NCBI GenBank assembly: GCA_042565725.1
Contig: JBHORK010000001.1
Location: forward strand, 4,995-68,994
Source: Verrucomicrobiota bacterium
GTDB taxonomy: Bacteria > Verrucomicrobiota > Kiritimatiellia > UBA8416 > JBHORK01
Direction: 5' to 3'
DNA: 64,000 nucleotides
Shown here: positions 1 through 64,000 of the stretch, piece after piece
How positions within the stretch are numbered: position 1 is the first letter of the stretch
Layout of the letters: each line of letters opens with the position of its first letter
The notes under the pieces: generated by a model
Databases searched by the model: none
Told to the model about the DNA's origin: nothing
The model's input: the letters and a program-made list of their open reading frames with translations, nothing else
Position numbers and translations under genes: made by a program

Positions 1-234
1 ATGCATGGCGATTGGTGCGGGAATAGCTTCATGTAAATCTGCCAGACCGCAAATATGGTCAAAATGACCATGAGTCAGCAAGTAAGCTGCAACGGAGAGA
101 TTATGCTTTTTGAGGACCGCAAGAATTTTAACAGCTTCAGCGCCGGGATCTATCACAATGGCCTGTTCGGAATTGCCCCAGACCAGATAGCAGTTAACCT
201 GGAATTCTCCAACTATAATTGTTTCAATATTCAT
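1..234 (-). CDS. MBL-fold metallo-hydrolase (glyoxalase II-like), N-terminal part; gene continues past window start
   Basis: Reverse-strand translation from ATG at 234 gives MNIETIIVGEFQVNCYLVWGNSEQAIVIDPG...AYLLTHGHFDHICGLADL with the HxHxDH metal-binding motif of metallo-beta-lactamase-fold enzymes; no stop before the window edge, so it is absent from the ORF track. Confidence 0.55.
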   Translation of the reverse strand, partial: MNIETIIVGEFQVNCYLVWGNSEQAIVIDPGAEAVKILAVLKKHNLSVAAYLLTHGHFDHICGLADLHEAIPAPIAMH

Positions 235-363
235 AACACACCGTTAAAATTAAAGGGCGAAGGAGCTTAGTTCAATAAAATAGTCGACTAATCGGCATTT
301 TTCTTCATTATTGTCACAGTGAGTTGTGTTGGCTGCGGCAACATGGCCTCACACGGAATATTC

Positions 364-422
364 CTTGTCCCGCCAAAGCGGGATAAATTGGATACTTGTC
401 CCGCAGGGCGGGATTGGATATT
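364..422. repeat. Two tandem ~30-bp direct repeats, each containing a GC hairpin (TTGTCCCGC-N3/4-GCGGGAT...TTGGATA), 24 bp upstream of coaB
   Basis: cttgtcccgccaaagcgggataaattggata then cttgtcccgcagggcgggattggatatt; each unit has a 6-bp stem tcccgc/gcggga. Confidence 0.6.
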
Positions 423-445
423 CAATCTGATATATTCATCTAACA

Positions 446-1075
446 ATGAAAATACTCATTACAGCAGGCCCTACCAGGGAGCCGATTGATCCGGTGCGAT
501 TTATCAGTAATCGTTCTTCAGGCAAAATGGGGTATGCCGTGGCAAATGCCGCGATTGAGAGTGGTCATGAAGTTGTTCTTGTTTCAGGGCCGGTGTCTTT
601 GCCGGTACCTGCCGGAGCCGTGTTTATCAAGGTGACAACCGCGGAGGAGATGTATCAGGCTGTGCAGGATCAAATTGACTGGTATGACGTGCTGATTATG
701 ACTGCGGCCGTTGCTGATCGGCGTCCGGCGAAGGCCTCGAAGAATAAAATTAAAAAAGACCGGATGGAGTCTTTTATTGAATTAACACCTACTGCTGATA
801 TTCTTTACGCCGTACGCGATCAGAAAAAAGACCGTTTGCACATTGGGTTTGCGGCTGAAACAGACAACATTATCGAGGAAGCTCGCCGGAAGCTCGTGAA
901 AAAAAGACTTGATCTGATAGTTGCGAATGATGTAACTAGGCCAGATTCGGGATTTGAGACCGATACAAACAAAGTTACGTTCATAACACGCTCGGGTCTG
1001 CCCTTGGAACTTCCTGTTATGAGTAAACACGAAGTGGCTGTTAATATCCTTGAATGGATAGAAGAAAACGCATAG
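446..1075 (+). CDS. coaB: Phosphopantothenate-cysteine ligase, standalone CoaB domain (no fused CoaC)
   Basis: N-terminus [29 protein letters not shown] matches the start of the CoaB half of bifunctional Dfp/CoaBC; 209 aa is the CoaB domain only. Confidence 0.8.
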
Positions 1076-1090
1076 GTTCGTATTTCTAAA

Positions 1091-2614
1091 ATGAAAGAAC
1101 GCGAACACTGGAAAAATAGATCGATTTTTATTATGGCCGCTGTTGGGTCGGCGATCGGTCTGGGTAATCTCTGGCGGTTTCCATATATTGCCGCTCAAAA
1201 CGGGGGAGGGGCTTTTCTGGTTCCATACTTCCTGGCCCTGCTCACTGCCGGCATTCCTATCATGATTATTGAATATGGGCTTGGTGTCCGCTCTCAGGCT
1301 TCCGCAAACATTGCGCTTGGCGCAGTTGACCGTAGATTCAGGTTTGTCGGTTGGTTGGCTATCATGGGGGCCTTTGCGATCAATATATATTATTGTGTCG
1401 TGATGAGCTGGACCTGGTGCTCTCTTTTTGACGTGGGAACAATTACGCAATGGGCCGATAGTATTTCAACATCAGGGCAGCATTTTAAGACTCAGTTATT
1501 GCAGCGGTCAAGCGGTGTTTGGCAGTTTGAGGGAATACGCTGGCCGATTCTTGCAGGTCTTGTTGTTACCTGGATCACAATTTGGCTGATAATAAAGAGC
1601 GGTCTTGGGAAAATAGGGAAAGTACTCCTTTTTACTGTTCCAGTGCCGGTTGTTCTTATTTTGGTTCTTGTCGTGCGCGGATTAACCCTGGAGGGGGCGC
1701 AAACCGGACTTAACTACTTTCTTTCTCCGGATTGGTCAAAGCTGGCCGATCCGAATGTATGGCTTGAAGCTTATGGGCAGGTTTTCTTTTCGCTTTCCGT
1801 TGGCTTCGGAACAATGATCGCGTATTCGTCGTTTATGCCGCGCAATACGGAAATACCTAATTCTGCGGCTATCACTTCTTTTGCAAACTGCTCTTTCAGT
1901 TTTTTGGCAGGTTTTGCTGTTTTCAGTGTTTTAGGCTATTTTGCCGTGGCCACAAATACTCCGATTGAAAATGTTGTAAGTGTTGAGAACGTGGGGCCGG
2001 GCCTCGCTTTTGTTATTTATCCTGCTGCTCTTGCAACGCTTCCCGTTTGGGTTAAAGGTTTTGCTTTTCTCTTTTTTCTTACGCTGCTTCTTCTGGGTAT
2101 TGACTCCGCTTTCAGTTTGCTTGAAACTGTCAGCGCAGCCTTGACGGATAAGTTTGATTTTTCACGTACAAAGTCGACGACAATAGTTGCTGTTATAAGT
2201 TTAGTGCTGGGACTTCCATTTGTAACCGGTGCAGGTCTTTACTGGCTGGACATTGTTGATCACTTTCTTATGAAATATGTAATTACCTTTGTTGCAATCA
2301 TGGAATGCATTATTGTCGGCTATTTTCTGGGCATTAAGAAATTTGCCTCCGAGATAAATCGAACAGCAGAAATCAAGCTGGGTCTTGTTTTTGCGATCAT
2401 GGTTAAATTTGTTACTCCTGTAATACTTGCTGTTACCATGGTGTTGTCATTTTACACAGAAGTAAAGGAGCCGTATGGAGGATATCCTCAATCGGCCATA
2501 TGGATAATAGGTGTGGGTACTCTGTTGTTGCTAATCGTTGTTTCTCTGATCTTGTCAACTGTTCGTACCGATACGGACAGGGAACGTGAGCGGGGCGTGC
2601 GGGAAATAAATTGA
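1091..2614 (+). CDS. Neurotransmitter:sodium symporter (NSS/SNF) family transporter
   Basis: Hallmark GNLWRFPY motif near N-terminus; about 12 predicted TM segments; 507 aa. Confidence 0.85.
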   Translation: MKEREHWKNRSIFIMAAVGSAIGLGNLWRFPYIAAQNGGGAFLVPYFLALLTAGIPIMIIEYGLGVRSQASANIALGAVDRRFRFVGWLAIMGAFAINIYYCVVMSWTWCSLFDVGTITQWADSISTSGQHFKTQLLQRSSGVWQFEGIRWPILAGLVVTWITIWLIIKSGLGKIGKVLLFTVPVPVVLILVLVVRGLTLEGAQTGLNYFLSPDWSKLADPNVWLEAYGQVFFSLSVGFGTMIAYSSFMPRNTEIPNSAAITSFANCSFSFLAGFAVFSVLGYFAVATNTPIENVVSVENVGPGLAFVIYPAALATLPVWVKGFAFLFFLTLLLLGIDSAFSLLETVSAALTDKFDFSRTKSTTIVAVISLVLGLPFVTGAGLYWLDIVDHFLMKYVITFVAIMECIIVGYFLGIKKFASEINRTAEIKLGLVFAIMVKFVTPVILAVTMVLSFYTEVKEPYGGYPQSAIWIIGVGTLLLLIVVSLILSTVRTDTDRERERGVREIN

Positions 2615-2625
2615 GGTAGGCTGAT

Positions 2626-2754
2626 ATGGAAGCTAAAGCAATTATAATGGCGCTGGCAGGAATTTTTCTTCTCTACGGCGGCTTAATATTCTGTATTGCT
2701 ATCGCGTGGTATCATGGTCGTAATCCTGAGAAAAATAATAACGACAAAAAATGA
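2626..2754 (+). CDS. Unannotated 42-aa single-TM small membrane protein immediately downstream of the NSS transporter (possible transporter accessory subunit)
   Basis: ATG at 2626 preceded by aggtagg; MEAKAIIMALAGIFLLYGGLIFCIAIAWYHGRNPEKNNNDKK; hydrophobic helix plus charged tail; 12 bp after the transporter stop, same strand. Confidence 0.4.
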   Translation: MEAKAIIMALAGIFLLYGGLIFCIAIAWYHGRNPEKNNNDKK

Positions 2755-2786
2755 TTCAATCCCGGCGGCTAATAGCCGAAGTACAC

Positions 2787-3437
2787 TCACATTGTAAGCC
2801 AGTCGTAAAGAGTTGAAAGCATTCCGATAAAGGTCTTCGTAATCACAATAAGACTGTGTGGTCCTATTGCAACAAGAATTGCGCCGAAAAGGGCCCGCAG
2901 GTAGCAGTTGCCTTCTATGACAAAGAAATAAAAGAACGAATAAAATGGAACCATCAAACACAATAGTCCATTGAACCAGGAATCCTTGAAACCAAGTATT
3001 ACTATGAAAACATGAAACCCCGCAACTATGACCGGGCCAATATAATTGATGAGTTCGGTCGTCTCATCGGAAAAACCGCCTTTGTATTTCATGGATGCCA
3101 TGATTGAAGCGAGTACTGCAAACAGGATCACGCTTGTTATAATATGGAAATTGTTGAGTTGAATCGTTTTCTTCTTTATTACGATGTTGTGAAAACGCCA
3201 TAACTTTTTACGAGGCTTTGTCTTTTTCTTGGCCTGGGGCTGACTGACTTCTGTCTTTAGTCGAGGTTTTGAATTTAGGGAGTTCGGTTCAACAGGCCTG
3301 GATGGCTCAGCCGCTTCCTCGGCTTCAATGTCAATTTTATCGCCGCAAAACTGGCACTTAAGTAAATTAGTATCTACGTATTCCGACACTATATTTGTTT
3401 GAGCGCAATTAGGACATCCAAATTCAACATCTGCCAT
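2787..3437 (-). CDS. Zinc-ribbon (CPxC...CxxC) plus C-terminal 4-TM domain protein, paralogue B; unknown function
   Basis: Start MADVEFGCPNCAQTNIVSEYVDTNLLKCQFCGDKI (ATG at 3437, not the extended ORF start at 3515); P/E/K-rich linker; C-terminal hydrophobic domain with ...LCLMVPFYSFFYFFVIEG... Confidence 0.6.
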   Translation of the reverse strand: MADVEFGCPNCAQTNIVSEYVDTNLLKCQFCGDKIDIEAEEAAEPSRPVEPNSLNSKPRLKTEVSQPQAKKKTKPRKKLWRFHNIVIKKKTIQLNNFHIITSVILFAVLASIMASMKYKGGFSDETTELINYIGPVIVAGFHVFIVILGFKDSWFNGLLCLMVPFYSFFYFFVIEGNCYLRALFGAILVAIGPHSLIVITKTFIGMLSTLYDWLTM

Positions 3438-3447
3438 CTTGTTCCCT

Positions 3448-4128
3448 TTATTCGCTCCACACATCGCCGCCGCCGGAAGCGATCCATGCTGTAATCTTGC
3501 TGAAGATGACAGCAATCCAGCCTGCCAGCACTATAGAGCTGTCTTGACCGATTCCTATCAATATTCCTCCGAAAACAGCCCGCATATAAAAATCGTCTGA
3601 TATGGAGAATAGGTAGTACAGGGAATAGAATGGAACCAGCAGACATAATGCACCCTGAAACATGGAATCCTTAAAGGCTTTAAGCACGATAAGAATGTGG
3701 CCCGCTATTACGAGGATTGGTCCATATAAACCGAAATACAGAATGCAGTCAGAAGTGAATGCCGATTGATATCTCAAATAAGCCATAAGGCCTCCCAATA
3801 GGATGAAGGTAATCCATGAGCCGCCATGGCGGGTAATTACAAACTTACGCTTTGGCTGTAGTTCATTGGCAGCTCTTTGGGAAATCCACCATTGCCTTTC
3901 CTCCGGTTCAGTCTCGGCTGATTCTGCTGTTTCAGCTGACTCTGCTGTATCGGGCTGTTCTATGGGTTTGGGAGTCTTACGAAGAGAAGGTTTTGATTTA
4001 GCAGAACTGACTTTGGGCTTAGCCAGCTTTTCACCGCATGATTGGCAAGCAATTGAATCGGAATCAATAAATTCTGATACCGTGGTTACTTTCGAACACT
4101 TTGGGCATTTGATGCTGACATCGGCCAT
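3448..4128 (-). CDS. Zinc-ribbon plus C-terminal 4-TM domain protein, paralogue A; unknown function
   Basis: Start MADVSIKCPKCSKVTTVSEFIDSDSIACQSCGEKL (ATG at 4128 after GGAG); linker with SAETAESAET repeats; C-terminal domain alignable to paralogue B (ALCLLVPFYSLYYLFSISDDFYMRAVFGGIL vs LLCLMVPFYSFFYFFVIEGNCYLRALFGAIL). Confidence 0.6.
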   Translation of the reverse strand: MADVSIKCPKCSKVTTVSEFIDSDSIACQSCGEKLAKPKVSSAKSKPSLRKTPKPIEQPDTAESAETAESAETEPEERQWWISQRAANELQPKRKFVITRHGGSWITFILLGGLMAYLRYQSAFTSDCILYFGLYGPILVIAGHILIVLKAFKDSMFQGALCLLVPFYSLYYLFSISDDFYMRAVFGGILIGIGQDSSIVLAGWIAVIFSKITAWIASGGGDVWSE

Positions 4129-4156
4129 AGATAACTCCCGGGTTGAAGTAGTTTGG

Positions 4157-4393
4157 CTATTCGCCCAGAATCTCCTCAAGGTTTTTTTGGTGTTCGGCGC
4201 TTACTTTCTCCAGGGTCTCCCGTGCTTTTTTACCAGCTCTAACTGCAGTTCGTCCGGTGACGCCGTCTATGAAAGTTTCTGTTGATGATTTTTGGTCCGG
4301 CGATATTTCCCCGCTTTCTTTCTTTTCCTGCTCATTGGGTTTTCTGCAGCCGGTAAGTCCGTATAGAATTAATATTATTAAGAACAGTTTCAT
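4157..4393 (-). CDS. Small lipoprotein (78 aa)
   Basis: MKLFLIILILYGLTGC lipobox; hydrophilic K/E-rich remainder; start overlaps the HK stop by 4 bp (operon). Confidence 0.5.
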   Translation of the reverse strand: MKLFLIILILYGLTGCRKPNEQEKKESGEISPDQKSSTETFIDGVTGRTAVRAGKKARETLEKVSAEHQKNLEEILGE

Positions 4394-5928
4394 CTTATGG
4401 TTGTTCTTTGTGTGGCCGTGCTCTTCTGTGAAAGAACACGACGGATTGTTTCGAGAAAATGTTCAGAACGGAATGGCTTCTGGATGAATTCCCATGATCC
4501 GCGTCCCAGGTAGCCTCTTACATAGTCTCTTGAGAATCCTGATGTCAGGATGATAAGAGCTGTTGGGTCTATCGCGAATATTTCCTCTACGATCTTCTTG
4601 CTGTCTTTTCCCGGCATTATAACGTCAATAATTGAAAGTTTGATATCACCTGCGTGATCTTTGTAAAATGGAACGACTTTTTCAGGGTCTTTTAACGTAT
4701 GAACATGATAACCAGATTTTTGAAGAACGTCTCTAGCTTTGTCTAAGACTTCTTTTTTATCATCCGCCATAAGGATAGTTTCACCCCCTGCGTGTGCAAC
4801 GCGTTTTGCTTCTTTTTCTGCTTGAACTTTGGCTTTCGGAATGAACAGCCTGAAACTTGATCCGTGGCCGGGTTGACTTCTGACTTTTACATAACCTCCC
4901 CAGCGCTGGATGGAGCTTTTGAGCGCAGTTAAGCCGAGTCCGGTTGCAGAGCCTTGCTCTTTTGTTGAAAAGAAAGGCTCAAAGATACGATTTAAAATGT
5001 CTTTGGGTATTCCGCAGCCGGTATCGCGTATGCGTAGAACCACATATTTTTTCTTGCCGGCTACTTTTAGCGAAGTATCGATTAATATGTCGCCTCCGGA
5101 GGGCATTGCATCAGCGGCGTTAAAGAATAAATCAAGTATGCTGTCAAGAAGCTGGCTTTCATCAGCCATAACATAGGGTGTTTTTGTAAGATTCGGAGCT
5201 TTTAAAATTATTTTACGTTCATCGAAAGTAGCTTTAACCATGTTAATGGCGTTTTTAATTACTCTGCCTAATGGAATTGGTTTGATTTCCATTTCGCCGT
5301 TAATGTTGCTTGCTCGAGCAATGCTTAGCAGACGTTTCGGGATTTGTCCGGCATGTTCGGATGCCTGGAGAATGCTGAGCGCTTCCTCATATGCCTTGGT
5401 GTTCGGGATAAGGGTGTCGGCTATCGCTGACGCGTGAGACGATATAATCCCAAGCCAGTTAGTGAATTTAAGCGCTATGCTTTGTACAACATTTCCTATT
5501 GCTTCTATTTGCTGCTTGTTCCGGGTTTCCCTGTTTTTCAGCATTTTTTTGGTTGTATCGCTGAAAACAAACACACAACCTTCAATGCTGCTCCTGTACC
5601 CCATTATTGGAGAGAGTGTTCCTCTAATAATTATTTCTCGTTTATCAAGAGTAACCATTATTGTGTCTGGGAAGTTTCTGGGTTCGGAACTTTTATGGAA
5701 TGATAACGCTGTTGGAATCCTTACGGATGTACGCTTATTGTGATCGAAAAGCTGGAATAATTCCTTCTGGGGCTTACCAAGGAACGATTTCAGCTTTTGA
5801 CCGGTAAGCAACTCAGCATGGTAGTTCATAAATGTTATGAGCCCACCTTTGTCGGTGGCAATTACGGCCTCGCTCATGTATCTCAAAATCGAGCTTAACC
5901 ACTTGGCATCTTTGTATTTAGGGTCCAT
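4390..5928 (-). CDS. Hybrid sensor histidine kinase (PAS - HisKA - HATPase_c - C-terminal receiver)
   Basis: True start MDPKYKDAKWL at 5928 (the ORF-track N-terminal extension to 6150 looks non-coding); HATPase motifs DTGCGIP...GLGLTAL; C-terminal REC-like segment ILMADDKKEVLDKARDVLQKSGYHV...SIIDVIMPG. Confidence 0.8.
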   Translation of the reverse strand: MDPKYKDAKWLSSILRYMSEAVIATDKGGLITFMNYHAELLTGQKLKSFLGKPQKELFQLFDHNKRTSVRIPTALSFHKSSEPRNFPDTIMVTLDKREIIIRGTLSPIMGYRSSIEGCVFVFSDTTKKMLKNRETRNKQQIEAIGNVVQSIALKFTNWLGIISSHASAIADTLIPNTKAYEEALSILQASEHAGQIPKRLLSIARASNINGEMEIKPIPLGRVIKNAINMVKATFDERKIILKAPNLTKTPYVMADESQLLDSILDLFFNAADAMPSGGDILIDTSLKVAGKKKYVVLRIRDTGCGIPKDILNRIFEPFFSTKEQGSATGLGLTALKSSIQRWGGYVKVRSQPGHGSSFRLFIPKAKVQAEKEAKRVAHAGGETILMADDKKEVLDKARDVLQKSGYHVHTLKDPEKVVPFYKDHAGDIKLSIIDVIMPGKDSKKIVEEIFAIDPTALIILTSGFSRDYVRGYLGRGSWEFIQKPFRSEHFLETIRRVLSQKSTATQRTTIR

Positions 5929-6092
5929 GTTTGTTGATTTCCTCTTCTGTTGTAATTTACAACGCAGTATTTGTCTGGTCAAGACAAACGAGCCCTGAGG
6001 AATTTGCAATGTAACCCGTCCTGAGGCGGGCAAGCGCAAATGCGAAGGGGAATAGGGGCGGAAACGAGAAGGTCTGAGAATTAGGTCCCGAC

Positions 6093-6118
6093 ACGAAATA
6101 CGCTTCACGAGATACGAG
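6093..6118. repeat. Copy of dispersed motif GTATCTCGTGAAGCGTATTTCGT (reverse orientation), about 165 bp upstream of the HK operon start
   Basis: acgaaatacgcttcacgagatacgag; the same 17-26-nt motif recurs at 11031-11075 (degenerate tandem), 37672-37707, 37978-38002 and 38899-38937. Confidence 0.7.
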
Positions 6119-6298
6119 TTAGAATTCGCGGGATTTAAACCTATTTCCAAGCCAGAGCGGAATAAGAGTGGTTAACGCAGTGATAACAAACAGCCATACT
6201 CCCGCCCAGATCAAACCCGAGTACAGTTGCGAAAGACTGATTTTGTTGGTGAAGTGCAAATGGGATACAAATCCGAAAGGCAATATTACTGCCAGCAT
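6119..6298 (-). CDS. Small hydrophobic membrane protein (59 aa), hypothetical
   Basis: MLAVILPFGFVSHLHFTNKISLSQLYSGLIWAGVWLFVITALTTLIPLWLG...; the longer ORF-track version runs into the repeat element and is unlikely. Confidence 0.3.
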   Translation of the reverse strand: MLAVILPFGFVSHLHFTNKISLSQLYSGLIWAGVWLFVITALTTLIPLWLGNRFKSREF

Positions 6299-6313
6299 GA
6301 AGCATAAACTAGT

Positions 6314-6568
6314 CTGAACATTGCACGAACAAAACAGAATGTTTAATAAAAAGGGAATAACCACAGGGCGATATAAAGATTTTTTGAAGAAACAACAAAA
6401 CACAAATTGTAATCTTAGTTTTTGAGAGAATATTCTGTTTTGTTCGCCCGAAGGGTGAGTTCACAGCACGTAATCGCCTTTGTTCTCAAGGGTAAAGCGG
6501 TATGCTATACAGCGTTACCCTTGACGCCGCGGCGCTTCCGCACTGTGAACTCATGCAATGATCAGGCT
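6314..6568. repeat. ~255-bp dispersed structured repeat, copy 1 (MITE or sRNA-like); second copy at 25087-25346
   Basis: About 90% identical to 25087-25346 by eye; internal inverted repeats cgaacaaaacagaat / attctgttttgttcg about 100 bp apart, and hairpin caagggtaa(a/c)gcggtatg(c/t)tatacagc(g/a)ttacccttg. Confidence 0.75.
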
Positions 6569-6587
6569 AGGATAATGAATATACGTT

Positions 6588-7475
6588 TCACGGCCTTTGG
6601 GTGACTTCCAGAAGCTCAGATTGGATTTTTGAAAGTTCTGATTTGAGAGATGCAAACTTTGGGTTGTCAGTTAATTTTTTCGCGTTCCAGTCACTGTACT
6701 TTTTCTTCGCAGATTTAAAATCATCCACAAGTTTGATGTTTTTTCCTTTCATGCGACGCAGTTCGTCTGCTATCTCAATGCGTTCGGCACCTGTTGACGA
6801 GTCTCTTTTCTTTTGGAGGATTTCTGTTTTCTTCCAGAATTCATTATAAGTTTTTTTTGAAGTTTCATACTCTTCGGCGTATGGATTGTTGGATTTTATA
6901 AAAGCCTGTTGCTCTTTCAGCAGTGTTCTTAATTGCGCCGCGACTTTGGATTGGTCTGATCTCAGCTTTTTCTCCTCGGGATTTGCTGTATCCAGTGAGC
7001 CCGAACGTAGATCAAGATTTTCCGCTCGAATATATATGTTTGGCACAAGTCGGTTGTTATGATGGACGCTACACAGTGCCAGATTTTCTTTGCTTACTGT
7101 TTTTGTTTCGGACACTTCGACAAGTGTTCCGGGGGCGATTTTCCGTAAGAACTTGTAGGATTCATTGTATGCATTAGCGCCGGAGCTTTTTACCACACCC
7201 CATTTCAAGTGAGTATTAACGGCTGGTTTTTTTCCTGAGGTTTCGGAGGGAATGTCAATTTTCTCCAGGTCTGGCTTCTCCCAGAGGATCTGTTCAAGGT
7301 CTTCCTCGATTTTTGCAATTGTTTTGGTTGTTTGTCGGGGCCGGGGTTGAGTGGAACGCGTTTGATATACGCGTTCCTGGTTACGCAAACATCCAACGCT
7401 AAAGTAAATGGCTGTAGTGCCAGCAACGGCGACGATCAGGTATTGAATAATAAATTTTTTCCATGCATTTGTCAT
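6588..7475 (-). CDS. Hypothetical lipoprotein with coiled-coil, K/E-rich C-terminal half
   Basis: Signal peptide plus lipobox FSVGC; no recognisable catalytic motifs; possible SH3-like middle segment (low certainty). Confidence 0.5.
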   Translation of the reverse strand: MTNAWKKFIIQYLIVAVAGTTAIYFSVGCLRNQERVYQTRSTQPRPRQTTKTIAKIEEDLEQILWEKPDLEKIDIPSETSGKKPAVNTHLKWGVVKSSGANAYNESYKFLRKIAPGTLVEVSETKTVSKENLALCSVHHNNRLVPNIYIRAENLDLRSGSLDTANPEEKKLRSDQSKVAAQLRTLLKEQQAFIKSNNPYAEEYETSKKTYNEFWKKTEILQKKRDSSTGAERIEIADELRRMKGKNIKLVDDFKSAKKKYSDWNAKKLTDNPKFASLKSELSKIQSELLEVTQRP

Positions 7476-7498
7476 ATGTTGTCAGTTGTATGTAAAAA

Positions 7499-7771
7499 TT
7501 AATTTTCGGCTGACGATGATCGCAAGAGCCCTATTGCCGTAAGAATTCCAACTATACAGCCGAATAACAAATAAGCGAGAAGGAAACTCTGATTCTGTCC
7601 GATAAAAAGTGTCCATCCCCATTTGTATGCAAACAGATAAGCGGCAATAAGACCAACACGATTATACCTGCAGACCAGACATAACGCGAGAATCATAAGA
7701 AGAATAGAAATTTCCAGTGCTGGCAGTGTTAGATTGGCTTGGAGAAGAATCTTGAAAAAATCTTTGGTCAC
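7499..7771 (-). CDS. Small 3-TM membrane protein (90 aa)
   Basis: Three hydrophobic segments; sits between the lipoprotein and the protease pair on the same strand. Confidence 0.4.
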   Translation of the reverse strand: MTKDFFKILLQANLTLPALEISILLMILALCLVCRYNRVGLIAAYLFAYKWGWTLFIGQNQSFLLAYLLFGCIVGILTAIGLLRSSSAEN

Positions 7772-7899
7772 ACAGTTTCCTTTTTATGGGATGGATTACA
7801 AAATCAGTTTATTATGAATTAGCGGTTAATTGCAAGAATATTAAGGAATTTGCGCATGCGCAAATTCAAAAGGGGTAGTAGTAGGGAAGCCCGATCCCG

Positions 7900-9369
7900 T
7901 TATTTTTGGCTAACGTTCTGATAACGAAGTTTGGGTACTCGGTAGCGTTCTGATAATCTTGCGTTGGCCTCAGCAAGTGTTTCTGTGTCTAGAACCAGAT
8001 CTACGCCGATCGACTTGAGTGTAAGCCGCTCAATGCTTCCATCACGGTCAACAATTCCGAAAACGTCCGACATGTTTTGTATCTTTTTGCCGTTGATATG
8101 TGTGATTATTGAGCTGTAAAAATACTGATAACCAATATTTATCGGGTCAGAGAGAACAGACGAAAGTATTACAATGCGATCTCCTGCAGCATTAAGGGAT
8201 TTTTTCCGCGTTAAATATAAATGCACAAGTTCAGAATCAGCTTTGCTGCGCCAGTTCTCTCCAAAAGACTTGAGGTATTTTCCTGTCAGCTCTCTTATTA
8301 CGAGTCCGCCTTCCACAAGATATTCCGGCTGTTTACCCTCGGTGTTGTCAGGGATAAAAGAGTCGGAATCTAGCAAATGGTCCAATTGTATTTTGATGTT
8401 CTGAATCTTTTTATTGCGCATAAGTTGAACGGATACCGTGTCGCCGGGTTTATGTCTGCCGTTAATAAGATATGTAAACATCAGCCTGCCGAACTTTTCG
8501 TCTTTGTAATAGCCAAGATTGTCAATTGCATGGCCATCCAGGCTGAGTATTACGTCAAGAGGTTTCAGCGACTCGCGTGCCCCGGTTTCGGGCAGACATG
8601 ACAGAACGAGTATGCCGACTTCGTCCTTTCCGACTCCAAAATACGACCGCTTAACGGGATCAATAAGAGTGGACCATGTGAAGCCTGCGGACGCAATTCC
8701 TTCATATGGTTTTTTTTCAGCGTCTTTTATAAAACGATTTAGAACACAGTAGGGCAGTACATCTCCCGTGCGTGTGCTTCGGTTATATCTGATTACAAGG
8801 CCTGCAAGCTTACTGTCATATATCACTGCCGCTCCCATGCCGTTGACGTTCAGGTCGGTAAGCACGCTGAATGTAAGAGAAACGTGTGGTGCTTTAGGCA
8901 GATATTTCATTGCAATCTGGAACATCTTTGCTTTTCCCTGCTGAATTTTGAAAGTCTCACCAAATTGTATTATTTCAACTTCACTCTCAGCTGGTACGTC
9001 TTGCGCCAGACTCAGCGGAGTAATCCATGGGGCTTCGTTTGTGTCGGTGATAGTAAGCAAAGCTAAATTAGACTGGTAGTCGCATAATTCCACCTTCGCG
9101 TTGATCTTTTTTCCCGAGCCGGACCTTCGAAGTTCCACAAGGGTGTGGTTGCGAATTATACTCTCTGTCGTAATAACCTGTGATTTGCTGATCGCTACAC
9201 CATAGCCGTATCTAACACACGGCTTCCATTTTTGCCATGGTTTAAAAGGATTAAATTCCTGATATGTGGCAACTACCTGTACAACACTCTTTTCAAAATC
9301 ATCTGTGTATGCGAACTGCGCTGAAATAAAAATTAACAATATCAGGATTTTTGAGGATGAAAGCTTCAT
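7900..9369 (-). CDS. Trypsin-like peptidase paralogue lacking the catalytic serine motif (likely pseudoprotease), secreted
   Basis: Signal peptide; same architecture as the upstream gene, but the GNSGGP position reads NGMGAAV (no Ser); the two ORFs overlap by 4 bp. Confidence 0.6.
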   Translation of the reverse strand: MKLSSSKILILLIFISAQFAYTDDFEKSVVQVVATYQEFNPFKPWQKWKPCVRYGYGVAISKSQVITTESIIRNHTLVELRRSGSGKKINAKVELCDYQSNLALLTITDTNEAPWITPLSLAQDVPAESEVEIIQFGETFKIQQGKAKMFQIAMKYLPKAPHVSLTFSVLTDLNVNGMGAAVIYDSKLAGLVIRYNRSTRTGDVLPYCVLNRFIKDAEKKPYEGIASAGFTWSTLIDPVKRSYFGVGKDEVGILVLSCLPETGARESLKPLDVILSLDGHAIDNLGYYKDEKFGRLMFTYLINGRHKPGDTVSVQLMRNKKIQNIKIQLDHLLDSDSFIPDNTEGKQPEYLVEGGLVIRELTGKYLKSFGENWRSKADSELVHLYLTRKKSLNAAGDRIVILSSVLSDPINIGYQYFYSSIITHINGKKIQNMSDVFGIVDRDGSIERLTLKSIGVDLVLDTETLAEANARLSERYRVPKLRYQNVSQK

Positions 9370-10889
9370 TGTTTGTCCTTTACGGGATGCTTAGGAAACA
9401 TGTCGTTAAAATATTCAGGAGCCGACAATCCGTAACTGGACATTATTTCACTTTCAACTTTTTTTGATGCCGTTGCGTCGAGAACAAGAACATCATCCAT
9501 TCCAGCGAAACGCATCACATGAAATCCGTTTTGCGGACTGTTGATTGCTTTTTTTATGTCCGCAATGTTACAGATATGAATGCCGTTAATCTCTGTTACA
9601 ATGCCATTAAAGAAATAATTGGCATATGTGTTTACTTTGTGAGGAAGACGTCGGATCAGCACTACGAATTCGTCTCGATCTTCGTAAAGCTTATGCGTTT
9701 TGGCATACTGTGAATAGTAGAGCAGCTGTTGGCTGTTGTTGCCGGGATTTCCTCTCAAAGTGTTTAGATATGCCCTGTTGAAAGGCGAGAATATAAGTCC
9801 GCCAACCATGAAATATTCTGGAAGTTCGTCGTATACACGCCTGAAAGCATATGGGTCTTTGGGATTGGTCAGCGGGACGGTGACTTCAATCTCCTTTTTG
9901 TTGCGCCATACCTTGAAAATCACTGATTCGCCCCATTGTTTTTGTTCAAGAAGCTCCTCGAAGCGGACATTATTTCCATTGAAATCAACTGTGCCGTCGT
10001 TTTCTATTATGTGCTGGTCAACGGAGAGTAAAACGTCTTTTACTTCCAGAAGGTTAACCGCGCTTCCGAAAGGATCAAGATAATATACGGCAACACCGGT
10101 CTTTGATGCCGGCAATCCAAGGCTTTTGTGGAGAGCAATGTTGTGTAATTCAATCCATGAAGCACCAAGCTCCGGGTAGCCGTTGTAATCACCATCTTTA
10201 ATATCCTCCAGGAAATGATTGATTACAGGGATTGGTATGGCGTATCCAATATTATCTGATTCAGCTAAACCCTGGAAGGCCAGGCCGACCACTTTGTCTT
10301 TGAAAATAATCGGACCTCCGCTGTTACCTGGATTGATGGCTGCGTCAACCTGTAGAACCAGGTGCTGGTCAATCCCGCTGTGTGAGTAAGTGCTGTAATC
10401 TATGCGTGACACGATACCCCTCGTTATTGAAAGACGGATACCTCCTCTGGGGTAGCCTAAGACCGTGACTTCATCATTCAAGCGCGGGAGTTGCTTCGCG
10501 AAAGTAACAGGACTGGTTCCTTTGAAGAACGATGGGTCGTCAACCGAAAGTATCGCCAGATCACAATCATGCCCGCTGAAACTGACTCGTGCTCTGTATT
10601 TTTTTGCGTCACCGTTTTTCTGGACCTGTAGAAATTTTACGTCGGACACAATATGTGCATTGGTTAAAATGCGGCGTTTATCAATGATGAAACCCGTGCC
10701 GTTTCCTTTTATCTGAAAGCCGCTTTGCCATGGCATGGAATAATCCGCCCGCTGGATCGTGGCGTATATTTTAACAACAGAATTACGCAGTGATTTTCGT
10801 CCGAATGCGGCATAAGCGTTTCCGGTGAATTCGGCTAAAACCGATAACAGCAAGAGAGATATCAGCCATTTTGCAGTTGATTTGTTCAT
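9366..10889 (-). CDS. Secreted trypsin-like serine protease (S1C/DegP-like catalytic domain plus C-terminal beta-rich/PDZ-like region)
   Basis: Signal peptide; catalytic His in ILTNAHIV, Asp in DCDLAIL, Ser in NPGNSGGPI. Confidence 0.8.
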   Translation of the reverse strand: MNKSTAKWLISLLLLSVLAEFTGNAYAAFGRKSLRNSVVKIYATIQRADYSMPWQSGFQIKGNGTGFIIDKRRILTNAHIVSDVKFLQVQKNGDAKKYRARVSFSGHDCDLAILSVDDPSFFKGTSPVTFAKQLPRLNDEVTVLGYPRGGIRLSITRGIVSRIDYSTYSHSGIDQHLVLQVDAAINPGNSGGPIIFKDKVVGLAFQGLAESDNIGYAIPIPVINHFLEDIKDGDYNGYPELGASWIELHNIALHKSLGLPASKTGVAVYYLDPFGSAVNLLEVKDVLLSVDQHIIENDGTVDFNGNNVRFEELLEQKQWGESVIFKVWRNKKEIEVTVPLTNPKDPYAFRRVYDELPEYFMVGGLIFSPFNRAYLNTLRGNPGNNSQQLLYYSQYAKTHKLYEDRDEFVVLIRRLPHKVNTYANYFFNGIVTEINGIHICNIADIKKAINSPQNGFHVMRFAGMDDVLVLDATASKKVESEIMSSYGLSAPEYFNDMFPKHPVKDKQ

Positions 10890-11231
10890 GCTTAGCTGGG
10901 CATACTACTTTTAATTGTGTGAAAAAGCACGATAAAAATCAGGAGCCAGGATTCAGGAATCAACAGCCTTCAGCCTAAACAACCTGATGATGCCGCACAA
11001 CCGTTAGACGAACAGTGCAGGATATTTGAATATCGAACGAAATACGAAATACGCTTAACGAAATACGCACTTATTATGAGTATTCAGGATAGAGATTATA
11101 TGAAGCCAGAGTATCGTCCGCGTTCTTGTAAAAAAGACTCTGTATCTTTAAAAAACCGGTTTCTTTTTCTTCTGTGGAGAATTAAACGATGGTTGCTTTC
11201 GGGCTTCAGTAGAGGGAAGTAACGAACGCTA

Positions 11232-11789
11232 TTAAAACGAGCGTTTTACCCAGATTCCATATTCCAGATCATCTAAGTCAAATTTGTCTATATCACCCCA
11301 GTCTTCAAATACGTAATAGACCTGAAAATCCATCTGGAGTCCGAAAAGGGGCATCTGAAGTCCGGTAATTAATTGCCAGTATAAATCCGTCCAGTCGCTG
11401 CCTTCATTCTCGTCATCAATATAACTTTGAAGAACACCAATGCCGCCTTGCCACATCCTGTCCTTGAAGATCAGATCTGCATGAGGAGTTATAACCGAAT
11501 CTACTGTGTTTGTTCCTGTGACATCGTTAGCGTAGTTTGCGCCGAACTGCCAGTAGGCGGACTCGTTATGGTACTCATAGGCGAGTCCGTATGAAATATC
11601 TCCTTTGTCGAACGGCAGAGTTACAAACTCAGAATGTTCGGCATGAGTTCTGCCGCCTATAGCGAGCGTATGTGTGCCCGCCTTTGCAGGAGCGATGTTT
11701 GAAAACAAGAATATTGACGCTGACAAAAGTAGAAGTTTGTTTTTTATTTTCACATTTATAATGCTACCTGCAGTATAAATGGATTGCAA
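11232..11789 (-). CDS. Small outer-membrane beta-barrel protein (185 aa)
   Basis: Signal peptide (SASIFLFSNIAPAKA); alternating hydrophobic pattern; aromatic-rich; C-terminal Phe (…WVKRSF) typical of OMP beta-signal. Confidence 0.6.
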   Translation of the reverse strand: MQSIYTAGSIINVKIKNKLLLLSASIFLFSNIAPAKAGTHTLAIGGRTHAEHSEFVTLPFDKGDISYGLAYEYHNESAYWQFGANYANDVTGTNTVDSVITPHADLIFKDRMWQGGIGVLQSYIDDENEGSDWTDLYWQLITGLQMPLFGLQMDFQVYYVFEDWGDIDKFDLDDLEYGIWVKRSF

Positions 11790-11801
11790 GATAATTGTCA
11801 G

Positions 11802-11823
11802 GAATTCGCGTTAACGCGAATTC
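11802..11823. promoter_or_regulatory. 22-bp perfect palindrome gaattcgcgttaacgcgaattc, about 95 bp upstream of the sigma-54 promoter of the gspE operon (candidate enhancer/UAS)
   Basis: Exact dyad symmetry read directly; lies in the divergent intergenic region between the OMP gene and gspE1. Confidence 0.5.
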
Positions 11824-11918
11824 TGCATTTCGAATTGGCATAATACAACAAAGTATGCAATAATAATTCATTGAAAATCATAGTGTATGTCTGAAGATAT
11901 TTGTTTTGTAACGCCGTT

Positions 11919-11934
11919 TGGCACATAATCTGCT
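11919..11934 (+). promoter_or_regulatory. Sigma-54 (-24/-12) promoter TGGCAC-N5-CTGCT upstream of gspE1
   Basis: tggcacataatctgct: GG and GC separated by 10 nt, consensus TGGCAC-N5-TTGCW; about 48 bp upstream of the ATG at 11983. Confidence 0.65.
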
Positions 11935-11982
11935 TTTTTTTTAATGGTAAGCTGAGCGGTGTTTTTTTAGAGAGCATTAATA

Positions 11983-13710
11983 ATGACGAAAAAACCTTAC
12001 TCTGAGAAGATTTCCGGTATTCTGATCAAACGCAAGGCAATAGAATTGCCAGCACTCCAGGATGCGGAACAGGAAGCTCATTCATCAGGTGAACGGCTTG
12101 AGAAGTATCTCGTTGATAAACAACTCGTCTCACATGCAGATATGGCTCTGGCAATATCGGAATATCTCGGTATGCCGCCAATTGCGTTGTCTCACTTTAC
12201 TCCTGATCCTCAACTTTCAGCTCTCATTCCTCGCGAGGTGCTGGTAAGGCACAAGGCTATTCCTGTTTCCAAGCTGGGACGAAGCCTTACGGTAGCTGTT
12301 GCAGACCCTTTTGATATTATCGCGCTAGATGAACTCCAGACCCTGACGGGTCTGGAAATAACCCCGCTTGTTGCATCGCGCAGGGAAATAGTGGAAACCA
12401 TGGAACGAATTTTCCCTAATGAGTCCGGAAATATAGATATTGAAGATGTTCTGAAAGAGGCCGATGCCGACCTTGAAGTCACCCATGAAAAAGTGGATGA
12501 AGATCAGGGTGAAAGTATTGATTCTATACTCGAAAGGGCTGAAGGTGCTCCGGTAGTTCGTATGGTCAGCATGATATTGCTCGAAGCGCTTAGACAAGGT
12601 GCCAGTGATATCCATCTGGAACCCCAAGAGAAGACCCTCCGTCTTCGATATAGAATAGACGGAACACTGATAAACAATCCGAGCCCTCCTAAACATCTGC
12701 AAGGCGCGGTTATCTCAAGAATGAAAATAATGTCCGGTATGGATATCGCAGAGAATCGTATACCGCAGGATGGACGTATAAAGATTCATGCTTTAGGAAA
12801 GGAAGTGGACCTTCGCGTAAATACTTTACCGACCATTTTCGGCGAAAAGATTGTCATGCGCTTGCTGGATAAAAGCGCGCTGTTTCCTAATCTTGCGGCG
12901 TTGGGATTGGACGAAGAAGCCTTTCGAGCCATGAGACATGCTATTGCTCAGCCAAATGGGGTTATCCTTGTAACCGGTCCCACGGGCAGCGGTAAAACCA
13001 CCACTCTTTATTCCTGTCTTATGGAATTAAATCAGCCTGAGGTTAACATCATTACTTGCGAAGATCCTGTTGAGTATCAGCTTCCGGGAATTAACCAAGT
13101 ACAGATTAATGCTTTTATTGGGTTTACATTCTCCTCAGCTCTCCGTTCAGTACTCAGGCAAAGCCCTGACATCATTCTTGTCGGAGAAATTCGTGATTCG
13201 GAAACAGCGGAAATAGCTATCAAAGCTGCGCTTACCGGTCACCTTGTATTGAGCACGCTTCACACCAATGACTCGGCAGGTGCAATTACACGATTAACTG
13301 ATATGGGTGTTGAACCATCACTTCTCGCTTCTTCTCTGATTCTGGCGCAGGCTCAACGTTTGATTCGTAAACTTTGTCCGGCATGCAAGAAGAAATCCGG
13401 GAAACTACCTCTCGATTTACTGAAATCGTATGATATAGCCCCTTCCTTTTTTGAAGGGGAGAAAATCTATGAGGCAAAAGGCTGCATAAAGTGCCGTAAT
13501 ACAGGATACAAAGGACGAATGGCTGTTATGGAAGTGTTGCCCGTTGATAAAGAGCTCAGGAAGGATATACTTCAAGGCTTGAGTGCTAAAGAACTTCTTA
13601 TTAAGGCTCAGGAAAAGGGTATGATATCTCTAAAAGATATAGGCATGCAACAGGTGAAAAAGGGCCAGACCAGTATTGAGGCGGCTTTACGTGTTACCGG
13701 TGGTGAATGA
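11983..13710 (+). CDS. GspE/PilB-family secretion ATPase with N-terminal GspE_N (MshEN-like) domain, copy 1
   Basis: Walker A GPTGSGKTTT; tetracysteine CPACKK...CIKCRNTGYKGR; N-terminal domain ISGILIKRKAIELPALQDAEQEA. Confidence 0.9.
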   Translation: MTKKPYSEKISGILIKRKAIELPALQDAEQEAHSSGERLEKYLVDKQLVSHADMALAISEYLGMPPIALSHFTPDPQLSALIPREVLVRHKAIPVSKLGRSLTVAVADPFDIIALDELQTLTGLEITPLVASRREIVETMERIFPNESGNIDIEDVLKEADADLEVTHEKVDEDQGESIDSILERAEGAPVVRMVSMILLEALRQGASDIHLEPQEKTLRLRYRIDGTLINNPSPPKHLQGAVISRMKIMSGMDIAENRIPQDGRIKIHALGKEVDLRVNTLPTIFGEKIVMRLLDKSALFPNLAALGLDEEAFRAMRHAIAQPNGVILVTGPTGSGKTTTLYSCLMELNQPEVNIITCEDPVEYQLPGINQVQINAFIGFTFSSALRSVLRQSPDIILVGEIRDSETAEIAIKAALTGHLVLSTLHTNDSAGAITRLTDMGVEPSLLASSLILAQAQRLIRKLCPACKKKSGKLPLDLLKSYDIAPSFFEGEKIYEAKGCIKCRNTGYKGRMAVMEVLPVDKELRKDILQGLSAKELLIKAQEKGMISLKDIGMQQVKKGQTSIEAALRVTGGE

Positions 13711-13717
13711 GGTAATT

Positions 13718-15439
13718 ATGAGCGAAAAGAAATCAAGCGATAGTCTTGCGAATATTCTTATCAGGCGTAACGTGGTTCCCGATGATGTCCTTGAGACCGC
13801 CCGGGAAGAAGCAAAATCTTCCGGGTTGACACTGGAGAGGTATCTGGTGGAAAACGATCTCGTTCGCGGTGATCAAATGACTTTAGCAATATCGGAGTAT
13901 CTCGGAATGCAGCCGATTTCACTTGCCCATTTCATTCCCGACCTTCAGCTCATTGAAACATTGCCGCGTCAGACTTTAAGTAAACACCAGATCATCCCCA
14001 TCACTCAGACCGGTAAAAATCTGACTGTCGCACTTGGTGACCCATTCAATATTATGGCTATTGACGAACTTCATATTCAGACGGGGCTGGACATAACTTC
14101 TTTGGTGGCTTCGGAACAGGAAGTTAGCAAAGTGCTGGAGCAGACCAAAGTACAGGAAGCAGGCGCGCTGGATATGGAGGACATCATGAATGAGGAGGAA
14201 GACGGGGGGATGTCTGTTGGATCACAGGAAGAACTCGAACAGCAAAGCCTTGAAGAAATGATGGAAAGCGCCGAGGACCGACCGGTTATTCGCATGGTTA
14301 ATATGATATTGATTGAAGCAATAAAACTGGGAGCAAGTGATATCCATATCGAACCGCAGGAGGACAAAGTAAGGCTTCGATACAGGGTTGATGGAGTGCT
14401 GATAGAACATCCCAGTATCCCCAAAAGTCTTCAGTCCGCAATTATTTCAAGAGTTAAGATTATGGCGGATATGGATATCGGCGAACAGCGGCTTCCGCAG
14501 GATGGACGATTCAGGATAACAGCTCTCGGCAAGGCTATAGATGTTCGTGTCAGCATTCTTCCCTCCATCTTTGGCGGTAGAGTAGTATTGAGAACCCTGG
14601 ACAAAAGTGCTTTGTTTCCCAACCTTGCGGCCTTGGATCTTGACAAGCGCGCTTATGATTCATTGAGTTATGCTATCGCGCAGCCCCACGGCATAATCCT
14701 TGTAACCGGTCCTACGGGAAGCGGTAAGACCACCACACTGTATTCCTGTCTGCAGGAACTCAACAAACCCGATATAAATCTGACTACATGCGAGGATCCT
14801 GTTGAATATCAGGTCCCGGGAATAATTCAGGTGAAAATAAATACTGATGTCGGATGTACTTTCGGTGCCGCACTCAGGGCAATATTGAGACAGGACCCCG
14901 ACATTGTTCTGATCGGAGAGATTCGTGATTCGGAAACATGTGAAATCGCCATAAAAGCTGCGCTTACCGGACATTTGGTTTTGAGCACGCTTCACGCAAA
15001 TGATGCTTCAGGTACTATAACGCGCTTGCTGGATATGGGAATGGAGCCGTTCCTGTTGGCTTCATCCCTGATTCTTGCACAAGCCCAGCGTCTGTTTCGT
15101 AAGCTCTGCCCAAACTGCAGAAAAGAAGCAAAGCCGTCCCAAAAACTTCTAAAAGAGCATCATGTGCCCCTGGATTTTTTCAATGGAACAAAAATCTACG
15201 AGGCAAAAGGCTGTCACCAGTGTCACAACATGGGCTATCGTGGCCGAAATGCGATTATGGAAGTTCTAACAATTGATGAAGATGTTCGGCTTGGTATTAT
15301 GCGTAAAGCCATGGCTGATGAAATAGAGGATATTGCAACCGGGAAAGGAATGGTGACTCTTCGCCAGGCGGCCCTTGAAAAGGTAAAAGAAGGATCGACA
15401 AGTATTGAAGAAGCGCTTAAAATTACGGTAAGCAGATAA
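13718..15439 (+). CDS. GspE/PilB-family secretion ATPase, copy 2 (tandem paralogue)
   Basis: ATG at 13718 after gaggtaa; Walker A GPTGSGKTTT; CPNCRK...CHQCHNMGYRGR; collinear with copy 1 throughout. Confidence 0.9.
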   Translation: MSEKKSSDSLANILIRRNVVPDDVLETAREEAKSSGLTLERYLVENDLVRGDQMTLAISEYLGMQPISLAHFIPDLQLIETLPRQTLSKHQIIPITQTGKNLTVALGDPFNIMAIDELHIQTGLDITSLVASEQEVSKVLEQTKVQEAGALDMEDIMNEEEDGGMSVGSQEELEQQSLEEMMESAEDRPVIRMVNMILIEAIKLGASDIHIEPQEDKVRLRYRVDGVLIEHPSIPKSLQSAIISRVKIMADMDIGEQRLPQDGRFRITALGKAIDVRVSILPSIFGGRVVLRTLDKSALFPNLAALDLDKRAYDSLSYAIAQPHGIILVTGPTGSGKTTTLYSCLQELNKPDINLTTCEDPVEYQVPGIIQVKINTDVGCTFGAALRAILRQDPDIVLIGEIRDSETCEIAIKAALTGHLVLSTLHANDASGTITRLLDMGMEPFLLASSLILAQAQRLFRKLCPNCRKEAKPSQKLLKEHHVPLDFFNGTKIYEAKGCHQCHNMGYRGRNAIMEVLTIDEDVRLGIMRKAMADEIEDIATGKGMVTLRQAALEKVKEGSTSIEEALKITVSR

Positions 15440-15461
15440 ATAAGGAATAAGGTAAAGGTTT

Positions 15462-16631
15462 ATGAGCCCTGTTTTACGTTCAACGAGCACTACAACGGCT
15501 GGTACGCGTTCACAAGCGCCGCGCCGCCGCGCTTCCGCTAAGAGTACTTCCAAGGCACGTGCAGCTAAAGGCCGCAGCAACGTTGCGGGTTCAAGAAAAA
15601 TAGTTAACGACCTGCTTCCTGGTTTTTCCCGTCAGCTTGCCGCAATGCTTTCGGCAGGTATGCCTATTGTGGCGTCGCTTGAAGCGCTTCAGGAGCAGAG
15701 CGATAATCCCGCGTTCAAACGGATTATTGCCCAGATCAAAATGAACATAGAAAATGGATCAGCTTTCTCCGAGTCTCTGCGCCAATTTCCTTCCGTATTC
15801 GACGATCTGTATGCCAACATGATTAAAGGAGGCGAGACAGGAGGGCAGTTACCGGAAACTATAGCGCGATTGGCCAGTTTCCTTGAGTCAAGCTCTAAGC
15901 TCCGACGTAAAGTCAAGTCGTCTATGATGTATCCCGTTATTGTTCTATGCCTGGCTCTTGCAATTGCCACAGGAATGATAATATTTATTGTTCCGGTGTT
16001 CGGGGATATGTTTAAAGATTTTGGCGCGAATCTTCCGGCCCCTACCCAGTTTCTGCTCGATTTGAGTGGTTATTTAAAGAAGTATGGTCTGCTTGTTCTC
16101 GCAGGGCTGGTTGGTCTTGTTATTGTCTTTAAAAAATGGAAAAAGACAGAATCAGGTGCGTACAAGTTCGATAAATTTGTTCTTAAAACACCGGTATTTG
16201 GAGAATTGGGCAAAAAACTTGCTTCAGCACGTTTTGCGAGAACGTTTGGACAGCTTATCCGGAGCGGTGTGCCAATTCTCAGCGCTCTTGAGATTGCATC
16301 AGGATCCACAGGCAACAAAGTTGCCTGTAAAGTCATCATGGATGCCCGTGGTGGAGTCGAAAAAGGGGAGCCGCTTTCCTCGTCCATGCTTGAGCAGACA
16401 GTCTTTCCTACAATGCTGGTTAGAATGCTGCAGGCGGGCGAAAAGACCGGGAAAATCGACGAAATGATGGATAGTATAGCGGATTTTTATGATGACGAAG
16501 TAAATACCATGCTTGCAGGTCTAACTTCCCTGCTGGAGCCCCTCTTGATGATCTTTCTCGGCGTCATTATCGGCGGAATTGTAATATGCATGTTCCTGCC
16601 AATCTTCAAAATGGGTGAAATCGTTGCGTAA
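15462..16631 (+). CDS. GspF/PilC-family inner-membrane platform protein
   Basis: Two GspF-type repeats; N-terminal Ala/Arg/Ser-rich low-complexity extension; 3 TM segments. Confidence 0.85.
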   Translation: MSPVLRSTSTTTAGTRSQAPRRRASAKSTSKARAAKGRSNVAGSRKIVNDLLPGFSRQLAAMLSAGMPIVASLEALQEQSDNPAFKRIIAQIKMNIENGSAFSESLRQFPSVFDDLYANMIKGGETGGQLPETIARLASFLESSSKLRRKVKSSMMYPVIVLCLALAIATGMIIFIVPVFGDMFKDFGANLPAPTQFLLDLSGYLKKYGLLVLAGLVGLVIVFKKWKKTESGAYKFDKFVLKTPVFGELGKKLASARFARTFGQLIRSGVPILSALEIASGSTGNKVACKVIMDARGGVEKGEPLSSSMLEQTVFPTMLVRMLQAGEKTGKIDEMMDSIADFYDDEVNTMLAGLTSLLEPLLMIFLGVIIGGIVICMFLPIFKMGEIVA

Positions 16632-16821
16632 ATTCACCCTGTCATCCGATTCTTGAATTCTGACTCCTTATTATTAACAGATTTGCCAATCCTAAAAAAT
16701 GAGAAAATTCATCTTTACACTACTCTGAAGCCGTTGTAATCTCCTTTTCTAACTCCCTATATAGTATATAGCAACTGAGGATTGTTCCTGCGATATTAGG
16801 GCTAAATCAGGGAATTGATTT

Positions 16822-18192
16822 ATGTCGAGCATATTACTTGTAGATGATGAATTAAGCATTTTGAGTGTGCTAAACACCTTGCTGAAAGCAGAAGGCTATG
16901 AAGTTGTTACTGCGCAAGGAGGGGATAAGGCCAAGGAAGTTCTTGAGAAACAAGAGTTTGATCTGATGCTTTCCGATATACGTATGGCTCCTGTGGATGG
17001 TATTCAGCTGCTCAAGTTTGTTCATGCCGAACATCCTGACATGGCCGTGATCATGCTGACGGCCTTCGGATCGGTCGAAACAGCAATTGAAGCTTTGAAA
17101 CTCGGTGCGTTTGATTACATCACCAAGCCTTTTAAGGTGGATGAACTTCTTATCACTGTGCAGAGAGCATTGGAATATAAGACTGCTCTCACCGAAAATG
17201 TTAGCCTCAAGAGTCAGCTTGGGGCGCGTTATGAGCTTGAGAAGATTGTCGCCGAAAGTCCGGCAATGCAGAATGTCTGCGAAATGATTAAGCGTGTGGC
17301 ACCTACTGACACAACGGTGCTGATTTACGGTGAAAGCGGTACAGGCAAAGAACTTATTGCCCAAGCTATTCATTCCAACAGCCGCAGGGCTGAAAAGAAT
17401 TTCCTGGCAGTTAACTGCGCGGCACTTCCGGAGGCATTGCTGGAATCTGAGATGTTTGGCCATGTTAAAGGCGCTTTTACGGGTGCAGCATCAAACAAAG
17501 AAGGATTGTTTGAGGCAGTAAAAGGCGGCACTATTCTTCTCGACGAAATAGGATCCATGCCCATGAGTATACAGGGTAAACTCCTGCGAGTCCTGCAGGA
17601 AAAGGAAATACGGCGTGTTGGAGGCAATGAACATATTTCTATAGACGCCCGCGTACTGGCGGCAACTAATTTCAATCTGGAAACACTCATGAAAGAGAAA
17701 AAATTCAGAGAAGACCTGTTTTACCGACTCAGTGTTATTCCTATTGAGGTTAAACCTCTCAGAGAAAGAAAGGAAGATATTCTGCCCCTTGTTTATCATG
17801 TCCTCCATGCGGAAACGCCGGAAGGACAACAGCCTCTTACGCTGGATCCTGAAGTGTGTTCAATCCTCGAGTCATATTCCTGGCCCGGCAATGTTCGTGA
17901 ACTGGAAAATGCAGTAAAACACGCCATGACTTTTGTTGAGGACAACAAAATCACAAAAGAAGTTCTGCCGCCCAAGATAGCTGCTACACCTGTCGCTGCG
18001 ACATCCTCTCCATCGCAAACCGATGTGCAAAGCGGACGGTGCAAATCTCTGAGAGCTTTCCTTCGTTCCAGGGAAAGAGAATATCTGGAGCAGGTTCTTT
18101 CTCATACTTCCGGTGATAAGGAAAAAGCCGCCGAAAAACTTAAAATAAGCTTATCCACTCTTTACCGTAAACTGCCCGAATCACAGGAATAA
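16822..18192 (+). CDS. Sigma-54-dependent response regulator (REC - AAA+ sigma54 activator - Fis-type HTH), PilR/NtrC-like
   Basis: REC domain with phospho-acceptor (LMLSDIRMAP); GESGTGKE Walker A; GAFTGA motif (HVKGAFTGA); C-terminal HTH. Confidence 0.9.
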   Translation: MSSILLVDDELSILSVLNTLLKAEGYEVVTAQGGDKAKEVLEKQEFDLMLSDIRMAPVDGIQLLKFVHAEHPDMAVIMLTAFGSVETAIEALKLGAFDYITKPFKVDELLITVQRALEYKTALTENVSLKSQLGARYELEKIVAESPAMQNVCEMIKRVAPTDTTVLIYGESGTGKELIAQAIHSNSRRAEKNFLAVNCAALPEALLESEMFGHVKGAFTGAASNKEGLFEAVKGGTILLDEIGSMPMSIQGKLLRVLQEKEIRRVGGNEHISIDARVLAATNFNLETLMKEKKFREDLFYRLSVIPIEVKPLRERKEDILPLVYHVLHAETPEGQQPLTLDPEVCSILESYSWPGNVRELENAVKHAMTFVEDNKITKEVLPPKIAATPVAATSSPSQTDVQSGRCKSLRAFLRSREREYLEQVLSHTSGDKEKAAEKLKISLSTLYRKLPESQE

Positions 18193-18403
18193 TCGTATCC
18201 CTAAAGAGATTTGTGCTCTAATTCTGACCCATGACATCCTTGTCATAATTGAATCTAATGTTATCATCTTTGCATATTTGAGAGGAGATTGAGGGTGTTT
18301 CCTATATATTTGCCTCATAAAGATAAGAAATTATTATAAAGTATCCTAGAAATTCGTTAATATAACTATAACAATTTTGAAATATTGAGAATTATTGAGA
18401 ATA

Positions 18404-18420
18404 TGGCACGGGTACTGCTA
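18404..18420 (+). promoter_or_regulatory. Sigma-54 promoter TGGCAC-N5-CTGCT upstream of the pilin gene
   Basis: tggcacgggtactgcta; GG(18405-6)-N10-GC(18417-8); about 85 bp upstream of the ATG at 18505; the same -12 variant CTGCT as the gspE promoter. Confidence 0.7.
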
Positions 18421-18504
18421 TATATTGATACAACAATTGTTGTGTAATAGGTACACAGCAGAGGGGGCAAGGTCGCAGCCCTGAACTAACTAAGGAGGAA
18501 TGCG

Positions 18505-18864
18505 ATGAAAAAGAAGAAATTAGGTTTCACTCTTGTTGAAATCATGATCGTTGTAGCGATTATCGGCCTTTTGGCTGCTATTGCTATTCCTTCATTTGTG
18601 AAGGCACGTAATACGTCTGTCCAGAATGCTTGTATAAACAACCTTCGTCAGGTTGATTCAGGAAAAGAACAGGCAGCTATGACATATAGATGGCCTGATG
18701 ATCAGTCGACCGACGCTGGTACGTACAGATCCAATGTGAACAGTTACATTAAGGGTGGTGAGCATAATTGCCCTGGTGATAATAGCACATACACCTATGG
18801 CAACATAGGCGTCAACCCTGTATGTTCGTTCAGCGGAACGTCTACATCGCACGTGCTTCAATAA
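18505..18864 (+). CDS. Prepilin-type N-terminal cleavage/methylation domain protein (type IV pilin/pseudopilin)
   Basis: KKLGFTLVEIMIVVAIIGLLAAIAIP class-III signal with G-F cleavage site and Glu at +5; RBS aaggagg. Confidence 0.9.
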   Translation: MKKKKLGFTLVEIMIVVAIIGLLAAIAIPSFVKARNTSVQNACINNLRQVDSGKEQAAMTYRWPDDQSTDAGTYRSNVNSYIKGGEHNCPGDNSTYTYGNIGVNPVCSFSGTSTSHVLQ

Positions 18865-18880
18865 TAGTCAACATTGAACA

Positions 18881-18917
18881 AAAAAAACAACCCCGCCGCA
18901 AGCGGGGTTGTTTTTTT
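18881..18917. terminator. Bidirectional rho-independent terminator between convergent pilin and TMTC-like genes
   Basis: A7-c-aaccccgc-cgcaa-gcggggtt-gT7: GC-rich 8-bp stem flanked by an A-tract and a T-tract. Confidence 0.85.
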
Positions 18918-18945
18918 ATTACATATATTTCTATTTCAGTGTCGA

Positions 18946-20991
18946 CTATCTAATCGATGCAGATAATCGAAATGCCTTACCGGTGCGATAAAGATTAAGC
19001 CTCTTCTCAATCTCTATCCTCAATTCAATATCCTGTTCCGTTGCAAGGCGTAAAGCCTTTTCCCCTATTATAATGGCTCGCTCATATTCGCCAACCTCCG
19101 CCAGTACTGCTGCCTTAACATCCAGTATTCTCGCATTCTCTTCTACAGGGATTACATTTTCAATCTTGCCAATCAATTCAACTGCACGTCTGCCGTTTCT
19201 GTGCTCATCCATTGGGCATGTTGCCAATAACCAGGCAAGCTGTATTTTTGCGTCTATCGAAACGGGCCGAAACATTAATGCTTTCTCGTAATGCCCGATT
19301 GCCCTGGAATAATTCCCTTTAGACGCATTTAAAGCCGCTATACAGTAATGAGTTGTACCATGACGAGTTGTGCCGTCGCCCTGGTGCTCTTTAAGAGCTT
19401 CCGACCATTCTATTAAAGCTTCGTCCGGCCTACCCGTGTCTCGTAAAACTATTCCAAGATTGTTTTTGGCCTCAACATAGTTTGGCGCAATTCTTACTGC
19501 TTCACGGAACTCTTTCTCTGCATCGGTATATGCATTTTCCGTCACCCTTATTATGCCAATGGCATTTCTGGTCTTTGCGTATAAAGTGTGATGTACTCCC
19601 CGGCTTTCTTGATCAATGTTGTCAGGCAAAAGCACAAGAAGCCTGTTGAACAGATCTTCAGCTTCCTGGACAGAACCTTTCTTAGCCAATTCCAATCCCA
19701 GGGCAAAATACGGCCTGGGGTTTTGTGGTCGTACTCTTATTGTCTGCCGCCACAACGTTTCGGGTGTTTGGTAATCCATGTTTCTCTTTACTGTCAGGGT
19801 TATCATGACGAAACAAACTGCCAGAGGTAAAACGCTCCTGAATACAATACGTTTACTTGTGTCTTTCGCTACTAAACCGCCAAACAGTTTTTCTTGAATA
19901 TGATGCGTTGTTATGGTTATCAAAACTATTATTGCCGCCAGTGGAAGATACATTCTGTGCTCAAACGCCGCATCTCTGATCGGGACAAAACTTGAAGTCG
20001 GGGCCAGAATTATAAAAAACCACATGCCGGGAAAACCTGAAGGCAGACGTTTTATTGCCGCTATAACAGCAGTAATAAACAGTATGCTTATAAATACGAC
20101 GGCGGGCAGAACATCGCTTATACCTTCTGCAATCTCCCATCCGTAATCAATGCAAAGAGGGTTTGGGGATACCGATAACTTTAAATAATGAGCTATCACT
20201 TCAAACTGTGTGAAGAAATAATTCATGCTCAATGCATGTGAAGCAGTTTGCGTTCTTAAAGCAACCCCGGCATGACCTATGAACAGCCAAACAGATGCAG
20301 CAGCCACGATTGCTATACCTGTCAACAGCCACCATTTTCTGTATAATTGTTTGCGAAGCGAACCTGCCAGGAAAATGTGATCATATAGAAAAATAATAAC
20401 CGGGGCTGTCATCATAACTTCTTTTGTGCTTATACCGGCAATAAAGGCCAGGAAGGCAGTGGAATACCACAATGTTTTACGAGAAGATTCATGGGCTCTG
20501 ATTATCGAATAAAGCACAAAGAGATAAAACATCCCCATCATTGATTCACTGCGTTGGCATATATATGTTACGCTTTCTGTCTGCAGAGGATGTATAACCC
20601 AGATCACTGCTGACATGAAAGCCAACCAGGAGGCAGAAGCACGGTATTTAGATTGAAAATACGACAGGCACAATGTACGCCGTACCGTGCCATAAAGCAG
20701 TAATCCTGCAATCAAATGAATGATAATATTAACTAAGCGGTACCCAAGTATATTAAATCCACTAAGCGCAAAATTCAGTTTAAAACTTAATTCAGCAAGA
20801 AACCTTGGATGCCAGGTTAATGGCATTAAACGATCAATGTATCTATTCTCGGTTATGATTACACTGTCATCAAAAACAAAGGATTTATCGAAACTGTTGG
20901 CATATGCCAGAATTCCGACGACAGCAATGACAAATGGCAGATATTTTTCAAGCCTTTTCATGTTTACATGCTTCCATAACATATTTATCAT
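18946..20991 (-). CDS. TMTC/PMT_2-like GT-C family glycosyltransferase, multi-TM N-terminal domain with C-terminal TPR repeats
   Basis: N-terminal 400 aa with about 9 TM segments and an NSFDKSFVFDD loop motif typical of PMT/ArnT-like GT-C enzymes; C-terminal roughly 250 aa of TPR-like repeats. Confidence 0.6.
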   Translation of the reverse strand: MINMLWKHVNMKRLEKYLPFVIAVVGILAYANSFDKSFVFDDSVIITENRYIDRLMPLTWHPRFLAELSFKLNFALSGFNILGYRLVNIIIHLIAGLLLYGTVRRTLCLSYFQSKYRASASWLAFMSAVIWVIHPLQTESVTYICQRSESMMGMFYLFVLYSIIRAHESSRKTLWYSTAFLAFIAGISTKEVMMTAPVIIFLYDHIFLAGSLRKQLYRKWWLLTGIAIVAAASVWLFIGHAGVALRTQTASHALSMNYFFTQFEVIAHYLKLSVSPNPLCIDYGWEIAEGISDVLPAVVFISILFITAVIAAIKRLPSGFPGMWFFIILAPTSSFVPIRDAAFEHRMYLPLAAIIVLITITTHHIQEKLFGGLVAKDTSKRIVFRSVLPLAVCFVMITLTVKRNMDYQTPETLWRQTIRVRPQNPRPYFALGLELAKKGSVQEAEDLFNRLLVLLPDNIDQESRGVHHTLYAKTRNAIGIIRVTENAYTDAEKEFREAVRIAPNYVEAKNNLGIVLRDTGRPDEALIEWSEALKEHQGDGTTRHGTTHYCIAALNASKGNYSRAIGHYEKALMFRPVSIDAKIQLAWLLATCPMDEHRNGRRAVELIGKIENVIPVEENARILDVKAAVLAEVGEYERAIIIGEKALRLATEQDIELRIEIEKRLNLYRTGKAFRLSASIR

Positions 20992-21091
20992 ACTACTTGG
21001 AAACAGATTTGTTATCGAGAGCTTTTTATGATGTAAGCCCTTTTTTGGGGGGGATGTTAAAAACTAAAAAGATGCAATTTGTTGTATTTCT

Positions 21092-21171
21092 TGGAGTACT
21101 GGAGTGCTGGAGTAATGATTAAATTAACAAAAGCTTTTTTTCCAATACTCCAATACTCCAGTACTCCATTA
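21092..21171. promoter_or_regulatory. Inverted arrays of the heptamer TGGAGTA / TACTCCA (3 copies each arm) in the divergent promoter region
   Basis: Left arm tggagtactggagtgctggagtaatg, right arm ccaatactccaatactccagtactccattac, separated by about 23 bp. Confidence 0.5.
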
Positions 21172-21301
21172 CTTCATGGGGTTAACAGATTTCTAGGCGT
21201 TTGATTTACATTGCTGTCATTAGTTAATTCAATAAGACAAATAGCTCTATAATTGTCCGAATATAATGCAAAAACAGTTCTACTAGTATATACTTCGTGT
21301 T

Positions 21302-22081
21302 ATGAATGAATCACCCCAAAAAAGAATTCTTGTGCTGATGCCTTGTTTGAATGAGGCAGAAAGCGTAAAGAATGTCATTCAATCAGTAAAAAAGCATCTT
21401 CCCTCCGCTGACATCATAGTTGTGGATGATGGTTCATCAGATGCGACTGGCTCTGTGGCACAATCTGCTGGCGCGAAAATATTGCGTCATGTCAGTGCGC
21501 ATGGGGTAGGGGCTGCACTTGAGACAGGATACCTTTATGCTCTCAGAAACAATTATGACGTTGTTCTGCAGTTGGATGGTGACGGTCAGCACCCGGCTGA
21601 CAAACTTCCCGATTTGCTTGAGCATCTCCTGAATGATTCCGCGGACATTGTGATCGGATCGAGATATCTGGACAAGGCAGATCGTTCCGAGACCGCAATA
21701 ATAAGGAAAGTCGGGCATAAATTATTTTCAGGCCTAATTTTTCTTGTAACAGGTCTGAAATTCACCGATCCAACCTCCGGATTTCGCGGTCTCAGTAAGC
21801 GGGCTCTAACTTTTTTTGCTGGCGGTGTTTTTCCGTGTGACTACCCGGACTCCGATGTTATTCTTATGGCGTATTTCTCGGGTCTTCGTATACGTGAGGT
21901 CTCCGTGATAATGTATCCGCGTTCAAAAGGTGCGTCTCAACATTCCGGAGTTATTAGGCCGATTTATTACGGAATGAAGATGATGCTGGCAATGCTGATG
22001 GTTCTGCTCAATTTGAATCTTTGGAAAAGATGGCGTAGAGAACATGCTTTGGAAAAATTAAACCCGGCAGAAAGGAATTGA
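21302..22081 (+). CDS. GT2 polyprenol-phosphate glycosyltransferase (Dpm1/GtrB/ArnC-like)
   Basis: LVLMPCLNEAES...VVDDGSSDAT...LQLDGDGQHP (DxD region); C-terminal TM helix; 259 aa. Confidence 0.8.
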   Translation: MNESPQKRILVLMPCLNEAESVKNVIQSVKKHLPSADIIVVDDGSSDATGSVAQSAGAKILRHVSAHGVGAALETGYLYALRNNYDVVLQLDGDGQHPADKLPDLLEHLLNDSADIVIGSRYLDKADRSETAIIRKVGHKLFSGLIFLVTGLKFTDPTSGFRGLSKRALTFFAGGVFPCDYPDSDVILMAYFSGLRIREVSVIMYPRSKGASQHSGVIRPIYYGMKMMLAMLMVLLNLNLWKRWRREHALEKLNPAERN

Positions 22082-22085
22082 AGTT

Positions 22086-22460
22086 ATGGCTACAGCACTA
22101 TATCCCCGACAGTTTGTCGCATCAATTACATTGAGCATTATTCTCTTGGTGGTGATAATCAGACTTGTTCAGAAAGGAAGACTGGATATAGCATACTGCT
22201 GGTTGTGGTTAGGTATTGGGGTAGGGATACAATTAATAGTTTTGCGTTACGAGTGGCTTGTGCGCCTCTCGCGGCTTATAGGTGCAGTTGAAAACACAAC
22301 TACTCTTTTCCTGCTGGGATATTTTATTCTCCTTCTTATGTGTTTACAGTTTTCTATCGTAATATCGCTTCACCGCCGGCAGATCAAGCAGTTGTCTCAG
22401 CAATTGGCGATGCTTCGTGCTGAGACAGAGAAATCCAGTCCTAATAAGCAGGCCAACTAA
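22086..22460 (+). CDS. Small 3-4-TM membrane protein, DUF2304-like partner of GT2 enzymes
   Basis: 124 aa; hydrophobic N-terminal two thirds, charged C-terminal tail; starts 5 bp after the GT2 stop. Confidence 0.45.
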   Translation: MATALYPRQFVASITLSIILLVVIIRLVQKGRLDIAYCWLWLGIGVGIQLIVLRYEWLVRLSRLIGAVENTTTLFLLGYFILLLMCLQFSIVISLHRRQIKQLSQQLAMLRAETEKSSPNKQAN

Positions 22461-22466
22461 CTATTC

Positions 22467-23531
22467 ATGAAAAACACTGGTCAAACGAAAGAGCCGGAAA
22501 ATGGCCCTCTGGTTTCCATAATAGTCCTTACTGTTAACGCAACCGGTTATCTGGAAAAGTGTCTTCACAGTCTGAGCGAACAGACGTATTCAAATATTGA
22601 GATTATTGTGGTAGATAACGGCTCAACCGAAGATATTGCCGGATTTTTAGAAAAAGAATTCCCCGCAGTGCATTGCGTTCGTATTGAAAAAAATATCGGA
22701 TTTGCTGGAGGAAACAATAAGGGCGTCAAAGTTGCAAAAGGAGAATATATTGCTCTGATCAATAACGATGCCGTTGCTGATGCCAACTGGATTATGGCAA
22801 TGGTTAAAACCGCAGAGACAGACAGCATGATTGGTGCGATAGCCTCGGCCGTTGTTGATGGGAAAAATCCTTCACTGCTTGATTCGTTTGGTATGGGTAT
22901 TGCGATTGACGGCATGTCGCGCCAGGCACGGCACGGATCACCGGTTTCCGATCTCTCTGCCCCCGAACGGGTTCTCGCAGTAAGCGGATGTGCGTGCCTG
23001 CTTCGCTCAAAAACCTTGAAAGAGACAGGACTGTTTGATGAACGTTTTTTTGCCTACTGCGAAGACACTGATTTGTCACTGCGCCTGTGTTGGGCAGGCT
23101 GGAAGATTATCGCGGAACCGCGTGCAAGGGTTGCCCATTACCATTCTCATACTGTCGGCAGATTTTCTGTTAAAAAGGTATTCTGGGTAGAAAGAAATCA
23201 CTATTGGGTAGCGCTTAAGAATTTTCCTTTCTTTTTGGTTTTCCTTATACCTTTAGTCACTTTATGGCGTTTGGTTATCCAGTTATATGTGTTGATAGCC
23301 GGGGAAAGGGCATTGACGGCTTTCGTCAAAACGGGAGGATTCTGTAAGGTTGGTCTGTCTGTTGTTGGAGCAAATCTGGTCGCGCTTTCAGGTGCCCCAT
23401 CCATGATAATGGCCGGGCTTTTTTCTGATTGCCCCAAACGCATCAGCACAGGAGAGATGATCAGGCTGTTGCTGAAATACAGGCTATCGGTCTATGAAAT
23501 CATTACAGGCAAAACAGCGAAGCGGGAATAA
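22467..23531 (+). CDS. GT2 family glycosyltransferase with C-terminal membrane segments
   Basis: VSIIVLTVNATGYLEKCLHSLSEQTY...IIVVDNGSTED, DxD-type motif; 354 aa. Confidence 0.8.
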   Translation: MKNTGQTKEPENGPLVSIIVLTVNATGYLEKCLHSLSEQTYSNIEIIVVDNGSTEDIAGFLEKEFPAVHCVRIEKNIGFAGGNNKGVKVAKGEYIALINNDAVADANWIMAMVKTAETDSMIGAIASAVVDGKNPSLLDSFGMGIAIDGMSRQARHGSPVSDLSAPERVLAVSGCACLLRSKTLKETGLFDERFFAYCEDTDLSLRLCWAGWKIIAEPRARVAHYHSHTVGRFSVKKVFWVERNHYWVALKNFPFFLVFLIPLVTLWRLVIQLYVLIAGERALTAFVKTGGFCKVGLSVVGANLVALSGAPSMIMAGLFSDCPKRISTGEMIRLLLKYRLSVYEIITGKTAKRE

Positions 23532-23879
23532 GAGGAAATTTGAAATTGGAAATTTGGCAAAGAGCCAGAGGGCTATGTGATAGGGGTAGGTAGTTATTTA
23601 AATTAGCCTTTGTATGGTTGGGCTGGCTTCCGCCGGGCGGCGGATGTAAACCGCAGGACGCATTTCGTTTTCTGATCCGCCGCAGGTCGAGAAGGATTCG
23701 AAAATTGGATCAGCAGATTGCCGCAGGACCAAGGCGTCGAAGGTTGAGCTGGATACGTATCCGCGAGATCTTCGAGAACGATGGGCATGAGGTGATATGC
23801 GGGTCCGATTTTCGAACGAAATGCGTACTGCATATTAAGAAAAAGCACTTAAAATGGAATTTTTTAGAACCGAGAAACC

Positions 23880-25046
23880 ATGGACGACAACAAAAAAATA
23901 ATCATTTGCGCGCCGCACGTGTGGAACACACCCTATAAGGTCGGCTGCCACCACTATACCAGGTGTTTCTCAGATAAAGGATGGGACGTTGCCTACTTGT
24001 CTGCGCCGATCAGCCCTTTCCATATTCTGTATTATTTATTTTCTTCCAGGCGAACCGGGATGCATATGCCGCAAAGATGTAATTCGTGGCGGAAGGGTGG
24101 GGAATATGCAGGCAAAGCATGGACTTATGTTCCTTTCGGTTTTATTCCCGTTGCTAACTGTTTCCCTTTTAACACGTCATGGGCAATCAGAAACGCGGGT
24201 AAAGCTCTTGTTCCCTCGTTAAAGAAAAAACTTAAACAAAAAGGTTTTGATCGAGCCGATGTCATATGGATTGACAGCCCGTTGTTCGGATATCTCCTTG
24301 ATATGATTCCTCATAAAAGAAGCGTTCTACGAGTGGCGGATAACCTTTCCGGCTTTCCGGAACTGGGCCGCAATGTCATTGAAGCCGAAAATAAACTGGC
24401 AGGACAAGTGGATGTTGTTGCTGTGACTTCGGCATTGCTTGAAAAACAGGTCGCGGAAGCTGGAGCCCGGGAAATTGTTAGACTCCCTAATGGTGTTGAT
24501 TTTGGTTGTTTCGCAAACGATACGCATCCGGAACCTGTGGATATAACCTCAATTCCCCGCCCCAGGGCAGTTTATGTCGGTTCCATTGAGCGGTGGTTTG
24601 ATGATAGTTTGCTTACATACGCCGCTCAGCACCGAAGTAATATCTCGTTTGTTATAATAGGACCCCATAAAAAGGACTCTTTCCCCGAACTGGAACGTCT
24701 CCCAAACGTTTATTTTCTGGGAAAACGGGAGCATAAGCAAATACCCGCATACCTCAAACATTCAGATGTAGGATTAATCCCTTTTAAGAAGTTGCCCCGC
24801 ATCGATTACGCAAACCCGATTAAACTCTACGAATATATGGCTGGCAGCCTGCCGGTCGTCTCTACAATACATACAACCCTCAAAGAACTTGGCTCGCCGG
24901 CATTATTCGCTGAGACTGAAGAGAGCTTCGTGAATAAGCTGGATGAAGCTTTACGGAACGCTTCATCCCTGAAAGAAGAAAGCCTCAAATTCGCGAAAGA
25001 AAACACATGGGCAAAACGGGTTGAAATAATTAATCAATATCTATGA
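23880..25046 (+). CDS. GT4-family (GT-B) glycosyltransferase
   Basis: C-terminal EYMAGSLPVVST motif (E-x7-E region of GT4 retaining enzymes). Confidence 0.7.
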   Translation: MDDNKKIIICAPHVWNTPYKVGCHHYTRCFSDKGWDVAYLSAPISPFHILYYLFSSRRTGMHMPQRCNSWRKGGEYAGKAWTYVPFGFIPVANCFPFNTSWAIRNAGKALVPSLKKKLKQKGFDRADVIWIDSPLFGYLLDMIPHKRSVLRVADNLSGFPELGRNVIEAENKLAGQVDVVAVTSALLEKQVAEAGAREIVRLPNGVDFGCFANDTHPEPVDITSIPRPRAVYVGSIERWFDDSLLTYAAQHRSNISFVIIGPHKKDSFPELERLPNVYFLGKREHKQIPAYLKHSDVGLIPFKKLPRIDYANPIKLYEYMAGSLPVVSTIHTTLKELGSPALFAETEESFVNKLDEALRNASSLKEESLKFAKENTWAKRVEIINQYL

Positions 25047-25086
25047 CCCGACCGTTGCTACATTAGCTTTCTTCTGCTACGATTAG

Positions 25087-25346
25087 CCTGAATATTGCAC
25101 GAACAAAACAGAATGTTTAATAAAAATGGAATAAATACAGGGTGGCATAAAAATTCTCTAAAGAAATAACAAAATACAAATTGTAATCTTTAGTTTTTGG
25201 AGGGAATATTCTGTTTTGTTCGCCTGTTGGGTGAGCCCACAGCACAGAATCACCTTTGTTCTCAAGGGTAACGCGGTATGTTATACAGCATTACCCTTGA
25301 CGCCGCGGCGATTCCGCACTGTGAACTCATGCAATGATCAGGTTAG
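25087..25346. repeat. ~260-bp dispersed structured repeat, copy 2, ending 4 bp before the GT2 start codon
   Basis: Collinear with 6314-6568; same internal inverted repeats and hairpin. Confidence 0.75.
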
Positions 25347-25350
25347 TCAT

Positions 25351-26226
25351 ATGAAATTGCTTAGTATAATTATTCCGATCCACAATGCTGAAAATTCTAT
25401 CGGGCGTACCTTGCAGTCTTTGGACAGGATGGCTGTAAGGTCAAAAAACAGTTGTGAGCTTATTATTGTTGACGACGGTTCAACGGACAATAGCACGCAG
25501 GTCGTTGATGAAAAACAATCCGAACTGGACGATTTTGATATCAAACTGTTTGCGCAGGAGAATAAAGGGAGCGGGAGCGCGCGAAATGCGGCTTTAAATA
25601 AATGCGAGGGAACATGGATACTCTTTCTTGATGCCGACGATGAACTGTTTTCCGACCCCGTTCCTGTTCTTGAGCAATATCCCGATTCCTCCTGTATTGG
25701 GTTTTCCGTTAACTTATATAAAGATCCGCGGCACAGAACAGTGGTTCTTCCGACTCGTGTTACACAGCGGAACTATCTCCGCGTTTTTACGTCCAGGAAC
25801 CCTTTCGCAATCTCAAGTCTCATTTTTAAAAAGGACCGAATTACAACAATGTTCGATGAGAATTTCATGTATCTGGAGGATTGGCTGTTCTGGGTTATGA
25901 ACCCTGATATTTTCAAGGAAATGGAAATGTGTTCCGCCCGCATGATTGCGAACATTCATTGGCATCCTGACAACAAAACATCCAACGAGCTTTTACATGG
26001 CAAATACAGGCAAAAAGCCGCTGAAACAATGATGGATTATTTCGGTGATAAGCTTGATCCCAAACAGAAAAATAATCTGCGGATCCAGGCTGATATAGGA
26101 AGGATTCAGCAGGGCGGAAGAACTCTTGGGGCTTTGCTCCCGAAAATCCCCTGTAACATGACTTTATACGCAAAGTTAATTATGTACTATTTAAAACTGG
26201 CTCGACCATTCCAGCCATTTAAATAG
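25351..26226 (+). CDS. GT2 family glycosyltransferase
   Basis: MKLLSIIIPIHNAENSIGRTLQSL...IIVDDGSTDNS; start at ATG 25351 (the ORF-track start at 25216 lies inside the repeat). Confidence 0.8.
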   Translation: MKLLSIIIPIHNAENSIGRTLQSLDRMAVRSKNSCELIIVDDGSTDNSTQVVDEKQSELDDFDIKLFAQENKGSGSARNAALNKCEGTWILFLDADDELFSDPVPVLEQYPDSSCIGFSVNLYKDPRHRTVVLPTRVTQRNYLRVFTSRNPFAISSLIFKKDRITTMFDENFMYLEDWLFWVMNPDIFKEMEMCSARMIANIHWHPDNKTSNELLHGKYRQKAAETMMDYFGDKLDPKQKNNLRIQADIGRIQQGGRTLGALLPKIPCNMTLYAKLIMYYLKLARPFQPFK

Positions 26227-26240
26227 AAAGCGAAAAAAAG

Positions 26241-27227
26241 ATGTATTTACTGATTGGTCCATATCCGCCGCCGCTTGGCGGTATAAGCGTCTTTATTAAA
26301 AGATACCAAAGAGCCCTTGCAGTAAAGGATATCCCGGTCGAGATAGTCAACTTTACCGCGATGACAAGTATCCGGAAACTCGGGTTCATGTTCAAAATTG
26401 TTTTCTCACCGTATCCTTATACCTTCCATCTTAACGCATTTTATTTCCTCGTCATGACCGCGCTCCTGCTGCGCCCATGGCGCGGAAGAATAATCTTTCA
26501 CAATCATTCGACAAGGACTTTGGATGATTTTGACGCTAAACGGAGAATGGTTTTCAAATGGTTTATTCGCAAAACTGATGAAATTATTTTTGTCGGTTCG
26601 CACCTGGTTGACGATTACAAACGTCATGGTTTCTGTCTCCCGGACAATATAACGATCAAAAATTCATTTCTGCCGCCACCGTCGGAAGATGAGCCGGGCA
26701 TACGTCAAAAACATTCAAATGATACCGTTGATTTTGTAAAGAATCACAAGCCGCTTATAATAGCCAACGCGTCACGTTTGACCTTCTATAAAGGTGTGGA
26801 CTTGTACGGACTGGATATGTGCGTAGAGTTGGTCGCTAAATTGAAACCGCAGTTTCCGGGGATAGGCCTGCTTTTCGCGCTTGTTGAAGTTCAGGATGAA
26901 GATTATTTTGAAAGAATCAAAAAACGAATAAATGAACTCAAGATTTCGAACAATTTTTACTTCATGACGGGAGACTATGAGCTCTGGCCGTTATTCAAGG
27001 ATGCCGACTTAATGATAAGGCCAACTTCAAGCGATGGCTACGGTATAAGCGTAGACGAAGCCCTGAGTCAGGGTTGTCCTTCAATAGCAAGTGATGTGTG
27101 TGGACGGGCAGAAGGCGCGATTACGTTCAGGTCCCTGGACCTTGCCGATCTGCACCAGAAATGTACGAATGTTTTGGCCGATACCGCTCTGGAGGATCAC
27201 CATAGATCGCAACAAGCAGGGGAATAA
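26241..27227 (+). CDS. GT4-like glycosyltransferase
   Basis: MYLLIGPYPPPLGGISVFIKRY N-terminus and ISVDEALSQGCPSIASD C-terminal motif; 3' end overlaps the convergent GT2 by about 100 bp, so one terminus may be shorter. Confidence 0.65.
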   Translation: MYLLIGPYPPPLGGISVFIKRYQRALAVKDIPVEIVNFTAMTSIRKLGFMFKIVFSPYPYTFHLNAFYFLVMTALLLRPWRGRIIFHNHSTRTLDDFDAKRRMVFKWFIRKTDEIIFVGSHLVDDYKRHGFCLPDNITIKNSFLPPPSEDEPGIRQKHSNDTVDFVKNHKPLIIANASRLTFYKGVDLYGLDMCVELVAKLKPQFPGIGLLFALVEVQDEDYFERIKKRINELKISNNFYFMTGDYELWPLFKDADLMIRPTSSDGYGISVDEALSQGCPSIASDVCGRAEGAITFRSLDLADLHQKCTNVLADTALEDHHRSQQAGE

Positions 27228-28149
27228 TTATCCGCCGCGTCAATAGCGCGCCAAGTCCATGCGGTAAAGATGCGGCAAATGCAATAAACAGTCTTTTAGC
27301 AAACGGCAAATGCTTTGCGCAGTGTTTTGTCTTGATTCTCCAGCCGGACTCGATTTCTTCGTCGAAATTAAGCACAATGTAATGTCCAATAAAGCTATAG
27401 AGTTTTCTGCGTACATTTTTCAAAATCGCCGGGCTGATTTTTTCGTCATAGCCCAGCGCCCGATCAATGACTATCATGGCGCATGCCGACTGTATACGCG
27501 AAATGCTCAGGCTGTCCTCGCGTAATCGTAACTTTGTGCATGTTTTTTTTATGCAGGCAAGCGGTCGTTTTCTTGACACTTTCATCCACAAATCCCAATC
27601 AGCTGAACTTCGTAAAGACACATCGTACCCGCCGGCTTCTTCAAAACATTTTCGCCGAATCATAGAGGCAGGATCAGCCATGAAGTTTTTGTTTAGCAAT
27701 TTCTCGAAAGCATTTTCGAAGATCACCCAATCCTTTTCGTCGAACCGAATACCGCGCTCCTGAAAATAATCAATAGATTCCCTCCCTTCAATTAACATGT
27801 TTCCGCTCACTGCAGCAACTTCTGGATGATTTTTCATGAATTCTGTTTGAGCCCCAAGACGGCCTGGAAGCATAATATCGTCCGAGTCATGAAAGGCAAT
27901 CAAGTCACTTTGAGCAATCTCCATACCGCGCGTTCTTGCCGCACTGAAACCAGCGTTCGTCTGATATTCTGAAACGATACGACCTTTATAGCGTTGCAAA
28001 ACCTTCTGCGTATCGTCGGTTGAACCGTCATCCACTACAATTACCTCGAAACCATCAAAATCCTGCGCCAGAACAGAATCAATGGATTCAGCTGTTAACC
28101 CGGCTCGATTATACGTTGGAATAACTACACTGACTTTTGGCTCTAACAT
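27127..28149 (-). CDS. GT2 family glycosyltransferase
   Basis: VSVVIPTYNRAGLTAESIDSVLAQDFDGFEVIVVDDGSTDDT. Confidence 0.8.
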   Translation of the reverse strand: MLEPKVSVVIPTYNRAGLTAESIDSVLAQDFDGFEVIVVDDGSTDDTQKVLQRYKGRIVSEYQTNAGFSAARTRGMEIAQSDLIAFHDSDDIMLPGRLGAQTEFMKNHPEVAAVSGNMLIEGRESIDYFQERGIRFDEKDWVIFENAFEKLLNKNFMADPASMIRRKCFEEAGGYDVSLRSSADWDLWMKVSRKRPLACIKKTCTKLRLREDSLSISRIQSACAMIVIDRALGYDEKISPAILKNVRRKLYSFIGHYIVLNFDEEIESGWRIKTKHCAKHLPFAKRLFIAFAASLPHGLGALLTRRIIIPLLVAIYGDPPERYRPKHSYISGADRQGPGT

Positions 28150-28177
28150 TCTTTAATTACTCCATTACTCCCATACG

Positions 28178-28906
28178 TCACTTCTTATAAGCATGCACAT
28201 GATATCCAAAGCACAAAAGTTCTGATGAGCCATTATCTTTTTTGCTGAAGCGTAAGAGCATTCGCTGCATAATCAAAACACTCAGCAATTCGAAGAACCT
28301 TGGCTTACTTTTTGAATAACGACTTGAAACAGAGGATATTCTGCAATTCTCCTGCGCGATATATTCAAAAAAATTACCGTTTGGGGTTATCTCGGTGATT
28401 TCTAAACCATTCTCAGTCAGGTGTTTTTCATACCAATACTTATTGAAACCTGTGCAGAAATGATACGGAGAGAAATGTGTCAACGAGCAGAATGGAGCAG
28501 TAATAATCAAGTGCCCTCCAGGTTTGAGTAAGCGTGAAAACTCTTTTATTGCTGGAACCGGATTGGGCAAATGCTCCAGAACTTCTATGCACATTACAGC
28601 ATCAAAAGATGAGTTGGGTTGAGGAATTGAAATAATATCACTGACTATATCCAGTTTTCCGTAATCAAACTCACTTAATTGCAGAGCCGAGGAGTCACCC
28701 TGCCCATCATACCTTCCGAAGTCTTGCGAAACATAATCCAAATGCTTGCAGAATTTGCGATAGCGCTGTGTTCCTGCTCCCGCATCCAATATTCTGCTGT
28801 TTTCAGGAATGGAACGAATTGTTTCTTCCAGCCACCGTTCACGCGTACCTTCATTGTTCACTCCAACGCTGGGTAAGAAAGATTTGAAAAAATTCATAAT
28901 TTTCAT
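28178..28906 (-). CDS. Class I SAM-dependent methyltransferase
   Basis: Motif I ILDAGAGTQRY; post-II/III region FDAVMCIEVLEHLPNP...LLKPGGHLIITAP. Confidence 0.8.
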   Translation of the reverse strand: MKIMNFFKSFLPSVGVNNEGTRERWLEETIRSIPENSRILDAGAGTQRYRKFCKHLDYVSQDFGRYDGQGDSSALQLSEFDYGKLDIVSDIISIPQPNSSFDAVMCIEVLEHLPNPVPAIKEFSRLLKPGGHLIITAPFCSLTHFSPYHFCTGFNKYWYEKHLTENGLEITEITPNGNFFEYIAQENCRISSVSSRYSKSKPRFFELLSVLIMQRMLLRFSKKDNGSSELLCFGYHVHAYKK

Positions 28907-28916
28907 ATTTTAGCCT

Positions 28917-29798
28917 TTACCTCTTCTGCCATCCTTCCGGCAAAAGATCATCCATGTTTCTTGACGCCTGTATTTTTTCGCTGAACCACTGCTTGGGAGC
29001 AAACACCTTCTTGTCTTTCCGCGGGTTCAGCCATGTGCCCCACCATGAAAACGTGCTGTTGGCAATTATGTGATGTTTACATTGACTTATGAGTCGCAGG
29101 TCCTCGTGCGCTTTATCAGGACCATTATGATCACAAACTATTGTATCATAGGATAACTTCAGGTTATTCCGTGCCCATTCAGGATCATCACCAAAAACAA
29201 AGAAATGCGGATCCTTCACACTCTCTGCTGTCTGTTCCACACACTGCAAATAGTAATCAGGACCGCACGTTACAAAAAACTTCGCGAATTTTGGATTGGT
29301 TAAATAATCGCCGCGACGGATGTGAATACTTACTGAGTCTGTCGATACAATTTTTTCTGATATCTCTCTGTTTTTACTTGTTTGAGGAGTTTTTACTGTA
29401 AACTCCTGACGAATGATTTTCTCAATATCAACAAAATATTTTTCGCTTACCCAATGGCCATTCAGATAAACACCGTCTGTCAGACTGAGTATGGAGGGAT
29501 TGAAATGAAAGTGTCTTTCGCTGATCCATGCAGAAGACATGACAGGCTTTTGCAAAAGACAGGAGATCAGTCGGCCGGCCCGCCCGCGTTTTTTATCCAG
29601 CAATTCTTTAATCTCCGCTTGGCTGGCAAATTTTTCATGAATATTGAAATTTCCAAGCCAGTACTCGCGGTCCTTGTAATCTTTGAACCCGGAAATATCG
29701 AGTTTTAGATCAACCCCCAGCTTATAGGCTAACCGTCGGGCCGCAGCATATTGAAACATCTGGTTGCCTAAACCGCCTATAAGTCTAACAATAATCAT
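28917..29798 (-). CDS. GT11 alpha-1,2-fucosyltransferase
   Basis: N-terminus MIIVRLIGGLGNQMFQYAAARRLA matches the GT11 signature (GGLGNQMFQYA). Confidence 0.85.
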   Translation of the reverse strand: MIIVRLIGGLGNQMFQYAAARRLAYKLGVDLKLDISGFKDYKDREYWLGNFNIHEKFASQAEIKELLDKKRGRAGRLISCLLQKPVMSSAWISERHFHFNPSILSLTDGVYLNGHWVSEKYFVDIEKIIRQEFTVKTPQTSKNREISEKIVSTDSVSIHIRRGDYLTNPKFAKFFVTCGPDYYLQCVEQTAESVKDPHFFVFGDDPEWARNNLKLSYDTIVCDHNGPDKAHEDLRLISQCKHHIIANSTFSWWGTWLNPRKDKKVFAPKQWFSEKIQASRNMDDLLPEGWQKR

Positions 29799-29810
29799 TG
29801 CTTAATCATC

Positions 29811-30605
29811 TCATATAGCCGTAAATATAAATAGTCCGCATGCATATTTTGCATCGCGGTAGTCATCCATCTCACAATTCTCTATCAAACGGCCCTTATC
29901 GTCTATGACGGAAAATTCCACCAGTTTCATTCCTTGGCAAAGAGAAACAACTTCGGGAGGATCAATAACCCTATGCGCATTAAAGCATACCCGCGGCTTC
30001 CCTATAGGCAGCGAAAGATATAGCATTCCGCCGGACGCTGTCACACGAGCCAATTCCCTGCATGCTTTGACTGTACCTTCTGTATCAAGTGGATCGCCAT
30101 AGCGGCCAAGCCCAACATGCTCCACAACATGCAGACAGGAAATTGACTCAACACTGTTATCCTCAAGCGGCAGATCCAGAACACTTCCAGACCGGCATTC
30201 AAGATTTTTAACCTCAACAGGCAATGGACGAAGATCAATAGAAACAACTGGAACGAAAGTTGTAAGCCATCCGACCCAGCTGTTATCAGAACCTATATCA
30301 ACATGTTTTTTCGGTCGCCGCTCAAAAACCCGACGCATGGCCCAATACCCTTGATAAAAATACTGCGGGTCAACGTCAGTTGTGCTGGTTTTGTCATATA
30401 AACACGGATAACTGTTCAGAAGTGACAGCCGTTCACGTTTTCTTCGGAGAAGACCGCTGAACTTAATCCAATCCGACCAATACCGTGCCATCCGTACCGG
30501 CCAAGTCAGTATGCTTGCAGGCCTGAATAGTGTGGCATGCCACCTGCGGGAAACCGATCGAGCACTACTAGCCAAACTGTCCTTTTTATCTGTCATATAT
30601 TTCAT
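29811..30605 (-). CDS. Putative SAM methyltransferase (DUF268-like)
   Basis: DIGSDNSWVGWL...VLDLPLEDNSVESISCLHVVEHVGLGRYGD Rossmann-like pattern. Confidence 0.5.
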   Translation of the reverse strand: MKYMTDKKDSLASSARSVSRRWHATLFRPASILTWPVRMARYWSDWIKFSGLLRRKRERLSLLNSYPCLYDKTSTTDVDPQYFYQGYWAMRRVFERRPKKHVDIGSDNSWVGWLTTFVPVVSIDLRPLPVEVKNLECRSGSVLDLPLEDNSVESISCLHVVEHVGLGRYGDPLDTEGTVKACRELARVTASGGMLYLSLPIGKPRVCFNAHRVIDPPEVVSLCQGMKLVEFSVIDDKGRLIENCEMDDYRDAKYACGLFIFTAI

Positions 30606-30674
30606 CCGTTTCTTATTCCTTGATTCATATAACTCTTTTTTAGTGCTTTTTGCGGTTAAATAATTTCTCTTCTC

Positions 30675-31580
30675 TTAATCTGTGTATCTGTGGTTTCTCG
30701 CGCCATCCAACCTTCTTATAAATGAATCAAAATAGGTACGCAAAATTTTAAAGTGTCTCGCGAAATTAAATAAATGCAGAATCATAAACTGACGACACAT
30801 CTTACTCGGATCATTAAATGATATTTTTTGTTTTGCACCCGTTCTTTCATCGCTCTCCGGATTGTAGAAAACGCCTTCCCATCTTTTCAGATACGCTTTC
30901 CAGTCAGCCTTCTGCCGTGAAAAATTGGACTGCCGCAACCTAACGTTCGCGTGATGATAGTGTTCAATGAAAGACTGCTTGCAATCAACCACCTCATATC
31001 CTTTATCCCACATCTTCAAGCATAAATCACCATCGGCATGATAAAACTGATATCGCTTTTCATCAATCCAGCTGACCGTTTCAAGCGCCTCCCGTAAATA
31101 CATGCCGTGATTAACAAACATCTTGCCTCCGAGTGTTGAACCAACCCAATACTCATTTCTTCCCGGCCAATCACGCCAGTAAAATGCGACTGCCCCTATT
31201 TTACGTCCATCCCTCAACAGTTTCTCAAACATTTCATAACCATTTTGAATTGAATCCGGAACGACCAGACAGTCGTCACTGATCATACAAACATACTTGC
31301 CGCGTGCCGCCTGAAATCCCTTGTTCATGAAACAGCCCCACGACTGCAGTTTATCCGGATCGGTTGGTCTCTCTTTATTGCCGTATTGGTTAATTACATG
31401 AATATCTTTTCTTGTTTTCAGATACTTCAGAGTTCCATCAGTTGAGCCGCCGTCAACCGCGATAATCTCATATGGCACATTGATGTTGTTGTCGCTGACG
31501 CTCTTAAGTGTTTTCTTTAGAAACCTTTTTCTATTATAAGTACCCAGAACAATAGAGACTGATATTTTATCTTTTTTCAT
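30675..31580 (-). CDS. GT2 family glycosyltransferase
   Basis: ISVSIVLGTYNRKRFLKKTLKSV...IIAVDGGSTDGT; DxD-like ISDDC. Confidence 0.8.
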   Translation of the reverse strand: MKKDKISVSIVLGTYNRKRFLKKTLKSVSDNNINVPYEIIAVDGGSTDGTLKYLKTRKDIHVINQYGNKERPTDPDKLQSWGCFMNKGFQAARGKYVCMISDDCLVVPDSIQNGYEMFEKLLRDGRKIGAVAFYWRDWPGRNEYWVGSTLGGKMFVNHGMYLREALETVSWIDEKRYQFYHADGDLCLKMWDKGYEVVDCKQSFIEHYHHANVRLRQSNFSRQKADWKAYLKRWEGVFYNPESDERTGAKQKISFNDPSKMCRQFMILHLFNFARHFKILRTYFDSFIRRLDGARNHRYTD

Positions 31581-32638
31581 ATTATCTCACTGCGCAGCAT
31601 GAAATCGGCCAGACCCGATATAGTTCCTTGCCATTGTTTGAACCCTGTGTAATGCGCCTTAAGCGCAGTATTGCCTATTCCCTTTAAATCAAGACAAGCT
31701 ATTTTATCCCAGTCCTGTTTTATGGATAAAGGAAAATAATGATACTTCCCCGGACCGGAGAACAAATGTGACGCGTAAGAACCAAAGATTCTTTTTATCC
31801 TGAATGACAAGTCTTTTTCATGTGGGGCCGGAAACAAATAGCCGGATTCACAATGTTTTATGTATTCGTTCATTGTAGGTTTGTCAAAAGCAAAAACCGC
31901 GCAGCCCCTTGCCATTGCTTCAAGAAAAGTTAAACCAACGCCTTCCCTTAGTCGAGGTGCTAAAAGGATATTAGCCTCCCGCATTCCAGCCAGATATTCA
32001 TCGCGCGAAAGATTGGCAGGCAGTTCTTTTACAATTGTTTTGCCTAATCGTGACGGTAACGGATAAGAAACGCTGCTGTTCAACGACGGATCAGTCTGCG
32101 CGCGGAATATCAACCTGTCTATATTGAGGACTGAACAAAACTTTTCCAGGAAGCGAGGGTTCGTTATCCCGCGACGGTTCCAATAAGCCAGGACCCGTTT
32201 GTCGCTCCATTGTGCGGCATGATATTGTGAAGGATCACAATAATAACAAGCTCTAAAAACGTGCAAGCCGGCCCTTTCAGCCTTTTGGGCAACTGCATCG
32301 GAGAAAGCTATTATACGTACATTTATCGATAGCGTATCCCACCATGATTGATTGTAGTTGTAAGCCTGGTCCCACATGGGTACCCATACAATCTTGACGT
32401 CTTTTTTGCTTGAGAGATCAGGAGGCGGAGGGAACATGCAGAAAATAAAAGGTTTAGCGCCGGGTGCATGGTCCGACGGATCAAATTTCTTGCCGTCCCA
32501 GGCCGTAAGTTTTAAATCGATATGTTCACGCAGTGGATTTACCAGTATATCGCTGAACGCGGAACTTACATTAACGTGCCATTCAGGACAATATGCGCAA
32601 ACAGTCTGAGCCATTAGTATTTCCTCGGTTTTGCTCAA
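31577..32638 (-). CDS. GT4-like (GT-B) glycosyltransferase
   Basis: C-terminal REGVGLTFLEAMARGCAVFAFD motif; 4-bp overlap with the downstream GT2. Confidence 0.65.
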   Translation of the reverse strand: MSKTEEILMAQTVCAYCPEWHVNVSSAFSDILVNPLREHIDLKLTAWDGKKFDPSDHAPGAKPFIFCMFPPPPDLSSKKDVKIVWVPMWDQAYNYNQSWWDTLSINVRIIAFSDAVAQKAERAGLHVFRACYYCDPSQYHAAQWSDKRVLAYWNRRGITNPRFLEKFCSVLNIDRLIFRAQTDPSLNSSVSYPLPSRLGKTIVKELPANLSRDEYLAGMREANILLAPRLREGVGLTFLEAMARGCAVFAFDKPTMNEYIKHCESGYLFPAPHEKDLSFRIKRIFGSYASHLFSGPGKYHYFPLSIKQDWDKIACLDLKGIGNTALKAHYTGFKQWQGTISGLADFMLRSEII

Positions 32639-32662
32639 CCTCTGAACCGGTAATATTTGCAG

Positions 32663-33430
32663 TTACGATTCGGCCGAAATAACGGGAACGAGAGAAAAAG
32701 TATTTTCGGTCGGCGTATCTGTAACAGTAAATGGTCCTTCAAAGGGACCATTTAAGCAATTCCATTCGTATTTAAACCCAAGACCAACAAGGATCGCATC
32801 CAATTCTGACATTGTCCATTCACGCAGATGCCAGTAATTCCTGGGTTGCCCGTTTGGAAGCGTGTTTTGGGGCTGACGATTCGGAGTGGTAATAAAAATC
32901 GATCGCCGAGCCACCCTTGCCATTTCTAACAACATACCTTTGTAATTCTCTGTATGCTCAATGACTTCCACGCATGTTACGACATCAAAAGTCTTGTCTT
33001 CGAAAGGAAGGCGTTTGCCATCATATAACATAACTTTTCTGATATGCGGATGTTCTTCAAATATCCGACAGCCACGCTTTACAGCTAAGGGGTCTACATC
33101 GATTCCGACAAGATTATTCACCTTGGCAGCCATAATCTGCAAGCCGTATCCCAGCCCAAACCCCAGGTCAAGTATGGTGTCTGTTGGTTTCAGATATTTG
33201 TCCCGGCAAAGAAGATAAGCTTCGACCTGGGCCGGAACCTCCAATGGATTATCAAGGGTGGAATACTCAGAAGGATGCAGCAGAGAGGAAGGTTGCGCGC
33301 AACACTTCAAAAAACGGTTCCACACTGCCCGAATGCCGGCAGTGATTATTGGGGGGATAATGCTGACGGCGATCTTTTGCGCATACTCCTTCAAATGTCT
33401 CATGAAATCACTTGCCTTTCTAATGTTCAC
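32663..33430 (-). CDS. Class I SAM-dependent methyltransferase
   Basis: ILDLGFGLGYGLQIMA motif I; FDVVTCVEVIEHTENY. Confidence 0.8.
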   Translation of the reverse strand: MNIRKASDFMRHLKEYAQKIAVSIIPPIITAGIRAVWNRFLKCCAQPSSLLHPSEYSTLDNPLEVPAQVEAYLLCRDKYLKPTDTILDLGFGLGYGLQIMAAKVNNLVGIDVDPLAVKRGCRIFEEHPHIRKVMLYDGKRLPFEDKTFDVVTCVEVIEHTENYKGMLLEMARVARRSIFITTPNRQPQNTLPNGQPRNYWHLREWTMSELDAILVGLGFKYEWNCLNGPFEGPFTVTDTPTENTFSLVPVISAES

Positions 33431-35439
33431 TTTACGTTTTTTTGCCCGATAAAGTAAATAGAGTTAAACATATAAACATCGGTAGGAATAATTACATGTT
33501 TTCTGAACAGCTCGTTATAATTTTTGGACAGAAATTCTAATATTACATCTTCCGCTACACGGAGCGGATGGCCCGCGTCGTAAATCTTGCCGGTAAGAAC
33601 GTTAATTGCTTCGTTTTTAATGAGTTTATCATGAAATATCAGAATCCCGCCCGGCGCCGTAAGTGAAATAATATGTTCAAAAACTTTGGGTGCAAGAAAA
33701 CAATGTTCAAGCACATTGATCATAACAACCAGGTCAAATCTCTTATCGCTGGTAAAATTCTCAATCGGTTTAGCAATCGCATGGACTTTCCTGCCAAACC
33801 ATCCACCAAGCCGCTTGTGTTTATACGCGCAGTGCTGATGAGACAGATAGCTGTTGATAAGCGGATCGAGCAGTGTCACTTCGCCGCATTTGATATGCTT
33901 CAGAATACGGGCCATGTTGGTAAATGGGCCGCAGCCTATCTCAATGGCTTTGTCAAAATACATGCCCTGAATAGTTTTATAGTTGTCAAAATGTTTCTCA
34001 TGCTCACTGTTTCGATCTTCTCGGGCTTTACATCCGGCTTCCATCCATGTTCTTTGTTCGTAACGCTGTGCTTCTTTCCAGCGCCCCATATCTACCTGGG
34101 TAATGCCCTGTCGCTCTTGAAGAAATCGTTTGTCGTTCCTTGACGCAAGATTAGTTGTCGCGTCGTTACCAACAGAGATATTAAGATGTTCGTCAACGAA
34201 AAACGACTCCATTCTGGTTTCTCGCTTGTCCGTTTTGCGATCAATAACATGGCGTATAGCATTCTTCATATTTAGCGAGAAAACATCAGCAGAAAATTTC
34301 GCAATTGCCGCTTTTCGTGTTCGTTGAGCCATTTCTTCGCACCATTCCGGCGGGCGTTGTGACAGGTCTTTAACGGCTTCTACAATTCCTTCTATAGAAC
34401 AGGTGTTCAGGGTAATGCCATAGTCATTTGTGTCTATATTTGTTTCCTGGCTTACCACAGGGATTAAACCCTGATGCATACACTCCACCGCAGATCCCGG
34501 TTGGCCTTCGGCACAAAATGGCTGAATTACAAAAGCGCACTTGTCCGCTAATTCGTAGAACTGTGAACTTCTTGCTGGAACCAGCCCGACCAGATGAATG
34601 TTTGGATAATCGTTAAGTTCGCGCCTGTAAAGTTTGTAAAATCCAGGACTCATCCCCTGGCAAATATATAGATGTGTATCCATCTGGACAAACGCTTCAA
34701 GCAGGATGTCCAGGCCTTTATGAATATTCCCGCTGCCCGAGAAGAACAGGAAATTGCTTCGTGCAGCAGAAAAATTCTTTTTAATCTGATCATAATGATC
34801 ATCTGGATACGCAGCGTTATTTAAATTAAGAACAGAGGGAAATTGTGAGTATGATTCTCTGGCATGTTTGTTGCCTAAGCAAATGATCGCGTCTGCGGAG
34901 CGATTAGCATGTTCTTCACTGTGATTGATCCAGCGATCGTGGGGCAGGCGAACCCCGCGCCGTTCTTCAAGCTGGCGAAAACGTTCAGCTTCTTTCCTGT
35001 TAAAATCCTTCCAGTAAATACCTGTCGAAAAATATATTTTAATTGTGTCCACGGACAGGTTTCGCGCGATACCTTCAAAGTTATACCCACCATTGCCAAT
35101 GAAGAGGTCATAGCCCTTGCGGGGTACAAATTTAGTATCTGTGTATTGTATGACATCTACCGAGTAACCTAGTTCATTAAGAACATTCACAATACTGCGC
35201 GCGATTCCAGTATTACTGAATTGAACGTTGATAGGATCATCTGGAGATAATCTGAACGGGTCGGTTATATATGATAGTAAGGCCCGTTTCGATTGGTTGC
35301 TGTTGTTTGATGACGCGCCTGCATCATAAACGGGGGCGGGATGCTTCTGCCATCTTGCGCAAAGCCAATTCTTGACAGTTTTTGTGACTCCGCGCCGAAT
35401 GCCGGCTGAAATTAGATTTAAAATCTCCATATGTTTCAC
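33427..35439 (-). CDS. Fusion protein: N-terminal GT4 glycosyltransferase plus C-terminal class I SAM methyltransferase (670 aa)
   Basis: GT4 region ...FFSGSGNIHKGLDILLEAF...AEGQPGSAVECMHQGLIPVVSQ; MT region IEIGCGPFTNMARIL...FDLVVMINVLEHCF...APGGILIFHD. Confidence 0.7.
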   Translation of the reverse strand: MKHMEILNLISAGIRRGVTKTVKNWLCARWQKHPAPVYDAGASSNNSNQSKRALLSYITDPFRLSPDDPINVQFSNTGIARSIVNVLNELGYSVDVIQYTDTKFVPRKGYDLFIGNGGYNFEGIARNLSVDTIKIYFSTGIYWKDFNRKEAERFRQLEERRGVRLPHDRWINHSEEHANRSADAIICLGNKHARESYSQFPSVLNLNNAAYPDDHYDQIKKNFSAARSNFLFFSGSGNIHKGLDILLEAFVQMDTHLYICQGMSPGFYKLYRRELNDYPNIHLVGLVPARSSQFYELADKCAFVIQPFCAEGQPGSAVECMHQGLIPVVSQETNIDTNDYGITLNTCSIEGIVEAVKDLSQRPPEWCEEMAQRTRKAAIAKFSADVFSLNMKNAIRHVIDRKTDKRETRMESFFVDEHLNISVGNDATTNLASRNDKRFLQERQGITQVDMGRWKEAQRYEQRTWMEAGCKAREDRNSEHEKHFDNYKTIQGMYFDKAIEIGCGPFTNMARILKHIKCGEVTLLDPLINSYLSHQHCAYKHKRLGGWFGRKVHAIAKPIENFTSDKRFDLVVMINVLEHCFLAPKVFEHIISLTAPGGILIFHDKLIKNEAINVLTGKIYDAGHPLRVAEDVILEFLSKNYNELFRKHVIIPTDVYMFNSIYFIGQKNVK

Positions 35440-35529
35440 ATCTCAATATAATACGTTTGTAAAACCCAGAAACAGCCGGCTTATTGTACTGATGATAACA
35501 TGTCTCAATCGGCAACTTATTGAACAGGG

Positions 35530-36303
35530 TTACAGACCACTTCCTTTTTTAGCTTTGTCATTCCGCAAGATAATCAGATGATTCTTGCCACGAGGATCAG
35601 TGACTTTTTCCTTTTCAAGCGTAAAACCAGGAAGAAAGATTAGGTATTGTGTGGAAGTTTGTTTGATATTCACATGCATCCTGCTGTACCTAGATCTGTT
35701 GGAACTAATAGGGGTATCAATATATAGATGCCCCCCTGGTTTAAGTAGCCGAGCGACGTTGTTAAAGACAATCTTTAGCTCCCAGTCGAACAAATGTTCC
35801 GCAATATCTATCATCAAGATTCCATCAAACGGTTCTGTCTCGAATCTGGGAAGAAATTCCACAATATCTGCTTGAATGACTTCTGCTTTCCCAAGAATTT
35901 TACGGGAGATTTCAATAGCGGCAGTGCTGTAATCGACACTGACAACTCGTTTAGCTTTTTTCTTTAGATGAAGCGAGAGTTCCCCCCTTCCACAACCTAG
36001 ATTCAGGAATACGCCTCCATCTATATTTTGAATCTCGGCAAATACGGATGCTGATCTGCCTGACAGTTTCTCGCCTTGGCTTATCAAAAATTCTCGGCTT
36101 CCCTCACAGCCGTCAGGATCAAGATAATACTCTCTCGTATGGATATCCATGGGCACCTTCAGTTTCCGAAAGCCAGAGTATAATTGCAACACCCCTAACA
36201 TTGAGAGCAGTTCTAATAAATCACCGTTGCTTATACGCCTAATTGCCCTCCTGAAGGCAGTCAGAAAAGGTATTCGTCGTAATATGTTTTTTAATTGTTC
36301 CAC
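35530..36303 (-). CDS. Class I SAM-dependent methyltransferase
   Basis: FLNLGCGRGELSLHL motif I; FDGILMIDIAEHLFD...LLKPGGHLYIDTP. Confidence 0.8.
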   Translation of the reverse strand: MEQLKNILRRIPFLTAFRRAIRRISNGDLLELLSMLGVLQLYSGFRKLKVPMDIHTREYYLDPDGCEGSREFLISQGEKLSGRSASVFAEIQNIDGGVFLNLGCGRGELSLHLKKKAKRVVSVDYSTAAIEISRKILGKAEVIQADIVEFLPRFETEPFDGILMIDIAEHLFDWELKIVFNNVARLLKPGGHLYIDTPISSNRSRYSRMHVNIKQTSTQYLIFLPGFTLEKEKVTDPRGKNHLIILRNDKAKKGSGL

Positions 36304-36362
36304 ATTTCCATCAAATTAAAGATAAGATGAACCATTATGTAGTCTATTACACAAATGGTATA

Positions 36363-37667
36363 TTATTTAGTCTGTTCAGTTTTCCAATCTAAAACAGGTG
36401 CGATTACACCCTGCCTTCCCTGAGAGATCTTAGATTCTACGCTTCCGGTATCTATAACCTCAAACATAAGAACACGAGGCAGCTCATCCAGGATACGAAC
36501 GTTGGGGATGCTGGAAGCCACGTCAATATAGTAACGGCCAGGGCGAAGGTATTCAGGCGGAATATGACATTGGGCAATATACCGTCCCGGTTCGCGCTTT
36601 GTTGTTATGGATGAAGGATTGTTGTCCACATCCGTGCTGGTGAAAACACAGTGCCCACTGCTATTCCAAAGTATAAATCCAATATTGGCACTTCGAAAAG
36701 GGTGCAGTATTTCATATTCAATTTCTAGATTGCATCCTTCAATCAGGTCAACTTGGGCTGTAATCTCACCCATTGGTTTGCGAACGCGGACACAACTGAA
36801 ACGGAAATCATCACTCAATTTATGCCGCCTTTGTGGGGCTGTTGCCTCTCCGCTTAAGGTGATATCTGCGTTAAGATAATGATCTACCACGCTTTTAATT
36901 TTGCCTGTCTTAACTATATTACCATTATCTAATAGAATTCCCCTTGAACATAAATTCAGAACCGTTGCCATGTTATGGCTTACGAATAATACTGTGCGGC
37001 CTTCTTTGGCAACATCATTCATCCTGCCCAGGCATTTCTTCTGAAACGCTGTATCGCCAACGGCCAGCACTTCGTCGACAAGAAGAATATCCGGCTCCAG
37101 ATGAGCGGCCACGGAAAAGGCCAGACGCACATACATCCCGCTTGAGTAACGTTTGACAGGTGTATCTATGAACTTCTCAATCTCTGCAAAGCTTACGATT
37201 TCATCAAACTTCTTTTCTATTTCCGCCTTGCGCATCCCCAGTATCGCGCCATTAAGAAAGATGTTTTCGCGGCCCGTCAGTTCCGGATGAAAACCCGTGC
37301 CCACTTCGAGAAGGGAACCGATACGCCCACGGATATCCGCCTCTCCCTCAGTTGGCGCGGTAATACGTGACAGAATCTTTAATAACGTAGATTTCCCTGC
37401 TCCGTTGCGGCCAATTATACCCAGCACTTCTCCTTCCTTTATATCCAGATTAATATCCCGCAGGGCCCATATATAACCAGAAGCAGTATTTGTCGGACTG
37501 TCATCCGTGCCGCCGCTTATCAGTGTGTGTGCGGCACGTTTCGCTTTTCGGCTGTAATGACGCCCCATGGCCATCAGGACTTCACGAAACGTACGGGAAA
37601 AATCAACTGTCTCGCCCAGTCGATATCGCTTTCCCAAACCTCTTATACTTATTGCAGTCTCACTCAT
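36363..37667 (-). CDS. wzt: Polysaccharide ABC exporter ATP-binding protein with C-terminal carbohydrate-binding extension (Wzt plus Wzt_C-like)
   Basis: Walker A GIIGRNGAGKSTLLKIL, ABC signature YSSGMYVRLAF, Walker B LLVDEVLAVGD; about 170-aa C-terminal beta-rich extension like Wzt_C of O-antigen exporters. Confidence 0.8.
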   Translation of the reverse strand: MSETAISIRGLGKRYRLGETVDFSRTFREVLMAMGRHYSRKAKRAAHTLISGGTDDSPTNTASGYIWALRDINLDIKEGEVLGIIGRNGAGKSTLLKILSRITAPTEGEADIRGRIGSLLEVGTGFHPELTGRENIFLNGAILGMRKAEIEKKFDEIVSFAEIEKFIDTPVKRYSSGMYVRLAFSVAAHLEPDILLVDEVLAVGDTAFQKKCLGRMNDVAKEGRTVLFVSHNMATVLNLCSRGILLDNGNIVKTGKIKSVVDHYLNADITLSGEATAPQRRHKLSDDFRFSCVRVRKPMGEITAQVDLIEGCNLEIEYEILHPFRSANIGFILWNSSGHCVFTSTDVDNNPSSITTKREPGRYIAQCHIPPEYLRPGRYYIDVASSIPNVRILDELPRVLMFEVIDTGSVESKISQGRQGVIAPVLDWKTEQTK

Positions 37668-37671
37668 AAAG

Positions 37672-37995
37672 TGTATCTCGTATTGCGTGAAGCGTATTTC
37701 GTATCTTGTTTTCCGCTTATTATAATTTCTTTATTAAATTTCTTGTCATTCGCGGTCGAAATCGGGATTGGGATCGCTATCGAGAAACAATATGGGACTT
37801 GGGTACGGGAAATGGGATGTTTGTCGTTTGAGAATAAGTGAAAGAACAATCTTCTTGTTATAAAACAGGGAAAATCGATTTCGATAGCGATAGCGATTTC
37901 GACGAGGTGTAACCATATGCCCAAATCCCTGAAGTTTCTTGTCTTAGTTTCTCCGCTTTTCATGTTTCCTTTTCACTCTTCACGAAATACGCTTC
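37672..37995. mobile_element. MITE-like ~325-bp structured element with perfect 17-bp terminal inverted repeats, inserted between wzt and wzm
   Basis: Left end cgtgaagcgtatttcgt, right end acgaaatacgcttcacg (exact reverse complement); nested internal inverted repeats gtcgaaatcg...atcgctatcga / tcgatagcgat...cgatttcgac; no ORF. Confidence 0.6.
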
Positions 37996-38000
37996 ACGTT

Positions 38001-38855
38001 TCAAACAATATCTGCAAAATACCGTTCTGTCTTTCTGAAATAATATAAGCCGAATCCCAGAAGACACATTGCGACAACAAATCCGGTGCCCATAAGAATC
38101 CATGGCGGCCCGACCGCGTGTTCCGCCGTCATCCTGTTGTGCATTAAACACCACCTGAATCCTTCAACAACTCCACCCATAGGGTTTAAACCATACAGGT
38201 ATTTCCATGCCCCCCAGGCTTTGGGTATCTTGCTGAAGGGAATTATTACCGAGCAGAACATCCAGATCTGAATCACAAATGGAATTACATACCTGATGTC
38301 ACGGTATTTTACGTTAAGCGCGGAAAATACAAACCCGGCACCAGCCGCAGTCGCAAAAGCAGTGATGATCAACAATGGCGCGAGAAAAACAGTCATTGCC
38401 GGCAGTGTCTTCAGGAACAACATGAAAAAGATTAGAACGCAAAATGAGAGCGCAAAATCAACAAGTGCGGCTATACATGCGCTTAGCGGCATGAAAAGGC
38501 GGGGCATATAGATTTTTGTGATCAGATTGGCTGAACCCACCAGCGAACTGCTTGCCATGCTTAGAGAAGTCGAGAAATACTGCCAGATTACCAGCCCCGA
38601 GAGATAAAAAAGAAAAGGATGCAGTCCGTCCGACGGCAGTTTCGCGACTCGCCCGAAAAGAAAGTAGAAGATAATAGCGGTTATTGATGGTACCAGTATA
38701 GACCAGGCGATACCAAGCAAGGTTTGTTTGTATTTTACCTTAATGTCACGCAATGTCAGGAAATACAGCAGATCCCTGTATCGCAGCATTTCATTGAAAT
38801 CCAGTGAGATCCAGCCTTTGGGCGGACGTATGCGCGTTATGGGCTTGGCTGTCAT
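38001..38855 (-). CDS. wzm: ABC-2 type polysaccharide exporter permease
   Basis: 284 aa, 6 TM segments, ABC-2 family pattern; adjacent to wzt. Confidence 0.8.
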   Translation of the reverse strand: MTAKPITRIRPPKGWISLDFNEMLRYRDLLYFLTLRDIKVKYKQTLLGIAWSILVPSITAIIFYFLFGRVAKLPSDGLHPFLFYLSGLVIWQYFSTSLSMASSSLVGSANLITKIYMPRLFMPLSACIAALVDFALSFCVLIFFMLFLKTLPAMTVFLAPLLIITAFATAAGAGFVFSALNVKYRDIRYVIPFVIQIWMFCSVIIPFSKIPKAWGAWKYLYGLNPMGGVVEGFRWCLMHNRMTAEHAVGPPWILMGTGFVVAMCLLGFGLYYFRKTERYFADIV

Positions 38856-38898
38856 AAGACAAGAATATGCAAGGTAATTAACAAAGTCAAAGCCAATA

Positions 38899-38937
38899 CG
38901 CGTATCTCGTGAAGCGTATTTTGTATCTCGTATATCG
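38899..38937. repeat. Copy of GTATCTCGTGAAGCGTATTT(T/C)GTATCTCG motif, about 45 bp upstream of the wzm start
   Basis: cgcgtatctcgtgaagcgtattttgtatctcgtatatcg. Confidence 0.65.
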
Positions 38938-38987
38938 CCGGCCTTTCCCCTTGTCAGGCACCTTTATATAAATTAAGGTTTAATAAC

Positions 38988-39572
38988 GTGAAAAAGAATA
39001 TATTACACAAATGTTTTTCGGGGCGAAGAACCCTTCTTCTTGTGATCGTGCTGGTTTGTTTTGCGCGGTCTTCTGTTTCTCAGGACACAAATAATCTTCA
39101 AGAAAACAAAGAGAACATAGCTGAGGACCTTAAGGTTAAGGATAAGCCGGACGAGAAAGAATCACAGAAGTCAAAACCCCAGGTTCAGGCAAGTGAGAGG
39201 TTATTTCAGATTGCTTTGGCATTGGAGAAAAAAGAAAACGAACTGACTGAAGCAAAAGCCGAGATTGAGAGGCTGAAAGAAATAATAATAAGAACACGTG
39301 AAACAAGTAGGCGTGAGCGGCTGCGTTTGTGTTACAACCTTGCTTATGTGTATCGGGCGGCAAAAGAATACAAAAAAGCCGAGGCCGAATACAGAAAAGC
39401 ACTGGCAATAAATCCGGATGATTCAGCGGTCCATTTCAATCTTGCCGTTCTTTATGACGACGATCTTAATGACGAAAAACAAGCTGTGAAACATTACAGG
39501 CGATTTCTTGATCTGGCCCCGGAAGACAAAGATGCCCCGCGCGTACGCGAATGGCTTATGGCAATTGAGTAA
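38988..39572 (+). CDS. Secreted TPR-repeat protein with coiled-coil segment
   Basis: Signal peptide; LCYNLAYVYRAAKEYKKAEAEYRKALAINPDD and HFNLAVLY TPR-like repeats. Confidence 0.6.
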   Translation: MKKNILHKCFSGRRTLLLVIVLVCFARSSVSQDTNNLQENKENIAEDLKVKDKPDEKESQKSKPQVQASERLFQIALALEKKENELTEAKAEIERLKEIIIRTRETSRRERLRLCYNLAYVYRAAKEYKKAEAEYRKALAINPDDSAVHFNLAVLYDDDLNDEKQAVKHYRRFLDLAPEDKDAPRVREWLMAIE

Positions 39573-39641
39573 CGCTAAATGTAACGGCAATATTCTTTTT
39601 GTATATTGTTGATGGTTTTGTAAAACACTGGGAGGGCTAAA

Positions 39642-40715
39642 ATGAAGCTAAGTCAATGGATTGCAGTAGGGCTATTTACAACACTTCCCTTTGCGGCGAA
39701 ATCCGATAACGCCACGATTACGATCCCATTGGAGCCGGGTGTTGCGGGTCAGCGGGGCGGGGGATCCCAGCGGTTAATCTTTAAAGATAAGAACGAAGCG
39801 AGTATTCCATTTGCGACAAGTTCAGGCAAACTGTTGTTCAAGCTTAATGGCAAAAAAATTACTGTTGACAGCAATTGCGATGGTAAAATTGATAGTGCGG
39901 ACGGTGCAGCCATCGCCGCGGGTGGAAAAACAACGGTTTGCATAAAGACGCATGGCAAAAAACTCGACTATGAGATTCGGGTCAGATATATCCATCAAAA
40001 AATGGCCGCTATCAACGGGGTAACAATTCTCAAGGGGAAATATAACGGTAAAGACATTTCTGTTTTTGATTCCAATGTGAACGGTAAGTTTAATGATCAG
40101 GGTAAGCATGGAAGTGATATAATCTCGCTGGGAGATATAACAAAACGAGACATAACAAAACAACTCCCGATAAGTCCTATTTTCAATCTTGATGGGGAAA
40201 TGCATAATCTTACGTTTGCAGACGGCAAAGCCGAACTGGTATTTACACCCTATACTGGTGATATAGCTGAACTCACCCTGAAAAGCGGCAAAGAGGGTTG
40301 GTTTGGGCAGATGATGCTTACGAAACAGGATGGGACATTTTCAGCAGTGGCTGACTCAACCCGGAAAGCTCAACTTGTTCCCGGTAAATACATTGTTGCC
40401 GGGGGTGTAATATATTCCAAGGGCTCTGTTGGCTATGAGAAAAGCCAGGGATGTCTTTTCGGAGGAGGCGAGGAAGTCACTATTAAAAAGGGTGGCAATG
40501 AATTTAAAATGGGGGCACCGTTCAGGCTGGATTTTCTGGCATATAAATCCAAGCGGGACGCAAATCAGCTGAAAATTAAAAAGGTAGAGATTATAGATGC
40601 CGGGGGAATGAAATACTCTGCGCAATTATACAAAAGCCAGCAAAAAAGTACCTTAAAAAGCTATATAAAGGCTGGCAATAAAAAGAAACTTCTTACAACT
40701 CTGGCGTATGGCTGA
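39642..40715 (+). CDS. Secreted Lys/Gly-rich beta-rich hypothetical protein
   Basis: Signal peptide (TLPFAAKS); repetitive GK-rich segments; no catalytic motifs seen. Confidence 0.45.
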   Translation: MKLSQWIAVGLFTTLPFAAKSDNATITIPLEPGVAGQRGGGSQRLIFKDKNEASIPFATSSGKLLFKLNGKKITVDSNCDGKIDSADGAAIAAGGKTTVCIKTHGKKLDYEIRVRYIHQKMAAINGVTILKGKYNGKDISVFDSNVNGKFNDQGKHGSDIISLGDITKRDITKQLPISPIFNLDGEMHNLTFADGKAELVFTPYTGDIAELTLKSGKEGWFGQMMLTKQDGTFSAVADSTRKAQLVPGKYIVAGGVIYSKGSVGYEKSQGCLFGGGEEVTIKKGGNEFKMGAPFRLDFLAYKSKRDANQLKIKKVEIIDAGGMKYSAQLYKSQQKSTLKSYIKAGNKKKLLTTLAYG

Positions 40716-40933
40716 GGAGGTCTCAGCGGGAGCACCGTGAGTGTTCCTGAAGACTTTAAAAACCTCAGAAATCTTGAATTAGTAATCGAATTCGAAAGCG
40801 CAGAATTAGGCGATTTTTCTGTCAGTAAGAAAATTGCGGACTTGGCTGTCCCTTCGGCAAGGTGAGCCCGACTGTTCGAAAAGCTGAATTGCGATTATGC
40901 TGTATCACCGGGATTGCTTGGGGTGGGGAACGT

Positions 40934-41953
40934 TTATTTTAGTGATTCTTTTAATGTGACTGGAATCTTCTGTGATTCCTCGGTTTTCTTAGATTTGCCG
41001 TAGCCCGACACCACCATGGTTCCGGCAAGTAAAATACCAATCGTAAGATGTGTAATAATTGTCAGTGCGTTGGCTGGCGCCAGTTCCTTGGGATGATCGT
41101 AGTTTTTAGCTGCCGTAAGCATTGCCTTAGAGGCAAGAATTATTGGCGCGAGTGCTATCAGACAGAGTAAAGGTCCCATACCTTTTAGAACGGCAATAAT
41201 AATGGGAACCATCCATATGCTCATAAGCATAAAGAATACTTTTACCGCGTTACGACGACCCAGACGGACTACCCAGTGCCGTTTCCCTACCGCTTTATCC
41301 GCTTCGTAATCCTGAAATTGATTAATAAACAGAACAGCGGAAATAAGAAATGCAATAGGCAAAGAGAAGAGAACAATATCCCATCGGAATTGTCCTGTTT
41401 GTATAAAGTACGCGCCTACCACCGGTAGAATACCGAAATTGATGCCGATAACAAGTTCTCCTATCCCTCTTGATACAAGGAAAAATGGCGGTGCCGTGTA
41501 GAAGAACCCGCCCAGGACGCCGATAATGCCCAATACAAGAATGAAGACCCCCGCCTGCGATACAAGGTAGAGACCTATTGCGCTCCCGACAGCGAAACAG
41601 ACAAGAGAAAGACCTAGAACCTCGCGGGGAGTAAGAAGTTTGTTTTGAATCATGCGGCTTCCGCCGGTGAAAGGTCTGACAAAATCCACGTTTTTTTCAT
41701 CATTGCCGTTAATGTGGTCGAAGTAGTCATTGGCAACATTCGCGCCGGCATGAATAAGAGTCATTGCGGCCAGTGTTAGCAAGAATAGGGGCCAATGCCA
41801 GTTTCCGGTATGATAAAAGGCCAGTGAAGTGCCCAGCAATATTGGCACTATTGATCCGGTGAAAAAAGGAGCCCTTAATTCCATCAGGAATAATAGCGCT
41901 TTGGGTGGTCGTGGTTTCTTGTTTGAAGATTCGTTGTTTTCTTTCATTGTCAC
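40934..41953 (-). CDS. menA: UbiA-family prenyltransferase, MenA-like (1,4-dihydroxy-2-naphthoate polyprenyltransferase)
   Basis: NDYFDHINGNDEKN (NDxxDxxxD) motif; 8-9 TM segments. Confidence 0.65.
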   Translation of the reverse strand: MTMKENNESSNKKPRPPKALLFLMELRAPFFTGSIVPILLGTSLAFYHTGNWHWPLFLLTLAAMTLIHAGANVANDYFDHINGNDEKNVDFVRPFTGGSRMIQNKLLTPREVLGLSLVCFAVGSAIGLYLVSQAGVFILVLGIIGVLGGFFYTAPPFFLVSRGIGELVIGINFGILPVVGAYFIQTGQFRWDIVLFSLPIAFLISAVLFINQFQDYEADKAVGKRHWVVRLGRRNAVKVFFMLMSIWMVPIIIAVLKGMGPLLCLIALAPIILASKAMLTAAKNYDHPKELAPANALTIITHLTIGILLAGTMVVSGYGKSKKTEESQKIPVTLKESLK

Positions 41954-42068
41954 AGAGAAAGATAGTCCAATTTCGTTAAAGCTGACAAGAGCTTTTTGTC
42001 GTAAAATGTTTGATGTACTAATGCTTAGTTGTTAGGCTCCCCGCAGGTTTTGAAATTAAAAGAAAAAA

Positions 42069-43043
42069 ATGATACTCGAAGAAATATACAAGAACATAGA
42101 GAGTGACTTGAAGTTAGTGGAAAAGCGTCTTCCCGAAATGTCACAGTCAAAGAATTCTGTTATTTCGCAGGCCGTTATGCAGATTTTTAATGGTGGCGGC
42201 AAACGTTTGCGTCCCGCATTACTGTTGATGGCGGCCAGAGCGTGCGGCTATACAGGGGAAGGGGGCGTTGACCTGGCAGTAGCGGTTGAGCTTATGCATA
42301 CCGCCAGTCTTGTCCATGATGATGTAATAGATAATGCCGACAAACGAAGGTCAACTTCTACAATCAATTTTAGATGGGGCAACAAAACCGCAATACTTGT
42401 GGGCGACCATCTTTATTCTAAAGTAATTTGTATTCTGGCCGAAAACGGGAATATTGATATGATGCAATGTGTTGCGTCCGCTGCCTGTTCCATGACAGAG
42501 AGTGAGATGACTCAGAGCCTCTGGCGTAATGATATAAACGTGACGGAAGATAAATATCTTTCAATCGTAAAAGGTAAAACATCTGCCTTGATGTCTTGTT
42601 CGTGTCGTGTCGGTGCAATGCTGGCTGAGAATTGTAACGGAGAGATGGATATTCTAGGTGATTATGGCTTAAATCTTGGCATGGCTTTTCAGATAACGGA
42701 TGACCTTCTCGATATTATCGGTGAAGAAAGGAAAGTAGGTAAGCCGTTGTTGAAAGATATTCGGGAGGGTAATTTAACGTTACCGTTCATTTATGCCGCA
42801 GGTAAAGCCGTGGAGAAAGATAGAGAATGGATGATGGAGAAGTTTAGAACAGGGCAGATAGATGAGAACAGTCTGGCAAGGATAAACGATATTGTCCGGG
42901 ATTATGGCGGGATAAAGTATAGCCTTGGTAAGGCTTTGGAATATGGCAGGATTTGTAAGGAAAAGCTTGAGAAACTCCCGGAATCTGATAGCAGGACATC
43001 ACTGTATAAACTGGTTGATTATGTGATCGAAAGAGTTTCGTAG
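42069..43043 (+). CDS. trans-Polyprenyl diphosphate synthase (IspB-like, long-chain)
   Basis: First and second aspartate-rich motifs LVHDDVIDNADKRR and FQITDDLLD. Confidence 0.85.
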   Translation: MILEEIYKNIESDLKLVEKRLPEMSQSKNSVISQAVMQIFNGGGKRLRPALLLMAARACGYTGEGGVDLAVAVELMHTASLVHDDVIDNADKRRSTSTINFRWGNKTAILVGDHLYSKVICILAENGNIDMMQCVASAACSMTESEMTQSLWRNDINVTEDKYLSIVKGKTSALMSCSCRVGAMLAENCNGEMDILGDYGLNLGMAFQITDDLLDIIGEERKVGKPLLKDIREGNLTLPFIYAAGKAVEKDREWMMEKFRTGQIDENSLARINDIVRDYGGIKYSLGKALEYGRICKEKLEKLPESDSRTSLYKLVDYVIERVS

Positions 43044-43112
43044 TTGTCTTTTTTAGGCCGATTTTATTTAAAACATTTTCCTTCTATTCTTTTACATGCT
43101 ACAATTAAAAAT

Positions 43113-43289
43113 ATGTATGATTTCCTGATTACTTTACTTTTAGCTGCAATATTGTTTCTTCTCAGTTTTGCCGCAATGGCAATAGGTCTTCTTGTCCGCG
43201 GCAGAAAACTGAGAGGCGGATGCGGCACCAAACCGAATGATTCCAGGGAACTGGACAAAAAATGCTGTAGTTGTAAATCGACTAATTAG
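43113..43289 (+). CDS. Small single-TM cysteine-motif protein, NqrM-like (Na+-NQR maturation factor candidate)
   Basis: MYDFLITLLLAAILFLLSFAAMAIGLLVRGRKLRGGCGTKPNDSRELDKKCCSCKSTN: N-terminal TM helix then four Cys (C...CCxC); convergent with nqrF, stop 8 bp from the nqrF stop. Confidence 0.4.
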   Translation: MYDFLITLLLAAILFLLSFAAMAIGLLVRGRKLRGGCGTKPNDSRELDKKCCSCKSTN

Positions 43290-43296
43290 CAAATTT

Positions 43297-44523
43297 CTAG
43301 AATTCATCGTATGCAATCATCTCAGGCTCAACACCCAAGTCATAAAGCATCTTGTTGACGGCACTTAGCATCAATGGTGGTCCGCACAGATAATATTCTA
43401 CCTCTGTCGGGTCCTCATGCTTATCGAGATAATTATCAAGCAGAACTTGATGAATAAAACCTGTATACCCGTCCCAATTATCTTCCGGTTGAGGGTCGCT
43501 AAGCGCTATGTTGAAATTGAAATTGTCAAAGTTTTTTTCAATTTCACGGAAATCTTCTTCGTAAAAAATTTCGCGTTTTGATCGGGCGCCATACCAGAAG
43601 CTGACCTTCCGGTTTGTTTTCTTTGTGTGGAATAAATCAAAGATATGACTTCTCATAGGCGCCATGCCTGCACCGCCGCCTATAAAGACAATTTCACGAT
43701 CCGTATCTTTAAGGAAGAATTCACCGTATGGCCCACTGATCATGACCTTGTCGCCTGGTTTCATGTTAAATATGTAGGATGACGCTATTCCGGGAGGCAC
43801 ATCCATTCCTTTGGGAGGTGTGGCTATTCGTATATTCAATATAACACAGTTTCCTTCGGCAGGATGATTTGCCATTGAGTAAGCCCTGAAGCATCCTTCC
43901 TCATTTTGCGTTTTCAAGTCAAAGAATTTAAAATGTTCCCAGTCATTTCTGTACTGATTCTCAATATCGTAATCGGAAAAAGAAAGTTTGTATTTAGGTA
44001 TGTCAATTTGGATATAGCCGCCCGCCTTGAAGTTAAGGTCTTCGCCCTTGGGTAGATCAACGATGAACTCTTTTATAAAGGTTGCTACATTGTTATTTGA
44101 TCTGACAGTGCATTCCCATTTCTTTACATCAAGAATTTCTTCGGGAACCTCTATTTTTAAATCCTCTCTGACTTTGACCTGACAGGCAAGTCGCATGCCG
44201 CGTCTGCGGTCGGTTTTTTTTATGAAACCTGTCTCAGTGGGCAGGATCTGGCCGCCGCCCTCCAGGATCAGGCATTTGCACATTCCGCATGTGCCGCCGC
44301 CGCCACAGGCTGAGGGAATAAAAACTTCTTTCTCTACCAATGCCGATAAGAGTGTTTGTCCCGGACTTACGCTTACTGTTTTCTTTCCGTCATTTATATG
44401 GATATTGGCCGAACCGCCGGGTGATAAACGGCTGGATATAAAAGATAAAACAATAACCAGAAGAACTATAACTCCGGTAAAAACAATTGTACTGGTAATT
44501 ACAAATATAGGATCAATAGACAT
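43297..44523 (-). CDS. nqrF: Na+-translocating NADH:quinone oxidoreductase subunit F
   Basis: N-terminal TM helix; 2Fe-2S ferredoxin motif [12 protein letters not shown]; FAD site RAYSMAN; NAD-binding GGGAGMAP. Confidence 0.9.
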
Positions 44524-44670
44524 GTTCTTAGTTCTTAGTTACTTTCTGTTCAAATCCTTCTTCTTGTATATCCTGCCTCATCTGTTTTATCTAGTCCGGC
44601 TTTGCCGGACGGGCGGTTAGCTTTCTTTTTTCTTTCGCCGTGTCTCCGTTTCCCCGCTTCACTCTCATCT

Positions 44671-45291
44671 TCATCCCCCCAGATTTATTCCGGAAAAACA
44701 CAGGAAGCCAATAGCCATTAATCCTGTAACTATAAAAGCTATCCCAAGACCACGCAGTCCTTCAGGAACGTTGGAGTATCGTATTTTCTTGCGAATAGCT
44801 GCCAACAGCAGGATTGCCAGCGCCCATCCAACACCGGAAGATGAGCCAAATACAATTGATTCGGAAAACGTGTAATTACGCTGATCCATGAAAAGGGACG
44901 CACCGAGAATTGCGCAGTTAACGGTGATCAGCGGCAGAAAGATTCCCAGAGTGTTGTAGAGTGCCGGAAAAAAGCGATCGATGACCATTTCTACAATCTG
45001 TACCAGTGACGCAATAACAGCGATAAAACAAATAAAAGTAAGAAATGATAAATCCAGATTGGCCAGAGCATCTGCGCCAGTCCAGCTCAGAGCGCCTTTT
45101 GCAAGCAGGAATTCTTTGATTGCCCAGTTCAGGGGCGCAGAAATTGTCAGTACAAAAATAACGGCAAGGCCTAATCCTGTGGCCGATTCTATCTTCTTTG
45201 ACTGCGCCAGGTATGAACACATGCCCAGGAAATAGGCAAGGAGAATGTTTTTAATTAAAATTGATTCAATTGCTAAATTCAACAAATGCAT
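44671..45291 (-). CDS. nqrE: Na+-NQR subunit E
   Basis: 206-aa 6-TM protein, NqrE/RnfA family, position in operon. Confidence 0.85.
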
Positions 45292-45376
45292 TTCTTTTCC
45301 TTGTTCTTTCTCTCTTCGCGGCTATTTACTCTTCTCCGCACCCTCTGCGTGCTCTGCGAGATATCCTCTCCACTTA

Positions 45377-45988
45377 TTATTCTTCTTCTCTCAATTGCTT
45401 TGAAATAAATGTGCGCTGGAACCATATTAACAGCCCTATAACAATAAAAGCGCCCGGCGGAAGCAGCATCAATACATTGCTTGGATAATATTTAGTGCTC
45501 AAAATCTGGAACCCCAGCAATGTTCCCGCACCAAGGAGTTCTCTGAATGACGCCACCAGAACAAGGATCAGGCTGTATCCCAATCCATTGCCAAGCCCAT
45601 CCATAATCGATTCCAGCGGGGGGTTTTGAAGAGCAAACGCTTCCGCTCTGCCCATAACTATACAGTTGGTGATGATCAAGCCGACAAAGACGCTGAGCTG
45701 TTTACTTACATCATACATTTTAGCTTTGAGTATCTGGTCGGCAATAATAACTAACGTTGCGATCACACAAAGTTCGACGATCATACGGATTTTGGAAGGA
45801 ATATATTTTCGAAGCAGTGAAATGACCAGATTGGACAAAACCAGAACAAACGTAAGGGCAGCACTCATCACAAGAGCTGTCTTGACCTGTGTTGTAACGG
45901 CCAGGGCCGAACAGACACCCAGAACCTGCCATGTGATAGGATTGTTATCCGCAAGCGGATCTTTTACGATCTTCTTGAGTTTACCCAT
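45377..45988 (-). CDS. nqrD: Na+-NQR subunit D
   Basis: 203-aa 6-TM protein, NqrD/RnfE family. Confidence 0.85.
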
Positions 45989-46717
45989 TTATTTTAACTT
46001 TCTCGATTTTTCAAAATATTTGTTGTAAACAGCAAAATCACTGTTCAGGAAATTAGCAACACCTTTGCAGGTCATTGTGGCAGCAGTGATGCCGTCAACA
46101 CAATGGTCGTCGCCTTTTGTGCCGGGCTTGATGACTCTAAATTCTTTTACTACACCATTTTCGATGAAGGTTTTGCCTTTAAAACCGTTCTGAAAGAAAT
46201 CTTTTTCAATCTCACCGCCTAATCCAGGCGTTTCCTGGTGCTCGTAAAAAGCTATGCCGGCAATTGTGAAGAGATCATCTTCCATGGCAAGATAGCCTTT
46301 AATTAAAGACCACAGTCCTTTTCCGCTTACATGAATTCCGTAAAGTTTCCTGCCGGAATTAAGGTCTGTATAAGTATAAAGGGGATAATATTGCTTAAGG
46401 CCGTCTTCATCACGGGTATTTATTTGTTCTTCCGTCAGACTGCCGACGGACAGATCTACAAGGTTGCCATTATTGTCAAGCACTTCGCCTTTGACTTGAG
46501 CATCAAAAATCTCTTCTATTTCTTTAGACGTTTTAGTGATTCTCCCTTTATCGTCTGAAATATCAACACCGAATGCTGTAAGCACTTTTACCTTCATATC
46601 AACGACTTTGTTGCGATCCTGCTCGCTTTTCAGGCCCGAATATACCGCGGCAAGGAGCAGACTGCATACCAGACAAATGATTGCAGCGAAACCGATCGTT
46701 TTAAGTTCTTTACCCAT
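45989..46717 (-). CDS. nqrC: Na+-NQR subunit C (FMN-binding)
   Basis: Start MGKELKTIGF (ATG 46717); N-terminal TM; FMN-attachment motif DGITAATMT. Confidence 0.85.
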   Translation of the reverse strand: MGKELKTIGFAAIICLVCSLLLAAVYSGLKSEQDRNKVVDMKVKVLTAFGVDISDDKGRITKTSKEIEEIFDAQVKGEVLDNNGNLVDLSVGSLTEEQINTRDEDGLKQYYPLYTYTDLNSGRKLYGIHVSGKGLWSLIKGYLAMEDDLFTIAGIAFYEHQETPGLGGEIEKDFFQNGFKGKTFIENGVVKEFRVIKPGTKGDDHCVDGITAATMTCKGVANFLNSDFAVYNKYFEKSRKLK

Positions 46718-47873
46718 GTATTGTTCTCCTCCTGATATGGGCGGCAACAACATAATGGTCAATAAGCGGCGCCACAATATTCATAAACAGTATGGAAAGC
46801 ATAACGCCTTCTGGGAATGCAGGATTTGCTACACGGATAATAACAATAAGCATGCCGATCATAAAACCATAGATCCATTTGCCTATATTAGTTGCCGCAG
46901 CAGAAACAGGATCTGTAGCCATGAAAAACGCGCCGAAAGCAAAGCCGCCCATTACCAGATGATAATGCGGAGGGATGGTGCTGTTGCCCGTCAAATTGAA
47001 AAGAAGACCTGTACCCAGAAGTCCGATAACACACGAAAGCATAATCCGCCAGGAGCCAACACCGGTGATCAGAAGTATTACGGCGCCTATCAGGCAGGCA
47101 ATCGCAGATGTTTCGCCTATACTGCCCGGCATGTTGCCTATCAACATGGATTTGAATGTGTAACCGGCATTACTCAGCATATTAACTGCCGTTGCGTCCT
47201 TGGGCATATCGAGGAGGATACCCAGCGGAGTAGCAGTTGTTACTCCGTCGACCAACTCGCCTCCACTTTTCAGAGCAATCCAGACATCTCCTACCATATA
47301 TTGCGAGTACGCGAAAAAGAGAAACGCCCGCGACATCAGGGCAGGATTCACGATATTCATGCCCGTGCCTCCGAATATTTCTTTGCCTATAACTACACCG
47401 AAAGAAATGCCTACAGCAACCTGCCAGAGAGGAATTGTTGGCGGAAGAATTAAAGGGAACAACAGTCCTGTGACCAGTAGCCCTTCGTTGATTTCATGTT
47501 TTTTTATGCATGCGAACATCACTTCCCAAAAACCGCCTACGCCGTATGAGACAATTACAATAGGCATAACGATGAAAAGGCCGCGTAATATGTCTGCAAT
47601 AAAACCTGTTGAAGCTCCAATATTCGCAAGGTTGTACTGATGTCCCGCATTCCATACACCAAAAAAGAAACAAGGCAGAACGGCATAGATAACTGTCACC
47701 ATAATACGTTTCATGTCTGCCGCATCACGCACATGGGTGCCCTTATCGGTAACAGCAGGGGAGGTAAACGTAAATGCGTCACCAGCCTCAAACAGCGGTT
47801 CTAACTTCTCAAGCTTGCCGCCCTTTGCAAATAAAGGTTTAATCTTATCGTTGATTTTCAATAAAAACTTCAT
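46710..47873 (-). CDS. nqrB: Na+-NQR subunit B
   Basis: 387-aa polytopic membrane protein, NqrB/RnfD family; overlaps nqrC start by 8 bp. Confidence 0.85.
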   Translation of the reverse strand: MKFLLKINDKIKPLFAKGGKLEKLEPLFEAGDAFTFTSPAVTDKGTHVRDAADMKRIMVTVIYAVLPCFFFGVWNAGHQYNLANIGASTGFIADILRGLFIVMPIVIVSYGVGGFWEVMFACIKKHEINEGLLVTGLLFPLILPPTIPLWQVAVGISFGVVIGKEIFGGTGMNIVNPALMSRAFLFFAYSQYMVGDVWIALKSGGELVDGVTTATPLGILLDMPKDATAVNMLSNAGYTFKSMLIGNMPGSIGETSAIACLIGAVILLITGVGSWRIMLSCVIGLLGTGLLFNLTGNSTIPPHYHLVMGGFAFGAFFMATDPVSAAATNIGKWIYGFMIGMLIVIIRVANPAFPEGVMLSILFMNIVAPLIDHYVVAAHIRRRTIHG

Positions 47874-47988
47874 CTGGCTTTCGTTCTTCGTTTTCTTTTT
47901 CTTAATCCTGTTAGATCCTGTTGATCCTGTCTGAAAGTCTTCCCTTTTAGTAAATAACTGTTAACAATTAACTGCGCGCCCCGCGCTC

Positions 47989-49350
47989 CTATATTCCTTC
48001 TTCTTCAATATCCGCAAGGCCTTTCCTTATAATATCCTGTAACTCCATTTTTGAAGGACATATAAACTCGCAAAGCGCAAAATCTTCAGGATCGGTTTCC
48101 AGGATACCAAGGCTTATAGCCTCGTCTGTATCCTTGGCCAGTACAGCGCGAACAAGAAAATCAACCATAATGTTAAGCGGCATTATTTTGTCGTAATGAC
48201 CTGTCAATACCATGGCTCTTACACTGCCGTTCATATTGCTGTTAAGAGTCCAACTTTTCTTGCCGCCAAGCCAGGATGACGCAACGGTGCGGGTGAAACT
48301 CAATAAATTAAAGCCGGGCATTGTCCAGCCTAGAAAACGCCTCTCGCGTCCTTCAGGAATAACAGTAATGGATGACTGATGGAGTCGAAGTCCGCCATTC
48401 TGTTCAATTTTTGTACCTGATAAGATGTCTCCGTTTATCACGCGCTGTTCGCCTTCTTGAATATGCCTCGAGAAAAGAGGTTCAAGTTCTCCACCTATAT
48501 TCATACGGTAATGTTTTCGGCCTTCTTCTTTTATTCCCGGTCCGCCAATCGATATGATTCGTGATGCAGGAAGAACTCCATCAAGAAAGAGCCTGCCGAT
48601 AAGTAGCAGATCAACAGCTTTAACTGTCCAGACGATATCCGTAGGCTTTATTGGATCAATGCGGCTGATATGGACGCTGGTATTACCGGACGGATGAGGC
48701 CCGGAAAATGTATGGACCTGGACATTTTCAACTGACTTAATTGTGTTTCTTGAATTCGTAGAAACGCATAAATGAACGGCACCGTCAGTTAATTGTGTAA
48801 GCAGATTCAGTCCAGCCTGAAACCCTTCGGTATCATCTTCAACCACAACATCGGCGTTTGCCTGAAACGGTGCAGTATTCATGCCGTTGACAAAAATAGA
48901 CTTAGGTTTGGCTTTTATATCCGCTATTTGGGAGAATGGTCGTTGTTTGATCAAGGAAAGATAGCCCGTTCTCAGAAGCTGATCGATAATGTCTTCCCGC
49001 GTGACGCTGTTGGTTTCATTAAGTTGATAGTTCTTGAATTGAACAGGTGCTTTTTCTGTATCGACTTCGATTATTATTTCTTCAACAAAGCGACGTGCTC
49101 CTCGAATGATTGATTTAATATTTCCGCCGGCTGGAGCGCATATTTTGAATCTTTCATTGCGTTTATCCTCAAGTAATTCTGCCCCGCGTGCGATCACATC
49201 ACCTTCCTTAACCTTCAGCCGCTGCTTGACACCTGTAAATTCGAGTGGGTAAAGAGTCGAAATCCCGGAATTGGGCCAATCAACAACATCTAGAGACGGT
49301 TTGCCGGCCAGCTTTATGTCAAAACCCTTTTTTATTTTAAAATTACTCAT
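47989..49350 (-). CDS. nqrA: Na+-NQR subunit A
   Basis: 453 aa, soluble; N-terminus MSNFKIKKGFDIKLAGKPS like NqrA (MITIKKGLDLPIAG...); lacks the 4Fe-4S CxxCxxC motifs expected of RnfC. Confidence 0.85.
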   Translation of the reverse strand: MSNFKIKKGFDIKLAGKPSLDVVDWPNSGISTLYPLEFTGVKQRLKVKEGDVIARGAELLEDKRNERFKICAPAGGNIKSIIRGARRFVEEIIIEVDTEKAPVQFKNYQLNETNSVTREDIIDQLLRTGYLSLIKQRPFSQIADIKAKPKSIFVNGMNTAPFQANADVVVEDDTEGFQAGLNLLTQLTDGAVHLCVSTNSRNTIKSVENVQVHTFSGPHPSGNTSVHISRIDPIKPTDIVWTVKAVDLLLIGRLFLDGVLPASRIISIGGPGIKEEGRKHYRMNIGGELEPLFSRHIQEGEQRVINGDILSGTKIEQNGGLRLHQSSITVIPEGRERRFLGWTMPGFNLLSFTRTVASSWLGGKKSWTLNSNMNGSVRAMVLTGHYDKIMPLNIMVDFLVRAVLAKDTDEAISLGILETDPEDFALCEFICPSKMELQDIIRKGLADIEEEGI

Positions 49351-49521
49351 ATCTTTAAAATACTATTTTCAGCTAAACTTTTTGCGGAAAGCCTCTCAAT
49401 ATTACTGTTTTGCTAAGGCTGGTCGAGCATTTTTTTCACGCCTTATAATAACGGACAAATGTCTGTATTCCGTTCAGGCACCTTTTGGGATTTCTTGCAC
49501 AGGCCTTACCCTGGATGTTGT

Positions 49522-49550
49522 TTGACTCGTAAATTAACGGGTGTTATTAT
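49522..49550 (+). promoter_or_regulatory. Sigma-70-like promoter TTGACT-17-TATTAT for ccsBA
   Basis: ttgact cgtaaattaacgggtgt tattat; -10 ends 8 nt before ATG 49559, implying a leaderless or near-leaderless mRNA if 49559 is the start. Confidence 0.45.
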
Positions 49551-49558
49551 TTGAAAAC

Positions 49559-50635
49559 ATGAAAAACAACAACAAGAATTCTCCTTCGTGCGATGGTCAA
49601 AACGACCAAACAAACGCACTAAGCCGGATTCTGAAGGGATTGGGATCCATGCAGTTTGCGCTGTTTGTGGTAGTTCTTATAACCATTTCATGCATCGCGG
49701 GGACACTTCATCCGCAGGGGGCTCGTTTGTATTCTTCTCCGTTGTTTGTCGGCTTGCTTTGTGTGTTTTCCCTTACTCTCATGAATTGCATTATCAGGCG
49801 ATTTATTACAGCTATACGCTTGAAAAGAGGGATGAGTGCAAGAACCATAGGTTCCCTTTTGACGCATATCAGTATTATTTTAATTTTAGCAGGTGCCGTT
49901 ATCCGTATCGTTTGGGGTGAGCGAGGGTATATTGAATTCAGGGAAGGTGAATCTGCCACGTTTTTTCATAATGATGCGGGCCGGATAGACTTGCCGTTCA
50001 GGGTTACACTTGTAGATTTCGAGCTAGAAACGTTCAGCGTCCAGGAAATTGTTGTTCATTGGAAAGGACAGGATCGCACCTTGTCTTTTCCTGTGAAACT
50101 TGGTGCTGAACAAGTGCTTAAGTCGGGAGATGGATCAGATGATTCATACAGTATTAAGATTTTACGCTATGTTCCTGATTTTATTATTGATATAGAGACA
50201 AAAGCCGTAAAAAGCCGTTCACAAGAGCCCTTGAACCCTGCGATTGAAGTGGAAATTACCGGCGGCGCTCATTCAGGAATTACTCGCTGGTTGTTTGCGA
50301 AATATCCTGAATCCACCATGCATGGTCGTGAAGGACTTCCTTTTGATATGCGTTATCTGGGCCCCATTCCGAATCAGCCGCAACAGGGCATTAAAGATTT
50401 TAAGAGTACACTCCAGATATTTGAGGGAGAGACTGTCGTGAAGGAGAAGACAATAGAGGTGAATTCGCCTCTATCCTGGAAGGGATATACTTTGTATCAG
50501 GCTAATTTTCGTCCGAGTGATCTGTCTTGGACGGCTCTTCAAGTTGTGTATGATCCTGGTGTTCCTGTCGTCTATTCCGGGTTTATATTCATGATAGTGG
50601 GGTTGATTATGGTTTTCTATGTTAGTCGCCCTTGA
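49559..50635 (+). CDS. ccsB: Cytochrome c biogenesis protein CcsB/ResB (System II), short form
   Basis: N-terminal TM ...MQFALFVVVLITISCIAG; large periplasmic middle; C-terminal TM; start at ATG 49559 (ORF-track GTG at 49541) or possibly Met 49649. Confidence 0.7.
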   Translation: MKNNNKNSPSCDGQNDQTNALSRILKGLGSMQFALFVVVLITISCIAGTLHPQGARLYSSPLFVGLLCVFSLTLMNCIIRRFITAIRLKRGMSARTIGSLLTHISIILILAGAVIRIVWGERGYIEFREGESATFFHNDAGRIDLPFRVTLVDFELETFSVQEIVVHWKGQDRTLSFPVKLGAEQVLKSGDGSDDSYSIKILRYVPDFIIDIETKAVKSRSQEPLNPAIEVEITGGAHSGITRWLFAKYPESTMHGREGLPFDMRYLGPIPNQPQQGIKDFKSTLQIFEGETVVKEKTIEVNSPLSWKGYTLYQANFRPSDLSWTALQVVYDPGVPVVYSGFIFMIVGLIMVFYVSRP

Positions 50636-50664
50636 AATTTTTAGATTGAAGGAGAATTCTATAA

Positions 50665-51459
50665 ATGACAATGCTGTTTAATATCTGCCTGGGCGTTTGT
50701 TTCGGATCACTTTTGGTTTCGGCTATAGCGCTTTGTTCGAGCAGGCGCATGTTTGAACGGTTGGCTATGGCGCTCTTGGTCGTTGGGGTTCTTGCGCAAA
50801 CGGCCTATATGATTTTACGCTGGATTCATGCAGGGCGTGCACCTTTCAGTAATATGTTTGAGTCCTTGGTTCTTTTCTCCTGGAGCATCGGGATTGTTTA
50901 CCTCGCGTTTAGCATTCGCACTCGACTTAAGGTACTTGCGGCGGCCGTATCCTTGTTTATGGTTTTAGCCCTGGCCTTTGCCAGTACATTTGGCTCTGAT
51001 ATAAAACCTCTGATGCCGGCCTTGCAGAGTAATTGGCTTACCTTTCATGTGAGCAGTTGTTTTCTGGGCTATGCCGGGTTTGCTATCTCTTTTATTGCGG
51101 CTATAGGATACCTGGTGGCGATCTGTCCCGGCAGGAAAGTAAAGCCAGAAACTATTGATGCTTTGGAACTGATTACAGATAAAACAATTTCTTTTGGGTT
51201 TTTGTTTCTTACCATTGGCATTATAACAGGATCTGTCTGGGCTAATTCTGCATGGGGCTCATATTGGTCGTGGGATCCGAAGGAGACATGGTCTTTGATA
51301 ACGTGGTTTGTTTATGCAGTTTTTCTGCATTGCCGTTTTATAAGAGGATGGCACGGAAAGAAAACTGCGTGCATTTCCATTGCTGGATTTCTTTCTGTGC
51401 TGTTTACTTACTTCGGGGTTAATTTTCTGATTGCAAGCATGCATAGCTATGCGCAATGA
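50665..51459 (+). CDS. ccsA: Cytochrome c biogenesis heme exporter/synthetase CcsA (System II)
   Basis: Trp-rich WWD motif WANSAWGSYWSWDPKETWSLITW; conserved His residues in flanking TM helices. Confidence 0.85.
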   Translation: MTMLFNICLGVCFGSLLVSAIALCSSRRMFERLAMALLVVGVLAQTAYMILRWIHAGRAPFSNMFESLVLFSWSIGIVYLAFSIRTRLKVLAAAVSLFMVLALAFASTFGSDIKPLMPALQSNWLTFHVSSCFLGYAGFAISFIAAIGYLVAICPGRKVKPETIDALELITDKTISFGFLFLTIGIITGSVWANSAWGSYWSWDPKETWSLITWFVYAVFLHCRFIRGWHGKKTACISIAGFLSVLFTYFGVNFLIASMHSYAQ

Positions 51460-51610
51460 CACGGTCTTGAATTGCGTCTGTCATTATCTTAAGCATAAGT
51501 GTTTTTGCTGTCTGTATAACAAAGAGTTGTTTAGCAGATCTCATCTCAAACTCTTAGAAATGGGATTAAAAAAGACGGGATTGGAAATAAGAAGAAAGAA
51601 GGATAATGAT

Positions 51611-52900
51611 ATGAAACAAATGATAACAGTAGTGCTTTTGAGCGTTCTGTTGTGTGCGACAGTTTACGCAGAGGATGCGCAATCTATCGCCGACGTGTTT
51701 ACTATGGGGAAACACAAAGCAGACGTAGGTCTTAATTTCCGCTCTACGTGGGAAGACAGGGACGATGGTAAGGATGATGAAGGTCATCTGGGTTGGCTGT
51801 ACGCCGAGTTTGGTTTTGAGACGGCCCCTCTTTCGGGCGTAAAGGTCGGAGCCAGCTGCCTGAGTGTAGCCGAGACATGGGGTTCGGATATATATGATAA
51901 TGAATTTGGCGAGGATAGTGACACCTTTAAGGGTCATTGGTTTACCGATGGGGATGTGAAGCATTTGATTGAGTTGAAAAACCTGTATTTGAACTACTCT
52001 ATACCGAATACCAAGAGCGAATTGTTGATCGGTCGCAAAAAATTCAAGAAGGTTGCGCTGATGGACGGCGATGTTCAAGAAGGTGTTCAGTTGAAAGTGG
52101 GCGACATCCCTCAAACGAAGCTGTATGTGGGCATGATCACAGGATGGGAAGATGACATATCTCAGTCGTGGGACCTGGACGGAGTTGAAGACTTCACGCG
52201 GGATGCGGATGATACTGTGGATAGTGCCACCAATTCTGCTGGCGATGCCATCTATACGTGTATAGCTGATGTTGATGTTGTCGAGAAGCGTCTGAAAGTG
52301 ACACCTTTCGTGGTGCATCATCCAGACTTTCTCACGACTTATGGCGCTTTGGCAAAAGCGAGTATGCCCGTGAATGACGACGTCACGCTGGGCATTGATG
52401 GCGGTTGGGCGGAGTTCTCCGAACAGACCGACGTTACCACTGATGAAGATGCGCAGACATGGAAGATCCATGCCTCAGCAAAGGTTGATAAGTGCTATGT
52501 CGGTGTTGGCTATTTTCGAGTCAGCGATGACCCGGATGCTTTGACGCAGAGCGCAGGTGCGAAGAAGACCGTTGGAAACTATCACTGGGAGCCTATTAAA
52601 GTTGGGAAAGTAGGCTTGTACGCCGGTGGAAAAGGTGGCGATCCTGATGATAGTACAATCTGGGTGGATGCCGGCTTTGATGTTGGTAAATTCAGCCTCG
52701 ACGTGATCTTCGGTTCTTCAAGCTTTTACAACGTCAAAAAGAAGGTTGATCAGGACTCGATAGAAATTGATGCGATTGCGAGCTACAAGTTCACAAGTTC
52801 TTTTTCCGGCTCACTGGGATGGCTTCATCAGGAATTCGACGACAATGATGCCGAAAAAGATCGGGATTTTATCATGGGAGGAGCGAAATACTCTCTCTAA
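51611..52900 (+). CDS. Outer-membrane beta-barrel protein, porin-like (acidic)
   Basis: Start MKQMITVVLLSVLLCATVYA at 51611 (signal peptide); D/E-rich; alternating beta-strand pattern. Confidence 0.55.
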   Translation: MKQMITVVLLSVLLCATVYAEDAQSIADVFTMGKHKADVGLNFRSTWEDRDDGKDDEGHLGWLYAEFGFETAPLSGVKVGASCLSVAETWGSDIYDNEFGEDSDTFKGHWFTDGDVKHLIELKNLYLNYSIPNTKSELLIGRKKFKKVALMDGDVQEGVQLKVGDIPQTKLYVGMITGWEDDISQSWDLDGVEDFTRDADDTVDSATNSAGDAIYTCIADVDVVEKRLKVTPFVVHHPDFLTTYGALAKASMPVNDDVTLGIDGGWAEFSEQTDVTTDEDAQTWKIHASAKVDKCYVGVGYFRVSDDPDALTQSAGAKKTVGNYHWEPIKVGKVGLYAGGKGGDPDDSTIWVDAGFDVGKFSLDVIFGSSSFYNVKKKVDQDSIEIDAIASYKFTSSFSGSLGWLHQEFDDNDAEKDRDFIMGGAKYSL

Positions 52901-53073
52901 GTTTGTAAGGTAAATTCCGAAAGCGATATGAAGAAATCTGCGGACCCGCCTGCAACGATGTAAGCGGCCAGGAACTTGACATTTCTTATGAAGACTATAG
53001 TCTTTCGGCCAAGCATCAGGATTGTTTGACGGTCTTTTAAAGATATAACTTTTGCAGGAGGGGACGGTAAAAA

Positions 53074-54315
53074 ATGTATATTCGAACCTTTATTAAAACT
53101 ATTTATTTCTGCGCTTTTTTCGGGATGATAACAATATGTTGTGGGGAAACAGGCGAAAAAACTCTTTCGAAGAAACTGCTCGAACTGGAAAGCAAAATAC
53201 AGCAGCAGCAAAAACAAATAGAAGAGTTACAGAAGGCAGAATCTGCAAAAGTACCGGTGTCGTTTTTATCACTTAGCCCATATGTCGAAGGTCTGAAAAT
53301 CAAGGGAGATCTTAGTTTCCGTGCTGATCAACGAATTCAAAGAGGGACACTGAAAAATGATGAGCGTCAGCGTTTGCGTCAGCGCCTGCGACTGGGGCTT
53401 GTTTGGGGGGATCAGGCTGGAAACTGGACGGTTTCTGCCGGTCTTGCCACAGGCGGCATCAAGCCTGACAGCACGTATGATACTTTTGGTGAAGACGATA
53501 TTTTCGAGACAGGTGATATCCGCTTGGATTATGCTTATGTCAAGTATGTCTTGGGAAGTCTAACAACCAGTTTTGGCCAGCAGCATAACCCTTTTGTTCG
53601 TACCGATATGGTATGGGATAACAATGTGCGCCCATCTGGATTAACTTTTCAATATAAGTTTTCGGACAAATGGAGTCTTGTCGGCGGAGGATATGACGTA
53701 GCCCATTTTGGTGTTGCCCAGGCGAATGCCATTCTTTCGGCAATTCAGGTTGTGTGTTCAGAAAAGAAAAAAGATTCAGGTTATACCATAGCCGCGACCT
53801 GTTATTATTACAATGACGCCACTGCTCAGAACACCAATGCTTTCTCCAGGAGTAGTGATAAATTAGTCAAATCGGAGGAGTATGCTTATAATTTTGCAGA
53901 TATTTACGGTTCTTTTGATTGTCCTTTAACAGCGGATCTTATCCTTAAAGCTTATGGTGAGATGTCGTATAATTTTGGTGCCGAAGGAGATCCAGGCGAG
54001 GGTCTTTTGGGCGGTACTCTAGATCCGTCCGAGAACCGCTTTGCTTATGTAGTAGGAACGCGCCTTTCCCGTGGAAAGATATCATTAGGATACGAATGGT
54101 CTGAGATCGAATCCGATTCTGTCTTTGCTCCAATAAAGAATCCAATTTTTGGCACAGCGAGCGGCGTAACGGATGTCCGAGGACATTCAATGGCGCTAGG
54201 GTATAAATTCACCAAGAATATGTCATTCAAAGGAAAAATAAACTTTGTTGAGAGATGGAAAGATGCCGACGATGAATTGGTTCTTTATCAGTTGAACTTG
54301 GGCTGGAAATTTTAA
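53074..54315 (+). CDS. Outer-membrane beta-barrel porin-like protein with N-terminal coiled-coil
   Basis: Signal peptide; coiled-coil LELESKIQQQQKQIEELQKAE; C-terminal ...LNLGWKF with terminal Phe. Confidence 0.55.
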   Translation: MYIRTFIKTIYFCAFFGMITICCGETGEKTLSKKLLELESKIQQQQKQIEELQKAESAKVPVSFLSLSPYVEGLKIKGDLSFRADQRIQRGTLKNDERQRLRQRLRLGLVWGDQAGNWTVSAGLATGGIKPDSTYDTFGEDDIFETGDIRLDYAYVKYVLGSLTTSFGQQHNPFVRTDMVWDNNVRPSGLTFQYKFSDKWSLVGGGYDVAHFGVAQANAILSAIQVVCSEKKKDSGYTIAATCYYYNDATAQNTNAFSRSSDKLVKSEEYAYNFADIYGSFDCPLTADLILKAYGEMSYNFGAEGDPGEGLLGGTLDPSENRFAYVVGTRLSRGKISLGYEWSEIESDSVFAPIKNPIFGTASGVTDVRGHSMALGYKFTKNMSFKGKINFVERWKDADDELVLYQLNLGWKF

Positions 54316-54341
54316 CAAAGCCTATTTAAGGAGAAAGACAA

Positions 54342-55409
54342 ATGAAAAAAGTAGTTATAAGTATTGTTTCAATTGCCGCAATTCTATTCGTTTCAGGTTG
54401 TTCAAAAGCACCAAATGAGCCGGCAACCCTTAAATCAATAAAAACAACTCAGAAGATCCTTGTGGATGCTGTTGCAGGCAAAGCCTGGGCTGCGGCTCCG
54501 GCCATGCAGGTTAAGTTGAGCAAACTCCCATACAAACCAAGCAATGGTTATACCGGTATTAAGGGAACGGTCGTTATACTGAAATCTCTTTATGATGATA
54601 ATAACGTTTATTTCTTAATGCAGTATGATGACCCGACAAAGAGTTTTGCTCGTTTTCCCTGGGTAAAGCAGAAGGATGGCAGCTGGAAGCAAAGCATGGC
54701 AAAAGACAGTACCGGTCACGACAATACGTATTACGAAGATAAAATGGCGTTCCTGTGGAATATTAACAGTACAGGCTTTGAGAAGAAAGGCTGTGCAGCA
54801 TCATGCCACATGTCTGTAGATGGTTTGGTTGATGGTATTGAGGATAGTTCCGCAGGTCGTAAGTTTACCCTGCCTGGTGAGACTATTGATATATGGCATT
54901 GGAAAAGTGTTCGGACAGGTCCGGTCAATCAGATTGATGATCAATTCATGAATTCAGATCGCGCTGAGCAAAGCAAGACATGGGGCCGACATGGCGACAC
55001 CAAAACCGGCGGCGGTTATGTAAACAATATAAATGAAGCAGGTAATGCGCCTGCCTTTATGAATCCTCAGATGACTGAGGAAAATAAATATTTTGTGTTG
55101 AAAGACAGCAAAGTTCCATTTGTTGATACGTTTAAAGCGGGTCAGATTATTCCCGGCATCATTGTCTCCGCTTTCGAAGGGCCCAGGGCTGATATTTCCG
55201 CAAAAGGCAAATGGGCTGATGGTAAGTGGACAATTGAATGGAAGCGTGCACGCGTCACAACAGGTGAAAATTCCAGAACTCAAGACGTGCAATTCGATGA
55301 CCTGGCAAAGGTTTATTTCTTTGGTGTGGCCGTCTTCGACAATAGTCAGATTAATCATCTTTACCACGAGAAACCATTACGCATGGTTTTTAAGAAGGCC
55401 GCTCAATAG
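54342..55409 (+). CDS. Periplasmic lipoprotein with a heme-c-like CX3CH motif, EB_dh/DOMON-like fold candidate
   Basis: Lipobox FVSGCS; single C-A-A-S-C-H motif (KKGCAASCHM); overall beta-rich; family assignment tentative. Confidence 0.35.
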   Translation: MKKVVISIVSIAAILFVSGCSKAPNEPATLKSIKTTQKILVDAVAGKAWAAAPAMQVKLSKLPYKPSNGYTGIKGTVVILKSLYDDNNVYFLMQYDDPTKSFARFPWVKQKDGSWKQSMAKDSTGHDNTYYEDKMAFLWNINSTGFEKKGCAASCHMSVDGLVDGIEDSSAGRKFTLPGETIDIWHWKSVRTGPVNQIDDQFMNSDRAEQSKTWGRHGDTKTGGGYVNNINEAGNAPAFMNPQMTEENKYFVLKDSKVPFVDTFKAGQIIPGIIVSAFEGPRADISAKGKWADGKWTIEWKRARVTTGENSRTQDVQFDDLAKVYFFGVAVFDNSQINHLYHEKPLRMVFKKAAQ

Positions 55410-55524
55410 CGATCTTTATTGTAAAGGCTGAGACTCGCAGTTGGAATATTACTCTTGTGCCATGCTGACTATATAAGGCAGGATGTAAGGGTGATAAAGT
55501 CTTTACGCAAAGGTATATGAGTAA

Positions 55525-56424
55525 ATGAGTAAGATAGCACGCGCGTTCCTTTCATCGAGAATCCATCTGATTATCCTTTTTATATCCTATGTCGCCATCA
55601 ATCTTCTTTTGGTCATTCAGGCATTTGCTCACTCTGATAATGATACGGTAAATGTCTATCTGAAGATTGGCCGTGCATGCGGCTCCTGCATAAAATTTCA
55701 CGCTGTCCTGATTTTATTGCCTGTGTTGCGCAGTACTCTGAGCTGGCTGCGCAGACGGTTCAGAAAGCAAGGTGTTTTTGTTAAAAATCCATTAGGGCTT
55801 CATAGATTTATAGGGATAGCCATGTATGTGCTTGTCGTTTTACATATCTGTGGATACCTCGCTTATTACGCAACGCTCTCTTACCCCTTCCATAGTCTTG
55901 TGCTAGGATCTCAGCCTGATTTGGTGTGCTCTATGAAGACTAGTATGTACGAACATGTAACGGATGATCGCTCAATTCAAGCAGTAGAGGATTGGATAAC
56001 CCGCGGCACATCTCAGGAGGAATACGGAACAACCATTCGGCAAATTCTTTCAAGAGACTGCACCTCTTGCCATAATCGATCATCAACAATGACGGATGCT
56101 TGCACTTACTTGCCACTGACGACCTATGCTGATGCCTTGTCGCTTGCCGGTAAGGGATATGGGTTCAAAACAATGTCTCGTAAGGCATGGGTGCATCTTA
56201 CAGGATTATTGCTTTTTCTGATTTTTACAGTGCTAGTGTTTTTTGCATCCGAGTTTGTCCGTCGTAAACACTACAGCATCTTTCGTTTGACACATTTTCT
56301 TTTTGCGCCCTGGATTTTTGTTGCACTTATTCATGCGCCGGGCATAAAGATATGGATTGCTGTGCCTCTACTTCTTTATATCATCGAGAAAGTTTTTTCT
56401 GTGATCAAGCGAAAGAAAGCTTGA
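55525..56424 (+). CDS. Ferric-reductase-like (FRD/MsrQ-type) diheme-b transmembrane protein with a loop carrying a CXXCH motif
   Basis: TM His pairs H-x13-H (HRFIGIAMYVLVVLH) and H-x12-H (HFLFAPWIFVALIH); about 100-aa loop contains DCTSCHN. Confidence 0.5.
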   Translation: MSKIARAFLSSRIHLIILFISYVAINLLLVIQAFAHSDNDTVNVYLKIGRACGSCIKFHAVLILLPVLRSTLSWLRRRFRKQGVFVKNPLGLHRFIGIAMYVLVVLHICGYLAYYATLSYPFHSLVLGSQPDLVCSMKTSMYEHVTDDRSIQAVEDWITRGTSQEEYGTTIRQILSRDCTSCHNRSSTMTDACTYLPLTTYADALSLAGKGYGFKTMSRKAWVHLTGLLLFLIFTVLVFFASEFVRRKHYSIFRLTHFLFAPWIFVALIHAPGIKIWIAVPLLLYIIEKVFSVIKRKKA

Positions 56425-56560
56425 GCGCTTGAGACAATTGCACAAAATGATATTTCATATGGAACGGTTCTGGAGGTATTCATGATTGATCTGCCGCATA
56501 TATACTACATTTCAATCGATCATTGCTCTAGGCCAAAGAAAACAATTAACACAACCGCTG

Positions 56561-57640
56561 TTAAAGAAGGAATTGAATTCCCATTAAAGTCTGGTCGTTG
56601 CTGTCTCCCCATCGGTATTCCACTCCGCCCCTGACATTATTACCTTTTAAAAAATAGTGGAGGCCTGCTGTGTAGTCTTCAGTGGAATCGCATGACTCTG
56701 GATCCTGCAAACTGTATTTTCCTGTAAGCATTACTTTGTCAACTATTAGACCGGCTTCGGCGAAAACCGTACTGCCGTCAAACCCGGCATTATCCCAGTC
56801 ATAATATGCTCCATTAAGCATTAACTCGGCACAGCCCATATCTAGCCCGGCCTGTATGTCTGCAACCCATGCCTTGGAATCATCCACGACTGAGGTTTCC
56901 AGTGTCCCTGCAACAGGATCAGCCTCTGTCACTGTTAAAGTCGCATCATTCTGCGTGTCTCCGCCCAGCCCGATTGAAAGATAATTTCCGCCGGCTGTGA
57001 GGCGATTCTGAGAGTAGAACCATCCTGATTGCACGTCACCGATTAAGTTCATCGCAAGATGACCGGTGTAGCGTAATGGCGCATCAGAATTCTTGTTCCC
57101 ATCCGGAGAATCGTAACCATCGAAAACTCCTACATGATAGGCAAGCTTATCACAGAATTTTCCGTGAAGTTCGGCGCCATAGTCGCGCCATACAAAATGG
57201 TTTGCAAACTTGATTGCTTCCGCATTGTAATCAATACCCATCAAACTGGCAGCGGAAGACTTGTTCTCAAAAGAGAAGGGGAGTAGTATAAGACCTGTCG
57301 CCAACCAATGATCTGATTTGCCCAGACGAATATCTACAAAGGCATCCTGAATATCTGTTGATGATGAGGCTTTTCCGTTTCTTCCTGCATTATCATTATC
57401 GGTTTCGACAAAGAATTTAACACCGTCACAAATCTGACCCGATAGAATAAAGCGCCCTCTGCGCAGGTAGAAATCTTCATCGTCTGCGGTATCGTGCGGC
57501 AGTAATAAATGAACTTGCCCTAAAACAGAAAGCTTCATGGATGCATCGTCATTTATTTTCCATTCCGGCCCTGCCAGAGTCTGAATTGCAGCAAAACCAA
57601 GCACGAAACATATTATTAATATTTTAACTGATTTCATCAT
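56561..57640 (-). CDS. Outer-membrane porin-like beta-barrel protein
   Basis: Signal peptide MMKSVKILIICFVLGFAAIQTLA; acidic, G/D-rich strands. Confidence 0.5.
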   Translation of the reverse strand: MMKSVKILIICFVLGFAAIQTLAGPEWKINDDASMKLSVLGQVHLLLPHDTADDEDFYLRRGRFILSGQICDGVKFFVETDNDNAGRNGKASSSTDIQDAFVDIRLGKSDHWLATGLILLPFSFENKSSAASLMGIDYNAEAIKFANHFVWRDYGAELHGKFCDKLAYHVGVFDGYDSPDGNKNSDAPLRYTGHLAMNLIGDVQSGWFYSQNRLTAGGNYLSIGLGGDTQNDATLTVTEADPVAGTLETSVVDDSKAWVADIQAGLDMGCAELMLNGAYYDWDNAGFDGSTVFAEAGLIVDKVMLTGKYSLQDPESCDSTEDYTAGLHYFLKGNNVRGGVEYRWGDSNDQTLMGIQFLL

Positions 57641-58088
57641 TTTTCCTTTCTTTGCGGAGTATTAGAGTTTTGTAGGCTTTATAACCTCTTCATGTTAAAT
57701 AAGCTTTGCCTACAATTATGTTGGAACTGTCTCTCCTGATATGTGAAAAATTTAACAATAGGGATTCTGGCAATCCTGGGGTTATTTGTCAATAAGCTAA
57801 CGATGAAATATTTGTGGCAAGCATGTTGTTCACCACTTCGTTGAGGATCTCTTGAGTTTTTAATTCTTTGTCAGGCATAGTATTATAGTAATAGGTGGTT
57901 AACCGCATTATTGTGGTTTAGGGCAATGAACGATTGAAATGTCGTATAGATGCGTGACCGAGGACGAGGCTGGGCTCTTCAAAAAGCATAGACATAGTAG
58001 GGCTATGTTGTATCCCACGGCAGATCGTTGCTGCAGTATCGTTCATTCCAATGTATATTATTTCCCACTTATTTTTTCTTACATTGTA

Positions 58089-58733
58089 CTAGAGCATTTT
58101 GATGTTTCTTGTCGCTTCTGTCAGCATTTCCTGCATTGCGGTTTTTGCTGATAGAAGGCCTTTGTTTTTCAATCTGTTCTGAATCTTGTCTGAAGCCATC
58201 TTTTTGAGAAGACGCATGCGTTCTTTTTCTGAAAGCCCTGATGATTGAACTTTTGGCCGTATTTTTTTTAGTAGAGAAAGATGTTTTGCGTGAATATCAG
58301 TTATTTCTTTTTCCATTTTTTCGCGAATCCGTCGGGAGAGGGCAGGGCTGCCGCCGCCGGTGGATATGGTTATAAGCAGTTCGCCCCTGCTTACCGTTGA
58401 GGGTACTGTGAAAGTACACAGGTCAGGCTGATCAACGACATTGATCGGGATTCCTTTTTCTTTAGCATGCTCACTTACTTTGCAGTTAACATTCTTTGAG
58501 TCGGTGGCACAGATAACTATAGATGCGTTTTTAAGGTCAGACTTTCTGTATTTCCTGCAAATCCGATTAACCTTTTTCATGCGTGTTAAAGGTGTGCAGA
58601 ATTCCGGGCTGACGATAGTGACTATTGCTCCGCATGCCAGGAGACTTTTGGCTTTTCTGGAAGCCACCTGACCGCCGCCTACAATCAGAACTTTTTTCTC
58701 GGCTATATCCATGTTTATCGGAAAATATTTCAC
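58089..58733 (-). CDS. sirC: Precorrin-2 dehydrogenase / sirohydrochlorin ferrochelatase (SirC/Met8/CysG N-domain-like)
   Basis: NAD-binding VLIVGGGQVASRKAKSLLACGAIVTIVSPEF; 214 aa. Confidence 0.75.
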   Translation of the reverse strand: MKYFPINMDIAEKKVLIVGGGQVASRKAKSLLACGAIVTIVSPEFCTPLTRMKKVNRICRKYRKSDLKNASIVICATDSKNVNCKVSEHAKEKGIPINVVDQPDLCTFTVPSTVSRGELLITISTGGGSPALSRRIREKMEKEITDIHAKHLSLLKKIRPKVQSSGLSEKERMRLLKKMASDKIQNRLKNKGLLSAKTAMQEMLTEATRNIKML

Positions 58734-60019
58734 TACAGGGCCTCCATAACTTCTGCTGCCGCGTTTATAGTCTTTTCAATGTCAGCCTCGCTGTGTGCCA
58801 GAGAAACAAATGCTGCCTCGAATTGTGAGGGAGCCAGATGTATTCCTTTTTCCAGCATCCCGCTGAAAAACTTTCCATATTTGTTTGTGTCCGATTCTTT
58901 TGCAGAAGCATAATCAATGGGGTCTTTTTCCGAGAAGAAAACAGTTTGAAGTGATCCAACACGGTTCATCTGAATAGGAACGCCTGCTTTATTTGCCGCA
59001 TCACGAAAACCATCTTCCAGCATCTTTGACAAAGCCTCCAGCCTTTCGTAGGGCGAATCGTTGATTAGTAATTCAAGAGTGGCCAGACCGGTGGCCATGG
59101 CAACCGGGTTGCCGCTAAGTGTTCCAGCCTGATACACGGGTCCCGATGGAGCAAGCATGCTCATAATTCCTTCACGTCCGCCGTACGCCGCAGCCGGCAT
59201 GCCTCCTCCAATGATCTTTCCCAGCACCGTCAAGTCGGGTGTTACTCCATAAAGACCCTGAGCCCCGGACAATCCGACTCTGAAGCCGGTAATAACTTCA
59301 TCAAAAATAAGAAGAGCATTATTACTGGAGGTAATCTCTCTTAAGAACTGCAGATAACCAGATTCTGGTGGAATAACTCCCATATTTGCTGCTATTGGCT
59401 CTACTATGATGCATGCAATCTCATTGCCAAAATTTTCAAAGACTTCCCTCATGCTTTTCTGATCGTTGTAGGGAACAACAATAGTTTTTTCTGCATAACT
59501 GTCCGGCACGCCTTTAGTGCCTGGTATGCTGAAAGTGGCAACACCTGATCCTGCGGAAACAAGCAGACCGTCGGAATGGCCATGATAACAGCCCTCGCAT
59601 TTTACTATCAAATTTTTGCCTGTAAATCCGCGTGCAAGGCGAATGGCGCTCATTGCAGCTTCGGTCCCTGAACTTACCATACGGATTTTCTCAATTCCTG
59701 GCGCGCATTCGATTATACGTTCGGCGAGCATGTTCTCAGTTTTTGTTGGCATGCCGAAAGTCATTCCTTTTTCGGCAGCTTTTTTTGCGGCCTCAACAAT
59801 CTTTGGGTTTGCGTGACCAAGGATTAAGGCGCCCCAGGACATGACGTAATCAATATAATCGTTGCTGTCTGCATCGCTAATATGGGATCCTGAACCGTAG
59901 TCAGCAAACACAGGATTACCTCCGACTGCCCCGAATGCGCGCACAGGACTGTTTACGCCCCCCGGCATAAGTTTCTGTGCGTGACGCCATAGTTTATGAG
60001 ATGATTTATTTGCTTTCAC
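58733..60019 (-). CDS. hemL: Glutamate-1-semialdehyde 2,1-aminomutase
   Basis: 428 aa class-III aminotransferase; ...GGVNSPVRAF...; PLP region ILGKIIGGGMPAAAYGG. Confidence 0.9.
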   Translation of the reverse strand: MKANKSSHKLWRHAQKLMPGGVNSPVRAFGAVGGNPVFADYGSGSHISDADSNDYIDYVMSWGALILGHANPKIVEAAKKAAEKGMTFGMPTKTENMLAERIIECAPGIEKIRMVSSGTEAAMSAIRLARGFTGKNLIVKCEGCYHGHSDGLLVSAGSGVATFSIPGTKGVPDSYAEKTIVVPYNDQKSMREVFENFGNEIACIIVEPIAANMGVIPPESGYLQFLREITSSNNALLIFDEVITGFRVGLSGAQGLYGVTPDLTVLGKIIGGGMPAAAYGGREGIMSMLAPSGPVYQAGTLSGNPVAMATGLATLELLINDSPYERLEALSKMLEDGFRDAANKAGVPIQMNRVGSLQTVFFSEKDPIDYASAKESDTNKYGKFFSGMLEKGIHLAPSQFEAAFVSLAHSEADIEKTINAAAEVMEAL

Positions 60020-60049
60020 TTTCGTGACTCCTGCTTCGATCTTTGATGT

Positions 60050-61039
60050 CTATTGATTATCCTGAACAAACAGCATACTTGATTTTTTGAATTCTTTTAC
60101 AGAAAAAAGTATTCTGCCGCCGCTTAATCCTGCGCTGTTTTCTATTTCCCTCATCATTTCCTCAGCTTTTTCTTTTGAATCTGCGTGAATCATGGCGAAA
60201 AGGTTGTAGGGGAATATCGATGGTGGGATTCGTTCGTAACAGTGAGTTACTTGCGGGAACGAAGCTATTTTCTTTCCAGCCGCTTCTACCTTTTCGGATT
60301 CAACGTTCCAGGCACACATACCGTTTGCTGTGAAGCCAATCTGTCTGTGCCGCAGGATAATCCCTATTCTGCGAAGTACGGCAATATCCTTCCAGTGTTT
60401 TAATGTATTTATAAGTTCTTCAGATGGAAGTCCTAACTTGTCCGCCAGGTCACGGAATGGCCGTTCAGAGAGAGGGATGTTTCCTTGTAGGTATTTAAGA
60501 ATGTCCTTTTCCTGCTTGGTGAGTTTCTCAATGGAAAGTCCAGTGTCGGACTTCCTTGTTTCGGAAACAAATGGTTGTACGTTTTCTTCATTTCCTGTTG
60601 TGTCAAATACAACCTGAATTTTGAATTTCCTGACGACTGGCAGGCTGAATAATTCGAATGGCTTCAGTTTTTCCGAGAATTCCGTCAGCTCTTTTTCGAA
60701 AAGTTCTGACGGTGCGGTTAATGTAAACCATATGTTTGGTGTTGCTTCCCGCTCATACAGGTGCGTTATACCTGGATGAGGAGAGAGTATTTCAACTACA
60801 CGCGTCATGGCTTCTTCGGGTACGGCGACGGCGCAAAGGGTGCTGAAAAATCCAAACATATTCGAATCGAAAACACCTCCGAACCTCCTCGCTTTCCCGC
60901 TATCGAAAAGATCTTTTATAAAGGCCAGTATATCAGTTCCATTCGAGCCAAGTTCTTTGGCTATTGATTGAAAGGGCATGAGCTCGATAGGGATACCCTT
61001 TTGAAGAGTAAACAATAATTGTTTTTCGTCTATGCTCAT
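60050..61039 (-). CDS. Siroheme decarboxylase, fused AhbA/AhbB (NirD/NirL-like, two Lrp/AsnC-type halves)
   Basis: Two tandem halves, each an HTH (LLFTLQKGIPIELMPFQSIAKELG / ILKYLQGNIPLSERPFRDLADKLG) followed by an AsnC-type ligand domain. Confidence 0.75.
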   Translation of the reverse strand: MSIDEKQLLFTLQKGIPIELMPFQSIAKELGSNGTDILAFIKDLFDSGKARRFGGVFDSNMFGFFSTLCAVAVPEEAMTRVVEILSPHPGITHLYEREATPNIWFTLTAPSELFEKELTEFSEKLKPFELFSLPVVRKFKIQVVFDTTGNEENVQPFVSETRKSDTGLSIEKLTKQEKDILKYLQGNIPLSERPFRDLADKLGLPSEELINTLKHWKDIAVLRRIGIILRHRQIGFTANGMCAWNVESEKVEAAGKKIASFPQVTHCYERIPPSIFPYNLFAMIHADSKEKAEEMMREIENSAGLSGGRILFSVKEFKKSSMLFVQDNQ

Positions 61040-62169
61040 TTGCTTTTTTCTGTATTGATATTAGGTTTGTACGAGCAATCCGGTTCCTCGTCGAGGTAAT
61101 CGCCTGTCTTTGCAAAAGCTCTGGCCCGGCAGCCTTCGCAAACTCTTTTGTATTCGCATGCGCCGCATTTACCTTTCAGCCTGGCCGGATCGCGTAAAGC
61201 TGCGAACACTTCTGAATCCTGCCATATTTCGCCAAGTTTTCTTTCTCTGATATTACCGACACAAACAGGTAGATAGCCGCAGGGCTGCACATCTCCTGTC
61301 CGGGATATAAAGCAAACGGCGGAACCTGCCAGACAGCCGCGGGTCATAGCCCGCATGCCATGAGCGTGGCTTTGGAGCTGTATGCCTTTCTCTTTCGAGA
61401 TCTGACGCATGATTCTGTAATATTGCGGTGCGCATGTTGCTTTTATATGGATTTTATCCTTCAATTCCAGAGACTTATCAAAGAGCCAGCGCAGTGATTT
61501 TTCAAATTCTTCAGATGTAAGACGAACATCTTCACTGATTTTCACGCCGCAGCCTACAGGAACCAGCATGAAAACATGAAACGCGTCGGCTCCTCGATCC
61601 TGTGCCAGGTTCAGCAGATCTTCAAGCTCATTAAGATTATGTTTTGTGATGGTCGCGTTTATCTGAACAGATACCCCGGCCTTTTTGAGCGCATCAAATC
61701 CATTAAGCGCATCATTATAACTTCCAGGCAATCCTCTGAATGCATCGTGCGTTTTCCGTTTTGCGCCATCCAGGCTTATGCTCGCCCTTTGAATTCCGGT
61801 TTTTACAATCTTCTCAGCAATAGGATCATCTACCAGGGTTCCGTTGGTTGCTATTGCTACACGTGTAAATAACTTTGTGCATTCCTCTGCAATGGTAAAG
61901 AAATCTTTACGTGTCAGGGGTTCGCCGCCTGTAAGGATGAGAATAGGATCCGCATCCTCCCTGATTTCACGGGCGGTTTTTATTATCTCCTCTGTAGAGA
62001 GTTCGCCCTCGACGAAATCATCCTGTGCTTCTGCGCGGCAGTGTTGACACTTCAGATTACAGCGCGCCGTCAGTTCCCAGAAAACTAAGCGTAAATTATT
62101 ATTTATCATCAGGATTATTTCTTTTTTGACAGGATTAACAGGATCTACAGGATGAGTTTCTCCTGACAC
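61036..62169 (-). CDS. Radical SAM / SPASM enzyme of the alternative heme pathway (AhbC- or AhbD-type)
   Basis: CNLKCQHC radical-SAM cluster motif; C-terminal SPASM cysteines CGACEYKRVCEGCRARA. Confidence 0.75.
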   Translation of the reverse strand: MSGETHPVDPVNPVKKEIILMINNNLRLVFWELTARCNLKCQHCRAEAQDDFVEGELSTEEIIKTAREIREDADPILILTGGEPLTRKDFFTIAEECTKLFTRVAIATNGTLVDDPIAEKIVKTGIQRASISLDGAKRKTHDAFRGLPGSYNDALNGFDALKKAGVSVQINATITKHNLNELEDLLNLAQDRGADAFHVFMLVPVGCGVKISEDVRLTSEEFEKSLRWLFDKSLELKDKIHIKATCAPQYYRIMRQISKEKGIQLQSHAHGMRAMTRGCLAGSAVCFISRTGDVQPCGYLPVCVGNIRERKLGEIWQDSEVFAALRDPARLKGKCGACEYKRVCEGCRARAFAKTGDYLDEEPDCSYKPNINTEKSK

Positions 62170-62178
62170 CTGAAACCT

Positions 62179-63156
62179 TTAATCTGGTTTCAGCCATTTT
62201 GCTGCATCTTTAGCCCAGTATGTAAGGATCAGGTTAGAGCCGGCCCTTTTTATGGCATAAAGGATTTCCAGCGCCGTAGATTTTTCGTCGAGCCAGCCTT
62301 CCTTTGCCGCGGCCTTTACCATAGAGAACTCGCCGCTGACGCTATACGCTGCTACAGGAACGTTGTATGCGGCCCGGACTTCTTTGATAATATCAAGATA
62401 CGCAAGTGCCGGTTTTACCATGACAATGTCGGCTCCTTCCGAAATATCCAACTCGACCTCTCTGAGCGCTTCACGTGAGTTGCGCATGTCCATCTGGTAA
62501 CCATGTCTATCTCCGAATTGGGGAGGGGATTCTGCTGCATCTCTGAAGGGACCGTAAAAGGAAGAGGCGTATTTAGCGGAATAGGCCATGATGACAGTAT
62601 CCTGAAATCCCTCGGAATCCAAAGCCTTGCGAACTACTCCAATTCGGCCATCCATCATATCGCTCGGCGCCACCACATGAGCTCCCGCGCTGGCGTGCGA
62701 AGAAGCCATACGTGCCAACACTTCGAGTGTTGCGTCATTATCTGTCTCACCGTCTTTTATTATTCCGCAATGTCCATGATCGGTATATTCACACAAACAA
62801 ACATCAGTGCATACGACCAGATCAGAAACATTTTCTCTTAGCTCGCGAACAGCGTTCTGCACCACTCCGTCCTCAGAGTACCCCTCCGAACCGGCGGCGT
62901 CCTTAGAGGAAGGAATACCAAATAGAATAACTGTTTTCACTCCGGCATCAACCAGTTCCCTGCATTCATCTACAAGCACATCTGCCGACATCTGGAAATT
63001 GCCCGGCATTGAGGAGATTTCCTTTTTCACTCCTTTTCCGGGTCTGACGAATAACGGCATTATGAAGTCTTCAGCATTAAGGCTGGTTTCAGAAACAACT
63101 TCGCGAAGTGCAGGGAATTTTCTAAGACGTCTCATTCTTGTTTTTGGAAAACTCAT
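62179..63156 (-). CDS. hemB: Porphobilinogen synthase (delta-aminolevulinate dehydratase)
   Basis: 325 aa; metal-binding Cys cluster CTDVCLCEYTDHGHCG; active-site Lys regions. Confidence 0.9.
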   Translation of the reverse strand: MSFPKTRMRRLRKFPALREVVSETSLNAEDFIMPLFVRPGKGVKKEISSMPGNFQMSADVLVDECRELVDAGVKTVILFGIPSSKDAAGSEGYSEDGVVQNAVRELRENVSDLVVCTDVCLCEYTDHGHCGIIKDGETDNDATLEVLARMASSHASAGAHVVAPSDMMDGRIGVVRKALDSEGFQDTVIMAYSAKYASSFYGPFRDAAESPPQFGDRHGYQMDMRNSREALREVELDISEGADIVMVKPALAYLDIIKEVRAAYNVPVAAYSVSGEFSMVKAAAKEGWLDEKSTALEILYAIKRAGSNLILTYWAKDAAKWLKPD

Positions 63157-64000
63157 AAACCTATCTCCTTATCTGTAAGATAACATGCTGGTTCAGGTGC
63201 CCACACATCGCCTGTAACGGCTTCCGCTCTCACTCGGAAATTACCGTTACATATATCAAGCCATTTGCATTGTGCGCAACGGCCCTTTAGATGTTTCTTG
63301 CGTTCTCTGAGTTTGGGCAGGAGTTTGTCAGTTGGCTCTCCCCATATCTTGCTGAAAGGTGTTTGTTTAACGTTGCCGGCGGAATAATGACGCCAGAACT
63401 GGTCGGGATGAACTGATCCGTCCCAGCTGATGCATCCTATACCCATTCCTGTGCTGTTGCCGCCATTCATCTTCAAGAGTTCCAGAACATCGTTTGCGCG
63501 TTCGTTGTTTTCCTTAAGAAGTCTCATATATAAATAAGGAGCATCACAATGATTGTCTACAGTGAGAACCTCGACAGGGATTTTCTTTCCATGCAGTTCC
63601 ATTGTTCTGTCCATTATCAAGTCTACTATATCCCTTGATTCCTGATGCGATAAATCTTCGGCTACCAGCTTACTGCCGCGTCCGGCATAAACCAGATGAT
63701 AAAAACATACTCTCGGGATACCCTCCTGCTCGATTAGATCAAATATGCCAGAAACATCGTGAACGTTTCTTTTGTTAATTGTAAATCTCAGACCAACCTT
63801 GATGCCTTCAGAAAGGCATGTGCGGATACCTGCAAGCGCCTGACCGAATGCTCCCTTTATGCCGCGAAAACGGTCGTTGGTTTCCTGTAATCCATCAAGG
63901 CTGACTCCAACATATGACAGGCCGCAATCCTTTAACCTGTTGGCAACGTCAGGCGTTATAAGTGTTCCATTTGTTGAAATAACCGCCCTCATATTCTTGT
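63153..64000 (-). CDS. Radical SAM / SPASM enzyme (AhbC/AhbD/NirJ-type), C-terminal part; gene continues past window end
   Basis: SPASM region CAQCKWLDICNGNFRVRAEA...; the N-terminus with the CxxxCxxC motif should lie beyond 64000. Confidence 0.65.
   Translation of the reverse strand, partial: KNMRAVISTNGTLITPDVANRLKDCGLSYVGVSLDGLQETNDRFRGIKGAFGQALAGIRTCLSEGIKVGLRFTINKRNVHDVSGIFDLIEQEGIPRVCFYHLVYAGRGSKLVAEDLSHQESRDIVDLIMDRTMELHGKKIPVEVLTVDNHCDAPYLYMRLLKENNERANDVLELLKMNGGNSTGMGIGCISWDGSVHPDQFWRHYSAGNVKQTPFSKIWGEPTDKLLPKLRERKKHLKGRCAQCKWLDICNGNFRVRAEAVTGDVWAPEPACYLTDKEIGL

Follow-up and report, generated by a model that had tools for sequence, protein, structure and literature searches.

The tandem proteins ZrA and ZrB, encoded within a 64,000-nucleotide stretch of DNA from a Verrucomicrobiota bacterium (the window), represent an undescribed inner-membrane protein family, here ZnR-4TM, of Kiritimatiellae/Lentisphaerae-type (PVC) bacteria. 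Comparison of homologues, gene neighbourhoods and AF2 models places the constrained part of the family in its membrane core, not in its linker, and points to a small lipoprotein, along with a cluster of cell-envelope genes, as probably the family's constant partner. The kinase-like gene that precedes them in the window is a lineage-specific occupant of a variable slot, facultative and partly degenerate.

Organization of the locus

We identified four tightly spaced minus-strand ORFs (Table 1), agreeing in strand, spacing, overlap and gap with the original prediction, which had been made from the DNA alone. The stop codon of the kinase-like gene overlaps the start of the lipoprotein gene by 4 bp (ATGA at 4393-4390), ZrA is preceded by a 28-nt spacer containing GGGAG, and 10 nt separate ZrA from ZrB. 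CoaB is the convergent downstream neighbour in most loci of the family. On the upstream side, both PDZ protease paralogues are kept in many loci, at the head of a conserved cluster. The small hydrophobic protein p90 has no Pfam or NCBIfam match but is matched by tblastn in L008, L013, L020, L030, L031, L032 and L034. In its AF2 model p295 has a membrane anchor, a disordered linker, a beta domain and helical hairpins. It is a same-strand upstream gene in 23 loci, being the direct neighbour in 12 and lying farther off in 11. No Pfam match to p295 was found, and a fold search returned generic coiled-coil matches only.

Table 1 Features of the ZrA/ZrB locus and its surroundings in the window
Feature	Position	Strand	Remarks
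Convergent downstream neighbours	446..2754	plus	CoaB, SNF-family transporter, MetS-like small subunit
CoaB	446-1075	plus	Pfam DFP, 237 bits
SNF-family transporter	1091-2614	plus	Pfam SNF, 407 bits
MetS-like small subunit	2626-2754	plus	NF033493, 27.6 bits vs cutoff 25
ZrB gene	2787..3437	minus	216 aa; diverged tandem paralogue of ZrA
ZrA gene	3448..4128	minus	226 aa; best homologues 53 % identical; alignments, AF2 model
ZrA four-helix membrane domain and C-terminal amphipathic helix	3478..3831	minus	Residues 100-217; AF2
ZrA Cys4 zinc ribbon	4021..4128	minus	Residues 1-36 (C8, C11, C28, C31); conserved Cys, weak matches, AF2
Lipoprotein gene	4157..4393	minus	78 aa; ORF and 4-bp overlap with kinase stop
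Kinase-like gene	5928-4390	minus	512 aa
Sigma-70-like TTGACC-17-TAAATT site	5954..5987	minus	Consensus match only; 26 nt upstream of kinase ATG
Dispersed motif copy	6093..6115	minus	164 nt upstream of kinase ATG
ABC_tran_2-type permease relic	6122..6328	minus	Last 70 codons; tblastn E=6e-12
Nested hairpin element, ~140 nt	6440..6590	minus	Immediately after p295 stop codon
p295, conserved upstream cluster member	6588..7475	minus	Synteny and AF2 model
p90, between PDZ protease and p295	7499..7771	minus	Conserved by tblastn
Two tandem trypsin-like PDZ proteases	7900..10889 (9369-7900, 10889-9366)	minus	PDZ_3 94.8 bits, PDZ_2 36.2 bits

A zinc ribbon tethered to a conserved four-helix domain

The predicted domain order of zinc ribbon, linker and four membrane helices was borne out, with CPxC...CxxCG present at the N-terminus of both proteins. 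The ribbon cysteines are conserved at 98-100 % in 216 sequences, and the AF2 model of the ZrA ribbon has beta strands at residues 3-7 and 14-18 together with the two CxxC knuckles of a Cys4 ribbon. Weak matches link it to eS27 (Ribosomal_S27e, PF01667, 24.2 bits against a cutoff of 24.5; PDB eS27, E=8e-4); no specific Pfam zinc-ribbon family scored above its curated cutoff, all but PF01667 falling well below theirs. Foldseek gave local matches to Rpo12, LysW and the Trx2 zinc finger. The linker, where the repeat noted earlier in ZrA was found as two copies of TAESAE, is unalignable across the family and of low pLDDT, consistent with a disordered tether of ~60 residues.

AF2 places the ZrA helices at residues 100-120, 126-154, 156-164/168-176 and 180-217 (mean pLDDT 84.7, above 90 in the membrane domain), with TM3 kinked at P166. 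The charge distribution, with a net +3.8 before TM1, predicts an N-in topology, and the periplasmic loops of the model comprise 3-6 residues only. Conservation across the family reaches 98-99 % at G159, P166 (98 %) and R183, 97 % at F108, 95 % at A151 and Y172, 94 % at L161 and Y168, 93 % at D196 and 91 % at D178. Conserved charged and aromatic residues gather at the periplasmic rim (R119, Y120, Y171, Y172, D178, R183) and at both turns on the cytoplasmic side. The family can do without the zinc ribbon: it has been lost in at least 10 loci, and ribbon-less versions of 123-136 amino acids lie directly after the lipoprotein gene in L037, L039, L054, L061 and L064.

ZrA and ZrB proved to be paralogues, as proposed (BLASTP, 32 % identity over 223 residues, E=1e-41). 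The family motifs of the four-helix domain (AFKDS.FQG.LCLLVP.YS.YY, SDDFY.R and G.G.DS) are all found in ZrA, the orthologue of the single-copy family, which retains AFKDS.FQG, LCLLVP.YSLYY, SDDFY.R, GQDS and WIASGG. ZrB retains the Cys4 ribbon and the first motif (as an FKDS.F.G.LCL.VPFYS core) but not the acidic residues of the other two, lacking D178/D179 (EGN), D196 (GPHS) and the C-terminal WIxSGG. Of the core once thought common to both, LCL(L/M)VPFYS is shared while the YY is not (ZrA LYYLF, ZrB FFYFF). ZrB is identical to the NCBI entry 'hypothetical protein ACFLS1_00035 [Verrucomicrobiota bacterium]'. The family gene is single-copy across 48 distinct loci, except in the window and one other contig (L041) with the same tandem arrangement, where identity is 49 % between the ZrA orthologues and 46 % between the ZrB orthologues, each pair being sister in the tree. 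As both copies have orthologues on L041, the duplication is old and has been retained.

Family range and search for relatives

A single-sequence search returned 75 matches and the profile search 1939, 463 and 227 at E<=1e-3, 1e-10 and 1e-30, respectively. All 227 clusters at E<=1e-30 come from Kiritimatiellae, Lentisphaerae or "Verrucomicrobia" metagenome genomes. Searches by sequence and fold against Pfam, NCBIfam, PADLOC and PDB gave no match to the membrane domain, in line with the original reading, which had matched the proteins to no characterised family. A profile of the membrane domain alone retrieved the same family only, a Pfam scan of 66 members yielded nothing except weak zinc-ribbon matches, and PADLOC anti-phage defence models gave marginal matches only (13.7 and 20.8 bits).

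Several known protein types were considered and rejected. For SMR/EmrE, hhalign against an EmrE sequence returned 0.2 % probability, PF00893 was not matched and the TM1 Glu is missing, TM1 (SWITFILLGGLMAYLRY) containing no acidic residue. Neither the three-helix bundle fold nor the PQ motif of SemiSWEET / PQ-loop proteins was found, and a search for an internal repeat in the four-helix protein detected none. A zinc-binding anti-sigma factor was rejected on its motif, CxxC...CxxC and not HxxxCxxC, and on the missing ECF sigma gene among neighbours in the annotated contexts read.

The kinase-like gene

Pfam confirmed the proposed PAS-containing hybrid-kinase makeup, with PAS (25.0 bits, cutoff 22.6), HATPase_c (78.6 bits) and REC (Response_reg, 45.4 bits) domains, and detected no HisKA match. 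The protein is cytoplasmic with no membrane segment. Its GHKL ATP-binding boxes (N, G1, F, G2) align to CckA and ZraS as NAADA, DTGCGI, FEPFFSTK and GLGL, and the receiver Asp/Thr/Lys are kept, with ADD, IIDVIMPG, LTSG and QKPF conserved across orthologues. The H-box of its DHp-like region reads IALKFTNWL, with Leu at the position of the phospho-acceptor His in CckA (VAHDFNNLL), ZraS (VAHEIRNPL) and LvrB (MAHEINNPL), and the protein is predicted to be unable to autophosphorylate at the canonical site. Orthologues in L007, L008, L018 and L051 keep the His, while L010 has Arg and L046 Asn; the loss among orthologues is recent and patchy. The Caulobacter pseudokinase DivL (PDB 4q20), which is among the matches of the window kinase, similarly keeps the ATP-binding domain and overall fold without the phospho-acceptor His, although the window kinase differs from it in carrying Leu, not Tyr, at the site and a receiver domain with an intact Asp.

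Of the 48 distinct loci, 8, all close relatives of the window, have an orthologous kinase upstream, and the other 40 have none. Half of the 8 carry a two-component gene pair on the opposite strand between the lipoprotein gene and the zinc-ribbon gene, which therefore cannot be co-transcribed with the kinase there. Given also the exchange of genes in the slot and the His to Leu change, the earlier suggestion that ZrA and ZrB form an input or output module of the kinase finds no support as a feature of the family. A coupling to the kinase-like protein that is confined to this lineage may still exist.

The region upstream of the kinase-like gene

The sigma-70-like site overlaps a 6+5+6 inverted repeat (TTGTCTGGTCAAGACAA); promoter-like sites are no commoner here than in shuffles. 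The repeat described at 5971-5987 does exist, but its arms are 6 nt only and at least one such site occurs in 14 of 100 shuffles, making it weak evidence for a putative operator. The dispersed 23-nt motif was confirmed, with 4 copies in the window against 0 expected. One is the copy in this region (GTATCTCGTGAAGCGTATTTCGT) and another lies at 11044-11066 on the minus strand, 154 nt upstream of the first PDZ-protease gene; the conserved part is a ~28-nt core only.

Repeat and motif lie where a promoter region had been proposed, but the same region also holds a permease relic and a hairpin element. The relic is 43 % identical to residues 486-555 of the L001 permease (tblastn), and related genomes have the intact permease gene ahead of the kinase, as in L007, L008, L010, L018, L046 and L051. 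The hairpin has an MFE of -61.2 kcal/mol (z=-5.4; stability reached by 0 of 200 shuffles), a second copy near 25210-25345 and no Rfam match, and may separate the transcripts of p295 and the kinase.

The lipoprotein and the salvage gene neighbourhood

The lipoprotein has a predicted signal peptide and lipobox (LTGC, conforming to [LVI][ASTVI][GAS]C; the window protein reads MKLFLIILILYGLTGC) and a conserved domain of ~45 residues, S.xxT.IDGxTG(K/R)TAVxAGxKAxxxIxxIS, with no Pfam match. Twenty distinct homologues are encoded directly upstream of family members, the Cys being conserved in all 20 aligned; in the homologues of L061 and L064 the N-terminal anchor is hydrophobic and lacks a Cys. Among immediate neighbours of the family gene the lipoprotein gene is the most frequent. 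It adjoins the family gene on the upstream side in 24 of 48 distinct loci, frequently with a 4-bp overlap, and is parted from it by an insertion in 4 more (24-28 of 48 in total), while ~40 % of loci have none nearby.

The variable slot is filled by NamZ and an AmgK/MurU fusion in 12 of 48 loci, and is empty in others. In these 12 the family gene ends an operon of p295, NamZ, the AmgK/MurU fusion and the lipoprotein. The 12 loci with the fusion directly upstream span about half of the family tree, and 10 of them are without the zinc ribbon. Peptidoglycan-salvage genes are missing from the surroundings in some 75 % of loci, and the 64 kb of the window contain none. NamZ at the family loci has no signal peptide; the salvage enzymes are therefore cytoplasmic, with no obvious need for this membrane protein. 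NamZ has been reported to be largely absent where the AmgK/MurU route occurs (PMC8054146), unlike the 12 loci here in which it adjoins AmgK/MurU, itself fused, and a membrane component of the ZnR-4TM kind is not described in that work.

Discussion

The best explanation, which we hold tentatively and at somewhat less than even confidence, is a lipoprotein and four-helix envelope module, heteromeric in the window, with the zinc ribbon accessory, the cluster linked to salvage and the kinase lineage-specific. Its functional core would be the four-helix membrane domain, with both termini cytoplasmic and TM3 kinked at the conserved proline, acting with the upstream-encoded lipoprotein, probably through direct contact at the periplasmic rim. 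The ribbon on its tether may be an accessory cytoplasmic docking or regulatory domain. In Myxococcus GltJ/AgmX the zinc ribbon is a protein-docking module, and there too an N-terminal cytoplasmic ribbon and a flexible linker precede a membrane anchor, although the ribbon match is marginal (PDB 7zok, E=1.2) and GltJ crosses the membrane with one helix and has a domain in the periplasm, whereas the four-helix domain is the conserved core of ZrA/ZrB. The module would belong to a cell-envelope cluster of PDZ proteases, p90, p295, variable slot, lipoprotein and zinc-ribbon protein, which in about a quarter of loci appears in an operon with cytoplasmic NamZ and the AmgK/MurU fusion; this association with peptidoglycan-salvage enzymes suggests that a small oligomeric membrane complex takes part in the turnover of the envelope or of peptidoglycan. 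Duplication in the window's lineage left ZrA with full motifs and ZrB without the acidic residues, and the retention pattern and asymmetric loss suggest a ZrA-ZrB heteromer with one degenerate subunit as the likely outcome. Gene order within one clade can mirror vertical inheritance rather than function; convergent CoaB, presumably unrelated, is conserved even more often.

That the lipoprotein and ZrA/ZrB instead form the membrane sensing or output arm of the PAS hybrid kinase, with the ribbon docking on the kinase, is unlikely. The close packing of the four genes would fit such an arm, as would the kinase-lipoprotein pairs of the 8 loci and a kinase which, without a membrane segment, would require a membrane partner for envelope sensing. 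A related subclade has a second two-component pair (GAF kinase and regulator) divergent from the zinc-ribbon gene, lying ~115-135 nt away at five distinct loci and 352 nt away at a sixth, so that signalling genes recur around it. The gene set also resembles RcsF-IgaA-RcsC/D and NlpE-CpxA in combining a hybrid-kinase homologue with a small lipoprotein and a polytopic inner-membrane protein that has a cytoplasmic domain. However, most loci are without the kinase, opposite-strand genes split the lipoprotein from the zinc-ribbon gene in half of those that have it, the kinases of the window, L010 and L046 have lost the phospho-acceptor His, and the ribbon, the sole sizeable cytoplasmic part, is dispensable. 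The proteins have no homology to any Rcs/Cpx component (none to IgaA, RcsF or NlpE in Pfam and NCBIfam scans) and their periplasmic exposure is minimal. Highly improbable is a scheme in which ZrA/ZrB are membrane-tethered anti-sigma-like regulators whose ribbon is freed into the cytoplasm by the PDZ proteases. In zinc-binding anti-sigma factors the zinc-binding domain is generally N-terminal and cytoplasmic and sits on a long tether, a layout into which ZrA/ZrB fit, and the conserved cluster begins with two DegS/HtrA-like PDZ proteases, but the Cys4 ribbon differs from the HxxxCxxC motif, an ECF sigma gene is absent from the cluster in every context read, the short periplasmic loops offer little substrate for a PDZ protease, and it is the membrane domain that is conserved rather than the ribbon, which at least 10 loci have lost.

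The four-helix domain could also be a small dimeric permease, flippase or channel resembling an SMR pair, with the ribbon as a gate and a cell-wall-derived sugar or lipid-linked intermediate, feeding or complementing the AmgK/MurU salvage route, as cargo; we do not consider this probable. Polar and aromatic residues are strongly conserved inside the membrane, TM3 is proline-kinked, the ribbon is dispensable, and the size (~125 residues, four helices), the diverged tandem pair in the window and L041 and the tight operon with NamZ and AmgK/MurU all agree with it. EbrAB/YkkCD of the SMR type and ArnE/ArnF likewise combine a ~120-residue four-helix domain with a diverged tandem pair suggesting a heterodimer and linkage to cell-envelope sugar metabolism. 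Unlike these, ZrA/ZrB carry an N-terminal zinc ribbon and have a lipoprotein partner, unusual for such transporters, and no sequence or profile similarity connects them to the EmrE comparison sequence, PF00893 or another transporter family; TM1 has no conserved acidic residue within the membrane, an internal repeat is lacking, and a cytoplasmic NamZ implies no MurNAc-specific importer. It is quite unlikely that the lipoprotein and four-helix protein are an unrecognised membrane component of PVC peptidoglycan recycling. They would then be a conduit or checkpoint supplying or regulating the cytoplasmic NamZ and AmgK/MurU route, the optional zinc ribbon would couple them to cytoplasmic regulators, and in the window's lineage they would have become a heteromer rewired beside a His-less pseudokinase.

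The kinase that suggested a signalling module is a lineage-specific, partly degenerate insertion, a caution for guilt-by-association. Orphan membrane families are frequent in metagenome genomes, and the finding is useful more than surprising. The membrane domain is a new conserved, clade-wide domain of unknown function in a poorly studied PVC branch, and its linkage to a lipoprotein, PDZ proteases and, in about a quarter of loci, salvage genes offers a testable starting point for tracing a hitherto unrecognised membrane step in the turnover of the cell wall.

Identification of a new family of four-helix membrane proteins

The original prediction described four tightly packed minus-strand genes encoding a PAS-containing hybrid kinase, a small lipoprotein and two paralogues of unrecognized family, and the ORFs together with the kinase/lipoprotein overlap seen in the sequence bear this out. 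PAS, HATPase_c and REC domains were all found in the kinase homologue, and the tandem proteins ZrA and ZrB are paralogous (32 % identity over 223 residues, E=1e-41), both starting MADV..CP.C and both carrying the second CxxCG knuckle of the proposed N-terminal zinc ribbon. The scan for terminators found no minus-strand site within the block, and the region after ZrB folded no better than its shuffles. ZrB and p295, a membrane-anchored protein of the cluster, are labelled [quoted passage not shown] at NCBI; the tag spacing fits four intervening genes, with the relic of a permease gene 5′ of the kinase uncalled. An unlisted ORF of 42 aa after an SNF transporter scores 27.6 bits (cutoff 25) with NF033493, a model for MetS-like small subunits of NSS transporters.

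Coordinates and strands of features within the window
Feature	Coordinates	Strand	Remarks
Kinase homologue, 512 aa	5928-4390	minus	ORF listing and sequence
Kinase H-box, IALKFTNWL	~5470-5444		
Lipoprotein, 78 aa	4393-4157	minus	ATG overlaps kinase TGA (ATGA)
ZrA, 226 aa	4128-3448	minus	28-nt spacer with GGGAG before gene
ZrB, 216 aa	3437-2787	minus	10-nt spacer before gene
MetS-like ORF	2626-2754	plus	
Inverted repeat	5971-5987		
Motif copy	6093-6115	minus	
Motif copy	11044-11066	minus	
Motif copy	37680-37702	plus	
Motif copy	38902-38924	plus	
Permease relic, last 70 codons	6328-6122	minus	E=6e-12 to ABC_tran_2-type permease
Nested hairpin, ~140 nt	6440-6590	minus	Follows p295 stop; -61.2 kcal/mol, z=-5.4
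Nested hairpin, second copy	~25210-25345	minus	
Tandem PDZ proteases	7900-10889	minus	

A single-sequence search returned 75 homologues, each ~205-280 aa long and without annotation; every one belongs to Kiritimatiellae, Lentisphaerae or "Verrucomicrobia" metagenome genomes, and the top match has 53 % identity. When 1.84 billion representatives were searched with a profile, 1939, 463 and 227 proteins were retrieved at E ≤ 1e-3, 1e-10 and 1e-30 respectively. Pfam and NCBIfam offered only sub-threshold zinc-ribbon similarity over residues 4-40 of ZrA/ZrB (top Pfam zinc-ribbon score eS27, 24.2 bits against a cutoff of 24.5), and none of 66 family members had a Pfam match outside the ribbon. Nothing informative emerged when all six proteins of the cluster, along with 66, 18 and 20 members of the family, were scanned against Pfam, NCBIfam and PADLOC, and profile searches of PDB sequences retrieved zinc-ribbon and generic matches only. 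In line with the original prediction, the membrane domain has no match to a characterised family: its profile, searched by itself for distant relatives, recovered the same family only. A literature search found the family undescribed. Judged by these comparisons the ZrA/ZrB family is new, its membrane domain being without a relative in the libraries searched.

The predicted order of ribbon, linker and four transmembrane helices is reproduced in an AF2 model (mean pLDDT 84.7, with the membrane domain above 90 throughout), in which a two-hairpin ribbon is followed by a disordered linker (40-80), a short amphipathic helix (79-89), membrane helices at 100-120, 126-154, 156-176 (kinked at P166) and 180-~197, and a C-terminal amphipathic helix. 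Across 216 sequences the net charge before TM1 is +3.8 and loop 1-2 is nearly devoid of Lys and Arg, which places both termini in the cytoplasm, with just 3-6 residues per loop exposed to the periplasm. All four ribbon cysteines are 98-100 % conserved. Conservation peaks in the membrane domain, at G159 (99 %), P166 and R183 (98 %), F108 (97 %), A151 and Y172 (95 %), L161 and Y168 (94 %), D196 (93 %), D178 (91 %) and C162 (82 %). Comparison with EmrE by hhalign was negative, as was a check of the membrane domain for an internal repeat of two helices.

The zinc-ribbon gene is single-copy at every related locus except one, a 1.6-kb metagenome contig (L041) on which ZrA-type and ZrB-type genes, 12 nt apart, are followed by a convergent CoaB. 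Identity between the window and this contig is 49 % for ZrA and 46 % for ZrB, against 30-39 % when a ZrA is compared with a ZrB from the same genome or the other one, and each orthologous pair forms sisters in the tree, placing the duplication before the split of the two genomes; both copies have been retained since. ZrA keeps all family motifs while ZrB has lost D178/D179 (SDD to EGN), D196 (GQDS to GPHS) and the C-terminal WIxSGG, an asymmetry that would be expected if the two formed an obligate heteromer in which one subunit is degenerate.

Gene order across related loci

We gathered 66 related loci (L001-L067), onto which the window's proteins and other neighbours were mapped by tblastn, and counted gene orders in 48 distinct loci, including the window, from which duplicates were removed and each of which extends upstream by 300 nt or more. 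The genes on the shared strand follow a conserved order: PDZ protease(s), the small hydrophobic protein p90, p295, a variable slot, the lipoprotein and the zinc-ribbon gene, with a convergent CoaB and then LactB, p150 and a GT1 glycosyltransferase on the 3′ side. The lipoprotein lies directly upstream in 24 of the 48 loci, and in 4 more it is upstream with a divergent GAF-kinase/regulator pair in between; p295 is directly adjacent in 12 and further upstream within the same-strand cluster in another 11. The variable slot holds an orthologous PAS kinase in 8 loci (the window, L007, L008, L010, L012, L018, L046 and L051), six of them with an intact ABC permease gene also 5′ of the kinase (L012 is truncated, and in the window just the relic remains), and a fused AmgK/MurU gene in 12. 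In a membrane-domain distance tree gene contexts track clades: the kinase loci comprise the window's close relatives and one small clade, and the AmgK/MurU loci extend over roughly half the tree.

The lipoprotein family (20 sequences, none matching Pfam) has a lipobox and a conserved C-terminal domain of ~45 residues. Two homologues, at L061 (1078-1338) and L064 (410-667), lack the lipobox Cys and have an N-terminal hydrophobic anchor only, which suggests an inner-membrane site of action for the small protein. p295 comprises a membrane helix, a disordered stretch, a beta domain (91-158) and helical hairpins (166-293). The two trypsin-like PDZ proteases heading the cluster are diverged (~25 % mutual identity across loci), and the tandem pair is retained in many related genomes. 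One subclade carries a divergently oriented insertion 5′ of the zinc-ribbon gene (L001, 4092-5882, minus strand; also L008, L043, L044, L046 and L051) that encodes a 404-aa GAF-type kinase and a response regulator of 180 aa. The insertion lies ~115-135 nt from the zinc-ribbon gene at five distinct loci (352 nt at L043) and separates that gene from the lipoprotein and PAS kinase.

Upstream region of the kinase gene

The ABC permease gene is intact 5′ of the kinase in relatives, so the ABC genes were lost through a deletion in the window's lineage. A dispersed motif reported in this region proved genuine, the 23-nt motif having four copies in the window against none expected, with a conserved core of only ~28 nt, CGTATYTCGTGAAGCGTATTTCGTATC, made up of two direct CGTAT.TCGT half-sites. 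Copies lie in the same orientation 164 nt 5′ of the kinase ATG and 154 nt 5′ of the first PDZ-protease ATG. The motif may be a regulator binding site and is a possible cis element shared by both cluster halves. The inverted repeat noted in the promoter region is present, but with arms of 6 nt it is weak; a sigma-70-like site overlaps it, and such sites are unenriched here. An Rfam scan of positions 1-12000, which include the first nested hairpin copy, gave no match.

Kinase coupling and alternative roles

The original prediction took ZrA/ZrB for a signal input or output module of the PAS kinase. As a family property this is not supported, the orthologous kinase being confined to one-sixth of the distinct loci, and a kinase-coupled sensor is in our view unlikely, for all that kinase and lipoprotein genes overlap in the window. 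Aligned to CckA, ZraS and LvrB, the kinase H-box has Leu at the position of the phospho-acceptor His (IALKF versus AHDF and AHEI). The His is kept in four of seven orthologues and was lost independently in two of the seven, those of L010 (Arg) and L046 (Asn). The ATP-binding boxes have been preserved, and so have the receiver's Asp, Thr and Lys. The window's protein is most aptly viewed as a His-less kinase homologue, which could still bind ATP and accept phosphate at its receiver domain.

At 10 of the 12 AmgK/MurU loci the membrane protein is a ribbon-less version of 123-136 aa. Overlapping tblastn matches had suggested lipoprotein-membrane-domain fusions in L054, L061 and L064; reading of the ORFs showed separate genes, and at AmgK/MurU loci the lipoprotein and membrane-only genes are separate and often overlapping. 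AmgK and MurU are fused in one ~650-aa protein (NTP_transferase plus APH; L037, 2608-5759; L039, 2633-5766; also L028, L029, L035 and L060), adjoining a NamZ without signal peptide. NamZ, detected upstream in 6 of the 12 loci, where the contig extends far enough, is reported to be mostly absent where the AmgK/MurU route exists (PMC8054146). A small permease or channel would suit a compact four-helix domain and is about as doubtful as kinase coupling; the idea of a MurNAc importer is weakened since the NamZ homologues begin at the catalytic domain, lack signal peptides and are therefore taken as cytoplasmic. That a regulator is released from the membrane by proteolysis, for which the ribbon and disordered linker might be invoked, seems very improbable for a family that includes ribbon-less members.

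We tentatively prefer a conserved lipoprotein and four-helix inner-membrane module within an envelope cluster, in which the ribbon would be a cytoplasmic accessory and the kinase a lineage-specific neighbour; a link to peptidoglycan turnover is suggested by operon linkage long retained in part of the family. As biology this is another orphan membrane family from metagenome genomes, yet one with a specific, testable context.

What the first reader, a model, noticed from the sequence alone, without database searches (positions are those of the whole stretch)
6314..6568. Second dispersed ~255-bp structured repeat family (copies at 6314-6568 and 25087-25346)
Two roughly 90%-identical copies each contain a 15-bp inverted repeat pair (cgaacaaaacagaat / attctgttttgttcg) about 100 bp apart. 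Each also carries a strong hairpin (caagggtaacgcggtatgttatacagcattacccttg). Copy 2 ends 4 bp before the start codon of a GT2 gene. Copy 1 sits between two minus-strand genes in the opposite relative orientation. That argues for a mobile MITE or sRNA gene rather than a conserved cis-leader. Spurious ORFs are generated through both copies (6422-6604, 25216-25350).
Basis: seen in the sequence. Interest (0 to 1): 0.55.

Follow-up and report, generated by a model that had tools for sequence, protein, structure and literature searches.

The report
Small non-coding mobile DNA element, two copies
The repeat is most likely a roughly 255-bp non-coding "jumping" DNA element (a MITE) present twice in an uncultured Verrucomicrobiota genome, one copy lying exactly where about 3.8 kb of genes have been lost; it is an ordinary kind of element from a previously unseen family.

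Summary
Two same-strand copies (6310-6570 and 25084-25346) are 88.6% identical over 263 nt, and their flanks are unrelated.

- 13-16-nt terminal inverted repeats (CCTGAWYATTGCAYGA).
- 4-bp flanking direct repeats that differ between copies but match within each copy: CTAG...CTAG and TTAG...TTAG. This fits the YTAR target duplication of IS5-type transposases.
- A nested build: a 124-nt palindromic core with a 130-nt AT-rich-looped hairpin module inserted in its left arm.

There is no coding capacity, no Rfam match, and no consensus promoter or terminator.

Copy 1 abuts the last ~62 codons of an ABC_tran_2 permease gene. A distant syntenic locus has a transglutaminase gene, an ABC ATPase gene and the whole permease gene at that place. 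Copy 1 therefore marks a deletion junction.

Best reading, at confidence 0.7: a new MITE family in an NCBI Verrucomicrobiota MAG. The element is moved in trans by a DDE transposase that was not found, and it sits as a large stem-loop structure inside two operons.

Genome-wide copy number, the partner IS and empty sites could not be tested. The MAG is in none of the searchable DNA collections, and it has no close relatives in the protein database. It is a new member of a known kind and of low to moderate interest.

The parts
6309..6312 (.). Left flanking 4-bp direct repeat of copy 1 (CTAG)
   Evidence: It is identical to 6567-6570. Similarity between the copies ends here.
6313..6566 (+). Element copy 1 (254 bp), non-coding and highly structured
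   Evidence: 88.6% identity to copy 2. (fold z -8.4 and -9.4).
6313..6328 (+). Left terminal inverted repeat of copy 1 (TCTGAACATTGCACGA)
   Evidence: the pattern CCTGAWYATTGCAYGA hits all four element ends (0.37 matches expected by chance in the window). pair I3.
6551..6566 (-). Right terminal inverted repeat of copy 1 (CCTGATCATTGCATGA on the minus strand)
6326..6455 (+). Module A: 130-nt hairpin with perfect 15-nt arms (6326-6340/6432-6446), a 27%-GC loop and a CCCGAAGGG mini-hairpin. It appears to be an insert in the left arm of a palindromic core.
   Evidence: Removing it leaves a contiguous 35-nt inverted repeat (29/35 matched) and a 124-nt single hairpin of -65 kcal/mol.
6456..6553 (+). 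Stem B (6456-6478/6531-6553, 23 nt, 83% complementary), which encloses the apical GC-rich hairpin 6486-6524
   Evidence: pairs I2, I4.
6567..6570 (.). Right flanking 4-bp direct repeat of copy 1 (CTAG)
6122..6307 (-). Remnant of the last ~62 codons of an ABC_tran_2-type permease gene. It abuts the left end of copy 1, with 1 nt between it and the CTAG repeat. The rest of the gene and two further genes are missing.
   Evidence: tblastn of the L058 555-aa permease: residues 487-552 match 6346-6128 at 41% identity, E 4e-10. An all-library phmmer search hits the C-terminal ends of longer proteins, e.g. P0128, 556 aa, residues 493-549, E 6e-7. Synteny is shown.
6588..7475 (-). Upstream flanking gene of copy 1 (hypothetical protein, NCBI locus tag ACFLS1_00055). 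Its stop codon is 17 nt from the right direct repeat.
4390..5928 (-). Downstream PAS-histidine kinase-receiver gene. Its likely start is the ATG at 5928.
   Evidence: Pfam. The alignment to the L058 kinase starts at 5904.
25083..25086 (.). Left flanking 4-bp direct repeat of copy 2 (TTAG)
   Evidence: It is identical to 25343-25346 and differs from the CTAG of copy 1 at the same position on both sides.
25087..25342 (+). Element copy 2 (256 bp). TIRs at 25087-25102 and 25327-25342, module A at 25100-25231, apical hairpin at 25262-25300.
25343..25346 (.). Right flanking 4-bp direct repeat of copy 2 (TTAG), 4 nt before the GT2 start codon
23880..25046 (+). Upstream flanking gene of copy 2 (GumK-like GT1 glycosyltransferase)
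   Evidence: Pfam.
25351..26226 (+). Downstream flanking gene of copy 2 (GT2 glycosyltransferase, identical to NCBI MFC1496863.1)

Best explanation
[quoted passage not shown] It comes from an uncultured Verrucomicrobiota genome.

Its ends are 13-16-nt terminal inverted repeats (CCTGAWYATTGCAYGA). These would be bound by a DDE transposase supplied in trans from a full-length insertion sequence elsewhere in the genome. That transposase is most likely IS5-like. Such enzymes insert at YTAR and duplicate 4 bp, which would give the CTAG and TTAG direct repeats seen here. An IS630-like enzyme that duplicates only the TA is the alternative.

The element is a composite. It has a 124-nt palindromic core. 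A second 130-nt hairpin module with an AT-rich loop is inserted in the left arm of that core, and the whole unit was copied together.

Both copies landed in short spacers inside operons, 31 nt and 44 nt long once the insert is removed. They should therefore be co-transcribed as a large three-way stem-loop. In copy 2 this structure ends 4 nt before the GT2 start codon, so it may sequester the ribosome-binding region.

Copy 1 sits at the junction of a ~3.8-kb deletion that removed a transglutaminase gene, an ABC ATPase gene and about 490 codons of an ABC permease gene. The probable cause is recombination between two direct copies, or a transposition-linked adjacent deletion.

Shown: the repeat, the TIRs, the flanking direct repeats, the structure, the lack of coding potential, and the truncated gene with its synteny.

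Inferred: transposition itself, the transposase family, how the deletion arose, and any effect on expression.
For: 1. Similarity of 88.6% over 263 nt ends abruptly at both ends, and the flanks are unrelated.
2. The TIR consensus hits all four ends with at most 1 mismatch, against 0.37 matches expected by chance in the window.
3. The 4-bp direct repeats are CTAG/CTAG at copy 1 and TTAG/TTAG at copy 2. The one variable position changes together on both sides. In copy 2 the 4-mers match as a direct repeat (4/4) but not as an inverted repeat (2/4).
4. YTAR is the conserved 4-bp target duplication of IS5 (PMC10359306). An IS5-derived MITE, MITEPsy1, duplicates CTAG or YTAA (PMC3189936).
5. There is no coding capacity. 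A six-frame pseudo-protein found nothing at E<=10 among 5.8 billion protein clusters.
6. There is no Rfam family and no consensus promoter or terminator.
7. The two copies have opposite orientation relative to their host operons.
8. Deletion junction: a syntenic locus, L058, has three extra genes at this place. The window keeps only the permease C-terminus, starting 1 nt from the direct repeat.
9. Nested build: the virtual core folds as one 124-nt hairpin (-65 and -58.6 kcal/mol), with 29/35 and 27/35 matched arms.
Against: - Only two copies are seen, both in one 19-kb stretch and on the same strand.
- Genome-wide copy number is unknown, because the source MAG is in none of the searchable DNA collections.
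- No transposase gene is in the window (Pfam), and no IS with matching ends was found.
- No empty site could be examined. The closest homologues of the flanking genes are 47% and 34% identical.
- The evidence for a target duplication rests on one co-varying position. If copy 1 is a recombinant of two insertions, its CTAG pair is not a true duplication.
- Stems are less diverged than loops (6.9% vs 19.6%, Fisher p=0.004). This hints at constraint beyond neutral decay, which could mean a host function.
Confidence: 0.7

Rival explanations
1. It is a small structured RNA gene family, or an RNA regulatory module. It is transcribed on its own or within the operon, and its stems are kept by selection at the RNA level. 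It may have been spread originally by transposition and then domesticated.
For: - Folding is extreme, z -7.5 to -10.6.
- Stems are about 3-fold less diverged than loops, p=0.004.
- In copy 2, all 7 non-Watson-Crick positions in stem B and one of the two in the apical hairpin are G-U on the minus strand.
- Both copies lie in a surface-polysaccharide and pilus gene neighbourhood.
Against: - No Rfam match, even at E<=10.
- No sigma-70-like promoter or intrinsic terminator in either copy.
- Wobble bias is inconsistent: the outer and A stems favour the plus strand, and B favours the minus strand.
- The only two double-sided changes are in weak loop helices.
- RNA function does not explain the TIRs plus the flanking direct repeats.
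- The two copies have opposite sense relative to their operons.
Confidence: 0.12
2. It is a non-mobile cis-regulatory DNA module, for example protein-binding palindromes. It was duplicated locally within the polysaccharide and pilus region to co-regulate two operons.
For: - Both copies are within 19 kb of each other, on the same strand, and immediately upstream of genes in a functionally related neighbourhood that includes a sigma-54 activator.
- The conserved perfect 15-nt arms could be binding sites.
Against: - The gene downstream of copy 1 is a truncated pseudogene remnant, not a regulated start.
- The element is in opposite sense relative to its two host operons.
- The boundaries are sharp and carry matching 4-bp repeats.
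- No sigma-54 or sigma-70 consensus is inside the element (by eye, the TIR reads TAGCCTGATCATTGCA and lacks the -24 GG).
- 15-nt arms 91-93 nt apart are atypical for operators.
Confidence: 0.08
3. It is a palindrome-associated element moved as single-stranded DNA by a Y1 (IS200/IS605 or RAYT-type) transposase. That enzyme would recognise the hairpins and cleave at a YTAG tetranucleotide.
For: - The element has strong subterminal hairpins.
- A tetranucleotide lies at both borders.
- In stems B and apical of copy 2, G-T pairs occur on one strand only.
Against: - IS200/IS605 ends are not inverted repeats, whereas these ends are.
- In that family the left-flank target and the right-end cleavage site are independent. 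The C/T change seen on both sides within a copy would therefore be coincidence.
- No Y1 transposase or TnpB gene is in the window.
Confidence: 0.05

Closest known systems
MITEPsy1 of Pseudomonas syringae (IS5-family-derived MITE; PMC3189936)
   Same: It is a non-coding element with roughly 18-nt TIRs. It inserts at CTAG or YTAA and duplicates 4 nt. It is intergenic and low in copy number.
   Different: MITEPsy1 is 100 nt, its TIRs match a known parent IS (ISPsy2), and its transposition was trapped experimentally. Here the element is 254-256 bp with nested hairpins, shows no sequence similarity to anything searched, has no identified parent IS, and has not been shown to move.
Correia elements (Neisseria) and ERIC/IRU elements (Enterobacteria): about 100-155-bp palindromic intergenic repeats (from general knowledge)
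   Same: The 124-nt virtual core is a long imperfect palindrome of similar size. It is inserted in operon spacers and is expected to be co-transcribed as a stem-loop. ERIC also has longer variants made by internal insertions.
   Different: There is no sequence similarity: blastn against 5,426 E. coli genomes, which carry ERIC, REP and IS5, found nothing. The flanking repeat is 4 bp YTAG rather than TA. The host phylum is different. Effects on mRNA are untested here.
IS630/Tc1-mariner-derived MITEs such as RUP (TA target duplication; PMC2170065 for the family mechanism)
   Same: TA lies at both borders, the element has short TIRs, and it is small and non-coding.
   Different: The bases on either side of the TA also match within each copy (C-TA-G, T-TA-G). 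That pattern fits a 4-bp duplication better than a 2-bp one.
REP/BIME elements mobilised by RAYT transposases (PMC3733652)
   Same: They are intergenic palindromic repeats with a conserved tetranucleotide at one border.
   Different: REPs are 20-40 bp, carry a GTAG or CGTC tag at one end only, and have no TIR or target duplication. This element is 254 bp with TIRs.

Membership tests
MITE (non-autonomous DDE-transposon derivative) | Small size (about 50-1000 bp) and no transposase or other coding capacity | tested here: met
   The copies are 254 and 256 bp. A six-frame pseudo-protein had no hit at E<=10. The internal ORFs appear only in the mechanical ORF list.
MITE (non-autonomous DDE-transposon derivative) | Terminal inverted repeats at the exact limits of similarity between copies | tested here: met
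   CCTGAWYATTGCAYGA is found at all four ends with 0-1 mismatch, against 0.37 matches expected by chance. One search, pair I3.
MITE (non-autonomous DDE-transposon derivative) | Target-site duplication flanking each copy, differing between copies | tested here: met
   CTAG/CTAG and TTAG/TTAG. Caveats: only one position varies, and the copy-1 pair may come from two separate insertions.
MITE (non-autonomous DDE-transposon derivative) | Multiple dispersed copies in the genome | tested here: inconclusive
   There are two copies 18.8 kb apart in the 64-kb window. The rest of the MAG cannot be reached.
MITE (non-autonomous DDE-transposon derivative) | Ends shared with an autonomous IS in the same or a related genome | not testable with these tools
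   No transposase gene is in the window.
MITE (non-autonomous DDE-transposon derivative) | Presence/absence polymorphism (empty sites) | not testable with these tools
   The nearest homologues of the flanking genes are 47% and 34% identical. A distant syntenic locus, L058, lacks the element but also differs by three genes.
IS5-family-derived element | 4-bp duplication of a YTAR target | tested here: met
   CTAG and TTAG both fit YTAR. The family rule is taken from PMC10359306 and PMC3189936.
IS5-family-derived element | TIRs that match an IS5-family transposase-bearing IS | not tested
   No ISfinder-type library is available, and there was no hit in the E. coli, plasmid or phage collections.
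Bacterial sRNA gene / Rfam family | Match to a curated covariance model | tested here: not met
   There were 0 hits at gathering score in the window. At E<=10 there were only noise hits of 11-21 bits.
Bacterial sRNA gene / Rfam family | Own promoter and intrinsic terminator | tested here: not met
   The consensus scans found none within either copy. Verrucomicrobial promoters may differ from the consensus used.
Bacterial sRNA gene / Rfam family | Compensatory base changes that keep the helices | tested here: inconclusive
   With two sequences only, the major helices are invariant or show one-sided changes. The two double-sided changes are in weak loop helices.
ERIC / REP-BIME | Sequence similarity to the enterobacterial consensus; for REP, a 20-40-bp unit with a GTAG tag | tested here: not met
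   No blastn match in 5,426 E. coli genomes. The unit is 254 bp.
IS200/IS605-type palindrome-associated element | Ends that are not inverted repeats, no target duplication, and a Y1 transposase or TnpB nearby | tested here: not met
   TIRs and matching flanking 4-mers are present. No such gene is in the window.

The most novel reading that the evidence does not exclude
The element is not just a decaying transposon. It would be a mobile structured module that the host keeps under selection, since its stems are about 3-fold more conserved than its loops. It would work as an operon-internal RNA or DNA switch: a three-way junction that hides the ribosome-binding region of the downstream glycosyltransferase gene, or a processing or insulation site. 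In this way it would tune surface-polysaccharide and pilus genes in a poorly sampled Verrucomicrobiota lineage.
Probability: 0.1. Interest if true: 0.5.

Novelty: new member of a known kind. Interest (0 to 1): 0.25.

Why it matters
- It adds a MITE family in a phylum where such elements are hardly described. The literature search found no Verrucomicrobia MITE report.
- It explains two spurious ORFs and one pseudogene fragment that automated annotation could miscall.
- It shows a concrete case of gene loss at a repeat: a transglutaminase gene and an ABC transporter deleted inside a conserved protease/kinase gene neighbourhood.
- If more copies exist, the element would be a useful marker for assembly breaks and strain variation in this lineage.
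- Its position 4 nt before a glycosyltransferase start codon makes it a candidate modifier of polysaccharide gene expression.
- None of this changes current understanding of how MITEs work.

Tried and rejected
**Searches for more copies**
- The genome-contig scan (CGAACAAAACAGAATRTT) gave 44 single hits, and the metagenome-contig scan (SRCGAACAAAACAGAATRTT) gave 13.
- All of these were single chance hits, with no second arm and no extended similarity.
- Not even the source contig was found, so the MAG is not in those collections. In hindsight, a TIR-based pattern might have found a parent IS.
- One viral-contig scan found nothing.
- blastn in distant mode against plasmids, phages and E. coli genomes found nothing.
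- Exact-protein look-ups of window proteins and of P0001 were not on record.
- The six-frame pseudo-protein search for miscalled ORFs over related elements found nothing.

**Empty-site comparison**
The best non-self homologues are 47% identical (GT2) and 34% identical (flanking hypothetical protein).
- Synteny around copy 2 in L059 and L060 was uninformative.

**Ideas rejected**
- Sigma-54 promoter in the TIR: rejected by eye, because TAGCCTGATCATTGCA lacks the -24 GG and that position varies among the four ends.
- Diversity-generating retroelement template/variable repeat pair: rejected, because the differences are not adenine-specific and both copies are intergenic.
- Segmental duplication: rejected, because the flanks are unrelated.
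- Related element at the edge of contig L061: rejected, because the alignment score was no better than shuffles.
- The small ORF 6119-6298 as a real gene regulated by copy 1: rejected in favour of a permease remnant.

Full report

Yes. The two stretches were read directly and aligned. blastn gives 6310-6570 against 25084-25346 at 88.6% identity over 263 nt, E 9e-94. The differences are 22 transitions, 11 transversions and one 2-nt indel.

Both copies lie on the + strand. Word-7 blastn, the repeat finder and a window self-comparison found no third copy in the 64-kb window.

- The 15-nt inverted pair is perfect in both copies: 6326-6340/6432-6446 and 25100-25114/25208-25222.
- The GC-rich hairpin is at 6486-6524 and 25262-25300.
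- Copy 2 ends 4 nt before the ATG of a GT2 glycosyltransferase gene.
- Copy 1 lies between minus-strand ORFs.

Folding is far stronger than for shuffled sequence on either strand: -96 to -105 kcal/mol, z -7.5 to -10.6.

**2.

*Terminal inverted repeats.* The outermost bases of the repeat pair with each other. The consensus CCTGAWYATTGCAYGA matches all four ends with 0-1 mismatch, where 0.37 matches are expected by chance in the window (pair I3).

*Flanking direct repeats.* Similarity between the copies stops exactly at a 4-bp direct repeat on each side:
- Copy 1: CTAG (6309-6312) and CTAG (6567-6570).
- Copy 2: TTAG (25083-25086) and TTAG (25343-25346).

The first base differs between copies but is the same on both sides of each copy. 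In copy 2 the 4-mers match as a direct repeat (4/4) and not as an inverted repeat (2/4). That is the signature of a target-site duplication. The element proper is therefore 6313-6566 (254 bp) and 25087-25342 (256 bp).

*A second long stem.* A 23-nt stem (6456-6478/6531-6553) encloses the GC-rich hairpin, so the whole element folds as a three-way junction.

*A nested build.* When the 130-nt module holding the 15-nt arms and their 27%-GC loop (6326-6455) is removed in silico, the left end becomes a contiguous 35-nt inverted repeat of the right end: 29/35 matched in copy 1 and 27/35 in copy 2. The remaining 124 nt fold as one long hairpin of -65 and -58.6 kcal/mol. The element thus looks like a classical palindromic core that took up a second hairpin module before the two present copies diverged.

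**3. Source and context**

The GT2 protein is 100% identical to NCBI MFC1496863.1, and the protein of 6588-7475 carries locus tag ACFLS1_00055. Both are from a 'Verrucomicrobiota bacterium' record with an 87.6-kb contig.

The lineage is poorly sampled. The next-best homologues are 47% and 34% identical.

The neighbourhood contains:
- PDZ/HtrA-type proteases;
- two PilB/MshE-like ATPases and a PilC-like protein;
- a sigma-54 response regulator;
- a long block of glycosyltransferases and methyltransferases with Wzm/Wzt-type export genes;
- the nqr operon.

No transposase gene is in the window.

With the insert and one repeat copy removed, copy 2 sits in a 44-nt spacer between a GumK-like GT1 gene and the GT2 gene, both on the + strand. 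Copy 1 sits in a 31-nt stretch between two minus-strand features. The same strand of the element is therefore sense in one operon and antisense in the other.

**4. Copy 1 marks a deletion**

A distant syntenic locus, L058 (from a Logan assembly, reached through homologue P0122), has this gene order:
- trypsin-PDZ protease;
- PDZ protein;
- 94-aa ORF;
- P0122;
- transglutaminase;
- ABC ATPase;
- ABC_tran_2 permease (555 aa);
- PAS-kinase-receiver.

The window has the same order on its minus strand, from 10889 down to 4390. The transglutaminase gene, the ATPase gene and most of the permease gene are absent.

What remains is 6128-6307(-). It aligns to permease residues about 493-552 at 41% identity, E 4e-10. 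An exhaustive phmmer search hits the C-terminal ends of longer proteins, for example P0128 (556 aa, residues 493-549, E 6e-7).

The homology starts 1 nt from the left CTAG repeat. The small ORF 6119-6298 is therefore a gene fragment, not a gene that copy 1 regulates. The kinase gene most likely starts at the ATG at 5928.

An element sitting precisely at a ~3.8-kb deletion junction is what two processes would leave:
- recombination between two direct copies; or
- a transposition-linked adjacent deletion.

In either case the two CTAG repeats of copy 1 may come from two target sites. Copy 2 is then the clean example of a duplication.

**5. Tests of the alternatives**

*RNA gene.*
- There was no Rfam hit at gathering score in the window.
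- At E<=10 only noise appeared.
- No sigma-70-type promoter or intrinsic terminator lies inside either copy.
- With two sequences, covariation cannot decide. The main helices are invariant or change on one side only.
- G-T/G-U positions favour the plus strand in the outer and A stems and the minus strand in stem B. No single strand is favoured.

*Coding.* A pseudo-protein joining every open stretch of at least 18 codons in all six frames of both copies matched nothing at E<=10.

*Segmental duplication.* The flanks are unrelated.

*Known repeat families.* There was no blastn match in plasmids, phages or 5,426 E. coli genomes.

*One point in favour of function.* The major stems differ at 6.9% of positions and the rest at 19.6% (Fisher p=0.004). 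This could reflect constraint while the element was still being copied, or selection after insertion.

**6. Mechanism proposed**

The element is a MITE. A DDE transposase encoded elsewhere binds the terminal inverted repeats and inserts the element at YTAR with a 4-bp duplication.

This is the rule for IS5 (PMC10359306). It also holds for the IS5-derived MITEPsy1, which duplicates CTAG or YTAA (PMC3189936).

An IS630-type enzyme that duplicates only the TA (PMC2170065) is possible. It would not explain why the bases on either side of the TA also match.

Once inserted in an operon spacer, the element should be transcribed with the operon and form a large stem-loop structure. In copy 2 the closing stem reaches to 4 nt before the GT2 start codon.

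Status of each part of this account:
- Shown: the repeat, its ends, its flanking repeats, its structure and the deletion.
- Inferred: transposition, the transposase family, the way the deletion arose, and any effect on expression.

**7. What could not be done**

- The source contig itself was not found. The MAG is therefore absent from those collections, and genome-wide copy number is unknown.
- No parent IS and no empty site could be examined.

**8. Verdict**

This is a new family of a well-known kind of element, lineage-restricted as far as can be seen. Its one notable consequence is gene loss at copy 1. Interest is low to moderate.

Noticed in passing
window 18405-18865: A good sigma-54 promoter match (TGGCACGGGTACTGCT, 18405-18420) lies about 85 nt upstream of a 120-aa ORF (18506-18865). 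The ORF begins MKKKKLGFTLVEIMIV..., a prepilin-type N-terminal cleavage/methylation motif. It sits next to the sigma-54 response regulator gene (16822-18192) and the PilB/PilC-like genes.
   Followed up: no
window 18881-18917: A 37-nt GC-rich palindrome is flanked by an A-run and a T-run (AAAAAAAACAACCCCGCCGCAAGCGGGGTTGTTTTTTT). It lies between convergent genes and looks like a bidirectional intrinsic terminator.
   Followed up: no
window 21092-21176: Three tandem 8-bp units (GGAGTACT GGAGTGCT GGAGTAAT) face three inverted units (AATACTCC AATACTCC AGTACTCC) across a 33-nt AT-rich spacer. The array lies in the divergent region upstream of the glycosyltransferase operon that starts at 21302, and may be a regulator-binding array.
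   Followed up: no
window 56495-56530 and 57919-57954: A 36-nt inverted repeat pair (89% identical) brackets a 1.46-kb segment holding a porin-like gene (56561-57640, weak Porin_O_P hit) and its upstream region. It might be an invertible or mobile cassette. It shares only the 9-mer GCAATGATC with the MITE end, which is at chance level.
   Followed up: partly
window 11983-15439: Two tandem paralogous PilB/GspE-type ATPase genes are about 69% identical over 938 nt at the DNA level. Each has an N-terminal MshE-like c-di-GMP-binding motif. This is the other repeat in the window, and it is coding, not a dispersed element.
   Followed up: partly
window 4390-10889 vs L058: A gene neighbourhood is conserved between this MAG and a distant metagenomic contig: two PDZ proteases, a small ORF, a hypothetical protein and a PAS-kinase-receiver, at 33-57% amino-acid identity. 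The 295-aa window protein matches only the C-terminal half of its 474-aa homologue.
   Followed up: partly
L061 1-62: A 1.7-kb metagenomic contig carries a 60-aa ORF homologous to the permease C-terminus. The upstream homology is cut by an in-frame stop 30 nt from the contig end. It may be another truncated copy or an assembly edge. It shows no similarity to the MITE.
   Followed up: yes

Follow-up and report, generated by a model that had tools for sequence, protein, structure and literature searches.

The terminators characterised in the Klebsiella and E. coli model systems carry a coiled-coil ruler (PMC11231755), and the nearest solved Wzt carbohydrate-binding domain, that of Aquifex aeolicus, binds a 3-O-methyl-mannose/rhamnose cap (PMC9445017). 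In Geobacillus stearothermophilus NRS 2004/3a, the methyltransferase of WsaE caps the terminal rhamnose and so ends elongation, and no ruler has been described. Some P. syringae isolates carry a TET operon in which the glycosyltransferase and the methyltransferase form one fusion, and the P. aeruginosa CPA system uses two small methyltransferases that lack a ruler and the other extra domains of WbdD; knocking out both abolishes the polymer. The chain end in R. etli CE3 is 2,3,4-tri-O-methylfucose, made by several methyltransferases. In systems of the GacI/GacJ/GacL type, a GT-C transferase decorates an ABC-exported polymer. GacJ, a DUF2304 member, stimulates GacI, as Rv3632 stimulates PpgS (bioRxiv 10.1101/180810).

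We analysed a 64,000-nucleotide stretch of a Verrucomicrobiota genome (the window). A cluster of about 20 kb within it most likely makes a methylated surface polysaccharide, whose chemistry we infer and which probably contains fucose, exported by an ABC transporter that inspects the end of the chain. It belongs to a recognisable type of known pathway and is not a new system. The domain matches of its ORFs, judged against the gathering cut-off of each Pfam family, lie far beyond chance. All ORF coordinates given by an earlier, sequence-only reading were reproduced by the ORF list, and Pfam returned the domains it had named (Wzm, Wzt with Wzt_C, four stand-alone SAM methyltransferases, a 670-aa GT4-methyltransferase fusion and GT11). 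However, its left boundary at 22467 was too narrow: the locus reaches upstream to 18946, with PMT_2+TPR, GT2 and DUF2304 genes in the same neighbourhood. In total there are 11 glycosyltransferase and five methyltransferase modules. Eleven genes form a minus-strand operon from 38855 to 27127, tightly packed (gaps of -4 to 90 nt) with the sole exception of 333 nt between Wzm and Wzt. Within the 64-kb window we found no GDP-fucose genes, no initiating transferase genes, and no WaaL ligase or LPS core genes.

The first gene of the operon encodes Wzm (38001-38855, minus strand), an ABC-2 permease (PF01061, ABC2_membrane; 60.1 bits) with at least four hydrophobic segments, 34-49% identical to Wzm of related loci. 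Wzt (36363-37667, minus strand; NCBI protein MFC1496874.1) comprises an ABC ATPase (ABC_tran, 81.9 bits) and a C-terminal extension that, judged by sequence and modelled structure, is a genuine carbohydrate-binding domain. Wzt_C matched aa 288-408 with 37.4 bits (Pfam cut-off 30.4), and the best PDB match was full-length A. aeolicus Wzt (8dku; E = 1.8e-63), the alignment (aa 66-384) extending into the binding domain of that structure. The AlphaFold2 model of the domain (aa 265-434; 36366-36875, minus strand), the presumed chain-end reader, is all-beta with a pLDDT of 86.6. When this model was compared with the PDB using Foldseek, the top 16 matches were all Wzt carbohydrate-binding domains (6o14/8dky, 2r5o, 5hno), the best being 6o14 (E = 3e-7, TM 0.75); this bears out the sequence-only reading, for which the fold of the Wzt tail, jelly-roll or not, was a key check. 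At the two cap-contact positions comparable with A. aeolicus Wzt, assuming a one-residue numbering offset, Ala348 is kept and Thr346 is replaced by Asp. Among related loci the binding domain is 21-58% identical, compared with 60-66% for the ATPase domain.

The proposed elongation/termination enzyme is the 670-aa fusion (33427-35439, minus strand; NCBI protein MFC1496872.1), in which a retaining-type GT-B glycosyltransferase (aa ~35-405) precedes a methyltransferase module (aa ~405-670). The Pfam match to Glycos_transf_1 (aa 218-376) was marginal (27.6 bits, cut-off 26.4), but this was settled by the AlphaFold2 model (pLDDT 91.3), which places a Rossmann methyltransferase domain after a GT-B domain; Methyltransf_12 matched aa 499-600 with 40.8 bits. 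The model contains no coiled coil, its longest helix being at most 24 aa. In Foldseek searches the glycosyltransferase half resembled GT4 enzymes, among many of them the mannosyltransferase of methylmannose polysaccharide (7qsg), and the methyltransferase half resembled NodS. An EX7E motif lies at E311-E319, K241 is invariant and the SAM motif is intact. Full-length homologues are 49-66% identical. The methyltransferase module defines a family of its own, a small one with 609 representatives in a set of 1.84 billion proteins, also found inside multi-glycosyltransferase/methyltransferase proteins; the GT4 half likewise occurs as a module in multi-glycosyltransferase proteins, like polymerase modules. 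Overlapping the fusion stop by 4 nt is the start of MT_c (32663-33430, minus strand; Methyltransf_11, 56.3 bits), a class-I SAM methyltransferase that is conserved alongside the fusion's GT4 half. Its orthologues (48-60% identical) lie directly 3' of the fusion in four loci (L001, L002, L004, L005), and of 77 related loci 26 have an orthologue no more than 1.5 kb from the GT4.

The other three methyltransferases are variable components. MT_a (35530-36303, minus strand; class-I, Methyltransf_11, 60.2 bits) gave only generic PDB and NCBIfam matches, and its one orthologue seen (53% identity, in L051) also directly follows Wzt. The other two, both putative decorators, flank GT11: a DUF268-type SAM methyltransferase (29811-30605, minus strand; DUF268 51.4 bits, cut-off 25; Methyltransf_11 29.1 bits), 12 nt upstream and without a match in PDB or NCBIfam, and the class-I enzyme MT_d (28178-28906, minus strand; Methyltransf_11, 52.2 bits), 10 nt downstream, whose generic PDB matches include a D-glucose O-methyltransferase (6uv6). 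The concern that the methyltransferases might belong to small-molecule or lipid families found no support, the matches being generic class-I ones, all below the NCBIfam cut-offs. Two of the enzymes have a link with glycans, through the occurrence of the fused module's family inside multi-glycosyltransferase proteins and through the pairing of MT_c with the GT4. The methyltransferase density that had been called unusual is indeed high; it is not exceptional, since related loci have two to four and WsaE, CPA and TET provide precedents. The analogy drawn with WbdD failed: no methyltransferase of the locus has a kinase, a coiled-coil ruler or sequence similarity to it, and none is WbdD-like.

GT11 itself (28917-29798, minus strand) is a predicted GDP-fucose-dependent alpha-1,2-fucosyltransferase. 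Its family assignment is solid (PF01531, 111.3 bits against a cut-off of 23.9), and it contains GGLGNQMFQYA, HIRRGDY and NSTFSWWG, which we take to be hallmarks of the family. The terminal Fuc-alpha-1,2 epitope of the sequence-only reading, like its methyl cap, is a prediction about chemistry. Six further GT2/GT4 genes, each above its Pfam cut-off, lie between 22467 and 32638. Candidates for backbone synthesis are GT4_c (31577-32638, minus strand; Glycos_transf_1, 46.4 bits) and GT2_d (30675-31580, minus strand; Glycos_transf_2, 61.5 bits). GT2_c (27127-28149, minus strand; Glycos_transf_2, 114.6 bits) ends the operon, overlapping by 101 nt the 3' end of GT4_b (26241-27227, plus strand; Glycos_transf_1, 53.7 bits). 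GT4_b is the last of a plus-strand set that also contains GT2_b (25216-26226; Glycos_transf_2, 91 bits), a GT4 enzyme with a GumK_N-like N-terminal domain (23880-25046; Glyco_trans_1_4 44.3 bits, GumK_N 42.9 bits) and GT2_a (22467-23531; Glycos_transf_2, 91.9 bits), which has a C-terminal hydrophobic stretch (two overlapping windows, aa 248-277). Almost every glycosyltransferase of the locus is single-module.

Farther upstream on the plus strand is a GT2 (21302-22081; Glycos_transf_2, 85.9 bits) like polyprenyl-phosphate sugar synthases of the GacI/PpgS/AglJ type, whose best NCBIfam matches, PpgS (92.5 bits), AglJ and Dol-P-hexose transferase, each fell below the respective cut-off. After a 4-nt gap follows a small DUF2304 membrane protein of the GacJ/Rv3632 type (22086-22460, plus strand; PF10066, 69.2 bits; three to four hydrophobic segments), a putative activator of that GT2. 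A GT-C-type membrane glycosyltransferase with C-terminal TPR repeats (18946-20991, minus strand; PMT_2 27.5 bits, cut-off 26.1; many TPR families; at least six hydrophobic segments in aa 81-400) is a candidate extracytoplasmic transferase. We found no flippase for a lipid-linked donor in the locus.

In the closest loci bearing the fusion, conservation is limited to Wzm, Wzt, the fusion and MT_c, and all other glycosyltransferases and methyltransferases differ. Saccharibacteria genomes, by contrast, keep the order of the backbone glycosyltransferases and GT11, and the operon is therefore a mosaic. GT4_c orthologues (39-41% identical) directly follow the GT4 in the Saccharibacteria loci L045, L047 and L050, and the GT11 orthologues in Saccharibacteria loci are 36-38% identical. 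GT2_d orthologues (49-54%) hold the same relative place in L039, L045, L047, L049, L050 and L065. The conserved core, the mosaic make-up and the upstream GacI/GacJ/GT-C module all go beyond the sequence-only reading. A binding domain was present in all five loci having the methyltransferase module fused or adjacent plus Wzt in range. It was at least 38% identical to that of the window in four of these five, versus four of 20 loci without the module (Fisher p = 0.023, from a small sample and ignoring relatedness); the fifth, L005, carries the fusion, but its domain is merely 21.6% identical. Two Saccharibacteria loci with GT2_d and GT11 in common have binding domains only 23-26% identical to the window's, and for three others that share backbone enzymes, BLAST matched none of the binding domains. 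The type of binding domain thus appears to track the fusion's methyltransferase module, and not the backbone enzymes or GT11.

We favour, somewhat more than we doubt, an ABC-transporter-dependent surface-glycan pathway with a methyl cap read by Wzt. The chain would start on a polyprenyl carrier, through an enzyme encoded outside the window, and, to judge from domains and conserved gene order, would be extended at the cytoplasmic face by soluble GT2, GT4 and GT11 enzymes, with the fusion's GT4, GT4_c and GT2_d as likely backbone builders and GT11 adding fucose. The fused module, helped by MT_c, would O-methylate the sugar at the growing end, stopping extension and forming the cap; its recognition by the Wzt binding domain, whose presumed ligand it is, would license export through Wzm/Wzt. 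Without a coiled-coil ruler, the length of the chain would be set by extension and methylation competing within the same polypeptide. The three variable methyltransferases would supply internal decorations. Once exported, the glycan may receive a side-chain sugar from the GT-C/TPR enzyme, with the GacI/GacJ-like pair supplying the polyprenyl-phosphate donor, and would finally be joined to lipid A-core or another acceptor.

That acceptor is the subject of a first alternative, possible though on the unlikely side, in which the cluster makes something other than an LPS O-antigen, namely a protein (S-layer or pilin), cell-wall or lipid-anchor glycan, or a defined-length oligosaccharide from 11 single-action glycosyltransferases. 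This alternative is about where the glycan ends up and can hold together with the proposed export mechanism. The same gene order is found in Saccharibacteria, Chloroflexota and other lineages that, to our knowledge, lack LPS, and relatives of the fusion's GT4 are present in Methanoregula archaea. The missing WaaL ligase and LPS core genes and the nearly uniform single-module glycosyltransferases point the same way, as do S-layer glycan loci, which use wzm-wzt, a methyltransferase-glycosyltransferase fusion and a TPR protein. However, Verrucomicrobiota are diderm bacteria having LPS, ligase and initiation genes are frequently unlinked to the glycan cluster, and no specific protein acceptor is indicated in the window.

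About equally doubtful is a composite neighbourhood, in which the GT-C/TPR enzyme (18946-20991) and the GacI/GacJ-like pair, possibly with the plus-strand glycosyltransferases, serve another pathway, a candidate being modification of the type IV pilin, whose gene is 81 nt away, in the way that TfpW glycosylates pilin in P. aeruginosa. A pilB/pilC cluster is located upstream, and the pilin gene (18505-18864) and the GT-C gene converge; the two are, however, not co-transcribed. Neither the plus-strand genes nor the GT-C gene has an orthologue in related Wzm/Wzt loci, and the absence of a flippase from the locus would fit a separate pathway; against this, PMT_2-family genes also close L001 and L002/L003, and three-component systems that add side chains to ABC-exported O-antigens are established (PMC11127046).

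In two Armatimonadota loci (L008, L013) the GT4 and MT_c sit next to a Wzt that has no binding domain, and the GT4 is also present in loci without an ABC transporter in range, so the pair is not strictly a cap-making device. Less likely still is that all five methyltransferases are internal decorators, as in methylmannose polysaccharides, and that Wzt reads another cap such as the GT11 fucose: these occurrences, the resemblance to 7qsg, known sugar caps (Kdo in K. pneumoniae O12 and O4) and the glycosyltransferase-added terminal sugar considered as cap for the R. tropici locus favour it, but the binding-domain type tracks the fused module, the nearest solved domain reads a methyl cap, and the fusion has the arrangement of the terminator WsaE.

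Compared with known systems, the methyl-capped pathway that we favour shares with the polymannose system of E. coli O8/O9a (K. pneumoniae O5/O3; WbdA polymerase, WbdD terminator) ABC-transporter export, a C-terminal jelly-roll domain on Wzt, which in O8/O9a reads a non-reducing-end modification, and, as proposed here, SAM-dependent methylation as terminating chemistry. Unlike WbdD, the methyltransferases of the locus have no membrane-anchoring tail, and the proposed terminating one is part of the same polypeptide as a glycosyltransferase, whereas WbdD recruits one. Aquifex aeolicus WzmWzt (8dku, 8dky, 6o14) is the closest solved relative of ATPase and binding domain, although the binding domains are only 17-19% identical; the paper on its cap does not name the cap-forming enzymes. 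The upstream module resembles GacI/GacJ/GacL of Streptococcus pyogenes and PpgS/Rv3632 of M. tuberculosis in having a GT2 of the polyprenyl-phosphate-HexNAc-synthase type, DUF2304 directly next to it and a GT-C nearby, but differs in that its GT2 scores below the PpgS cut-off, its GT-C is of the PMT_2 type with TPR repeats and no flippase gene accompanies it. The Rhizobium loci for fucose-containing hydrophobic O-antigens (R. tropici CIAT 899, R. etli CE3) similarly have several glycosyltransferases beside Wzm and a Wzt with binding module; unlike this locus, they encode gmd, fcl and rml genes, and WrtF, the fucosyltransferase of R. tropici, is a GT-A-fold enzyme outside the GT11 family. The Pseudomonas loci (P. 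syringae TET; P. aeruginosa CPA, PA5455-PA5459) are alike in gene content (wzm, wzt with binding domain, O-methyltransferase, GT4) and also evolve as recombining mosaics. Their polymerase, with two GT4 modules, makes a rhamnan, with rhamnose-synthesis genes alongside, whereas our locus has 11 glycosyltransferase and five methyltransferase modules and no sugar-nucleotide genes. WsaE, likened by architecture, also adjoins wzm-wzt and combines methyltransferase and glycosyltransferase in one polypeptide, but there the methyltransferase precedes two rhamnosyltransferase modules, whereas here a single GT4-type module comes first, the methyltransferase last, and an extra partner methyltransferase is present. 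WsaE and the Pseudomonas TET/CPA loci are the closest known kinds to this locus.

Eleven genes on the minus strand are packed tightly into an operon that runs from 38855 to 27127. They include Wzm (38001-38855; PF01061, 60.1 bits), Wzt (36363-37667; NCBI protein MFC1496874.1; ABC_tran PF00005, 81.9 bits) and four stand-alone class-I SAM methyltransferases identified with Pfam, i.e., MT_a (35530-36303), MT_c (32663-33430), a DUF268-type enzyme (29811-30605; DUF268 plus Methyltransf_11) and MT_d (28178-28906). A 670-aa fusion protein (33427-35439), which matches NCBI protein MFC1496872.1 (annotated "methyltransferase [Verrucomicrobiota bacterium]") with 100% identity, combines Glycos_transf_1 (27.6 bits, a marginal score) with Methyltransf_12 (40.8 bits), so that Pfam finds five methyltransferase domains in the locus. 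There is also a GT11 enzyme (28917-29798, minus strand; PF01531, 111.3 bits, cut-off 23.9), and the locus contains six further GT2/GT4 genes; on each ORF the expected Pfam families scored above their curated cut-offs. All of the ORF coordinates in the sequence-only reading were reproduced by our ORF map, and the families that it had predicted were matched by Pfam.

Housekeeping genes flank the locus: on one side are a sigma-54 response regulator and the ATPase, platform and pilin genes of a type IV pilus, and on the other are NqrA-F together with a polyprenyl-diphosphate synthase and a MenA-like prenyltransferase; porins and cytochrome-c and haem biosynthesis genes occupy the remaining window. 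Among the scanned ORFs of at least 100-120 aa in the 64-kb window there was no sugar-nucleotide pathway (gmd/fcl, rml or man), no initiating phosphoglycosyltransferase and no WaaL-type ligase. Two convergent glycosyltransferase genes, 26241-27227 (+) and 27127-28149 (-), overlap at their 3' ends by 101 nt, which could be genuine or an assembly or frameshift artefact. Two genes are divergent from Wzm. The product of the first (38988-39572, +) is a TPR protein of 194 aa that has a hydrophobic region at its N-terminus and contains a charged stretch of helix-like sequence; that of the second (39642-40715, +) is rich in lysine, is 357 aa long, starts with a sequence resembling a signal peptide and matched no family. 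In the Geobacillus S-layer glycan locus, too, there is a TPR gene, wsaA.

Nested inverted repeats lie in the 333 nt that separate Wzm from Wzt (37668-38000), one pair having perfect 17-nt arms (CGTGAAGCGTATTTCGT) 279 nt apart and the other 29-nt arms that are 76% complementary. The 17-mer occurs five times in the window, against zero expected. Its copies outside the gap are at 6093-6109, 11044-11060 and 38908-38924, and its sites include one 53 nt upstream of the Wzm start, one upstream of an HtrA-like gene and one upstream of a histidine-kinase gene. It extends to a motif of about 30 nt, CGTATyT-CGTGAAGCGTATTTCGT-ATCT, perhaps a small repeat element or the site of a regulator. There was no Rfam match in 18000-41000, and promoter and terminator scans performed no better than on shuffled sequence (24 sites versus 25.3 expected, and 11 versus 11.5). 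In a related locus (L002/L003, described below) the corresponding gap, at 6524-7339, is occupied by three short ORFs, of which one has a TumE domain; that of the window is repeat-rich.

The C-terminal part of Wzt (aa 265-434), termed here the binding or reader domain, had been proposed to be a carbohydrate-binding jelly-roll, and several lines of evidence bore this out. The Wzt_C family (PF14524) matched aa 288-408 with 37.4 bits (cut-off 30.4). In sequence searches of the PDB, the top matches of Wzt were A. aeolicus Wzt, TagH/TarH and RfbE, the best being full-length A. aeolicus Wzt (8dku, E 1.8e-63) in an alignment that enters its binding domain. An AlphaFold2 model of aa 265-434 was all-beta (pLDDT 86.6), and the top 16 PDB matches of this model in Foldseek were all Wzt carbohydrate-binding domains, from A. 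aeolicus (6o14/8dky), E. coli O9a (2r5o) and R. terrigena O12 (5hno). The ligand of the A. aeolicus domain is a 3-O-methyl-mannose/rhamnose cap (PMC9445017). When we compared the cap-contact residues of this domain (L300, T346, A348, H350, H355, W362 and V380) with the window protein, Ala348 was kept and Thr346 was replaced by Asp, in an alignment that ends at about residue 348 and with an assumed numbering offset of one residue. A word-indexed search with the binding domain alone found seven relatives, which suffices for a model and not for a phylogeny. The reader domain itself is established; by analogy, Wzt would recognize a cap and then export the chain.

The methyltransferases were less informative at the level of sequence. 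With NCBIfam, nothing scored above cut-off for any methyltransferase, the fusion, the GT11 protein or the DUF268 protein. In PDB sequence searches, three of the stand-alone methyltransferases matched generic methyltransferases only, and there was no match for the DUF268 or GT11 proteins. Because these matches were generic or absent, substrate specificity could not be read from the sequences. The claim that the methyltransferases are glycan-linked stands, by context, for two of them (the fused module and MT_c), while the sequences, being generic class-I, neither support nor refute it. The fused module (aa 405-670) belongs to a small family: a search of 1.84 billion proteins gave 609 representatives at E values up to 1e-3. 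Most of these stand alone and are about 250-300 aa long, although some lie inside giant proteins that also comprise TPR repeats, further methyltransferases and modules of the GT2, GT4 and GT9 families. MT_c, for its part, is a conserved neighbour of the GT4 module, as described below. That the density of methyltransferases in the locus is unusual, as had been suggested, was not established.

The resemblance to WbdD drawn in the sequence-only reading did not hold, although a methyltransferase domain is present. No WbdD chain was among the PDB sequence matches of the fusion or of the four stand-alone methyltransferases, and Pfam detected no kinase family, of the type found in WbdD of O9a/O3/O7, in any ORF of the locus. 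Terminators of the WbdD type have an extended coiled-coil ruler with a membrane/polymerase-binding tail. The coiled coil has been described as a hallmark of the terminators in the Klebsiella/E. coli models (PMC11231755). Such a ruler is absent here, because the longest helix in the AlphaFold2 model of the fusion is 24 aa, and the stand-alone methyltransferases, of 242-264 aa with a core domain at about aa 30-220, have no coiled-coil family as judged by Pfam alone. No hydrophobic segments were found in the stand-alone methyltransferases.

The AlphaFold2 model of the fusion (pLDDT 91.3) consists of a GT-B glycosyltransferase, referred to below as GT4*, followed by a Rossmann methyltransferase. 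In Foldseek, the first half matched retaining GT4-type enzymes, including sucrose-phosphate synthase, glycogen synthase, WaaG and the methylmannose-polysaccharide mannosyltransferase, and the second half matched NodS, which methylates the non-reducing end of a chito-oligosaccharide, all of these matches being at 10-20% identity. The fusion also has an EX7E motif (E311-E319), the invariant residue K241 and, at about aa 499-503, the SAM motif EIGCG. Full-length homologues (49-66% identity) number about a dozen metagenomic proteins, and the GT4* half alone is far more widespread (45-66% identity). The fusion is encoded beside wzm-wzt, MT_a being the sole gene between Wzt and the fusion; in the related locus L001 there is none. 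GT4* is also found as one module of multi-glycosyltransferase proteins, and in the arrangement GT4*-TPR-methyltransferase. A role for GT4* as a primer or adaptor transferase is unlikely, because its behaviour as a module within multi-glycosyltransferase proteins is that of polymerase modules.

Two proteins of the GT4*-TPR-methyltransferase type, one encoded at 9878-12283 in a Pirellulales MAG (L025) and the other being P0015, are 802 and 813 aa long, and their TPR stretch occupies the place of the coiled-coil spacer in proteobacterial terminators. Giant glycan-assembly proteins of 1,466-3,239 aa (L018, 9005-13402; L064, 9893-15175; P0133, P0135, P0146 and P0149) contain GT4* or a methyltransferase module of the window type. 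They combine GT2/GT4/GT9 modules with several types of methyltransferase, including RMNT_CmcI and Methyltransf_24, and with TPR repeats.

We recovered four independent loci bearing the fusion (L001, L002/L003, L004 and L005/L006). The only orthologues of window genes that they contain are Wzm, Wzt, the fusion and MT_c; all other glycosyltransferases and methyltransferases differ between the window and these loci. A conserved triad of fusion, methyltransferase and downstream GT4 was also considered and was rejected, the downstream GT4 genes being non-orthologous by BLAST. The clusters of L002, L004 and L005 carry sulfotransferase genes (Sulfotransfer_1/3), and that of L004 also encodes a B12-binding radical SAM enzyme; these genes suggest glycan variants that are sulfated or C-methylated.

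A wider scan, restricted to one genome per species, yielded 73 additional loci in Verrucomicrobiota, Planctomycetota, Chloroflexota, Armatimonadota, Patescibacteria, Thermodesulfobacteriota, Acidobacteriota, Ignavibacteria and Methanoregula and, distantly, in Roseburia. An orthologue of MT_c lay within 1.5 kb of GT4* in 26 of the 77 distinct loci, and Wzt was in range in 30. When the binding domain was scored as present if a C-terminal tail of at least 120 residues followed the ATPase domain, 25 of these 30 Wzt proteins had it (15 with a direct BLAST match to the domain of the window), and the five without a tail were all from Armatimonadota. The methyltransferase module was fused or adjacent in eight of the 77 loci, and a binding domain was present in all five of these with Wzt in range.

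In five loci from Saccharibacteria (L039, L045, L047, L049 and L050), genes for Wzm, for a Wzt that has a binding domain and for GT4* precede some of the window's backbone genes, the order being that of the window. GT2_d (30675-31580 in the window) was found in all five (49-54% identity), GT4_c (31577-32638) in L045, L047 and L050 (39-41%), and GT11 in L039, L047 and L049 (36-38%). The fused methyltransferase occurred in none of the five, and their binding domains were 23-26% identical to that of the window (L039 and L049) or gave no BLAST match (L045, L047 and L050). Because the Saccharibacteria loci share backbone genes but neither the type of reader domain nor the fused methyltransferase, the operon can be divided into an export/termination module and a backbone-plus-fucose module, with GT4* common to both. 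The gene order common to the Verrucomicrobiota contig and the Saccharibacteria MAGs implies exchange of the backbone module between phyla.

A binding domain at least 38% identical to that of the window was present in four of the five loci with a fused or adjacent methyltransferase module, but in only four of the 20 without one (Fisher p = 0.023, in a small sample uncorrected for relatedness). The type of reader domain follows one methyltransferase family rather than the backbone enzymes, and this co-variation is the best available evidence that the methyltransferase makes what the reader domain reads.

The GT11 protein is predicted to be an alpha-1,2-fucosyltransferase. It contains the stretches GGLGNQMFQYA, HIRRGDY (the HxRRGDY donor motif) and NSTFSWWG, which correspond to motifs of the GT11 family. 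The GDP-L-fucose genes gmd/fcl, a supporting rather than a defining feature, were not among the ORFs of at least 100-120 aa scanned in the 64-kb window. A terminal alpha-1,2-fucose epitope, which had been put forward earlier, is a prediction and is not established. In Rhizobium, fucose-rich O-antigens are exported by a Wzt with a binding module, and the chain of R. etli CE3 ends in tri-O-methylfucose.

In what is termed here the upstream module, a GT2 gene (21302-22081) had polyprenyl-phosphate sugar synthases as its nearest NCBIfam families, i.e., PpgS (92.5 bits, cut-off 370), AglJ and a Dol-P-hexose transferase, all below cut-off. A DUF2304 protein (PF10066, 69.2 bits) begins 4 nt after it; members of the DUF2304 family activate GacI in S. 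pyogenes (GacJ) and PpgS in M. tuberculosis (Rv3632) (bioRxiv 10.1101/180810). A divergent gene (18946-20991, -) encodes a putative GT-C fold transferase, with a PMT_2 match (27.5 bits, cut-off 26.1), six or more hydrophobic segments and TPR repeats at the C-terminus; PMT_2 genes are also present at the end of loci L001 and L002/L003. The upstream module looks like the synthase and transferase of the three-component extracytoplasmic glycosylation already described (PMC11127046), a kind of system that includes the GacI/GacJ/GacL, Gtr and PpgS types. No flippase family for a lipid-linked donor (GtrA, Wzx or MATE type) and no such multi-span protein occurred among the ORFs of the locus. A type IV pilin gene (18505-18864, +) is convergent with the GT-C/TPR gene, 81 nt away. 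An alternative is that the GT-C enzyme glycosylates this pilin instead, and the convergent arrangement recalls pilin glycosylation of the TfpW type, TfpW being a GT-C enzyme that glycosylates pilin.

What the analysis establishes for this locus is a transporter with its reader domain, a conserved core and a mosaic structure, together with five modules for methyltransferases and eleven for glycosyltransferases. In the pathway that we propose, the glycan would be assembled on a polyprenyl carrier, its backbone being made by GT4*, GT4_c and GT2_d. GT11 would add fucose, and the flanking DUF268 enzyme and MT_d may decorate the chain. The fused module, with MT_c, would then O-methylate the chain terminus and stop elongation, and Wzt would recognize this cap prior to export; side chains may optionally be added in the periplasm. 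This methyl-cap reading is plausible and moderately supported, based on the co-variation described above.

Knowledge of chain termination and quality control in ABC-dependent glycan assembly comes nearly all from a few Proteobacteria, Aquifex and one Geobacillus. The same logic may operate in this uncultured member of the Verrucomicrobiota, where the chain-end-reading transporter adjoins a putative terminating methyltransferase. The 77-locus comparison gives a core that lacks a coiled-coil ruler and comprises Wzm, Wzt including the binding domain, GT4*, MT_c and a dedicated methyltransferase module. It indicates independent recombination of the export/termination genes and the backbone genes, even between Saccharibacteria and a phylum of diderms. 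It also provides a short list of proteins for cap chemistry, i.e., the fusion, MT_c and the Wzt binding domain. A bolder and rather doubtful proposal is that GT4* and its dedicated methyltransferases (the fused module of about 255 aa and MT_c) might be a widespread, ruler-free chain-terminating cassette, swapped across phyla independently of the backbone glycosyltransferases, whose methyl cap is read by a co-evolving clade of Wzt domains. If this were true, the cassette would span Verrucomicrobiota, Planctomycetota, Chloroflexota, Thermodesulfobacteriota and Patescibacteria, and would place polymerase and terminator in one polypeptide lacking the coiled-coil spacer that is regarded as typical of the models from Proteobacteria.

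The locus is an ordinary ABC-transporter-dependent glycan cluster of an already known type. E. coli O8/O9a and A. aeolicus follow the same logic, a methyl-type cap being read by the Wzt binding domain. The architecture of the locus is, however, closer to WsaE of G. stearothermophilus, the P. syringae TET operon and P. aeruginosa CPA than to either of these. As in the window, WsaE has a methyltransferase fused to glycosyltransferases beside wzm-wzt, although there the methyltransferase precedes two glycosyltransferase modules, whereas the window protein has one GT-B module followed by the methyltransferase. In the TET operon a glycosyltransferase and a methyltransferase are likewise fused in some isolates, and CPA similarly involves small methyltransferases without a ruler, which are jointly essential.
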